Source: a virus. Taken from it: a stretch of 36,522 nt of DNA. The DNA lies in the UHGV virus genome UHGV-0118448; one strand, given 5' to 3'. Numbering within the stretch: position 1 is the first letter of the stretch; the number at the start of each line of letters is the position of its first letter. The position numbers and the translations under genes are program-made. Of the stretch, positions 1-36,522 are shown one piece after another. Under the pieces are notes generated by a model that was not told where the DNA came from, searched no databases, and saw nothing but the letters and a program-made list of their open reading frames with translations.

Positions 1-49
1 TGACGGGTAAAAAGTGGATAAAATAATTTTACCCACCGGATTTTTACCC

Positions 50-1207
50 ATGCTCACCGTTAAGCAGATTGAAGCAGCAAAGCCGAAAGAAAAACCATAC
101 CGCCTACTCGATGGTAATGGCCTGTACCTTTATGTCCCTGTATCAGGGAAAAAGGTATGGCAGCTTCGCTACAAGATTGACGGTAAGGAGAAAATCCTGA
201 CCGTCGGAAAATATCCGCTTATGACTTTGCAGGAGGCAAGGGATAAAGCATGGACCGCGAGGAAAGACATCTCGGTTGGCATCGATCCGGTAAAGGCGAA
301 AAAGGCTTCGTCTAACAACAATTCCTTTAGTGCGATTTACAAGGAATGGTACGAGCACAAGAAGCAAGTATGGTCAGTAGGGTATGCGACTGAACTTGCA
401 AAAATGTTTGATGACGACATTTTACCTATCATCGGCGGCCTTGAAATTCAGGATATTGAGCCGATGCAACTGTTGGAAGTAATCCGCAGATTTGAAGATC
501 GCGGTGCAATGGAGCGAGCCAACAAAGCCCGCAGAAGATGCGGCGAGGTTTTCCGTTACGCTATTGTCACCGGAAGGGCTAAATATAACCCGGCACCTGA
601 CCTTGCAGACGCCATGAAAGGATACCGCAAGAAAAACTTCCCATTTTTACCTGCCGACCAGATCCCGGCATTCAACAAAGCACTTGCAACATTTTCAGGA
701 AGTATCGTATCGCTCATTGCGACCAAAGTTTTACGTTATACAGCCCTAAGAACGAAAGAGCTTCGTTCCATGCTATGGAAGAACGTCGATTTTGAAAACA
801 GGATTATCACCATCGACGCCAGTGTGATGAAGGGACGCAAAATTCATGTGGTCCCGATGTCAGACCAGGTGGTTGAACTTCTCACTACGCTAAGTTCAAT
901 CACCAAACCAGTCTCAGAGTTTGTTTTTGCCGGGCGCAACGATAAGAAGAAGCCAATCTGCGAGAACGCGGTATTGCTTGTGATCAAACAAATCGGCTAT
1001 GAAGGTCTGGAAAGCGGTCACGGATTCAGGCATGAATTCAGCACGATTATGAACGAGCACGAATGGCCTGCTGACGCTATTGAAGTGCAACTGGCACATG
1101 CCAACGGCGGATCTGTGCGCGGTATTTACAACCATGCTCAGTATCTCGATAAGCGCAGAGAAATGATGCAGTGGTGGGCGGATTGGATTGATGAAAAGGT
1201 GGAGTGA
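50..1207 (+). CDS. int: Tyrosine integrase (P4/IntS-like, 385 aa from ATG 50)
   Basis: N-terminus MLTVKQIEAAKPKEKPYRLLDGNGLYLYV typical of arm-binding domain of P4-type integrases; C-terminal HGFRHEF box and conserved Tyr region (GIYNHAQY). ORF track starts at GTG 14; ATG 50 matches the family N-terminus. Confidence 0.9.
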   Translation: MLTVKQIEAAKPKEKPYRLLDGNGLYLYVPVSGKKVWQLRYKIDGKEKILTVGKYPLMTLQEARDKAWTARKDISVGIDPVKAKKASSNNNSFSAIYKEWYEHKKQVWSVGYATELAKMFDDDILPIIGGLEIQDIEPMQLLEVIRRFEDRGAMERANKARRRCGEVFRYAIVTGRAKYNPAPDLADAMKGYRKKNFPFLPADQIPAFNKALATFSGSIVSLIATKVLRYTALRTKELRSMLWKNVDFENRIITIDASVMKGRKIHVVPMSDQVVELLTTLSSITKPVSEFVFAGRNDKKKPICENAVLLVIKQIGYEGLESGHGFRHEFSTIMNEHEWPADAIEVQLAHANGGSVRGIYNHAQYLDKRREMMQWWADWIDEKVE

Positions 1208-1234
1208 TCCACCTTAACCACAATTGAATAGCAC

Positions 1235-1267
1235 AAAGCCTTGCAATTCAGTGCAAAGCTTTTTGTG
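1235..1267 (+). terminator. Imperfect hairpin with U-tract downstream of int (possible bidirectional terminator between convergent int and tailspike)
   Basis: aaagccttgca / tgcaaagcttt inverted repeat (one mismatch) ending in ttttt, located between the stops of two convergent genes. Confidence 0.4.
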
Positions 1268-1430
1268 TCTCAGTTTTGCCCCATCAACCACAGCAAGTCA
1301 TCGATCGATTAAGATTAAGTAAAGCTATCTGGAAACATATCTTTTTCTGTGTTCTTATTATTATGTAAATATAACCCCACTAATGTGAGGTTATTCTACA
1401 GAATATGTTAATTACCCAACCATCGAAATA

Positions 1431-3335
1431 TCATGCGGATGGCGCATAAATTCCGTTAAAGTTAATTGAAATATCGTAATGTTGCATGTTGGCAGGAGTA
1501 ATCAGTAAATCTCTAAGTGTAACAACCACCCAGGGATTATCAGTGTTTGCTTTATCACAATAAACTCTTGTCGTTGTGGTTGACCCGGCATATACAGATA
1601 CATTTGCCGCAGATAATGTTCCGTCACTAGTGGCGTAATATGTTGCTGATGGCATTGTTGCAGTGCGGCCATGCGTTATTTCCACGATGCCAGCACTCAC
1701 CACAGAAACAGAGATATTATTTCTAATCCACTCTGGGACACCAGAGCCTGAAGGCGGTCTTCCATAACGAATGACTCCTGTTTTTGTATTAACAATAAAA
1801 GAGACGTCGGCATACACCGTGATTTTTAAAGTGAATGCATTGCCAACACGAAGTGGCTCTGCGTAGGCCCTGGCACCTTCTATACCCATAGTGCGATTGA
1901 CATATGCTGTAGCATAAAACCAGTTTTCTGCATTGTCTGCAATTTCTACAGAAAAATATTCCCCATCAGCAGAAACAACTAATTTATGGGCATTGGAAAT
2001 TTTCCATTCACTGTTTACTTCTTTAGATAAAAGAACCCATTTATCGTTATCATTGCTGTATTTAATAGTACCAGCGACTAATTTTGATCTTGTCCAAGGT
2101 GGGGCAAAATTTGAATATTGCGCTAAATCGGTTGAGGTTTTATTACTCGCCCCTCCTTTGACTATAGACCATAACCCCCTAGCACCTTCTCGCCCCATCG
2201 TATTGTAACCACGTTGTGTATAATGGACGCCTCCATCGTAAGTGCCAATATTGCCATCACCTTTTAAAAATGAAGGACAACCATCAAATACTGTCACAGC
2301 ATCAGTTTTGTTATTACAAACCCATCTTTGTGCATTTTGAATAGCAGCCCATGATTCTTCCGTTCGGTTCCCAGGGCAACCAACGGTAAAATTACCAAAT
2401 AAATCAAAATTAATATCGGCTTTCAGGTCATCTATCAAGGCTATAAAGCGGTCTCTATAAGAATTGTATGTGGTTCCTGATGACATATCCGTTTCACCCT
2501 GATGGAACAATACATACGTTTTACCGACAGGCAGACCTGCGGCAACCATCGCCTTTTTAGCTGATACCACGGCATTCACCAACAGCGAGTAGTATGTTGT
2601 CCCTTTTGATAGATGTGCTATCGACATTGCGCCACGGCCACAATGTATCTCCACTGAACCGCGCCCACTAAGGCGATACCATTCATTCTCAAATTCTCCC
2701 CAGGCATGTCCTGATGATGCAACTCCTGAAGAACTAACCACATTCTGAATTATTGGCTTTATAGTTCCATCTTTAAAATCGTACATTAACGATTTAGGAA
2801 GAGGATCTGGAAAACCTGATGTATCACCTGATAAAATAGCCTCGCCTGCGCTATTTGATTGCCCATACGTAACAAACACATCATATACATTTGGCGACTC
2901 AAGGTATTCTGTTGCAATAACATTACTTGCTATTTTTGATGCGGTTACTCCAGATATCATTACTGTACTATTAGTTTCTGACAACCTGCTTTCTAATTGA
3001 TCTGGATCATACTTCAATACGTTTGGAAAATAGAATTGCTGCGAACCATACGCATCATAAACAGCCATAGAATGGCCTTGCACAGTTACGAATTTGGCAA
3101 TCTGTCCGTTATATACAGGGTAACCAGCAGCGTTAATGATGATTGGTTGAGAAACAGGAACGTGAGAGCCATCTTCGTTCTCCACATAAGCCTGAATCTG
3201 GTTTTCAGGATTTACAGGGTCAGTATCAATTTTACCGATATAAATTTTGCCATTAGCTACGGCTTTAAAGGAACGAGCCATAGTGAAGAGTTGCGAAGGC
3301 ATTCCAATTACAACATTTGGGGTGATTTCCGTCAT
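1431..3335 (-). CDS. Tailspike protein: P22 gp9-type head-binding N-terminus fused to a carbohydrate-esterase-like (GQSN / HQGETD) receptor-binding region
   Basis: From internal Met: [43 protein letters not shown] matches the P22 tailspike head-binding domain; AGGA Shine-Dalgarno 8 nt upstream of ATG at 3335; downstream motifs [14 protein letters not shown] and VLFHQGETD. Gene is AT-rich relative to neighbours. Confidence 0.85.
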
Positions 3336-3526
3336 GGGCGCAATCCTATTAGATTGACTCGATAAAGAAGAGAATGGAGTTAATGCTACAAATGACGCTA
3401 TTGATTTGAAAAATGATCTTCTGTTCATTTAAGACACTCTTTAAGCATGACATTTGGTAGTAATGTAAGAAAAAATTACAATCAACTCCATAGCTATTTA
3501 ATTTTTAAAAGTGATTCACACCTGCA

Positions 3527-5920
3527 TTACCCTGACAACACATCAGACTTAGCACCCTGAGTCAGGGCGTTAATGGCCTTTTGCGCCTGCTGCATGGCTT
3601 TCTCAAATGCTGTTGACCCGCGTGGGGTATTTGCCATTCGGAGCATTGCATTTCTGAATGGTTCGCTCTCATAGGCGCGCGTAAGAAGTCCGTAGCTTAC
3701 TGCTGCGCCAGTTGTCGCCGGGTTCATTGCCGTCCCATACCCAATAATGAACGGGATAGTTTGCTGCCCTGTGGGTGTTGTTACTGCCGCTTTTGCAGCC
3801 TGCTGCGTGGATTGCAGGTAGTTTTTTAATCCTTTCAGATAAGCGGCTTCCTGACCTTTAAATGTGATGCCAGTCTGGTTTTGCAGGATGTTAAGCTGTC
3901 GAAGGAACTGGTCAGGGGAGCCACCTGATTTCTCCATCGCCTTTCCAATGATGCCATTGCGCATTTGCGCCCTGCCAACACGACCAACTGAGTTATACAG
4001 CGTCTTAATTTCCGATTTGTTCTTGCTGAATAGCATGTTGTTGACAACTTCCGGCGTCAGGTCGCCTTTCATGAGAACATTCTTCAGCCTGGTATTCTTT
4101 AGTTTCGCCGCTTCGTCAGCGTAGACGGCATTGGCCTGCTGATATTTACGGAGAGTATCGTTGCCAAGATTCTGACCAATGGCACCATTGATATCGTCGG
4201 TCATTGCCTTGTAAACGCGCTGAATGGCAGCATCGGAACGGTTTGGTAACACTGGTCGCTCCCCCTTCACGTCCATTCTGAACTGGCTGCGCAGATCGCT
4301 TAATTGCTTCAAATCCAGATTTACCGGACCATCAGGACCAGCATTGCGAACAAGCTCATCACGATAGGACTGAAGTTTTGAAATAGTCTCGTTATCAGCA
4401 ACCTTACCAAGCTTCTGCAGGTTAGATATTTCTGTATCAATCTGCTGAATTGCTCTTGCAGGCTGAATGTTTATTCCTGCCATAGCATTCTGAACCTGCT
4501 CAAGACGGTTCCCTGCAGCACGACGAATTCCTGATGTTTTCGCTTTAAGGCTGTCAATAACAACAGCTGGATCATACTCACCGAATTTATCAGCAAATCT
4601 CTGCACCAACTGGCTTCTCGCTTCCTGTTGCGTTGCTCTCATTCCGCTTGTGCCAGCCAGGGGGATATTTTCCGCTGTCGTCTGCGCCATTTTTCCGACG
4701 CGGGAAGTGGGTTGTAACAGGTCTGTGGTGTGCAGAGGAACTCCTTCACGTTCTGCAAATCTGATAGCCTGTTGCGCTTCTGGTGCTATCGAACCACGAA
4801 CACCACGATAAGCAGCACCTAATCCACGTCCGGCAGCGTTAATAGCACCGCCAGCCAGCACACCAACGCCTAAATCGGTGGCGAGTGCTTCCGCATCATC
4901 TTTCGCACTGTTTGCAGCAAGTGATCCAACTGCGTTTTCTGCGAGAAGGCGAGTTGCCCCCTGAGCAATTCGACCAGCAAGTGTTGGTGCCTGTGCTGCC
5001 GCTCTCTCAACGCCAGCAGGAGTGAGGTAAGGCAATGCTTCAGCAAATACCCTTCCCTCTGTCGTTTGTGGAGTCAGCGCGCCTTGCTGAAGGCCAAAGT
5101 CCTGCTCTAATCCCTGCGTTGTTACTCGTGGTGCTGGTTGATATGTACCATCGCCAATGCCGAGTTTACCGCCAGCCCAAGCCGCCGCGCTTGTTACAGC
5201 ATCAGTGAGTTCAGCAGGTATGTTCGCTACGTTGATTCCTGCCTGTAGTAAGCCGCGCCCGGTTTCAGCAAGTCCATTACCAAGGTCAGACATTATTCCG
5301 CCTTGCTGCTGAACAGGTTTCGGTGCGACAGAACTTACGGGTTGAGGTGGCTGCTGACTGGCTGCCTGCTGCTCAATCTGAGCAAATGGATTATTTGGGT
5401 CTGACTGCACGCCTGATGCCGATACTTGTTCGGATGACTGTGCTTCCAGTTGTGCAAACGGGTTGTTAGGGTCTTGCTGAGGATGTACCTTTGCAGAGGT
5501 GGCGCGCTGTTCGACTGTTGAGTCTGTCACCGGGTCACCCGCCCATTGAGCAAAGCGATCATCAACGTAACCGCGGCCTTCAGGTCCTGGCGTATATTCA
5601 CCACGCTTTGCCTTCATAACGTTGCCGGGACCGTCGTGATAAGCCTGAAGAGCGTCACGCCAGTTACCAAACTGCTGGTACATCTTTGCCAGATAGCGCG
5701 CGCCAGCGTCAGCCTGATATTCGGGGTTTTGCATTTGCTCATCGGTATAACCCATATCACGCCATGTCCCAGGCATGACCTGAGTCAATCCTACAGCCCC
5801 GGCGGAGCTTACTGCGGCAGGGTTGTAAGAAGACTCCTTGGCACCCAGTGCAGTCATCAACCCTTCTGGCACACCGTAACGTGCGCCAGCCTGCTCTAAC
5901 AAATCACGGTAATTAGCCAT
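3527..5920 (-). CDS. Ejection (internal virion) protein, gp16 position, with N-terminal lytic transglycosylase-like domain
   Basis: Last gene of the 7-20-16 ejection-protein block by synteny; N-terminus contains GLTQVMPGTW and surrounding SLT-like motifs; 797 aa, Ala/Gln-rich low-complexity middle. Confidence 0.75.
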   Translation of the reverse strand: MANYRDLLEQAGARYGVPEGLMTALGAKESSYNPAAVSSAGAVGLTQVMPGTWRDMGYTDEQMQNPEYQADAGARYLAKMYQQFGNWRDALQAYHDGPGNVMKAKRGEYTPGPEGRGYVDDRFAQWAGDPVTDSTVEQRATSAKVHPQQDPNNPFAQLEAQSSEQVSASGVQSDPNNPFAQIEQQAASQQPPQPVSSVAPKPVQQQGGIMSDLGNGLAETGRGLLQAGINVANIPAELTDAVTSAAAWAGGKLGIGDGTYQPAPRVTTQGLEQDFGLQQGALTPQTTEGRVFAEALPYLTPAGVERAAAQAPTLAGRIAQGATRLLAENAVGSLAANSAKDDAEALATDLGVGVLAGGAINAAGRGLGAAYRGVRGSIAPEAQQAIRFAEREGVPLHTTDLLQPTSRVGKMAQTTAENIPLAGTSGMRATQQEARSQLVQRFADKFGEYDPAVVIDSLKAKTSGIRRAAGNRLEQVQNAMAGINIQPARAIQQIDTEISNLQKLGKVADNETISKLQSYRDELVRNAGPDGPVNLDLKQLSDLRSQFRMDVKGERPVLPNRSDAAIQRVYKAMTDDINGAIGQNLGNDTLRKYQQANAVYADEAAKLKNTRLKNVLMKGDLTPEVVNNMLFSKNKSEIKTLYNSVGRVGRAQMRNGIIGKAMEKSGGSPDQFLRQLNILQNQTGITFKGQEAAYLKGLKNYLQSTQQAAKAAVTTPTGQQTIPFIIGYGTAMNPATTGAAVSYGLLTRAYESEPFRNAMLRMANTPRGSTAFEKAMQQAQKAINALTQGAKSDVLSG

Positions 5921-7252
5921 TTACTGCCCCAAAGATGGAAGATATCCGTAGCGATTAATGAAGTCGATTGACAGCTCGGGGTGTTGCTTCAGGTAATCTA
6001 TAGAAGCCTGAGGCGCTTCCACTCGCTTGATACCGTTTTGCTGAACGTACTTACCAACCGCCTCATTACGCTTCTGGTTGAGCGTGTTCAGGATGACGCC
6101 AGCGTTGCGACGAAAGGACTCCTCGCTCTGCGAGTTCTGCAGCGAACCAACAGCCTGGTCGAGCTTTTTGCCCTCGGCATCAGAAAGTGCGCCCATGCCT
6201 CGCATGGCCTGAACCGCTGTCAGGTATGCTTGGGATTTAAAGGTATCAAGTCGTGCCTGAGTGTCTGCAGCCTGTGAGCCTGGAACGTTGGGGATTACTC
6301 CACGTAAGCCTGTAATGCTCTTAAGTGAAGGAGAACTAACGATATCGTTCAGAGTGAACATGCTGGTTGTGAGGGTGTTGATGCCGTCTTTGTAGCCATC
6401 ATTTAGCGCTTGCTGCTTCTGCTGCAACTGCTGGTTGTTGGCTGCTATGCGGCTCTGTATTTCCTGGCGCTTCAGGTCGTTAGTTTCTGCTGATAGCATC
6501 CGGTCAAGGCGCTTATTTTCGTTGTTAATGCGGTTTGTTTCTGCGTCTAGATTAATGCGCTGCTGACCTAAATTCGCCTGGATATCTTGTCCGCGCATTG
6601 TGATTGCCTGATTCCGAGCGGCGGTTTGCGAATCCAGATCCTGACCGCGCATGGTAACCTGGCGACCCTGCATTTTATCCTGTAGGTCAAAGTATTTTTC
6701 GGGCCCGAGACTGTTCATCCCCAGGTGATCGACAAATTCGCCGAACTGCCGCGGGTTCTGTTGGTACATCTGAGCGACGTCCTGAGGATTAACGCCAACA
6801 CGAGCTAACTCACCGGCGTTGTTTTGCAGCCATGATTGCATTGCTTCTGGAGACGATGACGCAAGGCGTGCGCCAGCCGCTAAGGTGCCGATAGAATTAC
6901 GCTGGTCTTCATCAATGAACCCCATGCCTTTACGGACGGATTCAATCTGGTCTGGATATTGAGTAGCCAACTGACGCAAAGCACCGCGATCACCAGACGC
7001 ATAAGCATTAGCGTACGCCTGCTGAAATTCTTTCTGCCGCTGAGCCTGCTTTTCCTGCTGAAACACCCCTGCAATGCCTGAAAGGCCTTGCAAAGCAGTA
7101 AGCCCAACATTGTTAGCGCCTGAACGCTCAATATCATTGTTCTGCCTGATAAGCTGAAGCGTATTGCCGATGTCATTTACGCTCGGAGCGTTTGAGTTGA
7201 CGCCGCCGATACCAGCCAACAATCCGCCATTTGATCCTTGCCAAGTAGCCAT
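5921..7252 (-). CDS. Ejection protein (P22 gp20 position)
   Basis: Position between gp7-like and gp16-like genes; Gln/Asn-rich, coiled-coil-like composition typical of ejection proteins. Confidence 0.65.
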   Translation of the reverse strand: MATWQGSNGGLLAGIGGVNSNAPSVNDIGNTLQLIRQNNDIERSGANNVGLTALQGLSGIAGVFQQEKQAQRQKEFQQAYANAYASGDRGALRQLATQYPDQIESVRKGMGFIDEDQRNSIGTLAAGARLASSSPEAMQSWLQNNAGELARVGVNPQDVAQMYQQNPRQFGEFVDHLGMNSLGPEKYFDLQDKMQGRQVTMRGQDLDSQTAARNQAITMRGQDIQANLGQQRINLDAETNRINNENKRLDRMLSAETNDLKRQEIQSRIAANNQQLQQKQQALNDGYKDGINTLTTSMFTLNDIVSSPSLKSITGLRGVIPNVPGSQAADTQARLDTFKSQAYLTAVQAMRGMGALSDAEGKKLDQAVGSLQNSQSEESFRRNAGVILNTLNQKRNEAVGKYVQQNGIKRVEAPQASIDYLKQHPELSIDFINRYGYLPSLGQ

Positions 7253-7261
7253 GATTACCCC

Positions 7262-7954
7262 TTAAAACAACGAGCCAAGCAATCCGATACCAGCACCAAT
7301 GCCAGCGCCCCAAGGTGTTGATGTTCCCAAAAGGCTGGCAAGACCTGCACCGGCAATCGCACCAGACGTTCCGCCACTAATTGCTGTCTGAAGACTTGAT
7401 GGTTTGTTGGCATTAGCAGCGGCAAGAGCTGCGCTTTGCTGTGCAATGCTGCTCATGTTGTTGGCGTACGTCTGCCCGGCGTTTGCCTGACCTTGCAGAG
7501 CACCAAGCCCAACGTTTGCCAGATTGTTGTAATTGCTCATCTGGTTTGATAACCAAGACTGACCGAGAGTCGGCGCGATCGTAGCCAGTTGATTGCTTGT
7601 GGCTGTCGAACCAAGTCCTCCCGTAGCCTCCGCAGCAGCAAGACTCTGGTAACGAGCCTGACCTGCAAGGTCTTTATACTGCAGAGAGTTGTAATACTGA
7701 TTAAGTGCCTGCCCCTGACCTTCTAAACTGGAAAGGTTCTGAAGCTGGTTAACATACTGCTCCGCAAGAGGCGTGAACGGAGCAAGGTTTTTCATGATCG
7801 TCTGCCACTGCTGATTTTGCAGGTCTGCGGCATACTTCTGAGCTTCTGCTGCATACTTTGCGCTTTTATCAGAGCTACCACCTTTCCCGCCTTTTTCATG
7901 GCACCAAGGTTCCTCGCCGCGCAGTTTTCTGCCCAGCTTAAATGCATATAACAT
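7262..7954 (-). CDS. Ejection protein (P22 gp7-like)
   Basis: 230 aa, N-terminus MLYAFKLGRKLRGEEP and Gly/Ala-rich C-terminus as in P22 gp7; synteny. Confidence 0.75.
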   Translation of the reverse strand: MLYAFKLGRKLRGEEPWCHEKGGKGGSSDKSAKYAAEAQKYAADLQNQQWQTIMKNLAPFTPLAEQYVNQLQNLSSLEGQGQALNQYYNSLQYKDLAGQARYQSLAAAEATGGLGSTATSNQLATIAPTLGQSWLSNQMSNYNNLANVGLGALQGQANAGQTYANNMSSIAQQSAALAAANANKPSSLQTAISGGTSGAIAGAGLASLLGTSTPWGAGIGAGIGLLGSLF

Positions 7955-7956
7955 GG

Positions 7957-8412
7957 CTATCTCCCGTGATTCAGGAAGTCGATTAGTTCTTCGCGTGTGG
8001 CGCTGTAAAAAGTCACGTCATCCACGCCTTTGAAGTATTTCTTGATGGTTCCTACACGCTTAAGGCCAATCATTGCGCAGTACATCTGACCGTGGCGGAA
8101 TTTGCGTGCGGCGAACGATGTGACGCACTGAACGGTGGTGTTAGTCAGAATGTATCGCCAGAACGCCAGCCCGATTTCCTTGCTGAAGCCGCGAATCTCT
8201 GGCAGGTACATGGCGTGGCAATCGAATGTCAGCGGCTGAATCTCCTGATAGTAAACAATTCCGCCGAACTGACCGTGCACGTTCACCTCAAAGTAACGGC
8301 ATTCAGGTTTGTAGTCGTATCCATCGCCGTTGTTGCTCCCGGCGATAATGTCAGGGTGATTTCCGACTGCTTCTATCAGGTCGATGTTTCGCGTTGGTTT
8401 GAATGTAATCAT
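7957..8412 (-). CDS. Head completion / tail accessory protein (P22 gp14 position)
   Basis: Synteny between tail needle and ejection proteins; 151 aa. Confidence 0.55.
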   Translation of the reverse strand: MITFKPTRNIDLIEAVGNHPDIIAGSNNGDGYDYKPECRYFEVNVHGQFGGIVYYQEIQPLTFDCHAMYLPEIRGFSKEIGLAFWRYILTNTTVQCVTSFAARKFRHGQMYCAMIGLKRVGTIKKYFKGVDDVTFYSATREELIDFLNHGR

Positions 8413-9113
8413 CAGTCAATCAGCCCATGTAATCTAAGTGCCGTTTCAAGCGCCAGAATACGCTGCCGCGCCTGCTGCAAACCTGTAGCGAGAGCTGCGA
8501 CTTCGGATTGTGTGTACGTAGTGCCGACAGTGTATGACTGGTTAGCGTTGAATGAGCCAAGAAGTGGCGTACCTGTGGCTGCAGTCCATCCGGTATTTCT
8601 TGCTCCAACAACCTGAATTCCATCAACTGAATATGATGTTTTTACATCCAGCGGTGACGCAAGAGACTGCGATTCGGTTACGGTTTTCGATACGTAATCA
8701 CTCTTAATGCCAGAGACATCGTTTTCTACGTCATCCAACCTTTGGTCAACAGTGACCAGATGCGCCTGAATATCGATAACCTCATCCAGCAAGTAATCAA
8801 CATCGCTACGTAGTACGACTATCTTCCCTTCGGCGGTTGTTAACCTGACCTCAAGGAGATTTATCGCTTTTGTGTTTGCGGTGATTCTTGCATCGTGATC
8901 TGCCAGTTCGACGTCCTGTTCATCGTTTTTCACCTGAGCATCGTAAGCGCCCTGACCAGCCTGATTTGCCTTCCCGGCAATTGCGCCGACATCAGCCCCC
9001 TGATTAATGACATACAGCAGGTAAGACTGGCTGAATATATTGCGTGGAAGGATTGATGTATCGAGCCGCGTCGCCTGAACAATAACCGGTGTGTTGAGAT
9101 TCGAATCAGCCAT
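8412..9113 (-). CDS. Tail needle protein (P22 gp26-like)
   Basis: 233 aa; N-terminus [50 protein letters not shown] and C-terminus [21 protein letters not shown] match P22 gp26 pattern. Confidence 0.85.
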
Positions 9114-10531
9114 TACTCAATCCTTATCTGGCAGCCTGACAGAGTGACAGGTGACTTCGTGATAACGCGCAATTTGAAGCCGACATTTTTCCTGATGCGC
9201 CCGACTCGCTTCCACAAAACGCGTTTGTCGTAAACGAACGGTTCATTCTGCTCAATCATCTGCTCACGTCCGTAATTGATTCCGTCAGTGGTTGCAGAAA
9301 GGAACAGGCGGTCGGCGTACTGCGCAACGCCAGTTGACGATTCAACCTCAAGGTCGAACACTCTGGCGTTATCTGCTTTGAACAGCGGAGTAAACAGAAG
9401 ATGTTCCTGTTGCTTGTCGTACTGGCTGCTGATGTCGAATTGCAATTTCCCGGTCACGGACTCCAGCTTATCGCCGCACGTTATCTGATTTCCTTCGTAA
9501 ATGAAGTCAATAGCGCGGTACACATCGTCATATAAGCCTGTTTTCAGCACACACCATTGTGGGCCATTGGCGCTTGAAGATGCGTCGTACACGAGGACGT
9601 GGCGCGGAAGGTGGATAATCAGCAACTCATGAGCATCAAATCGCAGCGATTCCATTACACCATCAGCCAGTTCATTAGCAGTGTAGGAGCGTAGTATTTT
9701 CTCAATGCTCGCGCTGGCGATTGGTGACACCTGCCCGGAGCCGATGATGTATACAGACGGCGCACCTGTTGCCGGATTGCTGATGAACGCATAGGAATCA
9801 GCAAACGGCGTTTTGCAGTAAGTTCCGGCGATGCCTTTTTGCACCATCAGCGATGGCTGCGCGACATACAAAGCAGCACCAACGGTAGTTGCGCCTGTCA
9901 GGGAGAAATATTCAATCGTCGATGAACCAAAGCAGACGATGAAGTCTCGCCATGTACCTATGCCGATGATGCCGTCCGGCTGCGATTCTGCGCGATATTG
10001 TGCGCTGTAACGGTCAGGATGCGATTCGTCTTCAAGGTCAGTGATAAACCATGAATCAGTTCCGTCTTTTGACCACGCATAACGCCCACGTAAGCGCGTA
10101 ATGTCGCGAACTGAACCTAACTCGTACTGTGTGAATCCGCTGTCTGTAGGCCAGTTTGAGACGGTTTTAACCGTGCCATCATAGCGATACTCGACCAGTT
10201 GACCATTAACGCCTACCGCCTGTGATGTTCGACCATGCGCCATTGATACGCGACCACTTCCGGCAACATCACCAACCTCGCTTTCGCCCTTATACAGCTT
10301 GCCACCACACACGCGATAAACAGCATTCTGCGCCATGTTGTACTCGACGCCTCGCGATACGCCGTTCACATCAGAACGTTTGGCAATGCCCGGGAATGAG
10401 CGAAGATATCCGCTGCTGTTGAGGATTTCTTTGGGTGTAGCCAACATATTCACTGGTAGATAGTCGATATAGTCAGCGTTTCTAAAGTCTTTGCCGACAC
10501 CTTTCATAAGCGGAAGTTGCTGAATCGGCAT
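9113..10531 (-). CDS. Tail hub / head completion protein (P22 gp10-like)
   Basis: 472 aa, same length and position as P22 gp10; start codon overlaps upstream stop. Confidence 0.8.
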
Positions 10532-11008
10532 TATTCGCTCCCATTATCGCAAGGTTCCTTTCGGTGGAAGTAATTCCAACCGTTCCACTTCGCCAACTGG
10601 TTTCCACTGCCAACAGGCATACGGTTTGGATAACCGGACTTACATTTAGCGGCTTTTGCTCTGTCCATTGCAGACAGTTTGACGAGTCGCTCTTTCCCGT
10701 ATCTGGCAGTGGTTATAAGTTTTGCTGACGCTTCCAGCGCATAATCCGGAGCAATGCGGCAGGCAAGGTTGAAAATGACGGCATTGATAGCGTTATTTGA
10801 TAAACCGTGCTCATCGCCCGGATCCGGAGCGACATCTGCATCAGCAAAAATGTAGCCAACGTTGATCCCAGGTGACGCATCACCGCCAAGCCATTCAGCC
10901 ATCATCATTTCAAGGTCGTTGACGCCGTCTTCCATAGACTGCGGTTCGACATCAGTTAACGTGGCATTTGATGCCACACCGAGCTTACGTAATGCCGCAA
11001 GGACTAAA

Positions 11009-11031
<23 letters not shown>
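10531..11031 (-). CDS. Head-tail adaptor (P22 gp4-like), start at internal Met [10 protein letters not shown]
   Basis: [33 protein letters not shown] matches P22 gp4 N-terminus; the longer ORF-track start runs through a hexanucleotide repeat giving an SQSQSQ artefact. Confidence 0.8.
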
Positions 11032-11263
<232 letters not shown>

Positions 11264-11275
11264 GCTTGTCTCCAG

Positions 11276-11299
11276 ATAAAAAAGGGAGCCGAAGCTCCC
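11276..11299 (-). terminator. Intrinsic terminator immediately downstream of coat gene
   Basis: On minus strand: GGGAGC-TTCG-GCTCCC hairpin followed by TTTTTTAT, directly after the coat stop codon. Confidence 0.7.
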
Positions 11300-11307
11300 T
11301 CTGGTTA

Positions 11308-12603
11308 TCACGCGGTCTGGTTAGGCAGACCAACACCAATTGCCTCTGGTCGTACAGCACATGCTGAATACCACACAGCAATACGGCACTTGCCAGACAG
11401 AGTGTTGATATCCCCCTGCGTTGCGAAGATGCCGTTAACACCAATACCAGGAATGCTGAAGGAAGAAGTTTTCATGCCAGCAAACAGTTCATGGGTTACC
11501 GGAATCGGCTGAGACAGCAGGCGGATTGAGTCATCAGCCCAGAACACGTTAGCGGTGGTTGTTGCCACGTTCAGAACGTTTACCGGAGTGGTATCAGCAA
11601 GAGAGGTGTTTACGTTAGCGTAAGCCTTCTCTTCTTTTGTCAGTGACGCGTCATCCAGCGCAATCGGCTTCGGCGTGATTTCGATGTGAGTACTATCGAT
11701 CACACGGGTGATTGAGAAAGTCGCGTCATCAGTCAGCACATTCTTCGCCATCTGAGACAGGAACTTCACACCAGTGAAGCTGATTTTGTCGCCGCGCTTA
11801 AATCCGGTGGTGGAGGATACGGTCACCGTTGCAACACGGTTGTCGACGTTCTCTTTGTTACCATCGGTATCAAGGGTGTATGCCTGCGGCTTAAACTTCT
11901 GCGCACCAGACACAGTTACACCAGTAGCGGTTGACTTGGTAACTGCCGGAAGTTTCGGTGAGCGAAGAATTTCATCAAAGCCAGCAATCTGACGCTGAAT
12001 AGTACCGTTGCGATACGCTTCTTCAGGAACGCGCCCGAAGATGTCACCATCTACAAGATTGCGGCCTGCTTTGCGGTAATCGTCAGGGTTCAGGAAGTAA
12101 CTGATGCCCATATCGCGGTTTAGCTCACGGGAGAACATCAGGCGCTCTGCATCAGACACAAAATCCCAGCCAGACAGGCCAGTAGATGGACCAATTGCGC
12201 GGGTATCGTGAACAACAAGTGAGCCCATTTCAGTTGCCTGTTTGGCAATTGCTGACTCAATGTTATTCGCCAGTTTTTTGGCGGATGCCTGGATGCGGCG
12301 ACGGTAAGAACGCTCATCACGCAGGTCATCTGCACGAAGCTCGAAGAAATCGTTATCCGGATCGCCCATGTTGCATTTCACGGACAGTTCCAGAATACCG
12401 GTAGCGTTGCCAGTTAAATCCCAGCCAGTCTGAGTTGGCGCTTCCTGCTCAACAGGCATCCACACGGTGTTGCTTGAACGTTGCATGGATTCTGCCGGAG
12501 GGGTGTATTTTGTCACTTTGGACGCCATTGGCGTCAGGTTCTGGACGGTTTCGATGATTTCATCCAGAGCATACGTGACCAGTTGACCTTCATTTAATGC
12601 CAT
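11308..12603 (-). CDS. Major coat protein (P22 gp5-like)
   Basis: 431 aa; [54 protein letters not shown] and C-terminal [14 protein letters not shown] closely resemble P22 coat protein. Confidence 0.95.
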
Positions 12604-13514
12604 TATCGAATTCCTTTATTCAGTTGCGCCTTGAGCTTGCGGTATGTCTCTACATCCCCTTTGTTTGCTGCCGCTTCCATCTGCTTTTCAATCGCAGATA
12701 TATTTGCAGCAACAGCGTGTCCCTGAATGGGTTCATCAGGTAGCGGGGCTTCTGAAACAGGTTTGGCTCGAGGCTTGAGAGTTAAACGTTCTGACAGTCG
12801 AGTGAGTTCAATCAGCGCGGATTGCCCGTCCATCGCCAGCAACTGGCGTGTTTTCTCAGGATTAGCACCAAGGTGATACATGAGAGCGGCGGATTTCTCC
12901 GGGAAGAGGCGCATGATGTCGGCACCGACTGCTGGCGGCACCAGTTGCATGAATGCATCCTCTTTCTCCTGATAGTCAGGGATATTGAGCTTTTCCGCTG
13001 CGTCGTAGTGCTTACGGGCTGCCTCGACGTATTGCGCTGATTGCTGGGTGAACTCCTGAGTTTTGCGACCCTGCTCAGCGACAGCCTGGCTTCGTGCGTC
13101 CATAGCCTTGATCTGCCATTCACTGTTTGCCTGCTGGAAGGCAGCCAGTGCGCGGCTCTGGTCATAGTCGTACTTAGCCAGCGCATCTTCGGAAAGATAA
13201 TCGTTAGGGTCTGGTTGTTTTGGTAACTCAGGGTTCACCCGCAGGTGCTCCGGCAACTCTCCACGCTTAACCGCTTCCATCTGCTGCTCAAGCTCACGCT
13301 GGCGTTTGCGTTCGATGCGGCGACGGGCAAATTCAGCATTAGTTGCCGGGTCTTGTTTTGGTTTCTCATCGTCTTTCAGGACAATCTCGAAGCCTTCTTC
13401 CTGACCTGCGTTGTCGTTGGCATTATCGACAACTAAGCCATCAGCAGATGCCGCTGCATGATTGCCGAGCAGGGTTAATTCTTCAGAAGCCTGAATGTCG
13501 GTGGTTTGGTCCAT
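12603..13514 (-). CDS. Scaffolding protein (P22 gp8-like)
   Basis: 303 aa, matching P22 gp8 length and sequence pattern ([13 protein letters not shown]..., C-terminal ...[15 protein letters not shown]). Confidence 0.9.
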
Positions 13515-13527
13515 GATTAACTCTCTC

Positions 13528-15693
13528 TTATTGAGGTGTCTCGGCTACTCCGCCGGAGGGGATTTGAACTTGACGCATAAGATTCGCGAAATCCATGCGT
13601 TGTGAATGAGTCTGGTCTGCATCTTTAAGAAGCAGCTCAGCGTTAGCACGAGCATCTTTGCTGCGCTGTTGCTGGAATTGACCTACGAGCTTGAGGTACT
13701 CACGCAGTTCTGCCTGCTTGTCGAGGTCCATATTGTTGAAGATTTCTGCAATCTTCGCGGCGTTGAGTTGGTTTTGGGCTTCAACCTTGGCAGCTTCAAC
13801 CTGAATCTGCGCCTGTTGGTTCTCTGCCTTGAGCAATTCAGCCTGACCTTGCAGAAGGATACCCTGCGCCTGAATTTGCTCTGCTGATGGCTGCTGCGGC
13901 TGTTGTTGTGCCTGCTGTACCATCTCCATCTCTTCAGGTGTTTCTGGTTTCTTCAGCCCCATCATCACCAGTTGCTTGTTCGCGTACTCTCGCATCATCT
14001 CAACGCCTTTACCGTCAAGCAGCGTGAAGTATTGCAGCATCAGCATCTGGAACTCTGGAGTACCTTGCGGAACCTTGGTGAGTAACTCCTGAATCTCTGC
14101 GCGGTTCTGTTCCTTCATGCTCTGGAAGGATGGCCCAACGTCTGTATAGCACTCATAGCGACCGCGAATGTCGTTGAGTGTGACCACATTACCGGACTGG
14201 TAATCTACAACTTGCGCGTAGAGTTGAACGTCTTTCTCGCTACCATCTTCAAGTGTCAGCGTTACATGACGAGGAACGTCATAAATATCGTTGACCATTG
14301 AGGCATAAATCTCGCCATCACGTCGCATTGCGGTAGCCAGGTTATCCTGAAACACGTATGTCTCAAGGTCTGCCCGCATGTTCAGTTGATTGACGGTATC
14401 GAAAGCGACCTGAGAGTTTGCCGCCTGCGCATCCACGCCAAGACTAGCCACCTCTTTCACTGCGTTGGTGGCAGCCTCAAGCATGTAAGCGTTGGCCTGC
14501 GGTACTTCAGGGTTTTCCATGTAGGAGATTGGACCAATCGGCAGGTCGTTACCGTTTTCATCGGTCCTGTTCTGCAGATAGTACGGATAGTCATCATTTC
14601 CACCGTACATGTATTCGTAGCCTTCGATTTGCTCAGGGAAGAAGGTCGGTTTCTTCTTCGGTGAACGAGCAACAATATCGGCGTTGAACGACATGATCAT
14701 GTTACGAAGGCGTTGACCGTCTTTCGTCAGCCTTACCACTCCCTCGTAGCACTCCTTGTCACCAGCGAATGACCATTCTCCATACACTGGAACGATTGGG
14801 ATATGCTCTCCGGCTATCTTTTCTCGGTCTTTCAGTATCTGCGTGCAGGTGATGATCGACTTATACACACGACGACGCTTCACCTTGCGCTCTGCTACCT
14901 TAATGAATCCACGATTAGCCAGGTCGTCGATAACGTCTTTAATATCCTGCTGGTAATAGCTGACTGGCTCACCTGTCAACGGGTCGCGGTAGATGAAGAC
15001 TTTCTCCTTCTTCTCTTCTACCTCGTAATACTCAGCGACGTAGACGACATCATTCGATACCCACGGAAACAGCCATGTGTCGTTCGGATTCTGGAAAGAT
15101 GGCAAGGTGTCCGGATCAATACCGTAATCCTCTGCGAACTCTTTCCAGCCATTGCGTGACAAAGCGTTAATCACCGTGCAGTGCTTAGCGTCGCTCTTAT
15201 CCATCTGCTTGCTGTTGGCGTCCCATATGACGTGTGAGCAGGCCTCATGGATTGGCAGGCGTCTGATTACCTGATTGTTGCTTGTTGGGTCGTTGTCTTC
15301 GTACTGGGTGACCAGACGCCATGCACCAACGCCGGACTCTATCTGCTCACGAACGCCAACGTTAACGGCAATCTTTGCCGTGTTATGGCGCATATCAGTA
15401 CGATACATTCCCATCAACACATCGGCAGCATCAGGATTAGCGCCGTCTTTGGGTCGGAAGAGAACGTCGATAGGGTTCCGGCGCATCTCTGCGACCAGTT
15501 TCCTGACCACCGGGCGAACAACATCGAATTGTCCGCGATATTGCAGGGTAGTGTAGTTTGATAGCCAGTCATCCCATTGCGACACTCGGCTAAAATACAG
15601 GTCATTTGTCGCCTCGGTTCTGGCTTCATCGCTCGCCATCCAGTCCGCGTCAAACTTACACAGAATGGAAATGAGTCTGTTTTCGTCGGCCAT
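13528..15693 (-). CDS. Portal protein (P22 gp1-like)
   Basis: 721 aa; conserved P22 portal blocks ([29 protein letters not shown]..., ...FNNMDLDKQ...). Confidence 0.95.
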
Positions 15694-17193
15694 TTAAGTT
15701 CTCCGTGCGATGGGCCTGATTGGGGCTGGTATCTTTTTCTCTTTTGGTTTTTTGATGTCGCGCATCATTTTTGCGAAGCGGCGCATCATGTATGCATAGC
15801 GAACGGCTGATAGCACGTCGTCGTTAAGCTTGACGATCTTCCCGTTTTCATCACGGTGATAGAGGCGAAACTCCTCAAAGAATGGCTCACAGGTGTTGAA
15901 TACTTTGAAGCGACCATCGAGCATCATGTCGCGCAATTCAGTGATGCCAGGCTCCACCGCGTTACCGCCATCAGGCCATGTCGCATGCTCCTGCAACATC
16001 ATAAAACCAGCATCTGCATACTGCCCTTTGAGCTGCTCACCGCCGCCCTTCTCGTGCTGGTTTCCGTCATGAGGCCATGCTGTTGGCACTTTATGCGCCC
16101 ATGATTTAACAGCTCCCCATGCCTGAACGGCTGTTTTTTCTTTCGCCTTCCACACGCGTGAAACGTAGATTGTGTCTGCGTCCTTATCCCACCAAAGCTG
16201 AACCTGCGCCTGTGGGTGATCCCATCCGAAATCCATCCCGCCAATTACGTAGAAGTGATCAGGACACTCGAACGGCTGACACTTAATCGTCTCTTCCGGT
16301 ATCTGGAAGATTCGACCACTACCCATCGTAGGAATACCGCGAGCACGCGCCTCTCTCTCATGCTCTGGATAGGATGCGATGATTTGCTCTTTCTGCTCGT
16401 CGGTATAGTGCTCAGCGTCATAGATGGTCATGTTGACCACTTTCTGCGACTTGCTGGGATTCTTCAGGAACTTGGTAACAACGTCAGACATCCCCATCAG
16501 CGGGGTAAACGTCAGAATTGAGAATTGCCCGTATTTGTTGGTACGGGTAAGACCTTCGCCATAAATGCTGTATGGTGGCTCTTCGTCAAACCACACGCCG
16601 TGGATTGTGTCACCCTGCCAGCGAGCACGGCCTTGCGAGTATGGTTTGAAGTAGCAGATTGAAATGCCATCTTCAACGCCATCAGCCGTGTGATGCTTAA
16701 CCAGAAGATGATCAACAAGGTTCGGAAAGAAAGGAGACTTCTTCCAGCTAATGATGTCTTCTTTCGGTATGGAACCGTAGCCTGGCTCGTCATTCTCTTC
16801 GATACGACCGCACAGGATGCGTTGAGTCGTTTTGGTTACCGTCTCGTTTGTCTCGCCACCAATCCAGAAGACAACAGGCTCATAGAAACGCTTACCTTTC
16901 CACTCACCGCCATATTTACCATCAGCAGGATAGCCTTTTGTGCCCGGATAACGCCCTGTAAGGTGAAACGCGACTTCGGCAGCACCGGTAAATGACTTAC
17001 CAAGCTGGTTACCAGCCATAAAACAGCGCTCTGGATAGTCATGCCCGGCGTCGATGAACTCACGCTGTTTGCTGTATGGCGTAAATTCATATAGCAGGTG
17101 TGTGTTCCGGTAGTTCTCTTCTTCTTCGAGTAGCTCGAGCAACTCGATTTGCTCTTCGTCGCTCAGGTTATCAAGAATCGCGTCCAGTTCCAC
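15694..17193 (-). CDS. Terminase large subunit (P22 gp2-like)
   Basis: 499 aa, same as P22 gp2; ATPase motif region GNQLGKSF; directly upstream of portal. Confidence 0.95.
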
Positions 17194-17665
17194 GGTTGAA
17201 TAGCTCCTTGATACGAGAGCGCCGCTTATCGCGATCTCCCTTATCAGGTGTCACGTCTTCAACTTGCGACTGCTCTTTGAGGCCCAAATCACGGGCGATG
17301 ATGTTAGCGTTGAGAAGGTCAGCGGCTGCGCCAGAGAATTTCTGGTCGTAGATGACCTGCTCTGCTCGCGTAACGACTTCAGATAAATCTTCTCGCAGGC
17401 GATATGTGCGCCATGTTTCAAGCGTCACATCAATGAACAGAGTGAGTCCGGTAATAGTCATCGCTCGCATCTTGGCGATAGGCTCTTGTATCACTTCACC
17501 CTGATACGAGAATGCCTTCATCTCCCATAGCGGGTTAGCTTCTACCCACTCGAAGTATTCACAACAAGCAGCCCACAGCGCCTCAGGCGATTCGAATTTC
17601 GGGTTTCGCCCATGACTACTGCGGGCCTCCCAAAATCGGTTGCCCTTTGGTGCCGCCATATTCAT
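17171..17665 (-). CDS. Terminase small subunit (P22 gp3-like)
   Basis: [29 protein letters not shown]... typical TerS N-terminus; overlaps TerL start. Confidence 0.85.
17371..17392 (-). promoter_or_regulatory. Candidate pac site inside terS
   Basis: Minus strand reads GAAGATTTATCTGAAGTCGTTA (encoding ...EDLSEVVT...), which closely resembles the 22-bp P22 pac site as I recall it. Confidence 0.45.
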
Positions 17666-17863
17666 CTCACTTATTTGTTATTTCAGGCTGATGACTCTTT
17701 CGCGCTTTCAATCAGTGACTGCTTCAGCAATTCGAGTGTGCCAATCGCCTCGCATAAACTGATTTCACCATCGTAATCATGGATGACGCTTTCAAGCCGC
17801 TCGTATAGCTCTTGAGTAATTGGGAATTTCTTCTCCTTACCCAAATTGATTACGCGGCTCACA

Positions 17864-18106
17864 TCATGCTCCGGTAGTGAACAGGTCTAACGCTTCCTTC
17901 GATTTACGCACCGCTTCGATAGTGCGGGTCGTGATATCTGAATTAGCGCCGCCTGACTGGAAGTGAATTTTGAATAACTCAAGCTTCAGCTCGTCAGTGC
18001 CAATGAACTGAAATGCTTCTTCTGCGGCTGCGTTCTGGTTCATGACCAGTTTGTAAATCTCTAACTGGAATTTCTGTTCTTCAGTCATGGGAATAATCTC
18101 TGCCAT
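17864..18106 (-). CDS. Hypothetical protein (P22 ORF80 position, upstream of terS)
   Basis: 80-aa ORF with ACGGAG Shine-Dalgarno; synteny only. Confidence 0.45.
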   Translation of the reverse strand: MAEIIPMTEEQKFQLEIYKLVMNQNAAAEEAFQFIGTDELKLELFKIHFQSGGANSDITTRTIEAVRKSKEALDLFTTGA

Positions 18107-18333
18107 TGTTGGCTCCGTTTATCCGTTAAAAGGGATATCAGTTAAGTTATCCCGTGTAGGGTATAAGCCATTGTCGAGACCACTCATTGAATGGCCTCTG
18201 CAATAACCGATGTCTTTCCATCAGTCCGCCACCACAAAGAATCTTTTTTGCCATAAGGCTGGAGGTTCATCTTTCAGTGGCTGCCAGTGTTATTTCCCCA
18301 CTTACTGGCTTGGGTTGTTTCGCTGTACTGCCG

Positions 18334-18876
18334 TTAATTGGTGAGTCCGGGGATTACGGTTTGCCCGTGCTGTTCAAGGCGTTCAATTCTCGCCAGTAGC
18401 TGAGGCTTCTTAATTTTTCCCCAGCGATTAAGCAGGCGGCCTGACATGCTGGCAACATCCTTCTCTTTCATGTACTCCAGCATTACGGCATTTCTCTCTT
18501 CTTCAAATTGACGATGACCAACCTGAAGCATGGCGTACATCCAGTTGAATGCGTTGATGTAAGCAATTTTGATACGCATTGCTTCTTTTTTGGTGTAGGA
18601 CATAACCAAAAGCATCAACCCATCCTTGCGGAGACGGTAGAATTTTTGCGGCTTACCATTCTGTAACTCATTGTTTTTATAGCAAAGCTCAAAGTTGAGC
18701 TTTGTATCAAACTCAGGAGGGCAAGCTTCTATGGTTCGTTCAATGTCACGAACCACGTTCTTCGGCAGCTTTCCAAATGCTTTTGCCACCATAAAAGAAT
18801 CTGTAACCGGATCGTTGTTTGCTACAAAAATTAGGTCTCTGAAATCTATATCGTTAACAACGGTTGGGTAGTTCAT
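18334..18876 (-). CDS. rha: Rha-family phage regulatory protein
   Basis: 180 aa; N-terminal region LIFVANNDPVTDSFMVAKAFGKLPKNVVRDIE is Rha-like; sits between lysis genes and terS as in P22. Confidence 0.75.
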   Translation of the reverse strand: MNYPTVVNDIDFRDLIFVANNDPVTDSFMVAKAFGKLPKNVVRDIERTIEACPPEFDTKLNFELCYKNNELQNGKPQKFYRLRKDGLMLLVMSYTKKEAMRIKIAYINAFNWMYAMLQVGHRQFEEERNAVMLEYMKEKDVASMSGRLLNRWGKIKKPQLLARIERLEQHGQTVIPGLTN

Positions 18877-19024
18877 TGCGTCTTTACCTTTTAGAAAGAT
18901 GAGCCTGTTCGCACAGAAAAGCCGTCCCCGAGATGGTCGCCACCATATACGGCAATTCTCAGGCTCAGCTTTCTGAAAGACTCGGGATTGTTACGCGCTG
19001 CGATGCGCGGTTTACTGCAGATGT

Positions 19025-19048
19025 AAAAAAGCCCCGCAAATGCGAGGC
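19025..19048 (-). terminator. Intrinsic terminator downstream of lysis cassette
   Basis: Minus strand GCCTCGCA-TTT-GCGGGGC hairpin followed by TTTTTTA. Confidence 0.5.
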
Positions 19049-19222
19049 TAAATCCTGGTATTTGTAATGACTGGCTCTTATCTCAACGCAGCCCCTTACC
19101 GCGCGCCAGATGCTCAATATCAAGCATCAGCAATGAGATGTTTAATCTGGATTCACTCCAGAAGTGATCATCACCCTGTCTACAGAGCCAGATGTGAAGG
19201 ATGATGAGTAAAATTATCGCTA

Positions 19223-19690
19223 TCATCGAAGGCATTGCGTCCTGATGTATTCCTGAAGCGTTCTCAGTGCTGTTTGGTCGCGGATAATTCCGTCCCGGAC
19301 ACCGAGAACGTTTCGTCCAGCAACTGGAGAGAGTTCGACGGTGGCATCATTGCCCATGCCGGAGGCGCCGGAGGTTTCGGCTGAGGATGGCACAGGGCAT
19401 TTTCCTTTGACGAGCACCCTGCCACCATTATCAAGCTTGCGCCGAAGAGCATCATTTTCAGCTTTCGCATCAGCTAACTCCTTCGTGTATTTAGCATCGA
19501 GTGCATCAGCAGCACGCTGGCGTTGCTGCATGTCAGTAATGGTGGCGGTCGCCTGCTTCAGCTCACTGACTTTTTTATCTCGCTGTTCTTTGTAGGCGAT
19601 GGCGTTATCACGGTAGTGATTAACAGCCCATGACAGGCAAACGATGATGCAGATAACCAGAGCGGAGATAATCGCGGTTACTCTGCTCAT
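19223..19690 (-). CDS. Rz: Spanin, inner-membrane subunit (Rz)
   Basis: N-terminal TM segment [23 protein letters not shown]; coiled-coil middle; follows endolysin. Confidence 0.9.
19264..19470 (-). CDS. Rz1: Spanin, outer-membrane lipoprotein subunit (Rz1), embedded in Rz in +1 frame
   Basis: [21 protein letters not shown] lipobox (VAGC) followed by Pro-rich [11 protein letters not shown], fully inside Rz. Confidence 0.8.
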
Positions 19691-20163
19691 ACCTCAATCT
19701 CTCTGACCATTCCGCCAGCTTCTTTGAATTTTGCAATCAGGTTGTCAGCCTTATGCTCGAACTGACCATAACCAGCCCCCGGCAGTGAAGCCCAGATATT
19801 GCTGCAACGGTCGATTGCCTGACGGATATCACCGCGATCAATCATCGGTAAAGCGCCACGCTCTTTAATCTGTTGCAGTGCCACAGCGTCCTGGCTTTTC
19901 GGAGAGAAGTCTTTCAGGCCAAGCTGCTTACGATAGGCATCCCACCAACGGGAAAGAAGCTGGTAGCGTCCGGCGGCTGTTGATTTGAGTTTGGGGTTTA
20001 GCGTGACAAGTTTGCGAGGGTGATCGGAGTAATCAGTTAATAGCTCTCCGCCTACAATGACGTCATAACCATGATTTCTGGTTTTCTGACGTCCGTTATC
20101 AGTTCCCTCTGACCACGCCAGCATATCGAGGAACGCCTTACGTTGATTATTGATTTCCACCAT
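19687..20163 (-). CDS. R: Endolysin (lambda R-type lytic transglycosylase)
   Basis: [39 protein letters not shown]... essentially lambda R. Confidence 0.95.
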
Positions 20164-20470
20164 CTTCTACTCCGGCTTTTTTAGCAGCGAAGCGTTTGAT
20201 AAGCGAACCAATCGAGTCAGTACCGATGTAGCCGATGAACACGCTCGTTATATAAGCGAGATTGCTACTTAGTCCGGCGAAGTCGAGAAGGTCACGAATG
20301 AACCAGGCGATAATGGCGCACATCGTTGCGTCGATTACTGTTTTTGTAAACGCACCGCCATTATATCTGCCGCGAAGGTACGCCATTGCAAACGCAAGGA
20401 TTGCCCCGATGCCTTGTTCCTTTGCCGCGAGAATGGCGGCTAACAGGTCATGTTTTTCTGGCATCTTCAT
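20147..20470 (-). CDS. S: Holin (lambda S-type, dual-start MKM)
   Basis: [41 protein letters not shown]... essentially lambda S107/S105. Confidence 0.95.
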
Positions 20471-20596
20471 GTCTTACCCCCAATAAGGGGATTTGCTCTA
20501 TTTAATTAGGAATAAGGTCGATTACTGATAGAACAAATCCAGGCTACTGTGTTTAGTAATCAGATTTGTTCGTGACCGATATGCACGGGCAAAACG

Positions 20597-20626
20597 GCAG
20601 GAGGTTGTTAGCGCGACCTCCTGCCA
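20597..20626 (-). other. Perfect 10-bp stem hairpin between tR' and holin
   Basis: ggcaggaggt-tgttagcgcg-acctcctgcc; also present at this position in lambda as I recall. Confidence 0.4.
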
Positions 20627-20866
20627 CCCGCTTTCACGAAGATCATGTGTAGAAGGCCGCAGCGTAACTATCACTGATGAATTCAGGATAGCCAGTGGCT
20701 ACGGCTCAGTTTGGGTTGTGCTGTTGCTGGGCGGCGATGACGCCTGTACGCATTTGGTGATCCGGTTCTGCTTCCGGCATTCGCTTAATTCAGCACAACG
20801 ATAAGAGCACTCGGTGCATTTAAGCCAAGCCCCATAAGGGAGAATGCTCTTACCTGTTGCACAGGT

Positions 20867-20926
20867 ATAAAAAATCCCGAAACCGTTATGCAGGCTCTAA
20901 CTATTACCTGCGAACTGTTTCGGGAT
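20867..20926 (-). terminator. tR' late terminator (end of 6S RNA)
   Basis: Minus strand TCCCGAAAC ... GTTTCGGGA hairpin followed by TTTTTTAT, about 190 nt downstream of pR'. Confidence 0.8.
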
Positions 20927-21067
20927 TGCATTTTGCAGACCTCTCAGCCTGCGATGGTTGGAGTTCCAGACGATACGTCGAAGTGACCAACTAGGCGGAA
21001 TCGGTAGTAAGCGCCGCCTCTTTTTATCTCACTACCACAACGAGCGAATTAACCCATCGTTGGGTCA

Positions 21068-21096
21068 AATTTACCCAACTTTATTCAAAAAGTCAA
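21068..21096 (-). promoter_or_regulatory. Late promoter pR' with qut region
   Basis: Minus strand TTGACT-17 nt-TAAATT just downstream of Q stop; sequence closely matches lambda pR'. Confidence 0.8.
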
Positions 21097-21138
21097 TATC
21101 ATGCCGTTAATATGTTGCCATCCGTGGCAATCATGCTG

Positions 21139-21762
21139 CTAACGTGTGACCGCATTCAAGATATTGTCTGCGATTGACTCTTCCTTGTGGCATTGCACCA
21201 CCAGAGCGTCATACAGCGGCTTAACAGTGCGTGACCAGGTGGGTTGAGTAAGGTTTGGGATTAGCATCGTTACAGCGCGATATGCGGCGCTTGCTGGCAT
21301 CCTTGAATAGCCGACACCTTTGCATCTTCCGCACTCTTTCTCAACAACTCTCCCCCACTGCTCTGTTTTTGCTATATCAACCGCGCGGCCTGTACCGTGG
21401 CAATCTCTGCATCTTGCCCCCGGCGTCGCGGCACTACGGCAATAATCCGCATAAGCGAATGTTGCGAGCACTTGCAGCACCTTTGCCTTAGTATTTCCTT
21501 CGAGCTTTGCCACACCACGGTATTTCCCCGATACCTTGTGTGCAAATTGCATCAGATAGTTGATAGCCTTTTGTTTGTCGTTCTGGCTGAGTTCATGCTT
21601 ACCGCAGAATGCAGCCATTCCGAATCCGGCTTGTGATTGCGCCATCCCCATAGCAGCCATCACATCAGTACCGGAAAGAGAGTCAGAAGCCGTGGCCCGT
21701 GGTGAGTCGCTCATCATCGGGCTTTTTGGCGAATGAAATTTAGCTACGCTTTCGAGTCTCAT
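21139..21762 (-). CDS. Q: Late antiterminator Q (lambda-type)
   Basis: 207 aa, [31 protein letters not shown]... essentially lambda Q with zinc-finger Cys cluster. Confidence 0.95.
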
Positions 21763-22424
21763 GCGCCTTCTCCCTGTACCTGAATCAATGTGAGGTTTCC
21801 GCAGAACACTGCGCCGGTATCGATATACATCTGGTTGGCAAACTTGAGTGGTTTCACTGCTGGCGTATGACCAAAGATGAACATGTCCGCGCCTTTGATT
21901 TCTTTCACGATCCCGTCTTGTGAGTTGCTGATTCGTTCGCGGTTCCAGATTACCTGCTGATGATCAACTGGCTTTCCAAACTCGTATTCGTCACAAGGAT
22001 AATCGGCGTGGCAGATGACATATTTTTTATCTTTGCTCACCAGTTCGATGATTAACGGAAGTTCTTCTGCTTTATGGGCAAGAGCTTTAGCCAGAATTTC
22101 TTTGTCGTAATCGAGATTAAAGAACCAGCCACCGCCATTAAGCAGCCAGTGATTAACGTTTCCACGCTCTGATAAGCCATCAATCATCATTTGCTCATGG
22201 TTTCCACGTACAGCTCTGAACCAGGGGAATGTGATTAATTCCAGGCATTCGACGTTCTCTGCACCGCGATCGACCAAATCGCCAACCGAGATAAGCAGGT
22301 CTTTGTTGGTGTCGAATCCTATCGTCTCCAGTTTTTTCATCAGGTTCGTGTAGCATCCGTGCAGATCGCCAACTACCCAAATATTTCGGTATTTGCTGCC
22401 ATCAATTCTTTCGTAATAGCGCAT
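21759..22424 (-). CDS. ninI: NinI Ser/Thr protein phosphatase (start at internal Met MRYYER)
   Basis: GDLHGCY and GNHE metallophosphatase motifs; matches lambda NinI (221 aa). Confidence 0.9.
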
Positions 22425-22608
22425 CTCTTTCACTCCATCCGCGATGAACCATAAGAACGTCGTTGACGATGGCGTGCATTTTCCCGTCTTTATCATCAAC
22501 GTATTTTCTGACCGTGCCGCGACTACATTTCAGTCTGCGTGCTACTTCTGTCTGGTTTCTGTATGCTTCAACGAGCATGTCTGGAATGGTTTTTACTGAG
22601 AACGTCAT
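22402..22608 (-). CDS. ninH: NinH
   Basis: 68 aa [37 protein letters not shown], lambda NinH-like. Confidence 0.85.
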
Positions 22609-23216
22609 GCGGCCTCACTTCTGCTATTTCGCAGGTCTTTGAGTTTCTGTTGGTACTCTGCCTTGATCGCCTTGCACTCTTCGATAGTCCAGCGATGGCG
22701 GTTATGGTTTGATTCGATTTCGTCTACTGCTTCCTGCCCGATGCGGATAATCAGTTCGACGCGATACGGAACGAGATTTCCGCTTTTGTGCTGGTTGCAC
22801 ACCACACATTGCTTGTGAATATTGCGTTCATCAAATCGGAGTTGAGGTGCCGCAGCAGTTGTCCGGTAATGTCCGGCATCCCACTGAGCAGACGTGAGCG
22901 TTCCGCACGAGATACATGGTAAGTCGCGGTCTCTTTCTCTGATGAAGGCGTTTACGGCTTGTTGGGCTTGTTTAATCCAGTAACTGCGGGGCTTTAAGGC
23001 GAGTTTTCGAATCTTAAGTTTATCTTTCTGTTTCTGCTCCTCTCGTCGTCGTTTCTTCTCTGCTGCTTTTTCCGCTTTTTCGCGTTCTTTACTTCGTCGT
23101 TCGAGTGCTATCTTGGTTCCACACTCTGGAGAGCACCACCACTGATTGGCGAATGCAGGGTGAAACCATTCCCGACATTCATCGTTTTTACATCGTCTTC
23201 GCGCTGGTTTAGCCAT
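22605..23216 (-). CDS. ninG: NinG (Rap) recombination-associated protein
   Basis: 203 aa, Cys-rich, lambda NinG-like. Confidence 0.9.
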
Positions 23217-23385
23217 CGTCTTCTTCCTCGTACATTGAGCTATTCGGATCGCTCATCAGTTCTGCGCAGCAGTGCTCACACACGTGAACTTCCAGCACAT
23301 GCAGCTTCTGACCGCAGTTAGCGCACGTTAATGCCCGCTCGACGCTTTCTTTCTGGTATTGAAGGGATTGGGATGGGCTAAGCAT
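23209..23385 (-). CDS. ninF: NinF (58 aa, not in ORF track)
   Basis: Hand translation [58 protein letters not shown]; CxxC..CxxC; overlaps ninG start by 8 nt. Confidence 0.6.
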
Positions 23386-23746
23386 TATTGGCGTCCTGAA
23401 TCATGAGAAAGACAATCATGGCGGCACGGAGTGGATTGTCATATGCGACACCAACATTCGGTCCGGCATCATCAAACAAGTCCCTTGCGTTGTCTGTAGC
23501 GCACGGCATTGAGGGATTGTCTAAAATTATGCTGATGTTGTTTTCAGTGATAATCGGCCATGCGTCTGATGGTCTTTTACAGTAATCAACCGTTTTTATT
23601 GCATAACCAGTTTCGTCATCCCACTCAACACCAACGATTGATGTTCCCAACTTTGCGATTTCGCAATCTTCGGGAGCAAATCCACAGCAAATTGCCACTC
23701 GCTTGTTAATTTCAAAATCACTTAACTGTGAATAATCCATTGTCAT
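23378..23746 (-). CDS. NinX-like protein (start MTMDYSQ, ATGA-coupled to NinE stop)
   Basis: Position between ninE and ninF as in P22 nin region; start codon overlaps upstream stop. Confidence 0.5.
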
Positions 23747-23919
23747 TTCCTCGCACGATGTCTTAGCCACCGGATATCCCACAGGTGAGCCGTGTAATTG
23801 AAGGTTTTTACGTCAGATTCTTTTGGGACTGGCTTGCGTTTATTTCTGGAGCGTTTCGTTGGAAGGTATTTGCAGTTTTCGCAGATGATGTCGGTGAAAC
23901 TTCGTCGCTGTCGCCTCAT
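23743..23919 (-). CDS. ninE: NinE (58 aa, not in ORF track)
   Basis: Hand translation [58 protein letters not shown]; AGGAGGT Shine-Dalgarno 6 nt upstream. Confidence 0.6.
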
Positions 23920-24326
23920 TCGTACCTCCTGTCGGTAAATCTGACACCATGACCAATAGCCCAGGCTGTTGTGTACTCGATAAGACTTGCCATACGCTTC
24001 ACACTCATCTGCGCGCTGCTTTCGCGAATGTTGACGTATTCGCCTTCAAGCCCGGGCAAAACATCAGCTTCCTGCTTTGTTGCCACTGCATGACCGCTAA
24101 TCAACAAAACCTTCCATTGTTCCGGTTTTAACCATTTGCCGCACCATTGAACCTGACGAGCGATATCCGCCAGCATCGCGTGAAATTTTGCGTTCTGGTC
24201 AAGGTTGCGCTTGTAGTCAGTAATGCGGATGGTGACTGGCTTGTCTTTATCGAGAGGAGTTTCGAGGATGGCGTTGATTGCGGCTTGCTGTTGTTGCTTA
24301 GTTCGGAGGAAGATTGTTTGCTTCAC
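23916..24326 (-). CDS. ninB: NinB / Orf recombination mediator
   Basis: [33 protein letters not shown] pattern parallels lambda NinB. Confidence 0.8.
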
Positions 24327-24337
24327 TGAATACTCCT

Positions 24338-24529
24338 TTATTTTTTATGCCTGTAACCCCATTCTTCCAGCAACCTTGCGGCGTACCACCCAAGAAACAA
24401 AGGAAAGAACATTACAATGAGATATTCCCCGCCACGGTCAATGTTCGAAATTGACCAGATTACGATGTAACCAGTGCAGGACAGGAATATTACAAACCCC
24501 AAAAAGCTACTTCGTCGACTCATGCTCAC
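24338..24529 (-). CDS. Hypothetical small membrane protein
   Basis: 63 aa, two hydrophobic segments; start overlaps upstream stop. Confidence 0.35.
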   Translation of the reverse strand: MSMSRRSSFLGFVIFLSCTGYIVIWSISNIDRGGEYLIVMFFPLFLGWYAARLLEEWGYRHKK

Positions 24530-24834
24530 TCCTTCACTTTGATTCCAGCGGCGCGGATAGCCTCTACATCGCTTTCGTATTGCGATTCTGCACCTGAGTC
24601 ATAGCCAATGTGATAATCACCGGGAAGTGGGCCTTTCTTTGGCTTTTGCAGCTCAATCTCGATAGCTGCTCGCGATGCCTGCCATAAAGTCCACCACTCA
24701 TTTAAGGAGTGACGAATATCCATGCTTGAAAATGCGAAGTACCTATCACCATTTCTTGCCTCGGTTATCATCTCGAATGGTAATTTCAATTTTTTGGCAA
24801 CGTATTCCTCAAACTTCTTTCTTGATTCGTCCAT
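24526..24834 (-). CDS. Hypothetical protein (nin-region)
   Basis: 102-aa ORF in operon context between helicase and ninB. Confidence 0.5.
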   Translation of the reverse strand: MDESRKKFEEYVAKKLKLPFEMITEARNGDRYFAFSSMDIRHSLNEWWTLWQASRAAIEIELQKPKKGPLPGDYHIGYDSGAESQYESDVEAIRAAGIKVKE

Positions 24835-24851
24835 CGATACTTACCCTCAGT

Positions 24852-25058
24852 TCAACTCACAAAACGCCACGCCATTTTTGCTACAGCGACAGGCATAACA
24901 CCGATAATCACCCAGACAAATGTAGCGCCAAACAACGTATACCATGGATCTTTACCGTCATTCACAAGACGAATGTAGCTATGCAGAACAATAAAAAACG
25001 TCAGAAGAATCCATCCAACGCCAACGCATTTGAGTGCGACGAGCATAAACTCAACCAC
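24852..25058 (-). CDS. Hypothetical small membrane protein
   Basis: 68-aa hydrophobic ORF (GTG start in track; internal ATG possible). Confidence 0.3.
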   Translation of the reverse strand: MVEFMLVALKCVGVGWILLTFFIVLHSYIRLVNDGKDPWYTLFGATFVWVIIGVMPVAVAKMAWRFVS

Positions 25059-25133
25059 GATTTACTCTCCCCCAAATAAAAAGGCCTGCGATTACCAGCA
25101 GGCCTGTTATTAGCTCAGTGATGTAGATGGTCA

Positions 25134-26570
25134 TCAGAATCCTCCTTTCTTCTTGGACTGCGGTTCCTCGCGTTCACGGCGGCGCATTTCAGCAGACTGT
25201 TGGTCTGTGTCATAAATAGCGCCATTTGCCTGAATGCAATACACCGTGCCGGTATTGCCATGACGATTGAGGCGAAGGATTAGTTCGGTTTCACCAGGTG
25301 GAACACTGTCATCAAAAGCACCTTCACGATGGATCCCCACCCAATAATCACAATCCTGTTCAATCTGCCCTGTATCTCGTGAGTCACTTGGTAATGGGCG
25401 TTTATTGGTTCGGCTTTCCAGTGCGCGGTTAAGCTGTGTCAGAAGCACAACAACGCAATCAAGCTCTTTGGCAAGGTTCTTCAGTCCTTTGGTGATCATG
25501 CCGTAAGCAAGGTCGTTGCGATCGGCCTTCTCAGCAGTCATTAGTGTCAGGTAATCGACCAGAATCATGCCAACGCATCCTTTTTCTCGTTTGATTCGAC
25601 GGCTTTCGCTGACGATTTGAGCCAGAGATAATCCCGGCGTGTCGTCGATGTAAAGCAGGTCGATTTCACTCAAGCGATTGGCTGTTTCGATCGCCCTGTT
25701 GAAGTCACCATCGTAATCACCCTGATAGCCGTCATCGGCGTCATTTGTCGCCGGAAGGTAAAAAATATTCGGGTTAACACCAGACTTCTGCCCTACCAGT
25801 TTTTCCAGTATCTGATCACCGGGCATTTCAAGGCTGAACATCAGAGCGGGCTTTTTCTCATGCACTGCGCAGTTGATTGCCATCTGGCTGTATAGCGTCG
25901 TTTTCCCCATCTTAGGGCGAGCGCCAATGACAAACAGAGAGCCTTTCACCAGACCTTTCGGTGACAGCATCCTGTCCAGCGATGGGATCCCTGTGCTCAT
26001 TCCTCGTTGTTCGCCTGACGGGTCAAATCGCTTCTCAAGGTCGCTAACCCAGTCTTCCATGACCTCACCAAATGAGCGAAGGCCGCGACGCGATCCGGTT
26101 TTTGCATGGTCTGTCAGTTGCGTGAAAATCGACTGAATAGCTTCGTACTTCTGTGTTGCAGTCATTCCGTTGCGGGAATAGAGCAATTCCGTCGCTTCAG
26201 TCATGCGGTTGATGGCGTAGCGTTCCATTGCGGTTTCGCGAACCTGCATTGCATAAGCAACGATGTTTGCTGCGCTTGGCGTGTTCTTTGCGATCTCAGC
26301 GATATAAGCAAAACCGCCAACAGACGCCGTTAACGATTTACGCTCCAGTTCATCGAAAAGCGTCAGGCCATCTACTGGCTTTTGCTCACGGTGCATTCTG
26401 GTTATTTCTTCGAAAATGATTTTGTGTGGTCGGCTGTAAAATGAATCAGGCTTCAGCATCGCCAGAACTTTCTGGACGCGCTCACTGCTGTCATCATCCA
26501 GAAGCAATCCACCAATCACCGCCTGCTCTGCCTCGATGCTATGGGGCGGCGCATAAAAATTATCGGTCAT
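25134..26570 (-). CDS. Replicative DNA helicase (DnaB-like, P22 gene 12 type)
   Basis: PPHSIEAEQAVIGGLLLD N-terminal DnaB motif, Walker A GARPKMGKT; probable start at MTDNFYA. Confidence 0.9.
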   Translation of the reverse strand: MTDNFYAPPHSIEAEQAVIGGLLLDDDSSERVQKVLAMLKPDSFYSRPHKIIFEEITRMHREQKPVDGLTLFDELERKSLTASVGGFAYIAEIAKNTPSAANIVAYAMQVRETAMERYAINRMTEATELLYSRNGMTATQKYEAIQSIFTQLTDHAKTGSRRGLRSFGEVMEDWVSDLEKRFDPSGEQRGMSTGIPSLDRMLSPKGLVKGSLFVIGARPKMGKTTLYSQMAINCAVHEKKPALMFSLEMPGDQILEKLVGQKSGVNPNIFYLPATNDADDGYQGDYDGDFNRAIETANRLSEIDLLYIDDTPGLSLAQIVSESRRIKREKGCVGMILVDYLTLMTAEKADRNDLAYGMITKGLKNLAKELDCVVVLLTQLNRALESRTNKRPLPSDSRDTGQIEQDCDYWVGIHREGAFDDSVPPGETELILRLNRHGNTGTVYCIQANGAIYDTDQQSAEMRRREREEPQSKKKGGF

Positions 26571-27387
26571 CGTGTTCACCCTCACGAACTTTCAGGTAGG
26601 TATTATCGTTAAGCAGGAAATCAAATCCCTTTTTGTGCCAGACGGTTCCGCGTTGATGGTTTGGGCGCTCTTCGAACATCCATCGGCAATTTTCGCCTAC
26701 GTAGCTCAAATAATTTCTCCAGTCCTGCATCGTGAACCCATGCCCGTCAAGCTGGCGGGTTATCACTCCGGCTTTGCGCCAGAACGTTCGGATCTGGTTT
26801 TTACGCTTGTCATTCAGTGCGCGGATTTTTGGCGCTTCAGGAAGGATTTCGTGGTAAGCATCGACAACATCCTGACAGCTAACGGAAGGTTTTTTCTTGT
26901 CAGACTTTTTGTCTGCTGTGGCACTCTCTAATACGTCAGTATTAGAGATATTATTTATATTATTGTTTATGGACAACCGTTGGACAGCCGTTGGACAATC
27001 TCCGCTGAGAGCCGCGCCATTACTGGTGTTTGCGTTGGACAACCGTTGGACAACCGTTGGACAATTTTTTGCCTGAAAATCGTCATATTTAACGATTGTA
27101 AACAGGCTAAATTTCTTCCCCATCGAGCAAATATTAAGCATCCCTTTCGACTCAAAAGTCCGTAATAAGCTCCGAACTTTGTTGTCGGGGATGAATGTTT
27201 CTCTGACCAGCGACGGGCGTCCAGTTATCATCTGACCGCGATCAACAGTTATCGGACCGATATCCGTATTGACGACAGTAGATTCGTGATTAGCCTTGAG
27301 GATTAAGTGAAGCCAAAGATGTACTGCCTGAGAGTCCTTATAGAGCCTGCTGTCCATAAACTGGCGGTGTATAGAGACATACCCCAT
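26560..27387 (-). CDS. Replication initiation protein (O-like) containing the ori iterons
   Basis: Start at MGYVSIHRQ with AGGAGG Shine-Dalgarno; coding sequence carries direct repeats (CPTVVQRLS / CPTAVQRLS in protein) followed by an AT-rich stretch. Confidence 0.8.
   Translation of the reverse strand: MGYVSIHRQFMDSRLYKDSQAVHLWLHLILKANHESTVVNTDIGPITVDRGQMITGRPSLVRETFIPDNKVRSLLRTFESKGMLNICSMGKKFSLFTIVKYDDFQAKNCPTVVQRLSNANTSNGAALSGDCPTAVQRLSINNNINNISNTDVLESATADKKSDKKKPSVSCQDVVDAYHEILPEAPKIRALNDKRKNQIRTFWRKAGVITRQLDGHGFTMQDWRNYLSYVGENCRWMFEERPNHQRGTVWHKKGFDFLLNDNTYLKVREGEHDDR
26974..27110. repeat. Origin of replication: about six CGTTGGACAA iterons in two clusters plus AT-rich region
   Basis: ggacaaccgttggacagccgttggacaatc ... 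gcgttggacaaccgttggacaaccgttggacaatttttt then AT-rich tract, inside the O-like gene as in lambda ori. Confidence 0.75.
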
Positions 27388-27436
27388 ACTGGATGCCTCC
27401 TGATGTTGTACAGGGTTATGCCTGTAATCAGCTAAC

Positions 27437-27598
27437 TTAACGACGCCCATGTTTCACTCCTGCTTTGGCTAGTCTGTAAACACCAACAAGGCGCTCTGCG
27501 AACGCCCTGTTATTTGCTGCGGCTACCACTAATCCCTCAGGTGAATCAGGGTGTCGAATCTCTTCTTTTTCCTGGTATTTCTTACGACGTTTTGTCAT
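27437..27598 (-). CDS. Hypothetical small basic protein (53 aa) between cII and O-like gene
   Basis: Hand translation MTKRRKKYQEKEEIRHPDSPEGLVVAAANNRAFAERLVGVYRLAKAGVKHGRR; AGGAG Shine-Dalgarno 5 nt upstream. Confidence 0.3.
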   Translation of the reverse strand: MTKRRKKYQEKEEIRHPDSPEGLVVAAANNRAFAERLVGVYRLAKAGVKHGRR

Positions 27599-27633
27599 AA
27601 TTACTCCTGTGGATTGATCCAGTCTTTCTACAA

Positions 27634-27915
27634 TCAGGCCTCGAAGAATTCGCCGTTCTTCGGGGCTTTTTCTTTTGTCAGGTAATCGGCAAGTCGCTTA
27701 GTCAATTCAGCCATTTCATCGTCTTCGATTCCGTATTCCAGAACAGCCAGCATCATGCTTACCTGCGAGAAGAAACCATTCTTCCATCGGCTTACCTGGT
27801 ATTCAGGAACCCCCATCGCGCGAGCGAATGTCTTCTGCCCCATAAGTGCCAGTTTGTTCAGCAAGGCTGACTCGATGCGAGCCGCTTTCTTGCTTTTAGT
27901 TGCAATAGTACCCAT
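27634..27915 (-). CDS. cII: CII-like transcriptional activator
   Basis: ARIESALLNKLALMG...VSRWK...MLAVLEYGIEDDEMAEL parallels lambda CII. Confidence 0.85.
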   Translation of the reverse strand: MGTIATKSKKAARIESALLNKLALMGQKTFARAMGVPEYQVSRWKNGFFSQVSMMLAVLEYGIEDDEMAELTKRLADYLTKEKAPKNGEFFEA

Positions 27916-27991
27916 AGATAATTTCCTTAATGATTAGATAGAGTTGGCTTCGCAAAGAAACGCAAAACCATAGAGATTTGTTTCTGGTAAT

Positions 27992-28023
27992 GCCCTTTTT
28001 CAGGGCGGGGATGTGTAAGAGCG
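27992..28023 (-). promoter_or_regulatory. nutR (boxA CGCTCTTA, boxB GCCCTGAAAAAGGGC)
   Basis: Minus strand reads cgctcttacacatccccgccctgaaaaagggc between cro and cII. Confidence 0.8.
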
Positions 28024-28031
28024 TTAATAAC

Positions 28032-28262
28032 TTAAGCGGCCATTAATTCAGGCCAGATGCTTTCCCAATCAACCGGATGAAGGTCTTTGCGAGTTACTTC
28101 ACCATTGCTGAACTTCTCAATCAGAACACAAAGTGCTGCGCCCAATTCATGATTACGGCTAAGTGCTTTCCTCAAATAGCCGATAGAAGTTCCGCACTTG
28201 GTGGCAAATTCTCTCTGCTCTTCCAGTGAAAGGGAGTTCAGATACAAGCGGAGTTCTTCCAT
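28032..28262 (-). CDS. cro: Cro-like repressor (non-lambda HTH type)
   Basis: 76 aa, divergent from cI across the operator region; AGGAG Shine-Dalgarno; HTH-like QREFATKCGTSIGYLRKAL. Confidence 0.75.
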   Translation of the reverse strand: MEELRLYLNSLSLEEQREFATKCGTSIGYLRKALSRNHELGAALCVLIEKFSNGEVTRKDLHPVDWESIWPELMAA

Positions 28263-28294
28263 TTGCTATCTCCTTCCCGTTGTTGAATAAGGTG

Positions 28295-28364
28295 AGTTTA
28301 CCTGTAGGTAAAAGGCAAATCAATACCCATAGGTTATTTACCGACAGGTAATCAAAGATAGAAT
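28295..28364. promoter_or_regulatory. Right operator/promoter region: operators TTACCTGTAGGTAA (28298-28311) and TTACCGACAGGTAA (28338-28351); candidate pR (-10 at 28295-28300, -35 at 28318-28323, minus strand) and pRM (-10 TAGAAT 28359-28364, leaderless cI)
   Basis: Two 14-bp palindromes of form TTACC-N4-GGTAA between divergent cro and cI; promoter hexamers placed by spacing. Confidence 0.65.
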
Positions 28365-28370
28365 TAAATC

Positions 28371-29057
28371 ATGGATAAATACGAACAAAGACGACTAAGG
28401 CTGATAGAGATAAGAGACCGATTCTGTAATGGAAAGGCCTCAGAGTTGGCTCGTCGAATAGAAAGGGAACCATCATACGTTTCCAGAATGCTGTATCCGG
28501 AAGGAAAAAGCGGAAAAAAACGCATTGCTGACGATATGATGGAACTAATTGAAAAATCTTTTAATCTCCCACGCGGATGGATGGACATGCTTGTAGATGG
28601 TAAAGCTGGAGCTACAGACCATCTTGAGTTTGCGGGTAACGTTCGTGCGGGTTTTGTTCCGGTAATTGGTGAAGCCGTTTTGGGAGTTGATGGCTCAGTG
28701 GATATGATTGAATTCAGATCCGGTTGGTTAAGCATCTACAGCGGCGATAAAGATGCTTACGGTCTGAAGGTTAAGGGTGACAGCATGTGGCCAAGGATTC
28801 AGTCAGGAGAATATGTTGTTATTGAACCAAATACGCCAGTACATCCAGGTGATGAAGTCTTTGTAAGGACCAAAGACGGTCACAACATGATAAAGATCAT
28901 GAACAAAACAAGAGACGGTGATTATCAGTTTAGTAGCATAAACAGTGATCACCGCCCAATCACTCTTCCTGTTGAAGAAGTTGATAAAATGCATTTTGTT
29001 TCAGCTATTGTGAAACACACCAGGTACGTAGACCAGGACGATCTGCCAAAAGTTTGA
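28371..29057 (+). CDS. cI: CI repressor with C-terminal S24 (LexA-like) autocleavage domain
   Basis: N-terminal HTH region; C-terminal GDSMWP Ser nucleophile motif and downstream Lys; no Shine-Dalgarno (leaderless, as lambda cI). Confidence 0.9.
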   Translation: MDKYEQRRLRLIEIRDRFCNGKASELARRIEREPSYVSRMLYPEGKSGKKRIADDMMELIEKSFNLPRGWMDMLVDGKAGATDHLEFAGNVRAGFVPVIGEAVLGVDGSVDMIEFRSGWLSIYSGDKDAYGLKVKGDSMWPRIQSGEYVVIEPNTPVHPGDEVFVRTKDGHNMIKIMNKTRDGDYQFSSINSDHRPITLPVEEVDKMHFVSAIVKHTRYVDQDDLPKV

Positions 29058-29071
29058 GGATAAAGCAGCAA

Positions 29072-29368
29072 ATGTTTATACCCGGCATAGTAGTCGCTGT
29101 TGTAATCATCTGCTTCATATGGGCAAAGTTATCTCCTGTAAGCTCTAAGCATACAGCTGAACTCATGAGGAAGAAGCATCTTATACATGAGGCAGAATCG
29201 ATAATTAAAAAGTTCAAAGGCATGTCATACGACGACATGTCATCAGAGCAGATTGCTATGTATAAATGCGCCATTGAGCGCCTTGACTACTTAAACGGAC
29301 TCAAACCCAAACACACCCCAGTAGAATCAAAATTGCCGCAATGGCCAGGCAATCCAAATAGCTTCTGA
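29072..29368 (+). CDS. Small membrane-anchored protein co-transcribed with cI (rexAB-slot accessory gene)
   Basis: MFIPGIVVAVVIICFIWAKL N-terminal TM helix then soluble 75-aa domain; immediately follows cI stop; followed by strong terminator. Confidence 0.6.
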   Translation: MFIPGIVVAVVIICFIWAKLSPVSSKHTAELMRKKHLIHEAESIIKKFKGMSYDDMSSEQIAMYKCAIERLDYLNGLKPKHTPVESKLPQWPGNPNSF

Positions 29369-29379
29369 CATCTCCTTTC

Positions 29380-29404
29380 AGCCCGCAAAGCGGGCTTTTT
29401 TATA
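29380..29404 (+). terminator. Intrinsic terminator ending the cI operon
   Basis: agcccgc-aaa-gcgggct followed by ttttttat. Confidence 0.85.
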
Positions 29405-29464
29405 TCAATCCAAAAAATTAATTACCTGAAAATTCAAGCAGGTAAACTCTCACATCAATTTTAT

Positions 29465-29506
29465 TTACCTACAGGTATAGACAGCGGTTTTACCTGTAGG
29501 TATATT
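29465..29506 (+). promoter_or_regulatory. Left operator/promoter: operators TTACCTACAGGTAT (29465-29478) and TTACCTGTAGGTAT (29490-29503); candidate pL -35 TAGACA (29478-29483), -10 TATATT (29501-29506)
   Basis: Same TTACC-N4-GGTA family as the right operators, overlapping promoter hexamers with 17-bp spacing. Confidence 0.65.
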
Positions 29507-29546
29507 TTAAGCCATCAGCAGGACGCACTAACCACCATGAAGGTGA

Positions 29547-29577
29547 TGCTCTTAAAAATTAAGCCCTGAAGAAGGGC
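29547..29577 (+). promoter_or_regulatory. nutL (boxA TGCTCTTA, boxB GCCCTGAAGAAGGGC)
   Basis: gatgctcttaaaaattaagccctgaagaagggc upstream of N; boxB identical to lambda nutL as recalled. Confidence 0.85.
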
Positions 29578-29734
29578 AGCATTCAAAGCAGAAGGCTTTG
29601 GTGTGTGTGATACGAAACGAAGCATTGGCCGGAAGTGCGAATCCGGATTAGCTGCCAATGTGCCATTGCGGGGTGTTTTCGTTCAGGACTACGACTCCCA
29701 CACACAACCAAAGCTAACTGACAGGAGAATCCAG

Positions 29735-30061
29735 ATGGATGCACAAACACGCCGCCGCGAACGTCGCGCAGAGAAACAGGCTCAATGGAAAGCAGCAAAT
29801 CCCCTGTTGGTTGGGGTAAGCGCAAAACCAGTTAACCGCCCTATTCTCTCGCTGAATCGCAAACCGAAATCACGAGTAGAAAGCGCACTGAATCCGATAG
29901 ACCTTACAGTGCTGGCTGAATACCACGAACAGATTGAAAGCAACCTGCAACGTATTGAACGCAAGAATCAGCGCACATGGTACAGCAAGCCACGTAGTGA
30001 AATGGGTGTGACTTGTGTTGGTCGCCAGAAAATGAAATTAGGCAGCAAACCACTTATTTGA
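29735..30061 (+). CDS. N: Antiterminator N (lambda-type, 107 aa from internal Met)
   Basis: MDAQTRRRERRAEKQAQWKAANPLLVGVSAKPVNRPILSLNRKPKSRVESALNPIDLTVLAEYH... essentially lambda N; Arg-rich motif. Confidence 0.9.
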   Translation: MDAQTRRRERRAEKQAQWKAANPLLVGVSAKPVNRPILSLNRKPKSRVESALNPIDLTVLAEYHEQIESNLQRIERKNQRTWYSKPRSEMGVTCVGRQKMKLGSKPLI

Positions 30062-30069
30062 GGTGAGAT

Positions 30070-30156
30070 ATGGAAGAAGAATTTGAAGAGTTCGAAGAGC
30101 ATCCTCAAGATGTGATGGAACAATACCAGGACTATCCGTATGACTACGACTATTGA
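30070..30156 (+). CDS. Possible 28-aa highly acidic peptide (MEEEFEEFEEHPQDVMEQYQDYPYDYDY)
   Basis: ATG 5 nt after AGGT; overlaps ral start by 17 nt; short, so coding status uncertain. Confidence 0.25.
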   Translation: MEEEFEEFEEHPQDVMEQYQDYPYDYDY

Positions 30157-30340
30157 TACAAATCAATGGTGTGGACAATTCAAACGATGCAATGGATGCA
30201 AGCTGCAATCGGAATGCATGGTTAAGCCTGAAGAAATGTTTCCTGTAATGGAAGATGGGAAATATGTCGATAAATGGGCAATACGAACGACGGCAATGAT
30301 TGCCAGAGAACTTGGTAAACAGAATAACAAGGCTGCCTGA
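30140..30340 (+). CDS. ral: Restriction alleviation protein Ral
   Basis: 66 aa MTTTIDTNQWCGQFKRCNGCKLQSECMVKPEEMFPVMEDGKYVDKW... essentially lambda Ral. Confidence 0.9.
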   Translation: MTTTIDTNQWCGQFKRCNGCKLQSECMVKPEEMFPVMEDGKYVDKWAIRTTAMIARELGKQNNKAA

Positions 30341-30379
30341 TGGTGGCCTTTATTTTTAGCATAAACAACAGAGGCTAAC

Positions 30380-30649
30380 ATGGAATTTAAAGGTACTAGG
30401 AAAAATTGGCGAGAAGCCAATTTTGCAGGCTTAATTTTATTTTCACACCCGGGAATGGCCCTATCCGGTAAAGAAACAGAAGAGGCCGTAGCAAATGGAA
30501 GGTTGGCTATGGCTGCACCGGATTTACTTGAAGCACTTCAGTTATTACTTAAGCAAGCCGAAAATAGAACAACGACAACATATCCAGAATGGTATGGAGC
30601 TGTTAATAAGGCTCGCGAAGCTATCAAAAAAGCCCTAGGTGATGAGTAA
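30380..30649 (+). CDS. Hypothetical protein (AT-rich insertion, first gene)
   Basis: 89 aa, GAGG Shine-Dalgarno; low-GC relative to flanks. Confidence 0.5.
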   Translation: MEFKGTRKNWREANFAGLILFSHPGMALSGKETEEAVANGRLAMAAPDLLEALQLLLKQAENRTTTTYPEWYGAVNKAREAIKKALGDE

Positions 30650-30807
30650 TGAATAAGAGATACATCGTTGAAGTTATAGAGCGAGAAACAAAAGAAGTAA
30701 TTAAACATTTCGAATTTGATAATTATAGAAAAGCTGACCGAGTAGAAGAAGGATTGTTGCGACAAAGTAATCTCGAAAAATTTGATGTTGTCATGCGATG
30801 CGAATAA
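30649..30807 (+). CDS. Hypothetical protein (AT-rich insertion, second gene; TAATG-coupled)
   Basis: Hand translation MNKRYIVEVIERETKEVIKHFEFDNYRKADRVEEGLLRQSNLEKFDVVMRCE; start overlaps upstream stop. Confidence 0.4.
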   Translation: MNKRYIVEVIERETKEVIKHFEFDNYRKADRVEEGLLRQSNLEKFDVVMRCE

Positions 30808-30900
30808 GCGCCTATAGCAGATTTACGAGTCTGCTATGTGAGCAATGTCGCTCGTAACTAAACAGGAGCCGACTTGTTCTGATTATTGGAAATCTTCTTC

Positions 30901-30926
30901 GCCCTCCAGTGTGAGGGCTTTTTTAT
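30901..30926 (+). terminator. Intrinsic terminator after AT-rich insertion
   Basis: gccctc-cagtgt-gagggc followed by tttttta. Confidence 0.7.
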
Positions 30927-30990
30927 ATGCATACCAATAACGCTTCACTTGAGGCGTTTTCGTTATGCAATCAAACAGAAGGAGCATCCT

Positions 30991-31161
30991 ATGCAACAGT
31001 TCGCTATTGCAGGGGCGGCATCGGTTCGCCCTTTCAACCCGATTTTATCGGTACAGCATTCACGAAAAAATATTTTAACCGGAGCAGACTTTAAACAACC
31101 AAGAATGAAAAGTTTGCTCGAAAAGCTTTGGGATATTTTGAAACAACAAGGCCGCCCATGA
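30991..31161 (+). CDS. cIII: CIII-like protease inhibitor (56 aa)
   Basis: MQQFAIAGA... N-terminus and amphipathic KSLLEKLWDILKQQG region parallel lambda CIII; AAGGAG Shine-Dalgarno. Confidence 0.7.
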   Translation: MQQFAIAGAASVRPFNPILSVQHSRKNILTGADFKQPRMKSLLEKLWDILKQQGRP

Positions 31162-31316
31162 GTTTTACAGATAACTGGTCAGACGAAGAATTCATTCGTC
31201 AGATGAAAGAATTAATCGGTAACGAAGGAGATATTCATGTCACTTGCAACCACAGTGAAGGAGAGCAAGTTACAGAGACGCATGTACACGCAGAAAGCTC
31301 TCTGGTATCGCCATAA
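31158..31316 (+). CDS. Small protein after cIII (Kil position)
   Basis: ATGA-coupled start MSFTDNWSDEEF...; position-based only. Confidence 0.35.
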   Translation: MSFTDNWSDEEFIRQMKELIGNEGDIHVTCNHSEGEQVTETHVHAESSLVSP

Positions 31317-31415
31317 TGGTGACCGCGAAGGAATGCGGGTATGCCTTAATTTGTCCCGAGTCGAAGTATTAAATCAGCGTTATTTCCTTGGGCCGTGTCC
31401 ATTCTGAGGTGAATT

Positions 31416-32123
31416 ATGGATTTGAATAAATTCGATGAGCCATTCAGCCACGAAGATATCGAATGGCGAATACAGCAAAGCGGTAAAACACGCGATGGCA
31501 AGGTGTGGGCTATGGTGCTGGCTTATGTCACGAACCGGGCAATCATGAAACGCCTGGATGATGTTTGCGGCAAAGCAGGATGGCGCAATGAATACCGCGA
31601 TATTCCCAACAACGGCGGAGTTGAATGCGGCATATCAATCAAGATTGATTCCGAATGGGTAACCAAATGGGATGCTGCTGAAAACACGCAGGTAGAAGCC
31701 GTCAAAGGTGGTCGTTCCGGTGCAATGAAGCGTGCTGCCGTTCAGTGGGGAATCGGTCGGTATCTGTATAACCTTGAGGAAGGTTTCGCACAAACATCTC
31801 TCGACAAAAAGCAGGGATGGCACAGGGCAAAACTCAAGGATGGAACAGGATTTTACTGGCTCCCTCCATCGCTGCCGGGCTGGGCAATCCCAGCATCAGA
31901 TAACAAACCATCACCAGAAAATACCAACCAGAAATCTCCATCGGTTGACTGCGAACAAATCCTGAAAGACTTCAGCGATTATGCAGCGACAGAAACTGAC
32001 AAGAAAAAACTCATCGAGCGTTATCAGCATGACTGGCAATTAATGGCTGGAAACGAGGAGGCGCAGGCTAAATGCGTTCAGGTAATGAACATCAGAGTTA
32101 ACGAGCTAAAACAGGCGGCATAA
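31416..32123 (+). CDS. Single-strand annealing protein: Rad52-like (Sak/DUF1071-type) N-terminus with Erf-type C-terminal tail
   Basis: N-terminal FSHEDIEWRIQQSGKTRDGKVWAMVLAYV; C-terminal FSDYAATETDKKKLIERYQHDWQLMAGNEEAQAKCVQVMNIRVNELKQAA matches the P22 Erf C-terminus as recalled. Confidence 0.75.
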   Translation: MDLNKFDEPFSHEDIEWRIQQSGKTRDGKVWAMVLAYVTNRAIMKRLDDVCGKAGWRNEYRDIPNNGGVECGISIKIDSEWVTKWDAAENTQVEAVKGGRSGAMKRAAVQWGIGRYLYNLEEGFAQTSLDKKQGWHRAKLKDGTGFYWLPPSLPGWAIPASDNKPSPENTNQKSPSVDCEQILKDFSDYAATETDKKKLIERYQHDWQLMAGNEEAQAKCVQVMNIRVNELKQAA

Positions 32124-32639
32124 ATGGCAAGCAGAGGCGTAAATAAGGTGATCATTATTGGTCGCCTTGGGCATGATCCAGAAATCAGATATTCACCATC
32201 AGGAACGGCATTTGCAAACCTTACAGTTGCTACGTCAGAACAATGGCGTGATAAGCAAACTGGAGAGCAAAAGGAGCAGACGGAGTGGCACCGCGTGGTA
32301 ATGAGCGGGAAACTGGCAGAAATTGCCAGCGAATATCTGCGAAAAGGCTCTGAGGTTTATCTTGAAGGAAAATTGCGGACAAGAAAATGGCAGGATCAAA
32401 GCGGACAGGATCGGTTCACTACCGAAGTCATAGTGGGCGTTGGTGGAACCATGCAAATGCTTGGTGGCAAGCAAGGAGGCAATGAACAGTCTTCACCTCA
32501 GCGAAATGACGGTCAGCAACAAAGACAACAACCTCAGCAGCAAGGGAATCACAGCGAACCACCTATGGATTTTGACGACGATATCCCCTTTGCACCAGTA
32601 ACTCTCCCTTTCCCTCGTCACGCTATTCACGCAATTTAA
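32124..32639 (+). CDS. ssb: Single-stranded DNA-binding protein with 15-aa extension after the DDDIPF tip
   Basis: OB-fold N-terminus [59 protein letters not shown]; Gly/Gln-rich linker; MDFDDDIPF followed by [15 protein letters not shown]. Confidence 0.9.
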
Positions 32640-32647
32640 GGACTTAC

Positions 32648-33196
32648 ATGAATCACTTGATGGTTGACCTTGAAACAATGGGCAACGGGCCATACGCGCC
32701 AGTTATTTCTGTTGGGGCGGTATTCTTTGACCCGAATACCGGAGAAACAGGAGAAGAGTTCTCGGTAAATATCTCGCTTGAGTCATCAATGCGATATCGG
32801 GCGCGTCCTGACGCTTCAACGATTTTATGGTGGCTGGAACAGAGTGAAGAAGCCAGAAAATCGCTAACCAGCAACACTCAAGAGCTTTCAACGGCTCTTT
32901 CATGGTTATCTGAATTCATTATAAAGAACGCCAACCACAAACTCGTTCAGGTTTGGGGGAATGGAGCATCATTTGACTGCGTTATTCTCCGCAACAGTTA
33001 TTCGCTGACAGGGCAGCCAGTTCCGTGGCAGTGGTGGAATGACCGCGACGTAAGAACAATCGTCGAACTTGGGAAGGTAATAGGATTCGATCCTAAGCGA
33101 GATATGCCATTCAAAGGAACTCGCCACAACGCGCTTGATGATGCCATCCACCAAGCCAAATACGTTTCAGCGATCTGGAAAAAGTTAGCTAAATAA
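32648..33196 (+). CDS. DnaQ-like (DEDDh) 3'-5' exonuclease
   Basis: MVDLETMGNGPYAPVISVGAVFFD exo I motif; C-terminal HNALDDA exo III-like motif. Confidence 0.75.
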   Translation: MNHLMVDLETMGNGPYAPVISVGAVFFDPNTGETGEEFSVNISLESSMRYRARPDASTILWWLEQSEEARKSLTSNTQELSTALSWLSEFIIKNANHKLVQVWGNGASFDCVILRNSYSLTGQPVPWQWWNDRDVRTIVELGKVIGFDPKRDMPFKGTRHNALDDAIHQAKYVSAIWKKLAK

Positions 33197-33212
33197 TCAA
33201 CAGGAGAAAACC

Positions 33213-33509
33213 ATGCCAGCGCCTCTGTATGGTGCGGATGACCCGCGCCGCTGTTCCGGCAATTCCGTATCGGAGGTGCTGGATAAATTCAGAAAAAACT
33301 ACGATCGAATAATGTCTCTACAACAGGAAACGAAAGAGGAAAAGGAATTTCGCCACTGTATATGGCTTGCAGAGAAAGAAGAACGAGAGCGAATTTACCA
33401 GACATCAATCCGACCATTCCGCAAAGCCACATATACCCACTTCCCTGAATATATCGACCCGCGCCTGCGTAATTACCGCTCACGCTATGGCGCTATCAGT
33501 AATGACTGA
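33213..33509 (+). CDS. Hypothetical protein
   Basis: 98-aa ORF with AGGAG Shine-Dalgarno in early-left operon. Confidence 0.5.
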   Translation: MPAPLYGADDPRRCSGNSVSEVLDKFRKNYDRIMSLQQETKEEKEFRHCIWLAEKEERERIYQTSIRPFRKATYTHFPEYIDPRLRNYRSRYGAISND

Positions 33510-33519
33510 GGAATTAACA

Positions 33520-33810
33520 ATGAAAACAATGAAGCTAAACATCGACCTCGGAAAATACGTTATTACCGGAACCAAACACGATCTGATTCTTAGCGAAAGA
33601 GGAATTATCAAAGAAGGCGAGAATGCAGGGAAAGAAACACTAAGCCGTATCGGTTATTACAGCAAGTTTGAGCATCTGGTTAAAGAGTTATGCAACCGTG
33701 AAATTCTGTTATCTCAGGCACGGACGCTACAGGATATTCAGCAGCATATCGAAGCTTTAGGTATGTCACTTAGCATGGCTATTGACCAGTTCGTGGAGAG
33801 TAAATCATGA
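33520..33810 (+). CDS. Hypothetical protein (start [11 protein letters not shown])
   Basis: GAGGA Shine-Dalgarno 8 nt upstream; in-frame with longer ORF-track call. Confidence 0.5.
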
Positions 33811-33974
33811 GAGGACTTGCATACAATCCCGGCATTCTTCCGGCAGAAATGATTATTCGCCAACGCGTAAAGCCAATGCCATCGAGAGAGGAATTACTTA
33901 AGAGAAATTCTTTTCCATCAGTGAATGAAAACAAATATCTGAATGCGATGTGGCGCAAAGGAGGCAGCCAGTGA
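33807..33974 (+). CDS. Hypothetical small protein (55 aa, ATGA-coupled)
   Basis: Hand translation [55 protein letters not shown]. Confidence 0.3.
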
Positions 33975-34615
33975 CTAACCGTTTTTACATGATGTGCTCG
34001 CGTGAAACTGTGGGCAATAACGCTTCATTCCATTGCCATAACGGCAATGGTTACAGTTCTGATATCGATCGCGCTCATGTTTACACGCTGGAAGAAGCCC
34101 AAAAAGCCTGGAATTGTGGGCGAGATATCGATCAGCCTGTTTGCGCTGATAGCGTGGATGCAATGGCAGTGTGGCACGTTGATTGCCAGTACATCCCTAC
34201 AGAAAGCCTGATTGAGTCAGATTGCACTGCGTATGTGGCCTACAAAAAAGGTAGCTGGAACGGCAACGATGTTTACTGGCTTCAACACGGTGGATTGCCA
34301 ACAGATGACTTCAGTAAAGCGACCATCTTTAGCGTCGCCAACAAAAACGAACCAGGAATAGTTTGGTTGCCATTTTCCATTGCTGATGCAGCAAAGCGCA
34401 GGACGTTCAATATCAATAACTTTAACCGCAGAACAATGGTTCAGGGCGCAGGTTTGGTCATGCCTGACTGGTTGAAAGAGCAGAACAGAAGAAAGAAGTC
34501 GCGAAGCGGGAAGGTGCGTTGGAATTGTCCGCATTGCGGAAAAATCTCCTGGCAGTACAGCCCATATGATTTTGAAGGCTGTAGTGATTACAACTGTGAA
34601 GGATGGCGAGAATGA
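33971..34615 (+). CDS. Cys-rich hypothetical protein with C-terminal zinc-ribbon-like CPHCG motif
   Basis: Probable GTG start after AGGAGG; multiple Cys/His pairs (CHNGNGY, CPHCGK, CEGW). Confidence 0.5.
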
Positions 34616-35208
34616 CAATTGACTATCAGGCACTGCGTGATGCGGCAGAAGCAATAAAAATAGCAGCCACACCACAAAAATTGCTGGCATTTCGTATGAA
34701 GGTCACACCTCAGGTTGTGCTGGCACTACTGGATGAACGGGAAAGGAACCAGCAATACATCAAATCCCGCGACCAGGAGAACGAGGAAATTGCGCTAACG
34801 GTAGGGAAGCTGCGCGTTGAGCTGGAAGGCAAAGACAGCAAAATAGCCAATCTTACCGCCGAACGCGATGCTCTTCGTGAAGGTGAGATGGGCGACGCTA
34901 GGCATAGCAACACACGGGCCGCAGCTGATATCTACTTCCAACTGGTCGAGGAGTGCGAAATTCCTGATGGCGGATCTCTGGTCGAGTACGTTGACGATAT
35001 GCGCGAGAAGCTGGAAGCCGCAGAGAAGCGCATTGCTGAGCTGGAGTTGCGGGAGGTTGTGCTTCCGCAATGCTATAGCATGTTGCATCGCGTCGATTTT
35101 GACGAGCCTTACCACACTGAAATGGTTTACAGGCAGCATCAGGTTCTTGAGGCACTGCACAACGCTGGAATAAACGTCACCGAAGCATGTAAAGGAGAGG
35201 CATCATGA
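34612..35208 (+). CDS. Ea22-like coiled-coil protein
   Basis: ATGA-coupled start [16 protein letters not shown]; heptad-rich middle; typical position of Ead/Ea22 genes. Confidence 0.5.
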   Translation: MTIDYQALRDAAEAIKIAATPQKLLAFRMKVTPQVVLALLDERERNQQYIKSRDQENEEIALTVGKLRVELEGKDSKIANLTAERDALREGEMGDARHSNTRAAADIYFQLVEECEIPDGGSLVEYVDDMREKLEAAEKRIAELELREVVLPQCYSMLHRVDFDEPYHTEMVYRQHQVLEALHNAGINVTEACKGEAS

Positions 35209-35864
35209 GCACTATCACAAGAGAATGGCTGCAGCAGGCTATCAACGATTATGAAAGCGTTCGTGATGAGCTTCCTTTCGGGCTTGATGATTACCAGGGG
35301 AATATCCTGGCTGCCCTGCGTATTGCACTGGCATCGCTGGAAGCAGAGCCTATTGGCGCATTCCACATTGCAGAACAGCAAGTTGACGGCACAAGTGACT
35401 ACATCAAGGATGGGGAATGGCCTATTGATAATGGGATTATTGAAGTCTACGCCGCTCCGCCAGTACCGGTAGTACCTGCTGCATTACCTGAGAACGACGA
35501 TGAGGATGGGCATGACATTGATTATCTTGAGCCATCTGAAGTTTACGCGCTTGGGCGAACAGCTGGCTGGAACGCCTGCCGCGCCGCCATGCTTCAGGGT
35601 AAATCCGAACAACCACAAAACGCACAACAAAATATTCCGGAAAATATTCCCGGTGGCAACTCTCCGGTAACTCCTGATGGTTGGATAAGCTGTAGTGATC
35701 GAATGCCAAACGAAGAAGATGTTTTGGTTTATTGCTCAGACACTAAAGAGCAGATGGTAGGGTTTCACAAAGGTAAAGGGTTATTTCAATTCTTTTACAT
35801 GAATGGTGTTGAGGGGGTATGTGAGCCGTCACACTGGATGCCGCTACCAGAGCCTCCACTTTGA
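35205..35864 (+). CDS. Hypothetical phage protein with DUF551-like C-terminus
   Basis: C-terminal DRMPNEEDVLVYCSD...FYMNGVEGVCEPSHWMPLPEPP resembles DUF551. Confidence 0.5.
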   Translation: MSTITREWLQQAINDYESVRDELPFGLDDYQGNILAALRIALASLEAEPIGAFHIAEQQVDGTSDYIKDGEWPIDNGIIEVYAAPPVPVVPAALPENDDEDGHDIDYLEPSEVYALGRTAGWNACRAAMLQGKSEQPQNAQQNIPENIPGGNSPVTPDGWISCSDRMPNEEDVLVYCSDTKEQMVGFHKGKGLFQFFYMNGVEGVCEPSHWMPLPEPPL

Positions 35865-35960
35865 AAGCGAAGCTTATACATATCTTTTACATCAGCAATC
35901 TATTGTTAATCTCCAATCAATGTTACGTTGTCATCTCACTCATGCTTTGGAGGTAGTGAT

Positions 35961-36140
35961 ATGTCTTGTCCAAAATGCGGTTCTGGAAATATTGCAAAAG
36001 AAAAAACAATGCGTGGATGGTCTGGAGATTATGTGTGCTGCGATTGCGGATACAACGACTCTAAAGACGCATTTGGAGAGCGTGGTAAAAACGAGTTTGT
36101 TAAAATTAATAAAGAAAGCGAAGGCAACGAAAAAAGCTAA
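35961..36140 (+). CDS. Small zinc-ribbon protein (start MSCPKCGSGN)
   Basis: GGAGG Shine-Dalgarno; CPKCG ... CCDCG motifs. Confidence 0.45.
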   Translation: MSCPKCGSGNIAKEKTMRGWSGDYVCCDCGYNDSKDAFGERGKNEFVKINKESEGNEKS

Positions 36141-36204
36141 TTTATTTATTCATATATGAAAACAATGTAACCAATATTCGAATTGAAGAACTGAAAGAAC
36201 ACCA

Positions 36205-36229
36205 AGCCGCCTGATGGCGGTTTTTTATT
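36205..36229 (+). terminator. Intrinsic terminator upstream of xis
   Basis: agccgcc-tgat-ggcgg followed by ttttttatt. Confidence 0.7.
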
Positions 36230-36271
36230 GCCTGATTTGCAGGTTCGATTCCCTATTCGGAGATAGCACTC

Positions 36272-36472
36272 ATGCAACACGAACTACAACCTGATTCACT
36301 GGTTGATTTGAAATTCATCATGGCTGATACTGGCTTCGGTAAGACCTTCATCTATGACCGGATTAAGTCCGGCGACCTGCCAAAAGCCAAAGTTATCCAC
36401 GGGCGAGCAAGATGGTTATATCGTGACCATTGTGAATTCAAAAATAAGCTCTTAAGCCGCGCCAATGGGTAA
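36272..36472 (+). CDS. xis: Excisionase / AlpA-family DNA-binding protein
   Basis: 66 aa, MADTGFGKTFIYDRIKSGDLPKAKVIHGRARW winged-helix pattern of AlpA/Xis family. Confidence 0.8.
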   Translation: MQHELQPDSLVDLKFIMADTGFGKTFIYDRIKSGDLPKAKVIHGRARWLYRDHCEFKNKLLSRANG

Positions 36473-36522
36473 AATAGCGGGTAAAATATTTTTCACATCT
36501 AAAAAACACCATTCCAATCAAT

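Follow-up and report, generated by a model that had tools for sequence, protein, structure and literature searches.

The attachment systems closest to the locus described here are those of KplE1 (CPS-53), a 10-kb defective remnant in E. coli K-12, and of the phages HK620 and Sf6 (Lederbergvirus), in which attP is situated between the gene of the recombination directionality factor (RDF) TorI, named hkaC in HK620 and gene 18 in Sf6, and int. According to PMC2951348, the attP core comprises 16 nt and the TorI sites are the motifs GTTCG, GATCG and GTCCG. The same paper gives TTGACA as the -35 box of the int promoter (PintS) and TAaAAa as its -10 box, overlapped by P'1, states for the P' sites only that all arm-type IntS sites carry TAAA, and describes no co-transcription of the RDF and int. 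The arrangement is different in P22, which has the order xis-int-attP-gtr-tailspike: xis overlaps int and is transcribed together with it, and the attP core follows int at a distance of 30 nt. Among P22-like phages, at least two different integration modules occur, with attP in different positions; gene order alone cannot place attP.

We analyzed the UHGV virus genome UHGV-0118448, a sequence of 36,522 nt (the window, i.e., the whole stretch of DNA studied). The recombination module at its ends is the already known and well-studied IntS/TorI attachment system of KplE1, HK620 and Sf6. The window itself is very probably the interior of a P22-like (Lederbergvirus) prophage that has a module of this type and is integrated at argW, the tRNA-Arg(CCU) gene. 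The correct label would then be an argW-integrated HK620/Sf6-like prophage with its att sites trimmed off, not a circular genome; beyond correct annotation, the significance is small.

Genes at the ends of the window

The window starts 49 nt before the ATG of int and stops 50 nt past the stop codon of xis. Both ORFs given in a preliminary description of this DNA, xis reading toward the right edge and int at the left edge, were confirmed, and no second integrase was found downstream of xis.

50..1207, + strand: intS, heterobivalent tyrosine integrase with an N-terminal arm-binding domain (Pfam; K-12 IntS)
1431..3335, - strand: tailspike, convergent with int; head-binding domain of P22 type, SASA esterase domain
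36272..36472, + strand: torI (HK620 hkaC, Sf6 gene 18), recombination directionality factor (K-12 TorI, PDB 1Z4H)

Int contains the Pfam domains Arm-DNA-bind_3, Phage_int_M and Phage_integrase and is identical to IntS of E. coli K-12 at 384 of 385 positions (99.7%), which makes it an IntS-type integrase. The 66-aa Xis had no match in the Pfam search; it is identical to K-12 TorI over its whole length (66/66) and matches PDB 1Z4H (E = 6.6e-43), as expected for a TorI-type winged-helix RDF. For the tailspike, the ORF covers 1431-3428 (665 aa) with the true start at 3335: the full 665-aa ORF gave no match in the look-up, and matches appeared once it was trimmed to this start. The Pfam search recognized Head_binding and SASA in it.

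GGRTAAAA repeats

The motif GGRTAAAA occurs seven times in the window, for 1.84 copies expected. All copies but one lie at most 56 nt from the window ends, i.e., within about 106 nt of 36,522. By an arithmetic estimate, the probability of such clustering is about 4e-15 under uniform placement, so it is not due to chance. The repeats noticed earlier at both ends were thus present and clustered, mostly at the positions first given; the second copy occupies 16-23, where 17-24 had been reported.

1..49, + strand: distal P' arm of attP (attL in the prophage), with four putative IntS arm-type repeats and the downstream half of PintS
5..12, + strand: putative arm-type repeat GGGTAAAA, P'1-like, overlapping the PintS -10 box
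16..23, + strand: putative arm-type repeat GGATAAAA
27..34, - strand: putative arm-type repeat GGGTAAAA, inverted
42..49, - strand: putative arm-type repeat GGGTAAAA, inverted, abutting the int ATG
6673-6680: stray GGRTAAAA copy
36449..36522, + strand: distal P arm of attP (attR in the prophage), beginning at the primer for the functional 135-bp attR substrate
36467..36474, + strand: putative arm-type repeat GGGTAAAA with the torI stop codon inside (HK620 annotation)
36479..36486, + strand: putative arm-type repeat GGGTAAAA (HK620 annotation)

Positions 1..49 are identical to KplE1 attL of K-12 and to the attP of HK620 and Sf6. The first 80 nt of the window agree exactly with K-12 attL, and its last ~120 nt differ from K-12 attR at a single position; these stretches include all six arm repeats. 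HK620 and Sf6 show 96-99% DNA identity at both ends, with their attP core and repeats annotated at equivalent positions; the HK620 repeat annotation corresponds to window 4-25, 25-50 and 36466-36488. TAAA-containing putative IntS arm-type repeats are found on both arms, as six GGRTAAAA copies that do not differ from those of K-12, HK620 and Sf6. The assignment of each 8-mer as arm-type is suggested by the TAAA of the P' sites, by the position of P'1 across the -10 box and by the HK620 annotation; for the two P-arm copies by torI, it would follow only from the repeats annotated in HK620 and from a motif identical to that of P'.

The 150 nt between the two ends

The preliminary description had taken the ends as contiguous, with the P22 order xis-int-attP-tailspike. 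Instead, the last and the first base of the window are separated by exactly 150 nt in each of the four related phage records checked (HK620, Sf6, HF4s and N7), and the annotated attP core of HK620 and Sf6 falls in this gap, between xis and int. In the missing segment, the 16-nt core CTGCAGGGGACACCAT is preceded by 23 nt of P arm and followed by 111 nt of P' arm, in which five TorI sites and the PintS -35 box are located. Unlike the window, the HK620 and Sf6 records have an intact attP, with the 150 nt present between the two stretches. The core was absent from the window, even when 3 mismatches were allowed, and no tRNA gene was found within it. The window thus lacks 111 + 16 nt on its left and 23 + 16 nt on its right, and the true element would extend 127 nt beyond the left end of the window and 39 nt beyond its right end, with about 36,672 bp of unique phage DNA.

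An identical copy integrated between argW and dsdC

The 693-kb metagenome scaffold_2 of ENA ERZ28581183 is 100% identical to window 1-9335 and 30205-36522, a comparison that covers 15.6 kb at the two ends of the window; in scaffold coordinates the matching element spans exactly 36,522 nt, the same as the window. Host genes, which the preliminary description had named as evidence that would refute its proposal, lie beyond both ends of this copy, argW, yfdC and mlaA on the left and dsdC, dsdX and dsdA on the right. We observed the 16-nt core, common to the 3' end of argW, at both prophage ends: at -127..-112, inside the tRNA-Arg(CCT) gene by yfdC, and at +24..+39, by dsdC. The five TorI motifs (GTTCG/GATCG/GTCCG) are all in the 111-nt left flank, outside the window, and the -35 box of PintS is located in the flank as well; like the six repeats, they are conserved with K-12 attL/attR and with the attP of HK620 and Sf6. 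The argW-core junction was present in all seven contigs that had the exact tailspike and enough flank. Integration, shown for scaffold_2, can presumably be carried over to the window given their sequence identity. On an argW integration, the left junction is expected to read ...TTGCAGGTTCGATTC-CTGCAGGGGACACCAT-TTATCAGTTCG... and the right junction ...CCCCTGCCGCGCCAAGTAGATGT-CTGCAGGGGACACCAT-CCTTGTG...

The copy therefore shares with KplE1 the 16-nt core, the argW/dsdC site, the five TorI motifs and the PintS boxes, which are found in its flanks. In contrast to the KplE1 remnant, the module here flanks an apparently full-length P22-like genome of ~36.7 kb with structural, lysis and replication genes. 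The genes downstream of int differ from those of HK620 and Sf6 (oac in Sf6; the tailspikes differ).

As an alternative source, a free phage or viral contig in which the 150-nt core region was lost or broken during assembly, for instance by graph branching where integrated and excised forms coexist, would fit the lack of host bases in the window. It would also fit the searches for the exact sequence: an exact-pattern scan of viral contigs and species-representative genome contigs with the int-tailspike spacer gave no match, and the complete E. coli genomes yielded only relatives at 92-99%. We nevertheless regard such an origin as highly unlikely: a break in the graph would be expected at the 16-nt repeat, but the window ends 111 and 23 nt away from the core, and the 693-kb scaffold contains this sequence integrated, identical and of equal span. 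In addition, the margins of 49 and 50 nt look like a cut made from gene coordinates.

Scarcely credible is an entire phage genome, circular or permuted, with its opening point between xis and int, abutting ends, attP between int and the tailspike, and the repeats as a shared xis/int control region. The window is indeed without host sequence, the gene directions at its ends fit a read-through from xis to int, and the gene order of P22 could be invoked. Against this, the relatives place 150 nt including the annotated core between the ends, host genes flank the identical copy on both sides, and the Int/Xis pair is IntS/TorI, not P22 Int/Xis. Furthermore, the int-tailspike spacer (1208-1430) has no att feature: it contains neither a GGRTAAAA copy nor the core, only a terminator, and attP was rejected there. 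In common with P22 and lambda, the locus belongs to a temperate lambdoid phage with a small RDF and a tyrosine integrase acting on sites of arm type and core type, and its tailspike lies near the integration module as in P22. Unlike in P22, attP lies between the RDF and int, and int is served by a separate promoter located in the P' arm, so that a P22/lambda-type xis-int-attP module, with the core downstream of int and xis adjoining or overlapping int, is not what we found.

The earlier proposal that the two ends form a single functional unit, in a P22-like genome of a temperate phage, and that the GGGTAAAA repeats are parts of one split site was upheld. Its explanation of the split as an opened circular record was not, the split being biological, through integration at the core. 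Nor do the repeats appear to be a single shared xis/int regulatory region: they are better assigned as Int arm-type recombination sites, which probably also autoregulate int.

The int promoter, its terminator and the proposed recombination mechanism

The order RDF - attP - int was obtained from the reconstructed attP, the alignment and the HK620 and Sf6 annotation, and it places the int promoter inside the P' arm, where attL overlaps PintS.

outside the window, 14-19 nt to its left: PintS -35 box TTGACA (per PMC2951348)
8-13: PintS -10 box TAAAAA (boxes per PMC2951348)
~19-20: PintS transcription start (per PMC2951348)
1231..1270, + strand: terminator-like hairpin and U-tract just after int (folding; HK620 terminator annotation)

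A promoter and terminator scan of 1-1500 did not call PintS, because its -35 box is outside the window, and did not call the bulged terminator after int. Folding of 1205-1285 gave z = -2.6, and HK620 annotates a terminator at the position equivalent to this hairpin.

Protein binding, promoter mapping and regulation are taken from the literature and would apply here by sequence identity. In the circular phage, the order would be torI, P arm, 16-nt core, P' arm with PintS, intS, terminator and tailspike. Integration at the core would split attP in two, giving attL (argW, core, TorI sites, PintS, P' repeats, intS) and attR (torI, P repeats, core, dsdC). As its ends lie 49 nt upstream of intS and 50 nt downstream of torI, the window would retain just the outer arm repeats. 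The N-terminal domain of IntS is predicted to bind the six GGRTAAAA repeats, which, together with the core sites and host bending proteins, would form the intasome for integration and excision. The -10 box of PintS shares bases with the repeat at 5-12, so that IntS may repress its own gene. TorI would bind the five GTTCG-type sites just outside the window, drive excision and also repress PintS. That the repeats are instead sites for the excisionase TorI has next to no probability: two copies directly follow torI, four precede int, and RDF sites are often tandem repeats, but TorI binding to GGRTAAAA was rejected on the TorI motifs published in PMC2951348, which are five in number (GTTCG/GATCG/GTCCG) and occupy the stretch from the core to the -35 box (here in the 111 nt outside the window), and TAAA belongs there to the P' IntS sites. 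The primers for functional attL and attR substrates (PMC3509656) exactly match window 50-73 (- strand) and 36449-36468 (+ strand), and the near-identity to the studied K-12 and HK620 substrates suggests IntS/TorI/IHF-dependent integration and excision activity.

The region upstream of torI

36204..36229, + strand: intrinsic-terminator-like hairpin (GCCGCC/GGCGGT and U-run)
36237..36252, + strand: 16-nt exact copy of argW tRNA positions 46-61 (T-arm)

The T-arm copy, 20 nt ahead of the start codon of torI, contains the TorI-site motif GTTCG; it was kept in every TorI module examined. It is rather doubtful that this copy is a functional element, e.g., a TorI operator autoregulating the torI promoter, or a relic of the insertion of a torI-P-arm cassette into a once longer tRNA-homology segment of attP.

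Genes and repeats at the ends of the window

The int, xis and tailspike genes and the end motifs listed in the preliminary description were all found in the sequence, and the motif coordinates held for all copies but one, the second, which lies at 16-23 and not at 17-24.

Features at the ends of the window
50-1207, + strand: tyrosine integrase (int) with an N-terminal arm-DNA-binding domain (ORF and domains)
36272-36472, + strand: xis/torI, 66 codons, directed at the right edge (ORF)
1431-3428, - strand: tailspike ORF, true start at 3335 (Head_binding and SASA domains)
5-12, 16-23, 27-34 (inverted), 42-49 (inverted), 36467-36474, 36479-36486: GGRTAAAA copies (motif count)

The GGRTAAAA motif occurs 7 times in the window for 1.84 expected. 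Six of these 7 copies fall inside about 106 nt of the 36,522 nt (probability of about 4e-15, by arithmetic), a clustering at the ends that cannot be due to chance. The margins of 49 nt ahead of the int ATG and 50 nt past the xis stop look like a cut set by gene coordinates.

The two ends are parts of one attP, separated by 150 nt

We compared each window end with phage records by megablast. Bases 1 and 36522 correspond to record positions 1256 and 1407 in HK620 and to 17987 and 18138 in Sf6, and the gap between the ends was constant at 150 nt in HK620, Sf6, HF4s and N7. The attP core is annotated within this gap (1368-1383 in HK620, 18099-18114 in Sf6), and the 16-nt core CTGCAGGGGACACCAT was not found in the window with 3 mismatches allowed. 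The ends had been proposed to be contiguous; in the phage records, 150 nt including the attP core intervene. The attP repeat regions of HK620 convert to window positions 4-25, 25-50 and 36466-36488, which are exactly the motifs first noticed at the ends. The repeats belong to a single attP. The initial interpretation is partly supported: the two ends are parts of one split site.

Integration at argW

The exact tailspike protein is encoded by many public contigs, among them ENA ERZ28581183 scaffold_2, a 693-kb metagenome scaffold. We observed 100% identity of scaffold_2 to window 1-9335 (locus L006) and 30205-36522 (locus L016), and its coordinates, 273511 down to 236990, cover exactly the window length of 36,522 nt. 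To the left of base 1 in scaffold_2, the phage P' arm continues for 111 nt up to the core, which is the 3' end of tRNA-Arg(CCT), argW; yfdC and mlaA come next. To the right of base 36522, 23 nt precede a second copy of the core, after which come dsdC, dsdX and dsdA, so that host genes are present past both ends. The core is the longest repeat common to both flanks. The argW-core junction was found at -127 in 7/7 contigs with this tailspike and sufficient flank, and related prophages in complete E. coli chromosomes show the same order, yfdC-argW-intS ... torI-dsdC. The proposal of one divided site stands, but what divided it is integration of the prophage at argW, with 150 nt trimmed away.

Variants of these junctions were also observed. 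The attL core of strain EC6622 (locus L003, NZ_CP096587.1, ~1374-1389) has one base different (CTGCAGGGGGCACCAT) within the argW 3' end. In two assemblies (L019 and L022; NCBI GCA_043235245.1 and GCA_026308105.1, ~6717-6800), the TorI-side junction core is 15 nt, CTGCAGGGGACACCA then G, and dsdC is replaced by genes for a LacY-type permease (LacY_symp) and a PfkB-type kinase, which changes the host surroundings on the right side of attR.

The module is IntS/TorI

Int is identical at 384/385 positions to IntS of the E. coli K-12 cryptic prophage KplE1/CPS-53, and the presumed Xis at 66/66 to TorI, its recombination directionality factor, also matching PDB 1Z4H. We rebuilt attP from the window ends and the scaffold_2 flanks. 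In an alignment of this site with K-12 attL/attR and the attP of HK620 and Sf6, all six GGRTAAAA repeats and five GTTCG/GTCCG/GATCG motifs are conserved, as are TTGACA, the core and the int start. The recombination system is a known one, the IntS/TorI module, which had been characterised before.

The KplE1 mechanism was transferred to the window from the literature by sequence identity. According to Panis et al. (PMC2951348), attL overlaps the intS promoter (-35 TTGACA, -10 TAaAAa), every P' IntS arm-type site contains TAAA, the P'1 site overlaps the -10 box, and the stretch from the core to the -35 box contains five TorI sites; intS is repressed by both IntS and TorI, and the RDF gene is transcribed separately from int. 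Mapped to the window, the -10 box occupies 8-13 within the 5-12 repeat, with the transcription start near 19-20, and the 111 + 16 nt immediately to the left contain the -35 box, all five TorI sites and the core. The attL and attR primers for functional substrates of 220 bp and 135 bp (Panis et al., 2012; PMC3509656) match exactly window 50-73 (-) and 36449-36468 (+); the window therefore carries the outer 73 and 74 nt of experimentally sufficient sites. Mapping of the published sites and primers makes the repeats predicted IntS arm-type sites of one attP, which integration has split into attL and attR. For the P' copies, this prediction follows PMC2951348; for the two P-arm copies, HK620 annotation and motif identity suggest it.

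Comparison with P22

In P22, the xis and int genes overlap and the attP core comes 30 nt after int, ahead of gtrABC and the tailspike, whereas in the window module attP lies between xis and int. Here, int and the tailspike are convergent. Their 223-nt spacer (1208-1430) contains a terminator-like hairpin where the HK620 record annotates a terminator, and motif and core searches found neither core nor arm repeat in it. The order xis-int-attP-tailspike suggested initially is thus right for P22 and inapplicable here. The remaining sequence is that of an ordinary Lederbergvirus, with IME10 as the nearest phage (97% identity over 86% of 24.6 kb).

Additional observations

An exact 16-nt copy of argW tRNA positions 46-61 (T-arm), TTGCAGGTTCGATTCC, lies at 36237-36252, 20 nt upstream of the torI ATG and directly past a terminator hairpin (chance expectation of about 0.001). 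In argW, the last of the 16 nt coincides with the first att core base. The copy and its 3' context are conserved in 10/10 TorI-carrying loci examined (K-12, HK620, Sf6 and others). The motif GTTCG of the TorI sites occurs within it, and in the HK620 record the stretch is labelled as a cII-activated promoter.

An ORF resembling hkaB / Sf6 gene 17 (36465-36522 and beyond) starts within the torI 3' end, spans both P-arm repeats and the core and enters the P' arm, for 46 codons in the rebuilt attP. It is cut by integration, the attR version continuing into host DNA, and is perhaps not a genuine gene.

Upstream of the tailspike start (MTEITPNVV, 3335), 31 open codons in frame (3336-3428, -) resemble a twin-arginine export signal, probably by chance or as a relic; window 3290-3560 had no megablast match within the phage collection. 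The tailspike has a SASA (sialate O-acetylesterase-type) domain in place of a glycosidase. No immI region (mnt/arc/ant), sieA or O-antigen-modification genes were found in 1208-5920, where a gp16-like DNA-transfer gene (3527-5920) directly adjoins the tailspike and the tailspike adjoins int. The genome, of about 36.7 kb, is short among P22-like phages.

Follow-up and report, generated by a model that had tools for sequence, protein, structure and literature searches.

The window, that is, the whole 36,522-nucleotide stretch of viral DNA that was analysed, is from a P22-like (Sf6-like) temperate E. coli phage carried as a prophage at tRNA-Arg (argW). Its tailspike gene lies on the minus strand and closes the late operon after the ejection-protein genes, the position that this gene takes in P22-like phages. 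The genes upstream on the same strand encode a gp16-like SLT ejection protein, an injection translocase, gp7, gp10/gp26-type tail proteins, coat, portal and terminase; the domains recognised among them are P22_gp16/SLT, Inj_translocase, P22_gp7, Phage_stabilise, P22_Tail-4 and P22_CoatProtein. The gene downstream of the tailspike encodes an IntS-type integrase (Table 1). In public assemblies that carry an identical gene, the tailspike was always the final late gene and adjoined the integrase and tRNA-Arg/yfdC. With the exception of the tailspike body, the first 12 kb of the window were 95-97% identical to many E. coli prophages. Promoters and terminators were scanned for around the tailspike gene, and nothing exceeded the shuffled expectation.

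Only a short AT-rich spacer was found between the tailspike and integrase genes. At the same genomic position, Sf6 and the related E. coli G3 prophage carry O-antigen conversion genes (oac, gtr). The prophage in the window appears to be without a classical serotype-conversion module between tailspike and int.

The start of the gene was assigned by comparison. Counted from its first ATG in the ORF listing, the minus-strand open frame covers 1431..3428 (665 codons). The P22/Sf6-type N-terminus MTEITPNVV begins at residue 32 of this long frame, and a start at 3335 gives a protein of 634 aa. An identical protein turned up in at least 36 collection blocks and was annotated in at least 24 public contigs, where the start was also the equivalent of 3335.

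Table 1. Positions of the tailspike gene, its predicted parts and related features (window coordinates unless another locus is named)
Feature	Residues	Position	Strand	Remarks
Tailspike gene	1-634	1431..3335	minus	634 codons + stop; stop codon 1431-1433; coding 3335 down to 1434
P22/Sf6-type head-binding (virion-attachment) domain	1-113	2997..3335	minus	Pfam PF09008
Linker and recombination junction	114-150	2886..2996	minus	DNA similarity to other tailspike genes stops here
SASA/CE6-type SGNH esterase domain	151-395	2151..2885	minus	
GQSN (block I), predicted nucleophile Ser160	158-161	2853..2864	minus	YGQSN invariant, 42 homologues
HQGETD (block III)	278-283	2487..2504	minus	H, G and E of HQGE invariant, 42 homologues
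DGGVHYTQ (block V), predicted general base His371, likely acid Asp367		2214..2237	minus	G-x-H-Y-x-Q invariant
C-terminal region, two beta-sandwich domains	412-634	1434..2102	minus	
In-frame 31-codon extension upstream of the canonical start, twin-arginine-like leader		3336..3428	minus	In-frame reading
Leader in other retrieved loci		L001 6906-7001; L015 4599-4691; L017 3109-3204; L018 3005-3097		
IntS-type integrase		14..1207	plus	Downstream of tailspike
Tailspike-integrase spacer		1208-1430		223 bp
wzx/acetyltransferase pair		MS 115-1 retrieved locus 23024-24787; EC6622 retrieved locus 12115-13878		Outside main O-antigen cluster

Domain architecture and catalytic motifs

The first-pass annotation had assigned the first ~110 residues to the P22 tailspike head-binding domain, and the profile search agreed: Pfam Head_binding matched aa 1-113 with E=9.2e-65. 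In a PDB sequence search, Sf6 gp14 (7sg7) matched aa 1-119 (E=2.3e-65) and P22 gp9 was also recovered. Tailspike matches in the PDB were confined to aa 1-119, and the remainder of the protein gave only a weak match to 1zmb. PHROG matches were likewise restricted to the head-binding domain. Colanic-acid degradation, the name of the best PHROG, was dropped as evidence since that match spans aa 1-132 and covers the head-binding domain only.

The body of the protein had been described as carrying the esterase-type motifs GQSN and HQGETD. Both were located there, and their conservation was scored across 42 homologues with identity down to 29%. In the domain search, aa 151-383 matched SASA (PF03629), the Pfam family of sialic acid-specific acetylesterases among the carbohydrate esterases. 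The match had E=2.4e-12 and scored 47.4 bits, where the curated threshold is 24.8, and it spanned profile positions 2-219 of 226. The nucleophile Ser160 and the block V His371 were invariant in the 42 homologues, as in SASA/CE6 enzymes. The second residue of HQGETD (Q; H in two sequences) and its D (N in three) were at least 90% conserved, and the S, G, H, A and W of an S-x-G-H-A-W motif at aa 207-212 were invariant. In nearly all 42 homologues, an acidic residue stood 3-4 positions N-terminal of the block V His. Most relatives have E-G-V-H at this site, whereas the spike in the window belongs to a subgroup with one extra residue (D-G-G-V-H), and from this alignment Asp367 is the likely acid of the triad.

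Together, the invariant Ser, the H, G and E of HQGE and the block V His form the pattern expected of a working serine esterase, and the domain is predicted on these residues to be an active serine O-acetylesterase. The same conservation, held over 42 homologues to 29% identity, speaks against a catalytically silent glycan-binding module of esterase fold, with which the spike would merely bind its receptor. There are receptor-binding proteins whose enzyme fold is inactive, the acid of the subgroup is shifted by one residue, and sequence cannot reveal activity, a point that PMC13123978 stresses for depolymerases; a silent module is nevertheless considered improbable.

An AlphaFold2 monomer model of aa 116-634 was computed from the 42-sequence alignment (mean pLDDT 83, pTM 0.80). 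The model consisted of an alpha/beta domain (about aa 150-395) with the alpha/beta/alpha fold of SGNH enzymes, followed by all-beta domains. The linker (aa 114-150) was modelled with low pLDDT and contained one short helix. A right-handed parallel beta-helix was absent from the model and from the significant fold matches, which bears out the earlier view that the body is not the P22 endorhamnosidase beta-helix. The top Foldseek matches were 1zmb, 2apj, XAC1771 (7kmm), the Pan3 tailspike, mammalian SIAE and a deacetylase named FI8. These matches place the esterase within the SGNH superfamily in its SASA/CE6/NanS branch.

Taken literally, the Pfam and PGAP names would make the domain a genuine sialate O-acetylesterase whose substrate is O-acetylated sialic acid, for instance in K1 polysialic acid or sialylated O-antigens. 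This is very improbable. The plant and clostridial CE6-like esterases that head the fold matches are not sialate-acting, and the homologues, which include Klebsiella, Hafnia, Lelliottia and Enterobacter (prophage) proteins and a Vibrio phage protein, show no sialic-acid link. No sialic-acid biosynthesis genes were seen in the O-antigen loci of E. coli MS 115-1 and EC6622, the two genomes with the full-length gene that are described below.

The C-terminal beta-sandwich domains probably serve in trimerisation and/or glycan binding, and the spike would be a homotrimer. In the second of these domains, His555 (ITHGRT, aa 553-558, nt 1662-1679) was invariant in 42/42 homologues; the domain was otherwise poorly conserved.

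Composition and module exchange

The low GC content of the gene had been read earlier as a sign of module swapping. The gene was indeed more AT-rich (GC 0.412, GC3 0.30-0.35) than seven other late genes (GC 0.506-0.519, GC3 0.45-0.58). The conserved head-binding part was, however, as AT-rich as the receptor-binding part (GC 0.406 vs 0.413), so low GC extends over the whole gene and is no specific mark of a swapped module. Swapping itself is supported by direct evidence that outweighs composition, namely the variety of anchors ahead of related bodies and the end of DNA similarity at the junction.

The tailspike gene was searched by megablast against 5426 complete E. coli genomes. Its first ~340-390 nt (codons 1 to about 114-128) had matches of 87-93% identity in over 1000 of them; the whole gene was present in only two, MS 115-1 (91.8%) and EC6622 (89.6%). 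In a homologue profile, aa 114-150 aligned with the L-R-x-x-L-A linker that closes the anchor domains of the CBA120, Moo19 and SFP21A spikes.

With aa 116-634 as the query, 81 related proteins were retrieved, from hosts that include E. coli, E. fergusonii, Enterobacter, Hafnia and Lelliottia. The N-termini that precede the homologous body were of the P22 head-binding, Tail_spike_N (PF18668) or T7 tail-fibre (PF03906) type, or were unclassified. Among sequenced phages, the body had counterparts at 51-54% identity in a tail protein of Klebsiella phage KP8 and in several T7-like phages of Klebsiella, where the counterpart is the second tail protein. Identity to a protein of a Vibrio phage, annotated SGNH, was 27%. 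Since one receptor-binding module is found on P22-, Tail_spike_N- and T7-type anchors and in Klebsiella phages, module shuffling is real.

A gene of E. coli IH5 that appears as a sialate O-acetylesterase next to fliF (95% identity) was ignored, as it lies in a patchwork of truncated gene fragments. The stretch in question (NZ_CP168949.1, 5073941-5090521) is made up of truncated unrelated fragments (pdu, T6SS, wca, fli, phage and others) and includes a 95%-identical piece of the tailspike esterase domain. The stretch resembles a chimeric assembly, or contigs strung together, rather than a true gene order.

Candidate receptor and proposed mode of action

In MS 115-1 the prophage with the full-length gene is located near bioA/ybhB, whereas that of EC6622 is at argW, and the main O-antigen gene sets (glycosyltransferase/wzy) of the two strains differ as well. 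Both strains carry an O155-family Wzx flippase and a 155-aa hexapeptide-repeat acetyltransferase (Pfam Hexapep) between gnd and ugd; the two Wzx proteins are 90% identical and the two acetyltransferases 87%. Only 10 of the 5426 complete E. coli genomes had the pair at full length; strains designated O155 and O155:H21 are among them. Both spike carriers fall inside this 0.2% class, with a naive chance of ~3e-6 for n=2 genomes whose ancestry at the locus is possibly common. The presence of so rare a pair in both carriers suggests an O-acetylated O-antigen as the receptor, and on these two genomes an O-acetylated O155-type O-antigen is suggested as receptor and substrate. The hexapeptide transferase could instead be an N-acetyltransferase of sugar-nucleotide synthesis. 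The association with the O155-family pair offers a definite hypothesis on the receptor, and one that is cheap to test.

Jointly, these data make it probable that the spike docks in the P22 manner, recognises an O-acetylated surface polysaccharide and de-acetylates it without cleaving the chain. The architecture, fold, catalytic-motif conservation, module mobility and host association that underlie this reading were observed; from them we infer the esterase activity, the substrate, the trimeric state and the role in adsorption. The mechanism is proposed by analogy with the spikes of phages G7C (gp63.1) and Moo19/B2. Residues 1-113 would dock the spike on the tail hub, as in P22 and Sf6, and receptor modules would be exchanged by recombination at the short linker. 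Six trimeric spikes would bind acetylated repeat units of the O-antigen, and Ser160 would attack the acetyl ester, with His371 as base and Asp367 as the likely acid. Product release would lower the affinity, and the virion would work its way by binding and release, as shown for gp63.1, to the outer membrane, where the P22-type needle and ejection proteins would act. The most likely substrate would be the O-antigen of strains with the O155-family wzx and hexapeptide acetyltransferase. Through its putative role in adsorption, the spike would determine which hosts are open to this prophage, which recurs in E. coli.

The enzyme might also be an active O-acetylesterase with a substrate other than O-antigen, such as colanic acid (which is O-acetylated), a group 1/4 capsule or another exopolysaccharide. 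The nearest phage relatives have encapsulated Klebsiella as hosts, on which phages usually use the capsule as receptor, and the hosts of the spike possess colanic acid clusters that include acetyltransferase genes (wcaF). Colanic acid is nearly universal in E. coli, yet the spike is rare (2/5426 complete genomes), and it co-occurs with a rare acetyltransferase/flippase pair of the O-antigen locus. O-antigen is, moreover, the characteristic receptor of E. coli and Shigella P22-like phages, and P22, Sf6 and HK620 all use it. A non-O-antigen substrate is accordingly rated as unlikely, and de-acetylation of an O-antigen is retained as the preferred reading.

The extension upstream of the canonical start was analysed separately. 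Its motif N-R-R-S-F-F-K, followed by a hydrophobic core (mean Kyte-Doolittle 1.28), agrees by eye with the Tat motif pattern. In MS 115-1 and in phages Bas106, APC_JM3.2, Dewey, Huey and Louie, the DNA of the leader is strongly diverged and is still in frame (MKRRTLLKSLLGLTSLLPVKFAASQNLQGKSI). Further leader variants stand ahead of tailspikes with other bodies in phage JEP4, E. coli G3 and 504239; the leader is not confined to spikes with an esterase body. The frame, the motif RR-x-(F/L)-(F/L)-K (RRSFFK / RRTLLK / RRLFFK) and the hydrophobic core are preserved in four diverged variants of 31-32 codons. The leaders of the window and of JEP4 differ in 23 codons, 11 of them synonymously, and this argues that the coding sequence is under constraint. 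The GenBank CDS of JEP4 and Bas106 begin at the upstream ATG; Sf6 and EC6622 are without the leader. Searches of three variants against Tat-signal profiles gave no Pfam or NCBIfam match at E<=10, a setting in which HMMER filters may drop such short motifs.

A similar layout is found in Pantoea WceF (6tgf, also matched in the PDB search), where a Tat signal directly precedes a P22-like head domain (PMC7949094). WcaM was tried as a relative of the leader and head-binding layout, and no similarity was found.

Two in-frame starts could provide both a virion spike and a Tat-exported esterase isoform that would strip the lysogen's own O-acetyl receptor. We give this possibility little credence. If true, the tailspike itself would bring about receptor-destroying lysogenic conversion or superinfection exclusion, and would do so in a prophage without gtr/oac genes between tailspike and int.

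Comparison with known tailspikes and esterases

With P22 gp9 and Sf6 gp14 the spike has in common the N-terminal domain (aa 1-119 are nearly identical to Sf6 gp14) and the genome position. The bodies of those two spikes are right-handed beta-helix endorhamnosidases, in contrast to the body described here, in which no beta-helix is found. Spikes of P22-like phages are easy to purify and crystallise, and the tail machines of P22 and Sf6 have been solved structurally. The present spike would therefore be a convenient model, an esterase body without a rigid beta-helix mounted on a well-understood tail.

The structural relatives At4g34215 (2apj), the C. acetobutylicum protein 1zmb, E. coli NanS (3pt5) and XAC1771 (7kmm) are free one- or two-domain enzymes at 14-18% identity, whereas here the SASA/CE6-like domain is embedded in a spike, between head-binding and beta-sandwich domains. 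The tailspike of cyanopodophage Pan3 (PDB 9vyh) is 16% identical, serves a cyanobacterial host and has another anchor; a literature search found no publication on its structure.

Close homologues occur in Klebsiella phages. Gp84 of the N4-like phage KP8, annotated SGNH, and the second tail protein of the Przondovirus phages VLCpiA3a/b, K48PH164C1, AHF00 and TVB03 are homologous across the esterase and C-terminal domains (51-54% identity over aa 107/150-632). They differ in their anchor, which is N4-like or a T7-like, adaptor-dependent short protein, and in their hosts and presumably their glycans. KP8 gp84 has been detected in purified virions (PMC6950046). Two Klebsiella podoviruses are noted in PMC9989827 to encode 'acetyl xylan esterases' that replace depolymerases. 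In Acinetobacter phages and prophages (Phab24, DMU1), SASA-like 'sialate O-acetylesterase' tailspikes that deacetylate capsule have been proposed from HHpred and AlphaFold (PMC11126041, PMC12115436). These belong to the same esterase sub-family, with unrelated anchors and hosts, and no close sequence similarity to them was detected in our searches.

G7C gp63.1 (PDB 4QNL), Moo19 gp82 and B2 gp48/49 are likewise virion spikes with a receptor-modifying esterase of SGNH fold. The first-pass annotation had suggested a comparison with esterase tailspikes of the G7C gp63.1 type. The parallel holds for architecture, in that an esterase takes the place of a depolymerase on the virion spike and no depolymerase fold is present, but it does not extend to sequence: homology to the esterase domain of gp63.1 was not found, and the two have only the superfamily fold in common. 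As cited in PMC13123978, gp63.1 removes O-acetyl groups from the O-antigen without cleaving it, and infection requires this step. Receptor-binding proteins with esterase domains are by now recognised as common, and activity on pNPA has been seen for SGNH tail fibres of prophages in Klebsiella. The spikes of the Shigella phages Moo19 and B2 also hydrolyse pNPA, and infection by these phages depends on O-antigen acetylation (PMC11654681).

All the components of the present spike are already known, that is, the P22-type anchor, the SASA-type esterase, the deacetylating spike and the occurrence of the module in Klebsiella phages. Public databases already list proteins of exactly this architecture under the name 'phage tailspike protein'; a literature search found no published description of a P22-like phage with an esterase spike. 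Current understanding is not overturned by this example. With its predicted activity, a P22-type virion would join the receptor-deacetylating phages alongside G7C, Moo19/B2, the Klebsiella prophages and the Acinetobacter phages.

Follow-up and report, generated by a model that had tools for sequence, protein, structure and literature searches.

The locus raises the question of why the protein in the gp16 position of a P22-like phage should have a peptidoglycan-cutting domain at its N-terminus, and what this domain would do. The window, that is, the whole stretch of DNA analyzed, comprises 36,522 nucleotides of the virus genome UHGV-0118448, and the features discussed below are collected in Table 1.

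Table 1. Features of the SLT-bearing gp16 gene and its surroundings (positions in the window; aa, residues of the encoded protein)
Feature	Position	Strand	Basis
gp16-position ejection protein, 797 aa; stop codon at 3527-3529	3527..5920	minus	ORF list and translation
Lytic transglycosylase (SLT, lysozyme-like) domain, aa 1-126	5543..5920	minus	Pfam, AlphaFold2, Foldseek
Glu29 codon (GAG), predicted catalytic acid, E-S motif	5834..5836	minus	Alignment to Slt70 and T7 gp16
Linker, disordered and rich in Q/P/A/S, aa 127-207; recombination joint PVQQQG at its end	5300..5542	minus	pLDDT and composition
Motif copy 1, DPNNPFAQLE, aa 150-159	5444..5473	minus	
Motif copy 2, DPNNPFAQIE, aa 174-183	5372..5401	minus	
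gp16 body, Sf6 gp13 type, aa 208-797, predicted all-helical	3530..5299	minus	Homology
gp20 homologue, 443 aa, periplasmic-tube ejection protein, directly upstream	5921..7252	minus	Pfam Inj_translocase, E = 7.9e-68; phrog_2534
gp20 homologue, C-terminal half (aa ~180-443), co-inherited with the SLT module	5921..6715	minus	Nucleotide homology, co-occurrence
gp7 homologue, 230 aa, outer-membrane/extracellular channel ejection protein	7262..7954	minus	Pfam P22_gp7, E = 6.6e-132
gp14 homologue	7957-8412	minus	
Tailspike	1431-3428	minus	
Lysis cassette, holin	20147-20470		
Lysis cassette, endolysin	19687-20163		phrog_90
Lysis cassette, Rz	19223-19690		

The Gene and Its Neighborhood

The original prediction placed at this locus a gp16-position ejection protein of 797 amino acids, an assignment borne out by the reading frame, by the gene order, and by the homology to Sf6 gp13 and P22 gp16; the coding strand, left unstated at that time, is the minus strand. 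The gene is a single unbroken frame of 797 codons that starts with ATG, and this ATG abuts the TAA stop of the gp20 homologue that lies upstream, with zero spacer (cagTAAATGgct). The late operon runs in the order gp14, gp7, gp20, SLT-bearing gp16 gene, and tailspike, all on the same strand, and the same order of late genes is found in Sf6, ST64T, and P22. As for the protein families, phrog_770 (“DNA transfer protein”) matched aa 108-795, and PF01464 together with PF26808 (Phage_P22_gp16) was found among the precomputed Pfam assignments of database proteins 99% identical to this one. The phage also encodes a gp4 homologue, and its lysis cassette (19223-20470) lies ~13 kb from the gene. Taken jointly with the role at entry proposed below, the product of the gene is quite probably the large internal E (ejection) protein of a temperate, P22-like E. 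coli phage of the IME10 kind, and it is built of three modules.

The N-Terminal Lytic Transglycosylase Domain

Regarding the first module, SLT-like motifs had been noticed in the N-terminal ~120 residues, and they are there: GLTQVMPGTW occupies aa 44-53, and the domain search matched Pfam SLT (PF01464; family 1, GH23) to aa 7-110 with E = 2.8e-25 and 88.6 bits against a cutoff of 21.3, which as a sequence match is far beyond chance. In this family, whose members cut MurNAc-GlcNAc bonds nonhydrolytically to 1,6-anhydroMurNAc products, the catalytic Glu belongs to an E-S motif that closes the second helix. Glu29-Ser30 align with Glu478-Ser479 of E. coli Slt70 and with Glu37-Ser38 of T7 gp16, motif II corresponds to GLTQ (aa 44-47), and motif III reads AYHDGPG (aa 92-98) in place of the usual AYNAGPG; in an alignment of 85 sequences, E29, S30, G44, Q47, Y94, and G97 were invariant, and H95 and D96 replaced the nearly invariant N and A. 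Structure prediction, proposed earlier as the check on a lysozyme-like fold, returned that fold, with pLDDT values of 90-98 across aa 1-110 in the AlphaFold2 model. A Foldseek search of the PDB gave Slt70 as the best match, with Slt70, Pseudomonas Slt, MltC, MltF, MltE, and MltD all at probability 1.00, and it also retrieved T7 gp16-N in the ejectosome (7k5c_B). The catalytic domain of Slt70 (PDB 1QSA/1QTE) was likewise the closest in sequence (E = 4.5e-10, 33% identity over 144 columns), and it shares the catalytic Glu and the ES, GLxQ, and AYxxGxG motifs; Slt70, however, is a secreted housekeeping enzyme with the catalytic domain at the C-terminus of a 618-residue chain, whereas the phage domain stands at the N-terminus of a virion protein. 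The assignment of aa 1-126 as a family-1 lytic transglycosylase domain is supported by the sequence, the conserved catalytic Glu, and the predicted fold.

The domain might instead be kept mainly as a noncatalytic peptidoglycan-binding anchor or spacer that positions the channel, with cleavage being irrelevant. The departure of motif III from the consensus and the lack of such an enzyme in most P22-like phages would agree with this; however, Glu-Ser and GLxQ, besides being invariant in the 85 sequences, remain intact in the divergent orthologues from Cronobacter and Klebsiella, which is the pattern expected of an active enzyme, and the predicted fold superposes on active transglycosylases, so that this alternative appears quite unlikely.

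Lytic transglycosylases act as endolysins in some phages, as lambda R does, and “endolysin” (phrog_669) is among the PHROG labels given to similar N-termini, which would suit a domain that acts late, helping in lysis or acting on the cell that makes it, and not at entry. Such a late action is very unlikely: the gene is part of the virion-assembly operon, its enzyme domain is fused to an ejection protein, and holin, endolysin, and Rz are encoded separately by the phage. Moreover, the gene does not lie beside holin and spanin genes, as that of an endolysin would, and the N-terminus of the protein is not hydrophobic, unlike a signal peptide, with no signal or SAR sequence. Because of this N-terminus and the separate lysis cassette, the domain is expected to be neither a lysis enzyme nor Sec-exported.

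A lytic transglycosylase domain resides at the N-terminus of T7 gp16 as well, and Moak and Molineux are said to have described it in 2000. The T7 domain (structure 7K5C) is a family-1 transglycosylase borne by the largest of the internal ejection proteins, and it has 28% identity with the domain described here over aa 2-119; beyond aa ~120, no similarity to the first 265 aa of T7 gp16 was found. The match to phrog_342, used to probe membership of the T7 gp16 family, was confined to aa 3-189. From the lack of similarity past aa ~120, the protein therefore falls outside the T7 gp16 family, though it would work like gp16-N. T7 gp16, of 1318 aa, sits in an ordered internal core stack that is absent from P22-like phages, and an extended segment after its transglycosylase domain tapes the gp15 subunits together (PMC8954989).

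The Body and the Linker

P22 gp16 has, as stated in the original prediction, 609 aa and no SLT domain. The description of the present protein as enlarged stands insofar as it is longer than Sf6 gp13 (665 aa), but not as a simple addition, since a 75-aa N-terminal module is replaced by one of 207 aa; in Sf6 gp13 the shorter module (MAKAWKDVIAS...) contains no enzyme domain. The body has 573 of its 589 aligned residues (97%) identical to aa 76-664 of Sf6 gp13, and it matches aa 138-601 of P22 gp16 with 36% identity over 481 aligned positions (E = 1e-77); by sequence, it is of the Sf6 gp13 type and not of the P22 type. Sf6 gp13 and the gp16 type of phages L and ST64T share with it the gene position and the presumed role in the cytoplasmic-membrane channel. 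A full-length AlphaFold2 model, made with 18 close relatives aligned, had a helical body with a mean pLDDT of 47 and a pTM of 0.29, and this low-confidence model was not used in the fold searches. When solved structures were searched by sequence, the SLT domain alone was matched and aa 208-797 were not; similarly, the ~90-aa insert of variant proteins had no match in Pfam or PHROG.

As for the linker, its pLDDT is about 46-65 in the AlphaFold2 model, and its 81 residues include 16 Q, 11 P, 10 A, and 10 S. The alignment with the first 265 aa of T7 gp16 detected no homology between this segment and the T7 “molecular tape”. Met210 was considered as an internal start, and the sequence upstream of it is Shine-Dalgarno-like in some lineages only.

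The linker contains the short duplication DPNNPFAQ(L/I)E, which occurs twice, as had been noted. The two copies agree at 9 of 10 residues; the best of 200 shuffles reached 8, and for this reason the shuffle test alone gives modest support to the repeat. At the nucleotide level 21 of 30 positions match, and seven of the nine codons for identical residues differ synonymously. Both copies are kept in the homologues from Cronobacter, Klebsiella, Kosakonia, and Enterobacter, whose overall identity is 73-89%, with a variable spacer between the copies, and the first is kept in all 40 related IMG/VR loci; an NPF-type pair also occurs in the gp16 of Shewanella phage ZP9, which has no SLT domain. Judged from this conservation, the NPFAQ motifs are old and under selection as a pair, and they are not confined to SLT-bearing proteins.

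Relatives with the Same Architecture

The SLT-gp16 architecture is already known from IME10 and from many database entries. In IME10 (NC_019501), the ORF at 31064-33451, unannotated in RefSeq, encodes a protein 99.1% identical to the one studied, with the same modules and neighbors, and the E. coli prophage proteins of 797 aa are 98-99% identical with nothing of substance different. The architecture is also present in Sf101, phiKp_30, Huey, and Dewey, and among complete E. coli genomes about 1.3% have it; the E. coli protein cluster has 1295 member sequences. The fused form is found in prophages of Cronobacter, Klebsiella (K. aerogenes), Kosakonia, and Enterobacter, with 72-86% identity over the full length, and the SLT domain is 81-98% identical between genera with its catalytic residues intact. 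These comparisons suggest that the fusion is stable and under selection.

Shigella phage Sf101 combines the same N-terminal module with another body: its gp13 (911 aa; phrog_21143; labeled “transglycosylase” or “lytic tail fiber protein”) is identical over aa 1-206, and its gp20 is 98% identical, but the body is unlike, with aa 221-353 being 81% identical to aa 53-189 of P22 gp16 and the remainder unrelated to the Sf6 type. More distant are the podophages Murrayvirus IME_EC2 (1007 aa), Skarpretter, Lumpael, sortsyn, and the Kosakonia phages Kc259 and Kc166B, in which an SLT domain of 50-63% identity occupies the N-terminal end of the gp16-position protein. The gene order of this IME_EC2 type, namely, gp4, gp10, needle, gp14, gp7, gp20, gp16, and tailspike, is that found here, and the bodies of the gp16-position proteins have different lengths. 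IME_EC2 and Kc166B, the two sequences read, have paired N-x-F-[AD]-[QE]-[FY] motifs, each with one copy ahead of the SLT domain.

In Kc166B, the SLT domain and linker are annotated as a separate ORF of 310 aa ahead of one of 734 aa, which might suggest that the long ORF of the window is an artefact, produced by a frameshift or by the assembly fusion of a small transglycosylase gene with gp16. This is extremely improbable, since IME10, phiKp_30, and 52 complete E. coli genomes all have the unbroken frame of 797 codons, and the same fused form exists in other genera. The N-terminal region is thus not a separate gene here, which was the outcome named beforehand as counting against the fusion.

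Linkage with the C-Terminal Half of gp20

The replacement of the N-terminal module extends into the neighboring gene. Nucleotide homology to Sf6 is lost from gp20 aa ~180 to gp16 aa 205, and the C-terminal half of Sf6 gp20 differs, with 41.5% identity over that half; within gp16, the homology to Sf101 stops at aa 206 and that to Sf6 starts at aa 205. The gp20 C-half and the SLT module are present in the same six phages, the E. coli genomes with the two parts number 69 and 70 out of 5426, and the association holds in 40/40 and 37/37 IMG/VR loci. Always together, the SLT module, the linker, and the gp20 C-half form a single exchangeable mosaic cassette, both flanks of which recombine freely. By comparison, the SLT-less MAKAWKDVIAS N-terminus is paired with at least two subtypes of the gp20 C-half. 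A candidate for a finer association, the extreme C-terminal tail of gp20 as a feature specific to SLT phages, was rejected: in vB_EcoP-720R6 the gp20 C-half aligns to aa 252/259, yet its gp16 of 665 aa is SLT-less.

The inheritance as a cassette fits a docking of the N-terminal region of gp16 on the C-terminal “plinth” of gp20, although the linkage could reflect mere adjacency instead of function. A tentative and rather doubtful extension is that the gp20 C-half and the N-terminal 206 aa of gp16 constitute a co-adapted “junction cassette”, in which the paired N-x-F-[AD]-[QE]-hydrophobic motifs would be short docking peptides that, as a functional analogue of the T7 tape, tie gp16, whether or not it bears the tethered transglycosylase, to the plinth of gp20 on the inner side of the wall, or that recruit a host periplasmic protein. 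NNPF may also resemble the NNPW of the colicin TolB box. If this extension were true, the motif pair would count as a conserved part of podophage ejectosomes that had not been described before and that does not depend on the enzyme domain. Regarding P22 itself, an AlphaFold3 prediction in which the gp20 C-terminal domain is combined with gp16 aa 1-205 is consistent with contact between the two (preprint 10.64898/2026.09.03.749273).

The same linkage could mean that the SLT domain is largely a passenger, with selection acting on the gp20-C/gp16-N docking cassette and the NPFAQ motifs, perhaps also on compatibility or on escape from superinfection exclusion. The perfect linkage between freely recombining flanks is in keeping with this, as are the motif pair of the SLT-less ZP9 protein and the escape of P22 from SieA exclusion through changes in gp16 and gp20 (PMC10883804). 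However, a passenger should decay or be lost, yet the domain is conserved across genera with intact catalytic residues, and podophages as distant as IME_EC2, Skarpretter, Lumpael, and the Kosakonia phages keep it at the same position; this explanation is considered unlikely.

Proposed Role at Entry

The reading preferred here takes the domain as an enzyme that acts at entry. In T7, entry of the genome through highly cross-linked peptidoglycan requires the transglycosylase of gp16-N (reviewed in PMC8954989). In P22 in situ, gp20 forms the tube across the peptidoglycan, and gp16 is at the cytoplasmic membrane (preprint 10.64898/2026.09.03.749273); P22 virions contain gp16 and release it into the cell ahead of the DNA (PMC10883804; 10.64898/2026.09.03.749273). 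By analogy, the most likely role of the SLT domain is that of a virion-delivered enzyme that would open the peptidoglycan for the ejection channel, like T7 gp16-N.

On the model of the P22, Sf6, and T7 work, a few copies of the protein would be packaged in the head and, after adsorption, would pass through the tail behind gp7 and gp20; the body would then form the cytoplasmic-membrane part of the DNA channel under the periplasmic tube of gp20, and the SLT domain would refold in the periplasm on its flexible tether and cut MurNAc-GlcNAc bonds locally. Such cutting would widen the peptidoglycan mesh and so allow the channel to be completed. The presence of the intact N-terminal domain in the virion, its enzyme activity, and its ejection into the cell are what we infer from the same analogy. 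By comparison with T7 gp16-N, the phage would probably depend on this help only with a highly cross-linked wall, such as that of cells in stationary phase or at low temperature. Indeed, the majority of P22-like phages, P22, Sf6, L, and ST64T among them, manage infection well in its absence, and the domain would therefore be at most conditionally useful. It could also be redundant, owing to the gp4 homologue of the same phage; muralytic activity is listed for the P22 virion protein gp4 in a table of PMC5380687, which attributes it to Moak and Molineux 2004.

Significance and Current Annotation

One review sampled P22, Sf6, HK620, and CUS-3, and the databases show otherwise than it states: a sizeable minority of P22-like prophages, in E. 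coli, Shigella, Cronobacter, Klebsiella, and Kosakonia, bear an SLT domain on gp16. In the full-text literature searched, outside of which falls Casjens and Thuman-Commike 2011 (Virology 411:393), there was no analysis of SLT-bearing gp16 in P22-like phages, nor was any experiment found on the 797-aa protein or on another P22-like SLT-gp16. What is added here is the cassette of SLT module and gp20 C-half, and the NPFAQ pair as an old, selected motif also present in an SLT-less relative. The swappable module amounts to a natural experiment on when a short-tailed phage must cut peptidoglycan and on the parts of gp20 and gp16 that have to fit each other; in practical terms the value is modest, consisting of a correction to the literature and a testable motif, and the system is not of a new kind.

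As for naming, the paper on phage E212 has the passing annotation “transglycosylase”, and the database relatives are annotated as “lytic transglycosylase domain-containing protein”. This NCBI protein name has spread to SLT-less relatives.

Gene and genomic setting

Regarding the gene itself, the ORF list and translation gave a single uninterrupted ORF of 797 codons with an ATG start, on the minus strand, a detail that the original prediction had left unstated. Its ATG, at position 5920, abuts the TAA of the upstream gp20 gene with zero spacer (cagTAAATGgct), an arrangement common among late genes whose translation is coupled. The window belongs to a phage or prophage of the P22-like type (Lederbergvirus), with the minus-strand order terminase, portal, scaffold, coat, gp4, gp10, needle, gp14, gp7, gp20, the 797-aa gene and tailspike; the order of its neighbours therefore puts the gene in the gp16 position, as had been proposed. 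The transglycosylase (SLT) domain lies within this same ORF and is not a separate gene; that the ORF is an artefactual fusion is hardly conceivable.

Features of the window discussed in the text
Feature	Position	Strand	Remark
Integrase	14-1207		
Tailspike	1431-3428	-	downstream of 797-aa gene
797-aa gene	3527-5920	-	gp16 position
gp20 homologue	5921-7252	-	late operon, directly upstream of 797-aa gene
gp7 homologue	7262-7954	-	late operon
gp14 homologue	7957-8412	-	late operon
gp4 homologue (tail adaptor)	10531-11124	-	listed as 197 aa
Lysis cassette	19223-20470		separate from 797-aa gene

As for the neighbouring genes, the tailspike joins a P22 head-binding domain to a SASA/SGNH-type carbohydrate esterase domain (aa 182-414, Pfam E=2.8e-12), which suggests a deacetylase-type receptor enzyme; translation probably begins some 30 codons after the listed ATG, because the Pfam head-binding match begins only at aa 32. 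The Pfam P22_Tail-4 match of gp4 runs from aa 33, and the listed start may be over-extended; in P22, virion muralytic activity has been reported for gp4 (table in PMC5380687).

The N-terminal lytic transglycosylase domain

Pfam SLT (PF01464) matched aa 7-110 with E=2.8e-25 and a score of 88.6 bits, the cut-off being 21.3 bits. Among solved structures, the closest in sequence is E. coli Slt70, whose catalytic Glu478-Ser479 aligned with Glu29-Ser30; T7 gp16 had 28% identity over aa 2-119, with its Glu37 aligned with Glu29. When the protein was aligned with 84 homologues, E29, S30, G44, Q47, Y94 and G97 were invariant, and the sole departures from the consensus were H95 and D96, at positions mostly occupied by N and A; the motif GLTQVMPGTW, noticed earlier, is at aa 44-53. 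The AlphaFold2 model of aa 1-230 had a pLDDT of 90-98 for aa 1-110 and of about 50 for aa 130-230, and its best PDB matches were all lytic transglycosylases (Slt70, Pseudomonas Slt, MltC, MltF, MltE and MltD, each with probability 1.00); the T7 gp16 N-domain of the ejectosome structure 7K5C was also among the matches. The N-terminal domain is thus a lytic transglycosylase by sequence and modelled fold, with predicted activity; that it is a non-catalytic anchor is improbable, the catalytic residues being conserved. The modelled fold is lysozyme-like, and the domain belongs to the 797-codon ORF, so that both of the refutations named in the original prediction fail. The observation behind the original prediction is confirmed, and its interpretation as a virion-borne enzyme is supported.

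In the likely reading, the protein is a virion-packaged ejection protein with a tethered peptidoglycan-cutting enzyme. From work on P22, Sf6 and T7, it would be packaged in the head and expelled after gp7 and gp20; its body would complete the part of the channel that passes the cytoplasmic membrane, below the peptidoglycan-spanning tube of gp20, and the N-terminal enzyme would cut glycan strands locally. Directly established are the domain identities, the conserved catalytic residues, the predicted fold, the gene position, the absence of a signal peptide (no hydrophobic N-terminus or strongly hydrophobic segment was found in the 797 aa) and the separate lysis cassette; a role of the domain in lysis is very improbable. 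The corresponding activity of T7 is important when peptidoglycan is highly cross-linked (PMC8954989), and a benefit that depends on conditions would account for the presence of the SLT module in only a minority of P22-like phages.

The body and the exchanged N-terminal module

The body is, by sequence, of the Sf6 type: aa 208-796 had 97% identity to aa 76-664 of Sf6 gp13, and aa 314-786 had 36% identity to P22 gp16, which has 609 aa, in line with the original prediction. Database proteins 99% identical to the window protein carry the precomputed Pfam pair SLT and PF26808 (Phage_P22_gp16); the full-length structure prediction had low confidence, and the helical body was its only information. 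The N-terminal module measures 207 aa in the window; Sf6 and ST64T have one of 75 aa (MAKAWKDVIAS...) and P22 one of about 52 aa (MKVTANGK...), and each ends in a Q/P-rich stretch followed by an invariant Met. The protein is longer, as described in the original prediction, but the gain over Sf6 is an exchange of the N-terminal module and not a mere addition.

The Met that opens the conserved body, Met210 (codon 5291-5293, minus strand), is invariant in all gp16 types compared (window, Sf6, ST64T, Sf101, and relatives from Cronobacter and Klebsiella), and P22 has a Met in equivalent sequence context. In the window the Shine-Dalgarno-like AAGGCGGAATA precedes it, a sequence absent at the equivalent Met of P22 and Sf101; an internal start here, giving a putative SLT-less form of 588 aa, is possible.

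Distribution and annotation

This architecture is already known, since it is catalogued and near-identical copies are annotated. The full-length gene occurred in 52 of 5426 complete E. coli genomes with 98-99% nucleotide identity, each copy named "lytic transglycosylase domain-containing protein"; the SLT module occurred in 70 of these genomes, and the Sf6-type gene in some form in 348. In the protein collection, a cluster of 797 aa has 1295 member sequences. Phage IME10 (NC_019501 31064-33451; locus L001, 6001-8388) encodes a protein 99.1% identical, Klebsiella phage phiKp_30 has a counterpart at 94%, and full-length relatives with 72-86% identity were found in Cronobacter species, Klebsiella aerogenes, Kosakonia cowanii and Enterobacter. 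With just 27 features, the RefSeq record of IME10 lacks an annotation for the 797-codon gene.

Residues 1-183 are identical in phages Sf101, APC_JM3.2, Huey and Dewey; the identity with Sf101, whose 911-aa protein is annotated "transglycosylase", runs to aa 206 and is followed by a different, partly P22-type body. More distant podophages sharing the gene order (among them Murrayvirus IME_EC2, Skarpretter, Lumpael, sortsyn and Kosakonia phages) have an SLT 50-63% identical at the front of the gp16-position protein. In Kosakonia phage Kc166B (L008:3408-4340, 4354-6558), SLT and linker are annotated as a separate 310-aa ORF before one of 734 aa, which reflects either a real separation of the two modules or a frameshift in that record.

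Since T7 gp16, it has been known that an internal ejection protein can bear a domain that cuts peptidoglycan (PMC8954989; table in PMC5380687). No study of the SLT domain in P22-like phages was found in a literature search that did not extend to Casjens & Thuman-Commike 2011, the principal comparison of virion genes among P22-like phages; a review's statement fits its four sampled phages (P22, Sf6, HK620 and CUS-3), not the P22-like group as a whole.

Variants of 877-886 aa (P0210, P0227; L014:5001-7661; L050) have an insert of about 90 aa, with no Pfam or PHROG match, directly behind the second NPFAQ motif. A 576-aa form (IMG/VR L017, L020, L027, L028) combines an identical SLT module with a body lacking similarity to the Sf6 type; it is as long as the PHROG profile phrog_21143, labelled "lytic tail fiber protein". 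NCBI gives the transglycosylase name also to SLT-less 665-aa Sf6-type gp16 proteins (P0235, P0237; VSe13 MT932212, S9-5 MW722521), on which PF26808 was the only match; Sf6 gp13 had zero NCBIfam matches of any kind, transglycosylase families included. This name has apparently been carried over from relatives that bear the SLT domain.

The remaining interest lies in the linkage of the SLT module to gp20 and in a conserved motif pair.

A mosaic cassette across gp20 and gp16

Against Sf6, nucleotide similarity ends at about gp20 codon 180 and restarts at gp16 codon 205, while against Sf101 it spans from the gp20 start to gp16 codon 206. The window-type gp20 C-terminal half occurs in exactly the six phages with the SLT module, the next best halves having at most 41.5% identity, and in 69 of the 5426 E. 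coli genomes, the module itself being present in 70. Among 80 IMG/VR loci, the downstream gene bore SLT in all 40 readable loci with a window-type half (74-100% identical) and an SLT-less N-terminus in all 37 readable ones with other halves; two more had no readable downstream ORF. The N-terminal part of gp20 (43-100% identical) and the gp16 body vary independently across these loci, where gp16-position proteins have 576, 790-797, 815, 836, 875, 886, 911 or 922 aa. As judged from these comparisons, the SLT module makes up one half of a mosaic cassette that extends over two genes, and the exchange joints lie inside both genes, never at their border, because the gp20 C-terminal half and the module co-occur while the flanking parts vary.

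This linkage fits a P22 model predicted by AlphaFold3, in which the N-terminal region of gp16 is combined with the "plinth" domain at the C-terminus of gp20 (preprint 10.64898/2026.09.03.749273); simple adjacency of the two parts is also possible, and the SLT-less N-terminus is paired with at least two gp20 C-half subtypes. That the domain hitch-hikes in a cassette selected for other reasons is unlikely, if somewhat less so than the anchor.

The NPFAQ motif pair

The reported repeat is indeed present twice, as DPNNPFAQLE (aa 150-159) and DPNNPFAQIE (aa 174-183). It is not a recent duplication: the copies match at 21 of 30 nucleotides, seven of the nine identical-residue codons differ synonymously, and both copies are retained in homologues of other genera; the 14-residue spacer varies. 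Related pairs are present in IME_EC2 gp26 (NIFDQFD and NVFDQFG) and Kc166B (NMFAQYA and NLFAEYA). Finally, the 723-aa gp16-position protein of Shewanella phage ZP9 (L013:4777-6948), in which no similarity to the window SLT domain was found, has a similar pair, NPFDQFD twice, at its extreme N-terminus (aa 3-9 and 14-20); the sequences thus assign the motif pair to the gp16 N-terminal region, not to the enzyme.

Follow-up and report, generated by a model that had tools for sequence, protein, structure and literature searches.

The minus strand of the window (the whole 36.5-kb stretch of DNA that was analysed, UHGV virus genome UHGV-0118448) carries terS, the orthologue of P22 gene 3, followed by terL and a P22-type portal gene (Table 1). 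The assigned terS gene is two codons shorter at its upstream end than the mechanical open reading frame, which spans 17171..17665. The TerS product is identical to P22 gp3 at all 162 residues, falls into the Pfam family GP3_package (E=3.6e-33) and matches the crystallised P22 gp3 (PDB 3P9A) over residues 1-162 (E=1.3e-108). At the DNA level terS is 98% identical to P22 gene 3, and because the proteins are the same throughout, the 10 differences inside the gene are all synonymous. A cognate gp3-type TerS is encoded, then, in the same genome as the pac sequence described below.

terL begins 23 nt before terS ends, the same overlap as in P22. TerL is identical to P22 gp2 at 461 of 497 positions (93%); within residues 1-317 there is only one difference (A38T), and the C-terminal nuclease domain has diverged. 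The TerS-binding N-terminus, residues 1-58, retains 57 of 58 P22 residues. Since TerL residues 1-58 bind TerS residues 140-162 (PMC9611059), both interface segments are conserved in the window phage. Identity to P22 falls sharply at the ATPase/nuclease boundary, at about residue 318 (15694..16240, minus strand), and a hand count on the alignment gives roughly 80% for residues 318-499. This diverged nuclease domain is common to the window and to the E. coli phage IME10. A TerL junction specific to the window was considered and rejected, as a three-way comparison shows the drop against P22 at about residue 318 in IME10 too.

Downstream of terS-terL the assembly module follows in canonical order: P22_portal, Phage-scaffold, P22_CoatProtein, P22_Tail-4, Phage_stabilise, P22_gp7, Inj_translocase and a tailspike with a Head_binding N-terminus. 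The products corresponding to portal, scaffold, coat, gp4, gp10, gp14, gp7 and gp20 are all full-length and give strong Pfam matches. The portal gene DNA is 95-100% identical to IME10 and ~60-85% identical to P22. In the tailspike, the P22 head-binding N-terminal domain is retained and a SASA/sialate-O-acetylesterase-type domain replaces the P22 endorhamnosidase, which implies a receptor activity different from that of P22, possibly that of an O-antigen or capsule deacetylase. The open reading frame in the position of the gp16 ejection protein encodes 797 aa and starts with an SLT lytic transglycosylase domain; P22 gp16 is ~609 aa long. On the other side of terS, three minus-strand open reading frames (17683..18876) lie between the lysis genes and terS. 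One of them encodes a DUF2560 protein that, judged by its length and location, probably corresponds to P22 ORF80.

The closest genomes of the window are members of Lederbergvirus. The best overall match is IME10, which aligns with 84% of the first 24 kb at 96.8% identity; for P22, only about half of the same 24 kb matches, at ~83% identity. Similar packaging modules are carried by prophages in many E. coli genomes. The gene for a tyrosine integrase with an Arm-DNA-binding domain lies directly beside the tailspike gene, at its 3' end, and the opposite end of the window has a 66-aa excisionase-like open reading frame. The window therefore looks like a complete circular phage genome of 36.5 kb that is linearised between xis and int; attP would presumably lie within 1208..1430. 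A scan of the window for tRNA genes, as a clue to the attachment site, found none. Such a layout is compatible with a circularly permuted, terminally redundant virion chromosome, although it is undiagnostic of one.

Could this be a relic, a defective phage or prophage that never packages DNA and in which the site is intact yet unused? The window is shorter (36.5 kb) than the genomes of P22 (41.7 kb) and IME10 (39.6 kb), as such a reading would have it. However, all of the essential packaging and virion genes that were examined are complete in length and match their families strongly, and lysis, Q, replication, repressor, integrase and excisionase-like open reading frames are all present. Moreover, the genes are ordered as in a circular genome after excision, and the backbone is 95-100% identical to IME10, a phage deposited in GenBank. 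A relic is very improbable.

Table 1. Coordinates of the packaging locus and of further features of the window.
Feature	Position	Strand	Remarks
Integrase gene	14..1207	+	tyrosine integrase
Tailspike gene	1431..3428	-	P22 head-binding N-terminal domain
ORF at gp16 position	3527..5920	-	ejection protein position
Portal gene (P22 gene 1 type), 721 aa	13528..15693	-	Pfam P22_portal, E=3.5e-162; terminase docking point, headful sensor
terL (P22 gene 2 orthologue), 499 aa	15694..17193	-	Pfam Terminase_6N + Terminase_6C (ATPase and nuclease domains)
terS (P22 gene 3 orthologue), 162 aa	17171..17659	-	small terminase, expected to recognise pac; contains pac at nt 268-289
Predicted series-initiation cut zone	17322..17441	.	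~120 bp centred on pac; projected from P22
P22-like recombination patch, ~350 bp	17356..17705	-	5' two-thirds of terS including pac, plus ~45 nt upstream
pac site, 22 bp	17371..17392	-	GAAGATTTATCTGAAGTCGTTA; equals the P22 pac site, packaging recognition sequence
17-nt functional consensus match	17375..17391	-	regex search of window
12-bp pac core	17380..17391	-	AAGATTTATCTG; core given in PMC11226127
59-aa ORF	17683..17862	-	without family match
DUF2560 protein	17864..18106	-	family match
Rha/ORF11CD3-family regulator	18334..18876	-	family match
Excisionase-like ORF	36272..36472	+	66 aa

The 22-mer and the P22 pac site

Direct reading of the minus strand from 17392 to 17371 gives the 22-mer GAAGATTTATCTGAAGTCGTTA, in the context ...CGCCTGCGA GAAGATTTATCTGAAGTCGTTA CGCGAGCAG... 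The original prediction had placed a candidate pac site on this strand in the middle of terS, and this is borne out: the 22-mer occupies nt 268-289 of the 489-nt gene, on the coding strand and in codon phase 0 (codons E90-T97). Wu et al. (2002) reportedly deal with the P22 pac site. In the curated P22 record BK000583, bases 4..25 are annotated as a misc_feature, 'packaging recognition by terminase (pac) site', and the window sequence is identical to this feature at 22 of 22 positions. The same string is quoted as pacP22 in the record of phage g341c (FJ000341) and as the extended P22 pac sequence in PMC11447400, and it is present in gene 3 of three further P22 records; the P22 records AF217253, M59749 and AY121859 have no pac annotation. 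Offset and strand are shared by the window, P22 and g341c, in which pac is annotated at gene positions 268-289 (FJ000341). The original prediction gave the site about two differences from P22 pac. This was wrong, as the match to all three sources is complete, and it erred in the direction that strengthens the pac interpretation. The variant with two mismatches is found in phages L, ST104 and g341c.

Because the whole of terS is 98% identical to P22 gene 3, the 22-mer was inherited along with the gene, and on this comparison the 22/22 match is no independent coincidence. The differences from P22 that lie closest to it are at 17395 (3 nt upstream) and 17360 (11 nt downstream). Judged by its sequence, the element is the already known P22 pac site in its expected place and no discovery. 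It is present in a single copy in the window even when up to three mismatches are allowed, and 100 dinucleotide-preserving shuffles of the window gave no match (expected by chance, 0). A secondary pac-like site at 1949..1960 was dismissed, being the sole extra match to the core with at most two mismatches where 3.9 would be expected by chance.

Beyond the window, 111 IMG/VR contigs each contain a single exact copy of the 22-mer, and the 231 nt around pac are found at >=80% coverage in 126 of 5,426 complete E. coli genomes. A search of species-representative genomes (one per species, 185,579 species) returned no exact 22-mer, which shows only that the sequence is non-generic.

Conservation among terS alleles and the P22-type patch

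The close relatives of this terS were taken as 80 IMG/VR loci with TerS at least 99% identical together with three P22 records, giving 83 terS genes with 61 distinct DNA sequences. The exact 22-mer is present in 83/83 of them and sits within a 34-nt invariant run. None of the eight synonymous-capable sites of pac varies, against 30% gene-wide (62 distinct close terS sequences); at P=0.057 this underpowered test is no more than suggestive. On a rival reading the 22-mer is kept only as the coding sequence of a near-identical terS, with packaging starting elsewhere or without a specific site: in a gene 98% identical to P22 gene 3 any identical 22-nt stretch is unsurprising, and 68 of the 468 possible 22-nt windows of terS are invariant among the close relatives.

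More divergent alleles (loci L085-L096, terS of g341c, L, IME10, Emek, PS34, SF11, ST104, HZ41, Louie and others) bear on this point. These carry 1, 2, 7 or 8 changes in the 22-mer. Host sites actually used by the P22 terminase have yielded a 17-nt consensus, AA[GC][AG][TC][AT][AT][ATC][TC][TC]T[GT][ACG][ACG][ACG]TC (PMC11226127), which matches the window once, at pac, with no second match elsewhere in it. The consensus is kept at the same gene position (269) in 13/13 divergent alleles, even where amino acids have changed. The chance of retaining it under random substitution is p=0.028 for three changes and 0.007 for four. Since the diverged alleles change amino acids and yet retain the consensus, the comparison argues for selection on the DNA itself at pac.

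The experiments on P22 point the same way, and they transfer directly to a phage in which both TerS and the site are identical. Four wobble mutations in pac that leave TerS unchanged cripple self-packaging, so that the site is necessary, and they divert ~80% of particles to host (transducing) DNA (PMC11260489). A transplanted pac is sufficient and directional, raising the packaging of markers downstream of it largely irrespective of its surroundings (PMC11260489). The wobble mutant alters positions 3, 6, 9 and 12 of the 22-mer (PMC11260489); its core fails the 17-nt consensus, whereas the window site passes, and the window is wild-type at all four positions because its match to the 22-mer is exact. 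Retention as coding sequence alone is accordingly very improbable, and a functional DNA site is the reading carried forward here.

In 17321..17520 the sliding identity is 96-98% to P22 versus 65-73% to IME10, and in three long runs spanning 17705..17356 all 73 of 73 informative sites are P22-type. From 17107 downward the informative sites are IME10-type, and in the three-way alignment terL and the portal gene are 95-100% IME10-like. The exchange point lies inside 17356..17107, where the window, P22 and IME10 are all ~99% alike. Over the whole gene, IME10 terS is 85.7% identical to that of the window. Read from this alignment, a small recombination patch carries both pac and the variable part of TerS, which makes it a neat case of mosaicism: the DNA site was exchanged along with the stretch of gene around it.

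Did the patch also change the packaging specificity of an IME10-type phage, the IME10 TerS and pac being a distinct pair? The IME10-type allele differs at 7 of the 22 pac positions, its TerS protein is 82% identical, and the divergence is concentrated around pac, in the stretch where DNA identity drops to 65-73%. However, the sites of IME10 and Emek still match the 17-nt P22 terminase consensus, which suggests the same or an overlapping specificity, one still P22-like in the IME10-type allele. A specificity swap is unlikely. Equally doubtful is the fuller proposal of a natural micro-exchange of ~350 bp, in which an IME10-type terS received the P22-type version of its most variable part, pac included, while the packaging module otherwise stayed as it was. 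Were the alleles to differ in pac specificity, the TerS specificity determinants would map to roughly residues 47-113, and E. coli and Salmonella phages would be passing site and reader between them in a single small cassette.

Packaging as projected from P22

The window itself shows the site, where it lies and which way it points; it also shows that TerS is identical, that the TerL interface is conserved and that the assembly module is intact. At the level of sequence, the reading of pac-initiated packaging is supported on every count. With a probability of about 0.9, the 22-mer works as pac in a headful packaging system of the P22 type, its use being argued from homology to P22.

Recognition, cut zone, direction and headful termination in the window phage would follow what experiments on P22 have established. 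TerS, made from the gene that contains the site, would recognise the asymmetric 22-bp sequence on concatemeric phage DNA, and its C-terminal tail, together with the TerL N-terminus, would serve to recruit TerL. As no specific interaction between purified P22 TerS and a pac oligonucleotide was detected in vitro (PMC9611059), the recognition step rests on genetics. TerL would then cut the duplex at scattered positions within ~120 bp of pac; in P22 the initiation cuts fall in the ~120 bp surrounding and centred on the site (PMC11226127, PMC11260489). The pattern of cuts could differ in detail from that of P22, because the TerL nuclease domain is IME10-type and roughly 80% identical to its P22 counterpart.

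The new DNA end would be threaded through the portal, and DNA would be pumped in the direction of the terS 3' end and so of falling window coordinates, through terL, the portal gene, the head and tail genes and the tailspike gene. P22 likewise packages in this one direction, to the 3' side of terS, and its headful is ~44 kb, ~105% of the genome (PMC8575938). Once the head is full, a sequence-independent cut would end the event and the next head would start from the resulting end, so that virion DNA would be circularly permuted and terminally redundant. Should the head hold as much DNA as that of P22, and should the 36.5-kb window be the entire genome, we would infer a terminal redundancy of ~7 kb.

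In annotation, the phage can be entered as a headful packager of the pac type, with packaging directed toward decreasing window coordinates, and generalized transduction, as well as lateral transduction when integrated, should be assumed as in P22. An unchanged P22 pac beside an identical TerS is expected in a P22-like phage, and pac is among the best-characterised packaging signals.

Comparison with known pac systems

The closest parallel is P22 itself, with its gp3/gp2 terminase: the 22-bp pac, its offset in terS, its strand and TerS are the same, as is the gene order 3-2-1-8-5. The window differs from P22 in its host, apparently E. coli, and in its IME10-like backbone; the TerL nuclease domain, the portal and the downstream genes are only ~60-85% DNA-identical, and the tailspike has a different receptor-binding domain. 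The window genome is also shorter, and its terminal redundancy would be larger if the head capacity were equal.

The P22-like Salmonella phages L, ST64T, ST104 and g341c share with the window the gene, the offset and the 17-nt consensus. Phage L shows a submolar pac fragment, as for headful packaging from gene 3 (PMC8022706). The pac sites of these four phages differ from that of the window by two synonymous substitutions, T>C at position 6 and A>G at position 15 of the 22-mer, and their TerS is 96% identical to that of P22. A further step away are IME10, HZ41, Louie and Emek, P22-like phages of E. coli and Salmonella, in which the consensus occupies the same gene position as in the window. 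Here 7-8 of the 22 pac positions differ and TerS is 82-83% identical; the peptide encoded by pac changes from EDLSEVVT in the window to EGFSDVTS in the IME10-type allele and EGFSDITT in Emek. Outside this allele, the packaging and head module of the window is of the IME10 type, at 95-100% identity to IME10.

More distant systems share the logic of packaging and differ in its parts (PMC9611059, PMC11260489). In Sf6, ES18 and SPP1, TerS is also taken to recognise pac, after which headful packaging proceeds unidirectionally and processively; however, their TerS families are unrelated or very divergent, that of Sf6 being 12% identical to P22 TerS. Initiation in ES18 is spread over ~1000 bp, compared with ~120 bp in P22, and in SPP1 multiple contact points flank the cut.

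Follow-up and report, generated by a model that had tools for sequence, protein, structure and literature searches.

How a late-control and lysis block that closely resembles that of phage lambda comes to stand beside the virion genes of a P22-like phage is the question raised by viral genome UHGV-0118448. The window, as the whole analysed stretch of 36,522 nucleotides is called here, was described in a first-pass annotation as a modular mosaic in which lambda Q and its qut site drive a heterologous head and tail operon. Comparison with reference genomes confirms the observation behind that description, a lambda-like block beside a P22-type virion module; the interpretation placed on it is only partly supported. 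The explanation that we favour, with a probability of about 93%, is an ordinary lambdoid mosaic, namely a P22-like phage with a widely shared lambda-type nin-Q-pR'-lysis allele as its late switch. Judged from its sequence, the window comes from a temperate podovirus of E. coli that is P22-like and belongs to the genus Lederbergvirus, and the phage is probably a prophage.

Extent and boundaries of the lambda-like block

Megablast matched window 20471-23216 to lambda (J02459/NC_001416 42432-45185, minus strand) with 97.0% identity, 100% query coverage and an E value of 0. The S, R and Rz genes (19223-20470) fall outside these coordinates, and all genes of the nin-Q-lysis block lie on the minus strand. 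In a direct blastn comparison the whole lambda-like block extends as a single HSP from window 19443 to 23351 (lambda 46213-42297), with 96.45% identity over 3917 nt; on the minus strand it runs from ninF into Rz, of which it includes the first ~82 codons. This 3.9-kb HSP contains 131 mismatches to lambda (3-3.5% divergence); codon changes comprise 44 synonymous and 17 non-synonymous substitutions, and every ORF is intact. Alignment to lambda and P22, which had been named beforehand as the check, revealed close rather than distant lambda similarity and mapped the junctions, and the lambda-like character of the block at the DNA level is borne out.

A second blastn match (93%) pairs window 23746-23930 with lambda 42263-42080, in ninE. 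The intervening 394 nt of unmatched DNA (23352-23745) represent a ninX insertion that splits the lambda-like block between ninE and ninF, as in P22, and the block is not continuous up to ninB/ninE. The right-hand end of lambda similarity does coincide with the predicted ninB/ninE boundary, at window 23930. The left junction, which had been placed between Rz and rha, lies instead inside Rz at about window 19445, approximately 10 codons into the embedded Rz1 frame. The junctions occur at sites that recur: within Rz where Rz1 starts, between genes of the nin region, and just after tR'.

Over the parts that they share with window 20471-23216, HK106, HK446, mEp234, Sf101 and IME10 are 98.1-98.5% identical by megablast, compared with 97.0% for lambda. 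Because several phages are closer than lambda over these parts, the source of the block is the pool that lambdoid phages have in common, rather than lambda. No single reference genome spans the whole 17-24 kb stretch, and at least 80% of the stretch is covered in only seven complete E. coli genomes, which indicates that this exact combination of segments is individually uncommon.

The nin genes and Q

The ninE gene (23743-23919, minus strand), which forms the right-hand end of lambda similarity, is 93% identical to lambda and 95.5% to P22 at the nucleotide level and adjoins an HK620-type ninB (23916-24326). Between ninE and ninF lies a NinX-family gene (23378-23746, minus; PF10765, E = 8e-19) that is absent from lambda and whose product is 43% identical to P22 NinX. 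The ninF product (23209-23385, minus) is 96.6% identical to P22 NinF and 81% to that of lambda, the lambda HSP stopping within the gene at 23351. Homologues of NinG, NinH and NinI follow; their order is that of lambda, and they lie between the replication genes and Q. All three are encoded on the minus strand: ninG (Rap junction endonuclease, 22605-23216; PF05766, E = 1.7e-91) and ninH (22402-22608; PF06322) each specify products 98.5% identical to lambda, and ninI (Ser/Thr phosphatase, 21759-22424; PF00149) encodes 221 amino acids from its ATG with 95.9% identity. A 246-residue NinI ORF proved to be an ORF-listing artefact of an upstream TTG, as the 221-residue form that starts at the ATG can be aligned with lambda NinI over its full length.

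The late antiterminator Q (21139-21762, minus; 207 residues; PF03589, Antiterm, E = 1.3e-57) is 99.5% identical to lambda Q and differs by the single substitution L135Q, with residue 135 in the P22 state. P22 gp23 is itself 96.1% identical to the Q of the window and 95.7% to lambda Q. A CII-type site, TTGCGAGCACTTGC (21462-21475, plus strand), lies inside Q in antisense orientation, where paQ is located in lambda (lambda 44173-44186).

Late promoter, leader RNA and terminator

The Q gene ends at 21139, directly upstream of the sigma70 late promoter pR'. The pR' and qut region (21045-21096, minus) carries a TTGACT -35 hexamer (21096-21091) and a TAAATT -10 hexamer (21073-21068) separated by 17 nt, with the Q-binding element in the spacer and +1 at 21061. 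The AACGAT element (21061-21056) is identical to that of lambda and is preceded by a -35-like hexamer, TTGACC (21068-21063), in place of the lambda TTGACT. Following the lambda literature, we take AACGAT (+1 to +6) with this preceding hexamer to be the sigma70-dependent pause element. Overall, pR'/qut differs from lambda at three bases, 21089 and 21079, both in the spacer and both P22-like, and 21063; P22 shares the -35 and -10 hexamers, the pause element and both of these spacer bases. TTGACC was considered as an unusual regulatory variant and ruled out, since the C allele is the commoner natural form in IMG/VR (95 contigs, versus 30 with T).

The 6S leader RNA (20868-21061, minus; 194 nt) matches lambda at 192 positions and differs at two. 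It ends in the tR' hairpin (20873-20927) followed by a U-run, and its predicted fold has an MFE of -67.5 and a z-score of -3.6. The tR' hairpin was left uncalled by a simple terminator scan with a loop limit of 8 nt; because its loop is too long for that scan, tR' is assigned from its fold and its identity to lambda. No Rfam match was obtained in the whole window at the gathering threshold, so that the 6S leader and the nut sites of the window match no curated family. The description of pR' and tR' as lambda-like stands, with the hexamers, the pause element and tR' all conserved. The 194-nt leader is also present in many P22-like prophages.

Just downstream of tR' is a long stem of approximately 19-20 bp (20793-20862, minus), in which the lambda sequence of the apex has been replaced over ~32 nt. 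The base of the stem is kept, whereas the apex exists in at least four interchangeable alleles or has tRNA genes in its place. The replaced patch is not unique to the window, being the majority allele (47 loci, versus 28 of lambda type). In lysogens the pR' leader, the lambda 6S RNA, is the part of the block that is made constitutively. StxS, which derives from the pR' of an Stx phage, has been shown to be a trans-acting small RNA, and according to the same report no function is known for lambda 6S RNA (PMC7547250). By analogy, the 194-nt leader could be a trans-acting small RNA with a host-directed role, and the post-tR' stem could be a functional element in RNA processing and, in addition, a point at which cargo is inserted. 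The two proposals taken jointly form a speculative reading that we regard as unlikely.

Lysis genes, rha and the virion operon

The holin/antiholin gene S (20147-20470, minus; PF05106, E = 2.4e-30) encodes a product 99.1% identical to that of lambda and carries the Met1-Lys2-Met3 dual start of a class I holin of the lambda S family. The R endolysin (19687-20163, minus), of the lambda transglycosylase type, is 96.8% identical to lambda and gave no match in the Pfam search. Identity falls at the spanins. The Rz i-spanin gene (19223-19690, minus; PF03245) is lambda-like only upstream of ~19445, and the Rz1 o-spanin gene (19264-19470, minus; PF06085) is embedded in it in another frame. At the amino acid level, identity to lambda is 61% for Rz and 41% for Rz1, and these two are not of the lambda sequence type throughout; the Rz C-terminus, Rz1 and the following spacer are HK620-type, at 97-99%. 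The proposal that the proteins of the block are essentially those of lambda holds for NinG, NinH, NinI, Q, S and R (95.9-99.5%), with Rz as the exception. The Rz-rha spacer contains a terminator-like hairpin (19030-19049, minus) with eight pairs, six of them GC, and a T-run, on the sense strand of the late operon.

Downstream lies a gene for a Rha-family regulator (18334-18876, minus; PF09669 and PF10549), which is 99% identical to Sf101 at the nucleotide level and whose C-terminal part is 93% identical to P22 ORF201. It is followed by a P22-type packaging and virion operon (1431-18106, minus), delimited by tblastn of P22 proteins, with DUF2560/ORF80, gp3, gp2, portal, scaffold, coat, gp4, gp10, gp26, gp14, gp7, gp20, gp16 and tailspike genes. 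The 13 P22 proteins from gp3-gp2-gp1-gp8-gp5-gp4-gp10 to gp26-gp14-gp7-gp20-gp16-gp9 were all matched in syntenic order on the minus strand (35-100% amino acid identity), in agreement with the P22-type virion module first proposed. For gp9 the homology is limited to the N-terminus, where the tailspike head-binding domain (PF09008, E = 3.1e-65) is 73% identical to residues 1-113 of P22 gp9. This gene content predicts a short-tailed virion. Integrase, repressor, N/nut and replication genes are also present in the window.

Operation and origin of the late switch

Binding, pausing and read-through are inferred here from established knowledge of lambda Q. By that analogy, Q would be produced at the end of the early-right operon, bind the element between the -35 and -10 hexamers of pR', and load onto RNA polymerase that has halted, just past the start site, at the sigma70-dependent pause. 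The modified polymerase would then resist terminators, passing tR' at +194 as well as internal ones such as those after Rz and after the coat gene (terminator-like sites lie at 19030-19049 and 11281-11302), and would transcribe a single minus-strand late operon of ~20 kb that comprises S, R, Rz/Rz1, rha, terminase, head, ejection and tailspike genes. In the absence of Q, transcription would yield nothing beyond the 194-nt 6S RNA. The segment was probably joined to its HK620-, Sf101- and P22-type neighbours by ordinary recombination, both homologous and illegitimate, between genes and inside Rz.

The view that lambda Q and qut drive a heterologous operon is a misreading, as P22 gp23 is of the same type as the Q of the window and the promoter elements are shared. 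Among 41 classifiable IMG/VR contigs with this pR'/qut, it is accompanied by P22-like TerL/portal packaging genes in 34 and by those of lambda in three, and genomes arranged like the window were published for HK620, Sf101, IME10 and epsilon34. Lambda-type Q has been described in P22, epsilon34 and Para1, and the qut of epsilon34 is identical to that of lambda (PMC2629481). P22 itself and most P22-like phages have lambda-type Q/qut as their native late switch, and the arrangement is no novel hybrid.

These results bear directly on the alternative that a P22-type phage recently took its late-control and lysis block straight from lambda itself, which would have placed a foreign Q/qut over a heterologous operon. 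Such an event would account for the high identity over 3.9 kb, and lambda does cover the block more fully than any other single reference. The 131 mismatches, the phages that are nearer over their shared parts, the possession of the same Q/qut type by P22 (PMC2629481), the prevalence of P22-like virion genes as the partner of pR'/qut, and the P22 state of the pR' spacer bases and of Q residue 135 all weigh against it; direct acquisition is largely refuted and appears very improbable.

Laboratories commonly hold lambda DNA, and lambda-P22 hybrids were constructed historically, which could point to an assembly chimera or an engineered hybrid. An identity of 96.5% and not ~100%, together with flanking joins that recur in independent published phages and genomes (HK620 matches at 97-99% on both sides of the Rz junction; Sf101 matches at 98.1% from Q to ninF and on into the ninX 3' end) and variants common to many wild prophages, disagrees with such an origin. 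On the grounds of divergence and shared junctions, contamination and engineering are rejected as having a negligible probability. It is scarcely more probable that the prophage is defective and the block a remnant in decay that has lost late-gene control: many E. coli prophages are defective, but here the genes from ninE to the tailspike are all full length relative to lambda or P22, the substitutions are mainly synonymous (44:17), the S dual start is intact, as are promoter, pause site and terminator, and the integrase, repressor, N/nut and replication genes are retained.

Comparison with known phages

The arrangement is already known, as ordinary and long-described lambdoid mosaicism in the P22-like phage group. 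It has little significance beyond correct annotation and adds a further case to the mosaicism set out in the HK620, Sf6, epsilon34 and Sf101 genome papers. It does bring a conceptual correction: P22-type virion operons are not a foreign setting for lambda-type Q/qut, which in public viral contigs is mostly found with them.

Lambda (NC_001416 42297-46213) shares the nin-Q-pR'-6S-tR'-S-R-Rz order at 96.5% nucleotide identity, together with the -35 and -10 hexamers, pause element, 194-nt leader, tR', paQ site and S dual start. Unlike lambda, the window has no ninC or ninD, a ninB allele unrelated in type (35% amino acid identity), an extra NinX between ninE and ninF, another Rz C-terminus/Rz1 allele, rha in place of bor, and a replaced apex in the post-tR' stem; its operon runs into podovirus virion genes and not Nu1/A. 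P22 (AF217253) shares the virion gene set and order (gp3 100%, gp2 92.8%, gp10 93.4% and gp14 92.7% amino acid identity), identical pR' hexamers and pause element, and ninX in the matching position. It differs in a shorter late leader that is unrelated after about +20, in its endolysin (gp19), in ninY/ninZ instead of ninI, in its immI region (sieA, mnt, arc, ant), and in coat and portal proteins that are only 73-77% identical.

The P22-like podovirus HK620 (AF335538; Clark et al. 2001) was annotated with lambda-like Q, pR', qut, S and R, and shares its Rz/Rz1 and spacer (97-99%) and its ninB allele with the window. In contrast to the window, it has roi-rus for ninG-ninH-ninI, a different pR'-to-S leader, a KilA-type hkbK for rha, and Sf6-type terminase, portal and coat genes. 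Shigella phage Sf101 (NC_027398) has the identical order NinE-NinX-NinF-NinG-NinH-NinI-Q-S-R-Rz/Rz1-Rha-DUF2560, with 98.1% nucleotide identity across Q to ninF and 99.1% in the rha region. It is without the lambda-type 6S/tR' leader segment (window 20642-21038 unmatched), and it carries another Rz C-terminus/Rz1 allele (window 19259-19460 unmatched) and a different NinX allele. Sf101 was described as a mosaic with this nin/Q/lysis order (PMC4159516). The closest published genome overall is that of coliphage IME10 (NC_019501), which matches 84% of the virion half at 96.5% identity, and ninG, Q, S and R at 97-100%. It departs from the window at the Rz C-terminus, in the rha region, in part of the leader (20701-20800), in its ninX allele and in part of gp3. 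HK620, Sf101 and IME10, by their annotations, and epsilon34 are all published genomes with the layout seen in the window (PMC2629481, PMC4159516).

Lambda-like late control and lysis block

Alignment to lambda confirmed at the DNA level that the late control and lysis block is lambda-like, as the first-pass annotation had proposed. Megablast gave 97.0% identity over 20471-23216 with the entire query covered, and direct blastn against the lambda genome aligned window 19443-23351 with lambda 46213-42297 as one HSP (96.45%, 3917 nt), a second HSP corresponding to ninE (23746-23930, 93%). The further statement that the proteins are essentially those of lambda holds for NinG (98.5% amino acid identity), NinH (98.5%), NinI (95.9%), Q (99.5%), S (99.1%) and R (96.8%) but not for Rz (61%) and Rz1 (41%), which are far less similar.

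All genes of the region are on the minus strand. In order of decreasing window coordinate, ninB (23916-24326), ninE (23743-23919), a NinX-family gene (23378-23746; Pfam NinX), ninF (23209-23385), ninG (22605-23216; Pfam NinG), ninH (22402-22608; Pfam NinH), ninI (21759-22424; Pfam metallophosphatase) and Q (21139-21762; Pfam Antiterm/Q) precede a 668-nt non-coding leader between Q and S. S (20147-20470; Pfam lambda-S holin), R (19687-20163), Rz (19223-19690; Pfam Rz) and the Rz1 gene embedded in Rz (19264-19470; Pfam Rz1) follow. A spacer separates Rz from rha (18334-18876; Pfam Rha), two small genes lie between rha and the packaging genes, and the tailspike gene (1431-3428) is the last of the P22-type packaging and virion genes.

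Late promoter, leader and predicted control

The sequence itself, a promoter scan and a three-way alignment spanning Q to S place the late promoter pR' (TTGACT-17 nt-TAAATT) at 21096-21068 and the start point at 21061, followed by AACGAT. The promoter and qut site differ from lambda at three bases. Two, 21089 and 21079, lie in the Q-binding spacer and are both in the P22 state; the third, 21063, is a T-to-C change in the pause-associated hexamer, TTGACC as compared to TTGACT in lambda and P22. The TTGACC allele is the commoner in IMG/VR public viral contigs (95 contigs vs 30 with the T form). The 194-nt leader departs from lambda at two positions, and its RNA fold contains the long hairpin of tR' (20873-20927) with a U-run after it.

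The functions of the pR', qut, pause and tR' elements are established from work on lambda Q and are assigned here by sequence. The window carries an intact Q gene together with the Q-binding and pause site; a strong terminator lies 194 nt beyond the late start, and the late operon is one unbroken minus-strand run of ~20 kb. Two clean, strong sense-strand terminator-like hairpins lie inside this operon, one within the Rz-rha spacer (19030-19049, minus) and one directly after the coat gene (11281-11302, minus), the position of the annotated coat terminator in Sf6 and HK620. Q would load onto RNA polymerase paused at pR', and the modified polymerase would pass tR' and the later terminator-like sites, so that lysis and virion genes would be expressed only once Q has accumulated. 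In lysogens, the short leader RNA alone would be produced.

A CII-type TTGC-N6-TTGC site (21462-21475, plus) lies antisense in Q at the lambda paQ position, and is identical in the window, lambda, P22, HK620 and IME10. Directly 3' of tR' is a stem of 19-20 bp (20793-20862, minus) whose base is kept and whose apex is swapped: among related IMG/VR loci the apex measures 32 nt (the window type, 47 loci), 40/41 nt (the lambda type, 28), 51 nt (7) or 173 nt (2), and in 26 further loci tRNA genes take its place. The apex-adjacent pair co-varies (G-C, C-G, T-A). Because the basal variants are G.U-compatible on the late-transcript strand only, an RNA structure is suggested. It may be one of the RNase III sites that have reportedly been found in the lambda late leader. 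The role of this exchangeable-apex stem, like any function of the 6S RNA (PMC7547250), is a matter of the lambda late leader generally rather than of this window.

A second lambda-like block lies at 29513-30372, with identity to lambda of 94% in the N gene and nutL and of 96% in the ral region. The lambda-type boxB is exact at both nutR (GCCCTGAAAAAGGGC; 27992-28006, minus) and nutL (GCCCTGAAGAAGGGC; 29563-29577, plus), which indicates that the specificity of early antitermination is lambda-type as well. The repressor region differs from that of lambda.

Junctions and mosaic segments

Junctions were mapped with 100-nt tiles against lambda, P22, HK620, Sf6 and IME10, and with a four-way Rz alignment. 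On the right, similarity to lambda reaches as far as the ninB/ninE boundary at 23930, where a junction had been predicted; beyond it ninB is HK620-type (97-100% nucleotide identity; 35% amino acid identity to lambda NinB). The predicted junction between Rz and rha was not found, as the left limit lies at ~19445, within Rz and ~10 codons into Rz1. Between there and ~18900 the sequence is of the HK620 type (97-99%). The rha region aligns with Sf101 at 99% identity and with CUS-3 at 98.5%; the N-terminal half of rha (18500-18900, minus), which matches these two at ~99%, is without a DNA counterpart in lambda, P22, HK620, Sf6 or IME10. The 17000-18500 segment is 94-99% identical to P22 itself. Segments of lambda, HK620, Sf101/CUS-3 and P22 type thus stand side by side, in agreement with the postulated modular mosaic.

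Within the block, lambda similarity breaks at 23351 in ninF and restarts at 23746 in ninE. The unmatched 394 nt hold the NinX-family gene, which occupies the P22 ninX position (43% amino acid identity) and whose allele (23378-23746) lacks a DNA match in lambda, P22, HK620, Sf6 and IME10. Both ninE and ninF are nearer to P22 (95.5% nucleotide identity) than to lambda (88-91%). Within Rz, ~100 nt at ~19500-19600 (minus) are 77% identical to lambda, 84% to HK620 and <60% to P22, Sf6 and IME10, with conserved segments on either side, showing fine-scale mosaicism inside one gene; the Sf6 annotation marks a "boundary sequence" in the same part of Rz.

The virion half

A tblastn search with all P22 proteins recovered the P22 virion set complete, in order and on one strand: gp3 (100% amino acid identity), gp2 (92.8%), gp1 (77%), gp8 (85%), gp5 (73%), gp4 (60%), gp10 (93%), gp26 (61%), gp14 (93%), gp7 (80%), gp20 (43%), gp16 (35%) and the gp9 head-binding domain (73%). 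As the closest published genomes are also Lederbergviruses (IME10, Dewey, APC_JM3.2, Sf6 and HK620), the designation of the virion module as P22-type is correct. ORF80 is 98.8% identical to that of P22 and lies alongside gp3, the small terminase, in 17000-18500 (minus); the 94-99% nucleotide identity of this stretch, compared to only 76-80% for the remaining virion genes, suggests that it was exchanged separately and recently and that the pac specificity is that of P22.

In the tailspike (1431-3428, minus), the P22 head-binding domain (PF09008) is joined to a carbohydrate esterase domain resembling SASA/sialate-O-acetylesterase (PF03629) where P22 has its endorhamnosidase, which suggests a receptor-deacetylating spike. 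Only ~230 nt (3335-3563) separate gp16 from the tailspike; therefore the immI region of P22 (sieA, mnt, arc, ant) is absent. The integrase gene (14-1207, plus) follows the tailspike directly, no gene for O-antigen modification intervening (14-1431).

Origin of the block and comparison with known phages

The 3.5% divergence and the P22-state variants speak against a direct and recent capture from lambda, as does the existence of closer relatives: over the shared parts, megablast places HK106, HK446, mEp234, Sf101 and IME10 nearer to the block than lambda (98.1-98.5%). The divergence of the block from lambda and the recurrence of its joins in independent genomes rule out contamination and an engineered hybrid alike. 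Nor is the block likely to be a decayed remnant. Its genes are intact, and across ninH, ninI, Q, S and R the codon changes relative to lambda are mostly synonymous (44, vs 17 non-synonymous) with no truncation, a pattern that indicates purifying selection on these five genes.

Lambda Q had been thought to drive a "heterologous" operon, a description that does not stand, because P22 has its own near-identical Q and pR' and P22-like partners are usual. An IMG/VR search with the exact pR'/qut 36-mer returned 125 loci, 41 of which reach far enough downstream for classing; their terminase/portal genes are P22-type in 21, Sf6-type in 13, lambda Nu1/A in three and other in four. P22 gp23 shares 96.1% of its amino acids with the window Q and 95.7% with lambda Q, and the P22 pR' has the same -35, -10, spacer bases and pause element as the window, diverging only past ~+20. 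The epsilon34 genome paper reports Q proteins of P22, epsilon34 and Para1 ~99% identical to lambda Q, and an epsilon34 qut identical to that of lambda (PMC2629481). In the 2001 record of HK620, Q, pR', qut, S and R are annotated as lambda-like and stand beside P22-like virion genes, and the annotated gene order of Sf101 is that of the window from ninE to the DUF2560 gene (PMC4159516). Together with the closer relatives, these likenesses indicate that the block is an allele shared widely across the lambdoid pool and that P22-like virion genes are its usual partners.

Follow-up and report, generated by a model that had tools for sequence, protein, structure and literature searches.

What kind of lysis-lysogeny switch does this prophage carry, where does it join the lambda-type functions beside it, and what is the additional pair of operator-like half-sites that lies upstream of its left operators? 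The original prediction, made on the 36,522-nucleotide stretch of the viral genome UHGV-0118448 analyzed here (referred to as the window), was that a non-lambda immunity specificity had been spliced onto a lambda-type nutL and N at the start of the pL transcript. We find that the region very probably represents a CI/Cro bistable switch, that is, a lambdoid immunity module of the mEp043 immunity type. Judged by their sequences, the window and mEp043 share one immunity type, with near-identical cI, cro and operators, and the switch is an ordinary mosaic of mEp043-type immunity with lambda-type N and nut sites. The region is already present in GenBank as the sequenced phage mEp043; new are the putative repressor binding sites, which were previously unannotated. 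The window now has a complete and coherent annotation of its lysis-lysogeny switch, with a mosaic joint of the classical kind.

Four 14-bp palindromes of a single family had been proposed as operators flanking cI and cro, and all four are present: OR1 (TTACCTGTAGGTAA, positions 28298-28311), OR3 (TTACCGACAGGTAA, 28338-28351), OL2 (TTACCTACAGGTAT, 29465-29478) and OL1 (TTACCTGTAGGTAT, 29490-29503). These sites account for all six strand matches to TTACC-N4-GGTA in the 36.5-kb window, none of which falls outside the immunity region; the chance expectation is 0.15 matches, and six or more were obtained in 0 of 100 shuffles. A fifth site had been overlooked. OR2 (ATACCCATAGGTTA, 28323-28336) is a degenerate middle operator with two mismatches to the operator consensus. 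Its center is 25 bp away from that of OR1, 15 bp away from that of OR3 and 41.5 bp ahead of the cI ATG, so that OR is tripartite rather than bipartite. Nearly all of the 58 related loci have the degenerate form of OR2, cAATACC-N4-GGnn, in this position and OR1 is likewise kept in relatives, while the complete OR1-25-OR2-15-OR3 layout recurs, together with the TTACC/GGTAA half-sites, in 60 GTDB species loci and others found by protein similarity. At OL, most of the relatives examined have two sites spaced by about 25 bp. We infer from these sequences that cI binds 14-bp TTACC-YRYR-GGTAA operators as a dimer. Consistent with the proposed non-lambda specificity, the sites match neither the annotated lambda and 434 operators nor the 15-bp site of 933W; the immunity region does not carry operators of the lambda 17-bp, 434 ACAA-N6-TTGT or 933W 15-bp type. 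Literature searches returned no paper giving these operator strings or describing the operators of mEp043.

The operators had also been placed over plausible pR, pRM and pL hexamers, and this holds for all three promoters. A promoter scan called pL (TAGACA-17-TATATT, 10/12 positions; 29478-29506, plus strand) and pRM (TTTACC-16-TAGAAT, 9/12; 28337-28364, plus strand), although the scan as a whole showed no enrichment over shuffles. pR (28295-28323, minus strand) was read from the sequence as a -35 TTGATT (28318-28323), a 17-bp spacer and a -10 TAAACT (28295-28300), its 8/12 match to the consensus lying under the threshold of the scan. The TTG of the pR -35 falls within the CAA directly 5' of the OR2 TACC, and this CAA is kept in 49-52 of the 58 related loci. 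Alignment with the annotated 434 start and with the lambda sequence placed the pL start at 29514.

Divergent cI and cro genes with three operators over pR and pRM, and a second operator set (OL2 and OL1) over pL upstream of N, are what a lambdoid switch requires. In such a switch, repressor at OR1 would cover the pR -10, and repressor at OR3 would cover the pRM -35 and spacer. The weak OR2 adjoins the pR -35 and is centered at -41.5 of pRM, the type of position from which lambda CI activates pRM, and by analogy repressor bound there may activate this promoter. The OL pair, 25 bp apart like OR1 and OR2, would cover both pL hexamers, OL2 adjoining the -35 and OL1 overlapping the -10, and Cro is expected to use the same sites as cI. 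Binding to the operators, the order in which they would be filled and activation from OR2 are all predicted on this basis. OR2 and OR3 are separated by a gap of 1 bp (centers 15 bp apart), and it would be unsafe to presume that both are filled at once or that they cooperate as in lambda.

The cI gene (28371-29057, plus strand) had been described as leaderless. The TAGAAT -10 hexamer ends 6 bp before the ATG, where there is no Shine-Dalgarno sequence, and the predicted pRM start lies at or beside the A of this codon (28371). Of 58 distinct relatives, 33 have a -10-like hexamer placed 6-7 bp ahead of the ATG, and a Shine-Dalgarno-like 4-mer was seen in only 7 of 58 related loci; the distance from OR3 to the ATG is 33-34 bp in 47 of 63. 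For PaaR2, a distant homologue encoded by prophage CP-933P, 5' RACE and N-terminal sequencing showed the repressor mRNA to be leaderless, and experiments on PaaR2/YdaS demonstrated overlapping footprints of the two proteins as well as activation and repression at PRM and PR (PMC8630535). The position of the -10, the conserved OR3-ATG geometry with its scarcity of Shine-Dalgarno sequences and the precedent of PaaR2 together support the proposal, and we infer that the cI mRNA made from pRM is translated without a leader.

The cro gene (28032-28262, minus strand) encodes a 76-aa helix-turn-helix protein of the YdaS family (PHROG 35; Pfam YdaS_toxin at E = 8e-6, below the curated cutoff), and 63 of 73 related loci have a Cro homologue encoded divergently from the repressor. 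The position of rexAB is occupied by an accessory ORF (29072-29368, plus strand) for a 98-aa protein with an N-terminal transmembrane helix (PHROG 10450, E = 4e-54), which matched nothing in Pfam or PADLOC and is probably co-transcribed with cI. A terminator scan identified the intrinsic terminator of the cI operon at 29380-29402 (plus strand), a GC-rich 7-bp stem followed by T6; no Rfam family was found anywhere in the window. Outside the immunity-specific block lies cII (27634-27915, minus strand), which is P22/Sf101-like (Pfam Phage_CII, E = 4e-30). A putative CII binding site of the form TTGC-N6-TTGC (TTGCTTTTAGTTGC, 27890-27903, plus strand), in the pRE -35 region and reading towards cI, is annotated in the mEp043 record as the same putative site.

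In order to define the limits of the immunity block, the region was aligned with lambda and lambdoid relatives. No nucleotide similarity to lambda or 434 was detected by blastn between 28041 and 29503. Blastn and manual alignment against both phages place the left mosaic joint at 29504-29513, identity with 434 starting at 29504 and identity with lambda at 29513, immediately 5' of the pL start. The breakpoint lies at the pL start as proposed, with the onset of lambda-like sequence, put at about 29511, moved to 29513. By alignment, this joint corresponds to a classical immunity-region boundary, such as that between lambda and 434. At the other side, the block ends at about 28040, in the last codons of cro and beside a lambda-type nutR, where similarity to 434 and to Sf101 (96.5% identity over 27900-28040) also ends. 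Alignment with lambda and 434 located nutR at 27992-28023 (minus strand), with boxA CGCTCTTAC (28015-28023) and boxB GCCCTGAAAAAGGGC (27992-28006). nutL (29547-29577, plus strand), with boxA TGCTCTTAA (29547-29555) and boxB GCCCTGAAGAAGGGC (29563-29577), is 94-97% identical to its lambda and 434 counterparts. The N antiterminator gene (29735-30061, plus strand) is of the lambda type, with identity to lambda up to 30036 and a Pfam N36 match at E = 1.5e-26. Alignment and Pfam both bear out the lambda-type nutL and N, which with nutR make up a lambda-type N antitermination module. The immunity module runs from about 28041 to 29512, with nutR on one side and the pL transcript, carrying nutL and N, one base from the other edge. 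Since its edges fall between nutR and the pL start, the module could be exchanged whole, leaving N with the nut sites that it matches.

The pair of half-sites upstream of OL2, for which the original prediction had no explanation, is real, but its spacer is 10 bp rather than 9 and it ends at 29445 rather than 29444. This split element (29422-29445) reads TTACCTG-N10-CAGGTAA, or TTACC-N14-GGTAA, and consists of 7-nt operator halves set one helical turn apart. When 47 distinct OL regions were collected with a pattern that omits the element, 31 of their 33 distinct upstream segments carried it, always at exactly 43 bp from OL2; genome loci found by protein similarity also have it at that position. 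Its arms match the 7-nt operator half TTACCYR far above chance. Across 40 sequences, the TCA in its spacer is invariant, as is an A-tract (AAAAAATTAA, 29411-29420, plus strand) at about -103 to -94 of pL; lambda carries CAAAAAATAAATT at about the same distance from pL. The split element is lacking in some relatives, namely phage CharmingMan and Rac-like loci. Its sequence conservation argues that the element is genuine, and our best guess is that it serves as a low-affinity auxiliary repressor site in the pL/OL upstream control region, which in lambda comprises OL3, an IHF site and a UP element.

One alternative, possible but in our estimate unlikely, is that the split element acts mainly as a plus-strand RNA hairpin, as a back-up or, in some relatives, the sole terminator that stops read-through from the cI operon into pL, nutL and N. 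The predicted fold has a 7-bp stem with three GC pairs, a 10-nt loop and an energy of -7 kcal/mol (z = -3.1). Among 40 diverse sequences paired cells make up 87.5%, covariation is seen at the innermost pair (GC in 23, UA in 6 and CG in 2), and a U-G at pair 21-34 in 10 sequences fits the plus strand only. ACTTTTT follows the stem in most relatives, and in one locus (L071) this is the sole hairpin from the upstream ORF to OL. However, a site of dyad symmetry bound by protein would equally give symmetric changes, and TTACC is found as a direct rather than an inverted repeat in three variants. The stem is AU-rich, the loop is long at 10 nt and the U-tract found in many relatives is absent from the window; moreover, the terminator scan does not call the element, and 25 bp further upstream there is already a strong terminator. 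A hairpin would also leave unexplained why its arms are exact operator half-sites and why the TCA of its loop is invariant.

We consider it similarly unlikely that the split element and the A-tract form an IHF bend site plus a distal UP element for pL, or a weak secondary leftward promoter, with operator-like arms that are incidental or only let repressor interfere. The deepest-conserved columns, namely the A-tract, the CT of the left arm, the TCA of the spacer and T37, persist in relatives that have lost the right arm, which speaks for this reading. The spacer resembles the IHF consensus WATCAA-N4-TTR at 7-8 of 9 positions (WATCAANNNNTTR against ATTCAAGCAGGTA in the window, 7/9). Lambda has CAAAAAATAAATT at a comparable distance from pL, and for lambda pL both IHF and a UP element close to OL are reported (PMC3708714, citing Giladi 1998). 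Yet no IHF-consensus match with one mismatch or fewer lies inside 29422-29445; within 29360-29520 the only such match falls in the A-tract (29411-29423, minus strand). A secondary promoter can be drawn as ATTACC-16-TAAACT, in which GGTAAACT is also the pR -10 in the window, but the candidate -35 agrees at only 3/6 positions. Against both versions, the arms fit the full 7-nt half-site far above chance. A LexA (SOS) box is extremely improbable: CTG-N10-CAG is present in the window copy, but only 10/20 positions match TACTG(TA)5CAGTA, and relatives carry CTC...GGG, CTT...AAG or CTG...CGG there with TTACC/GGTAA unchanged. A hairpin or small-RNA terminator on the minus strand was also rejected, because the frequent CGGGTAA variant would create a C-A mismatch on that strand.

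If the split element is an auxiliary repressor site, its mode of binding must differ from that of the other operators, since a rigid dimer that fits the N4 sites cannot bind it. A speculative and rather doubtful model is that it is bound only in a higher-order complex, as an OL3-equivalent anchor that couples OL to OR and pRM. The two arms would then be contacted by domains from different dimers, or across a bend made by a host factor; in SPC32H Rep, DNA-binding domains are reportedly contributed by different dimers. To our knowledge, split auxiliary operators have not been described for lambdoid phages, and this one, if the model is true, would represent a new auxiliary geometry; the element itself is conserved in many enterobacterial prophages. 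The split operator upstream of OL is in any case a defined, testable element.

The 228-aa cI repressor comprises an N-terminal helix-turn-helix domain (residues 1-72), a disordered linker (76-92) and an S24/LexA-type C-terminal domain (Pfam Peptidase_S24, PF00717, E = 1.4e-17). The Ala88-Gly89 site and the Ser138/Lys175 dyad of self-cleaving S24 domains are present in its sequence, and cleavage upon SOS induction is predicted. In an AlphaFold model with fold matches, the C-terminal domain has the lambda cI/LexA fold, and the N-terminal domain is modelled with confidence (pLDDT 91) as a four-helix helix-turn-helix, its nearest matches being SPC32H Rep and XRE-family proteins. No Pfam family covers the N-terminal domain, PADLOC gave no match for cI and a PDB sequence search with full-length cI returned only noise; relatives in the PDB were found only with a profile of the N-terminal domain. 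Almost no variation is seen in the recognition helix, SYVSRMLYPEGKxGKKRI, among the relatives (the 60 GTDB species loci and others), and relatives of the N-terminal domain in about 60 proteobacterial species share it along with the half-sites, the 25/15-bp spacing and a -10 located 6-7 bp before the ATG.

These relatives also bear on whether the TTACC-N4-GGTAA palindromes are repressor operators at all, or other repeats such as Cro-only sites, host-protein sites or promoter-derived sequences. Their half-sites do look like promoter hexamers (TTTACC, GGTAAACT). However, in about 60 species the palindromes accompany a cI N-terminal domain paired with Cro, and they keep fixed positions over pR, pRM and pL; relatives of the SfV type with a changed recognition helix have changed operators, and the homologous PaaR2/YdaS pair footprints the equivalent region (PMC8630535). 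We consider it very unlikely that the sites are anything other than repressor operators. The N-terminal domain, Cro and the operators form a module common to gamma-, beta- and some alpha-proteobacterial prophages, which Pfam misses and whose repressor genome pipelines name only 'S24 family peptidase'. Within it, the recognition helix, half-sites, spacing and predicted leaderless design are almost constant and the C-terminal domain has been exchanged at least three times. The family offers a natural series for how heteroimmunity arises with an unchanged core half-site and how sensing domains are swapped on a fixed DNA-binding platform.

Among known systems, the closest is mEp043 (JQ182734 / NC_019706 / PV340537), to which the block is 98.7% identical over 27900-29610. 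The two share cro, OR, cI, the accessory ORF, the terminator, the split element, OL/pL and nutL. Four of six sites (OR1, OR2, OL1 and the split element) are identical, and OR3 and OL2 differ by one base each, in the central 4 bp. The nutL-N segment is 204 bp in mEp043 compared with a lambda-like 93 bp in the window, and the replication genes differ. Operators are missing from the mEp043 records, whose annotation covers the genes and a putative PL. A 933W-like specificity, which the mEp043 annotation suggests, was rejected, as the 933W site is 15 bp long and has another consensus (PMC3317979). Among 5,426 complete E. coli genomes, 52 carry the immunity block; in E. coli NZ_CP148334 it is 100% identical, with different flanks.

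The lambda and 434 switches have OR1-3, OL1-3, a leaderless cI made from pRM and an immunity region that extends from the end of cro to the pL start. With lambda and 434, the window has in common divergent cI and cro, a tripartite OR with OR2 at about -42 from pRM, operators over pR, pRM and pL, an S24 C-terminal domain of the self-cleaving type, lambda-type nutL, nutR and N, and module limits like those between the two phages. It differs from them in its 14-bp TTACC-N4-GGTAA operator, in having two canonical OL sites plus a split site 43 bp upstream instead of three adjacent OL sites, and in a cI N-terminal domain that has no Pfam match. The OR centers are 25 and 15 bp apart, compared with 24 and 23 bp in lambda.

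The PaaR2/YdaS/YdaT system of the cryptic prophage CP-933P in E. coli O157:H7 (Jurenas et al. 2021, PMC8630535; PDB 7nkv, 8c7k) resembles the window in a YdaS-family Cro, a divergent intergenic region of about 100 bp and operators at PR, PRM and PL, and the N-terminal domain of PaaR2 is remotely homologous to that of cI (profile E = 5.5e-5). In contrast, the PaaR2 operator consensus is GTTTAGTAA, PaaR2 lacks an S24 domain and stands at the head of a toxin-antitoxin operon, and YdaT stands in place of the true CII of the window. Membership of the PaaR2 type was rejected, given that homology is remote and confined to the N-terminal domain while operator consensus and architecture differ.

The best match to the cI N-terminal domain is Rep of Salmonella phage SPC32H (PDB 5d50; TM 0.81, 25% identity, profile E = 1.7e-10), which has a different C-terminal domain. 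SPC32H Rep is reportedly inactivated by an antirepressor and not by RecA-stimulated self-cleavage (Kim et al. 2016). The cI proteins of SfV, SfIV, cdtI and Stx2c phages share both the N-terminal-domain family (39% identity) and the S24 C-terminal domain with the window, as well as a divergent cro and a putative operator region annotated in the record, but the SfV type has another recognition helix and operators of the form TGTACC-N5-GGTACA.

The window contains a lambdoid prophage early region that runs opposite to the conventional lambda map. On the cro side of the repressor gene are cII (27634-27915, minus strand; Pfam Phage_CII), a lambda-type nutR (boxA 28015-28023, boxB 27992-28006) and cro (28032-28262, minus strand), coding for a 76-aa YdaS-family helix-turn-helix protein; a divergent control region of 108 bp separates cro from cI (28371-29057; 228 aa, Peptidase_S24, E = 1.4e-17). 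Beyond cI come a 98-aa plus-strand ORF (29072-29368), a strong terminator (29380-29402), the OL/pL region between this terminator and nutL, a lambda-type nutL (boxA 29547-29555, boxB 29563-29577) and a lambda-type N gene (29735-30061; Pfam N36, E = 1.5e-26). The original prediction that a non-lambda immunity specificity has been joined to lambda-type nutL and N holds, both as an observation and in its interpretation.

Alignment with lambda and 434 confirmed that the joint is near the pL transcription start, with the lambda-like sequence beginning at 29513 rather than at about 29511 as first proposed. Lambda identity (94%) runs from 29513 to 30036 and begins one base before the pL start at 29514, the A of ATCAGCAGG, while 434 identity (97%) begins at 29504, within the pL -10. 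At the right edge, similarity to Sf101 (96.5%) and 434 stops at 28040, in the final codons of cro, and the lambda-type nutR lies directly beyond. The joints at 29513/29504 and 28040 thus delimit an immunity-specific block of about 28041-29512, with the same boundaries as those found between lambda and 434. The joint is a textbook imm-region boundary: repressor, Cro and operators are exchanged as a unit, with N still matched to both nut sites. The first ∼15 transcribed bases of pL (CCATCAGCAGGACGC; window 29510-29530) are common even to relatives with different nutL and N (related loci L071, ∼4100-4120; L073, ∼4155-4172; L030, ∼3340-3357). This short conserved stretch coincides exactly with the module joint and might act as a linker for recombination.

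In the rexAB position, between cI and OL, lies the 98-aa ORF, which has an N-terminal transmembrane helix, starts 15 bp past the cI stop and has the strong terminator 3' of it; a TTG-started frame (29054) overlaps the cI stop codon. The ORF matches PHROG 10450, gave no match in Pfam or PADLOC, and was left uncalled by PGAP in a genome carrying the identical sequence. We regard it as a candidate exclusion or conversion gene expressed by the prophage. 3' of cII, a minus-strand replication module (25134-27598) carries a Phage_rep_O-like gene and a DnaB-type helicase, in the style of P22 or ES18 rather than lambda O and P, with a 53-aa ORF (27437-27598) between cII and O.

The four TTACC-N4-GGTA palindromes are all located where they had been predicted: OR1 (28298-28311) and OR3 (28338-28351) between cro and cI, and OL2 (29465-29478) and OL1 (29490-29503) over pL. 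In the 36.5-kb window the pattern has six strand matches against 0.15 expected, at least six occurred in none of 100 shuffles, and no match was found outside the immunity region. A lone TTACC-N5-GGTAA distant from this region (14189-14203) is probably a chance match; in 500 Markov simulations, TTACC...GGTAA pairs with a gap of 0-30 bp averaged 0.4 per window, with a maximum of three. As anticipated, the operators overlap plausible promoter hexamers. A promoter scan returned pL (TAGACA-17-TATATT, 29478-29506, 10/12) and pRM (TTTACC-16-TAGAAT, 28337-28364, 9/12). pR (TTGATT-17-TAAACT, minus strand, 28323 down to 28295) was read by eye and matches at only 8/12 positions, but is supported by conservation among relatives of the CAA preceding the middle right operator.

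This middle operator, OR2 (ATACCCATAGGTTA, 28323-28336), had been overlooked; it carries two mismatches to the operator consensus. Its centre is 25 bp from that of OR1, equal to the OL1-OL2 distance, and 15 bp from that of OR3; relative to the cI ATG it lies 41.5 bp upstream, the same position from which lambda CI bound at OR2 activates pRM. OR is therefore tripartite, with OR1 over the pR -10, OR2 abutting the pR -35, and OR3 over the pRM -35 and spacer.

From 27900 to 29610 the window is 98.7% identical to phage mEp043; cI, cro, cII, N and a putative PL are annotated in the GenBank entries for this phage, the operators are not. OR1, OR2, OL1 and a split element upstream of OL are identical in mEp043, whereas OR3 and OL2 each differ by one base within the central 4 bp. 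The nutL-to-N segment (29607-29701) is a further small mosaic difference within the pL operon leader: it is 93 bp and lambda- or 434-like in the window, and an unrelated 204 bp in mEp043. Both mEp043 and E. coli NZ_CP148334 pair the immunity block with other replication modules. Of 5,426 complete E. coli genomes, 52 carry the block 28263-29520. This is a lambdoid immunity module of the ordinary kind, and GenBank already contains it within mEp043. A literature search on mEp043 and the operator strings found no paper describing these sites; what is new, at a descriptive level, is the set of operators with OR2 among them, how wide and rigid the repressor/operator family is, and the conserved split operator.

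The cI N-terminal domain (residues 1-72, window 28371-28590) has no Pfam family but corresponds to PHROG 5736. Its homologues comprise S24-type repressors of Enterobacter, Cronobacter, Pantoea, Yersinia and others, and ∼137-aa proteins with a DicA-like C-terminal part; in phage CharmingMan the same domain is joined to another S24 domain. Across the window and related loci L005-L077 and L337, one DNA-binding domain is thus combined with at least three C-terminal domains (window S24, CharmingMan S24, and ∼60-aa DicA-like), and operators and spacing stay constant despite this. Almost no variation is seen in the recognition helix and the loop after it, SYVSRMLYPEGKxGKKRI. When one genome per species was scanned, 60 loci turned up in gamma- and beta-proteobacteria and in a few alpha-proteobacteria. 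In nearly all, OR1 reads TTACC-N4-GGTAA, OR2 reads cAATACC-N4-GGnn, 25 bp from OR1 start to start, and OR3 reads aTTTACC-N4-GGTAa, 15 bp from OR2. The OR3 start lies 33-34 bp from the ATG in 47/63 loci, a Cro homologue is divergent to the repressor in 63/73, and an OL pair ∼25 bp apart is found in most loci examined. Of 58 distinct sequences, 49-52 retain the CAA before OR2, corresponding on the opposite strand to the TTG of the pR -35; 33 have a -10-like hexamer ending 6-7 bp before the ATG, and only seven have Shine-Dalgarno-like 4-mers. In the SfV, SfIV, cdtI and Stx2c phages the N-terminal domain is 39% identical, and both the recognition helix and the palindromes (TGTACC-N5-GGTACA) differ. 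In SfV (L336, U82619) these palindromes stand at OR and OL (1404-1472 and 2200-2250), an instance of natural helix-operator co-variation within the family. Together with the fixed register over three promoters, this helix co-variation is the strongest available evidence for the palindromes as predicted repressor operators.

The unexplained pair of half-sites noticed upstream of OL is real, with 10 bp rather than 9 bp between the 7-mers. This split element (TTACCTG-N10-CAGGTAA, 29422-29445) consists of two complete 7-nt operator halves (TTACC-Y-R) placed one helical turn further apart, and is not a coincidence. In prophages of Enterobacter (cI 85% identical), Cronobacter (83%) and Pantoea (71%) its distance from OL2 is exactly 43 bp on the upstream side, constant though the flanks have diverged, and other genome loci identified by way of the protein show the same. 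Among 47 distinct OL regions from viral contigs, recovered with a pattern that excluded the split element, the 43-bp position recurs in 31 of 33 distinct upstream segments; the element is not present in CharmingMan or the Rac-like loci. Our leading, still tentative, reading is a low-affinity auxiliary site for the repressor within the control region upstream of pL/OL. A hairpin or back-up terminator is rather unlikely. The arms are paired in 87.5% of cells across 40 diverse copies, the innermost pair covaries (GC 23, UA 6, CG 2) and the next is U-G in ten copies, but symmetric changes are expected of a plus-strand hairpin and of a dyad protein site alike, so that covariation cannot tell the two apart; the plus-strand hairpin folds weakly (-7 kcal/mol), and the strong terminator is already located 25 bp upstream. 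Equally improbable is an IHF/UP element or weak secondary promoter. The (near-)invariant columns of the 40 copies include the upstream A-tract and the spacer TCA besides TTACCT and the right-arm T and A, and several relatives have lost the right arm and kept A-tract and TCA. A similar A-tract (CAAAAAATAAATT) is present in lambda at roughly equal distance from pL, and action of an OL-proximal UP element and of IHF at lambda pL and, through looping, at pRM is reported (PMC3708714). Any other role has little probability, and a LexA box is contradicted by variants such as CTC...GGG and CTT...AAG.

We propose that, in a lysogen, cI dimers would occupy OR1 and OL1, with cooperative filling of OR2 and OL2, shutting pR and pL, while cI at OR2 (-41.5) would stimulate pRM, with a transcript starting at the cI ATG. 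At high cI levels OR3 would be filled and pRM repressed. RecA-stimulated self-cleavage (Ala88-Gly89, Ser138, Lys175) would inactivate cI. Cro would then occupy these operators, and N produced from pL would act on the lambda-type nutL and nutR. Departures from lambda behaviour may arise in two places, the 1-bp gap between OR2 and OR3 and the split site at OL.

An AlphaFold model shows a confident cI N-terminal domain (pLDDT ∼91; helices 3-18, 23-29, 34-40, 54-63), a disordered linker (76-92) and a C-terminal domain with the lambda cI/LexA/UmuD fold. In N-terminal fold the best match is Rep of the Salmonella phage SPC32H (5d50, TM 0.81), with XRE-family proteins next. A profile search of PDB sequences returned both 5d50 (E = 1.7e-10) and the PaaR2 N-terminal domain (7nkv, E = 5.5e-5); PaaR2 is the CI-like repressor of cryptic prophage CP-933P (PMC8630535). 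The PaaR2/YdaS operators have a consensus other than that of the window. The PaaR2 repressor mRNA is leaderless, as established by 5' RACE and N-terminal sequencing (PMC8630535), which by analogy offers an experimental precedent for a leaderless design in the wider family, not proof for the window phage. In the system of Jurenas et al. the divergent region is 97 bp, the PaaR2 and YdaS footprints overlap, and PRM, PR and a PL are regulated in a lambda-like manner (PMC8630535).

Follow-up and report, generated by a model that had tools for sequence, protein, structure and literature searches.

The closest described relatives of the locus considered here are the recombination modules of KplE1 (CPS-53), HK620, Sf6, CUS-3 and Kapi1, which share the layout attL-intS ... 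torI-attR at argW; this tRNA gene is the target of the integrase family that includes those of IntS/KplE1, HK620, Sf6 and Kapi1 (PMC2951348, PMC3509656, PMC8787464). As published, the KplE1-type module comprises attL, attR, intS and torI, together with the core (16 bp), five sites for TorI, arm sites for IntS and sites for IHF; no conserved element upstream of torI is mentioned (PMC2951348, PMC3509656). TorI is the excisionase of the module, and an attR substrate of 135 bp, starting from the 3′ end of torI (primer CTCTTAAGCCGCGCCAATGG), is sufficient for excision in vitro (PMC3509656). The TorI sites are built on GTTCG/GATCG/GTCCG, the IntS arm-type motif is TAAA, and a promoter of intS itself has been mapped in attL (PMC2951348). 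Down-regulation of int at attL by Int together with the RDF, as in KplE1 (IntS/TorI) and P4 (Int/Vis), sets a precedent for recombination proteins acting as regulators through att-type sites, and control of excision in the KplE1 module has been argued to act on the RDF gene (PMC2951348). In Kapi1, a 17-bp duplication (CTGCAGGGGACACCATT) is present at both prophage ends, and attP is flanked by int and xis, which integration therefore places at opposite sides of the prophage (PMC8787464).

The stretch of DNA analyzed here (the window; 36,522 nt, UHGV virus genome UHGV-0118448) carries the same genes, arm-type repeats and layout as these modules (Table 1) and is a provirus of the HK620/Sf6/KplE1 type with both ends trimmed. 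The window end is 99% identical to HK620 and to the corresponding region of Sf6, Kapi1, HK633 and many E. coli prophages; positions 1–600, the int region, show 98.5–99.8% DNA identity to annotated intS genes of E. coli genomes. Both genes lie on the + strand, int at the left end and xis at the right end of the window, the layout that integration between xis and int yields. Missing from the window are 150 nt around the core (HK620 segment L001 2124–2273); with them, the window lacks the P-arm end, the core of 16 bp itself, all five TorI sites and the −35 element of the intS promoter. The arm-type repeats of the P′ arm overlap the −10 region of that promoter, with the TorI sites and the core upstream, beyond the window, and we infer that the P arm has IntS arm-type sites in the two direct GGGTAAAA repeats at the xis stop codon, which are conserved among relatives. 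The module, the core and the argW target are already known. At the other side of int, the gap at 1208–1430 had been reported to hold no tRNA-like 3′ end, and indeed no att core is found there or elsewhere in the window, the core CTGCAGGGGACACCAT giving no match at ≤3 mismatches. Just past the int stop codon, a TTGC-N6-TTGC pattern (1243–1256, − strand) lies inside a palindrome (within 1236–1268) where HK620 has an annotated terminator, although a simple terminator scan made no call; the adjacent tailspike gene (1431–3428, − strand) encodes a P22-type head-binding domain and a SASA/acetylesterase-like domain (PF03629).

Table 1. Coordinates of features discussed in the text; positions are those of the window unless another segment is named.
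Feature	Position	Strand	Remarks
Distal end of P′ arm	1–49	+	Arm-type GGGTAAAA (5–12) and GGATAAAA (17–24), inverted TTTTACCC (27–34, 42–49)
intS-type tyrosine integrase	50–1207	+	385 aa; arm-binding, core-binding and catalytic domains
Intrinsic terminator	36204–36229	+	Hairpin and T-tract, closing the upstream 'ea' region; part of the neighbouring mosaic module, not of the recombination cassette
TTGCCTGATTTGC	36228–36240	+	HK620-annotated cII-binding site of 'phage integration' promoter; annotation unsupported here
16-mer TTGCAGGTTCGATTCC	36237–36252	+	Identical to argW nt 46–61
Conserved T-arm box CAGGTTCGATTCCC	36240–36253	+	Invariant core GTTCGATTCCC at 36243–36253
xis Shine-Dalgarno region CGGAGATA	36258–36265	+	Conserved family-wide, at a fixed distance from the ATG
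xis, excisionase (RDF)	36272–36472	+	66-codon ORF; 100% identical to TorI (KplE1), HkaC (HK620) and gp18 (Sf6)
Two direct GGGTAAAA repeats at xis stop codon	36467–36474, 36479–36486 (36467–36486)	+	
Truncated P22-type xis (K-12 ypdJ)	L003 10295–10435		
Truncated P22-type xis (5′ extension of Emek 'orf74')	L008 about 1902–1965		

Just upstream of xis, the original prediction had pointed to a tRNA T-arm-like 16-mer and proposed that it matched part of argW. The element is real and unique: TTGCAGGTTCGATTCC occurs once in the window with up to two mismatches allowed, ending 20 nt before the xis ATG (36272), and it is found at the same place in K-12, HK620 and Sf6, although the TTGC at its 5′ end is confined to the E. 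coli lineage. Against the 75-nt argW gene taken from the E. coli K-12 genome (NC_000913.3), the proposed match turned out exact over nt 46–61, breaking off on either side and reaching beyond the generic T-loop, since the T-loop (TTCGATT) is preceded in it by two bases of the variable loop and the 5′ strand of the T-stem (GCAGG) and followed by CC, with which the 3′ strand of that stem begins. None of 300 window shuffles reached an exact argW match of 16 nt (the maximum was 15, once); the generic T-loop 11-mer at ≤1 mismatch has two matches in the window vs. 1.1 expected, of which only the copy in the 16-mer is exact. The expectation that a P4/IntS-type integrase would target a tRNA gene is borne out by the argW specificity of the family. 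The flanks, as had also been stated, complete no tRNA: ARAGORN finds no tRNA gene in the window, a T-arm hairpin at the 16-mer is unsupported (GCAGG is followed by CCCTA, not CCTGC, and the flanks give no T-stem), and neither a cloverleaf nor a T-arm hairpin with a 3′ acceptor strand, by which a tRNA gene or pseudogene would be recognized, is present; Rfam is also empty.

The proposal that this 16-mer is the attachment core does not hold. The crossover core CTGCAGGGGACACCAT corresponds to argW nt 61–75 plus a T, and the 16-mer is the argW segment directly 5′ of it on the same strand, with an overlap of 1 nt (nt 61). The same 16 nt form the duplicated core of KplE1 in argW (PMC2951348), and the HK620 and Sf6 records place the 16-bp attP core downstream of xis and before int (in HK620, CTGCAGGGGACACCAT at segment L001 2147–2162). 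Host/prophage junctions carry CTGCAGGGGACACCA(T) in strains EF5-18-41 (attR) and TUM9803 (attL), in K-12 and in Kapi1: at the attR of EF5-18-41, homology to the window runs 24 nt beyond the last window base and is followed by CTGCAGGGGACACCA and then host DNA, and at the attL of TUM9803, argW is followed by the core, a P′ arm of 111 nt and then window base 1. No junction at the box was seen in the lysogens inspected. The 16-mer lies about 290–310 nt from the crossover core, which is just beyond the window, with the whole excisionase gene in between, and it falls outside the functional attR because the 135-bp substrate begins at the 3′ end of torI. It is therefore not duplicated at both junctions, does not lie between xis and int and is not part of the DNA that suffices for recombination. 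Of the two observations that were to count against the original prediction, junctions mapping elsewhere were found, and a lack of any host tRNA sharing the segment beyond the T-loop was not. In attP, just past the window end, P arm and core meet within a conserved inverted repeat, CCCCTGC-N17/18-GCAGGGG (HK620 L001 2124–2156 and relatives). Proteus hauseri (L027 1789–3367) has a minimal remnant with argW, attL and intS, in which an inverted xis directly follows int; the Proteus argW T-arm reads ACAGGTTCGATTCCTGT.

Comparison with relatives places the 16-mer in a different light: very probably, it is the form that a conserved T-arm box of 11–14 nt in the xis leader, the leftmost conserved element of the TorI-attP-IntS cassette, takes in the E. 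coli lineage, and not a crossover site. Xis relatives were collected from annotated phages, GTDB genomes, IMG/VR and metagenome assemblies, giving 189 loci. GTTCGATTCCC (≤1 mismatch) is present in 159 of them (~84%), 28–29 nt before the xis ATG (35 nt in Serratia) and 6–7 nt 5′ of the Shine-Dalgarno sequence. Clustering at 80% identity sorts the 60 distinct Xis proteins into 10 groups, and the box occurs in five of these, namely all three large clusters and two singletons; it is retained with Xis proteins as low as 30–37% identical. Third codon positions of xis are close to saturation across relatives, and between the window and relatives with Xis 34–49% identical, where third-codon identity is just 30–45%, the box is identical at 11/11 positions. 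The box is under purifying selection and hence is no decaying remnant. The suggestion that the 16-mer is a relic of a previous junction thus survives as a possible account of its origin, given its place at the left terminus of the cassette and its contiguity with the core in argW, but not as an account of a sequence in decay. The CAGG just 5′ of the invariant core is mostly kept, although less conserved, and the copies in Serratia and one Pantoea run on into CCTG, as in argW. In all loci with an identifiable att region, a TGCAGGGGAC-type core follows xis by about 75–90 nt.

Copy number of the box varies. Tandem boxes occur in two lineages, Midgardsormr38 (L005 1955–1985) and the P0093 contig (L319 about 1912–1940), with periods of 16 and 13 nt; P0093 is the most divergent member of the collection (Xis 30% identical by BLASTP), and Enterobacter R1 (L014) has a partial second copy (GCTCGATTC). 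In other loci (L180, L183, L185, L188–L190 and L018, the last from Dryocola), a clean deletion of ~29 nt has taken out exactly the box, joining the terminator-proximal TTGCCTG to the Shine-Dalgarno GAGATA, and in a few more the box is decayed. The box is thus dispensable, since several lineages have lost it cleanly yet keep downstream att cores that look intact. When viral contigs were scanned for GGTTCGAATCC-N-GGAG-N-ATG, the matches were solely tRNA genes or fragments, none preceding an RDF-like ORF. Short MAG contigs labelled Actinomycetes (L015) and Parachlamydiaceae (L029) carry an enterobacterial xis module with the box, probably through bin contamination.

At the box, homology among relatives ends, and at least four unrelated contexts are found upstream. 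One that is widespread (K-12 ypdJ, Salmonella phage Emek and many IMG/VR loci) consists of the first 18–21 codons of a P22-type xis (MESHSLTLDEAC.FLKIS), ~90% identical to Xis of phages L, epsilon34 and SE1Spa, with nucleotide homology stopping about 10 nt short of the box. This truncated gene is the scar left when a P22-type xis-int module gave way to the TorI-attP-IntS cassette. In the window, the corresponding position is taken by the terminator block, which occurs also in prophages that have no such cassette; the stretch 36160–36240 is, on its own, common to many lambdoid prophages.

Most likely, the conserved box just 5′ of xis is a control site for the excisionase gene, and what varies along with it, and what does not, bears on the identity of its ligand. 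The excisionase-site repeats switch from GTTCG to RTTACC in the P′ arms of phiEt88 (L009), L171, L177 and L178 (compared with HK620 and Midgardsormr38), with the box unchanged, and GGGCATA replaces GGGTAAAA as the arm repeat in those lineages in which identity of the Int arm domain drops to 55–58%. What stays constant along with the box is the tRNA target and the core; the box therefore behaves like the invariant tRNA target and not like the lineage-specific protein sites. In the diverged lineages the core-binding domain of Int is the best conserved (68–84%, vs. 55–58% for the arm domain), and the phiEt88 integrase, at 58, 84 and 78% identity to that of the window in its arm, core-binding and catalytic domains, respectively, looks mosaic. 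The conservation of the core-binding domain fits Int as a candidate ligand of the box and lends the idea indirect support.

Our tentative preference is accordingly worded: the box may be a cis-acting operator for xis that mimics the argW flank of attB and is occupied by Int. As a half-site for the integrase it qualifies by sequence, the consensus CAGGTTCGATTCC matching argW nt 49–61 at 13/13 positions and adjoining the start of the core at nt 61. The argW flank that abuts the core in attB is assumed to carry a core-type contact for the core-binding and catalytic domains of Int, and constitutive Int in a lysogen would sit on the box as well. On this candidate protein-binding operator, Int would damp read-through expression of xis until strong lytic transcription overrides the block, and a bridge to both arm-type repeats where xis ends, about 215–245 bp off, could assist by looping out the gene. 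A more elaborate version, in which Int held at this copy of the target-tRNA T-arm does form that bridge and loop, is doubtful as a whole. Because the 135-bp attR without the box suffices for recombination, its role would be regulatory rather than catalytic, and a hold of Int on excisionase expression would fit the published argument for control at the RDF gene. Directly 5′ of the real core in attP, TTCGAT is kept in most relatives, which is compatible with an Int contact there; the sequence to the left of the core nevertheless varies (GTAGATGTC in E. coli phages, TTAGGTGTC, TGTGATGTC), so such a contact is not obligatory. Against the operator reading, the box is dispensable and has no inverted partner half-site and no overlap-like sequence after it, and the spacing of the tandem copies (13 and 16 nt) matches no obvious helical phase. 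Every TorI-family member sampled targets argW, no member with another target tRNA being found, and the distant P4/IntS-type integrases (P4, YeP6, VW-6S, Acinetobacter 5W, Acica and Kp4865-2) have other layouts.

An Int-occupied operator of this kind would have partial counterparts in known systems. The tRNA blocks in P4-type attP sites, which run from the T-arm through CCA (an ssrA-like block lies beside int in Klebsiella phage Kp4865-2), likewise place a phage-borne copy of the target T-arm near a P4-family integrase; those blocks are contiguous, whereas here the T-arm copy is split from the core by the whole of xis and is not in the recombining site. The box resembles the core-type Int sites of lambda (C, C′, B and B′) in that it equals the attB sequence flanking the crossover block, its status as an IntS half-site being assumed, but it differs in having no adjacent overlap region or inverted partner and in lying in a gene leader. 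The regulation described for KplE1 and P4 acts on int, whereas the box would act on xis, a counterpart for which the accessible literature offers no description.

After occupancy by the integrase, the readings that deserve attention are, in order, a role at the RNA level, a pure relic and an operator for TorI. The box may act as an RNA element in the xis mRNA, as an anti-Shine-Dalgarno sequence, a translational operator or a processing, pause or Rho-related signal, its partner possibly being a host factor that is invariant in the Enterobacterales; we hold this to be unlikely. Its position in the presumably transcribed leader, 6–7 nt 5′ of the Shine-Dalgarno sequence, suits such a role, as does the pairing that UUCC of the box can form with GGAG in every lineage: many predicted folds sequester the Shine-Dalgarno sequence, and AUUCC:GGAGAU can often be drawn. 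An invariant box would also suit an invariant host partner, and inhibition of Rho raises the copy number of KplE1/CPS-53, which the source study interpreted as escape replication of the prophage. However, fold z-scores range from −3 to +1 and the RNAalifold consensus energy is −0.28, which amounts to no conserved structure; the T-stem complement is absent in most lineages, so no T-arm hairpin can form, an anti-Shine-Dalgarno pairing of 4 bp leaves the invariance of GGTTCGA unexplained, and Rfam returns only chance matches below threshold.

An improbable alternative is that the box has no present function and is left over from an ancestral contiguous argW block (T-arm through CCA) that was split by rearrangement or by insertion of xis, or from the capture of the cassette. 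The box and the core are neighbouring argW segments that overlap at nt 61 in the same order and orientation, related integrases such as that of Kp4865-2 have contiguous T-arm-to-CCA blocks in attP, the box itself forms the left terminus of the cassette, and CCTG follows it in Serratia and Pantoea as it does in argW. Neutral sequence would, however, be randomized at 30–45% third-codon identity, where the box is 11/11, and neither the fixed distance to the ATG nor tandem duplication on at least two independent occasions is what a relic predicts. Descent from such a block is compatible with a present function and is no substitute for one.

Slightly less probable again is autoregulation, in which TorI (Xis) would bind GTTCG in the box and repress its own gene as it does intS at attL. 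The repression of intS by TorI is already known, and the box has the GTTCG core that defines TorI sites: its GGTTCG agrees with site I4 (TGGTTCGC) at 6/8 positions, some lineages carry CAGTTCGA, which agrees with sites I1/I3 at 7/8, and one RTTACC-type lineage has CATTACC just upstream of the box. The switch of the excisionase-site repeats weighs against it, since phiEt88, L171, L177 and L178 have RTTACC in place of GTTCG in their P′ arms and an unchanged box; ATTCCC, moreover, is as conserved as GTTCG but lies outside TorI sites, and the box is usually a single copy, not a phased array.

The GenBank records of HK620 and Sf6 (AF335538, AF547987) annotate a CII-dependent 'phage integration' promoter here, with CII on TTGC..TTGC and the start of transcription within or just after the 16-mer. 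The likeness to the lambda pI/CII promoters (TTGC-N6-TTGC) lies in the proximity to recombination genes and in this annotation, and a CII homologue (PF05269) is encoded in the window, yet we regard the promoter as very improbable. Its spacing is N5, whereas the site at the pRE position of this phage (27890–27903) has the canonical N6, and the N5 pattern has five matches in the window vs. 3.1 expected, no more than chance. The half-sites are not conserved (the first is TTAC in K-12, the second TTGC is missing outside E. coli), there is no conserved −10 element and no predicted σ70 promoter, and the stretch lies upstream of xis, while pI lies inside it. Such a promoter would co-express Xis during lysogenization, the promoter of intS has been mapped in attL (PMC2951348), and the HK620 record lists hkaC merely as 'unknown.' The annotated features over 36228–36240 are therefore probably mis-annotations. 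As to use of the 16-mer as a primary or secondary attachment core, it is identical to the target tRNA and forms a direct repeat in the lysogen between argW and the copy upstream of xis, but next to no weight can be given to this reading, with primary integration there already refuted by lysogen and published junctions at CTGCAGGGGACACCAT(T), a copy some 310 nt within the prophage that falls outside the minimal attR, and argW homology that ends where the true core begins.

Several other candidates were rejected. The box is not coding, since an in-frame TGA precedes it in the E. coli leader and is followed by no start codon, and the spacing from box to ATG (28, 29 or 35 nt) maintains no reading frame; it is not a σ70 promoter, none being predicted. 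The Shine-Dalgarno region as a decayed argW acceptor strand (GGAGA from GGGGA) was dropped, the resemblance being too weak and hard to separate from the need for a Shine-Dalgarno sequence. A presumed resemblance to the TorR box (CTGTTCATAT vs. CTGTTCGATT) is weak in E. coli, where TorR is relevant, and involves a single box.

The T-arm box is apparently undescribed: in the accessible literature, no account of such a conserved, tRNA-like element 5′ of torI/xis was found, and the accessible literature on the module names no cis-element for control of excision at the RDF gene. In a practical respect, a lysogen carries the 16-mer as a direct repeat (K-12 L003 555–570 and 10485–10500): the argW copy is located just beyond attL and the other about 310 nt inside attR, so that nearly the entire prophage lies between them, and a repeat-based search for att sites could report a false site equal in length to the true core. 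For the biology of the family, the integrase being constitutive and the decision to excise being published as taken at xis, the box is a concrete candidate for the cis-element involved. If the proposed occupancy by Int is true, the recombinase itself would set the threshold for excision, and mimicry of a tRNA sequence would serve gene regulation rather than recombination.
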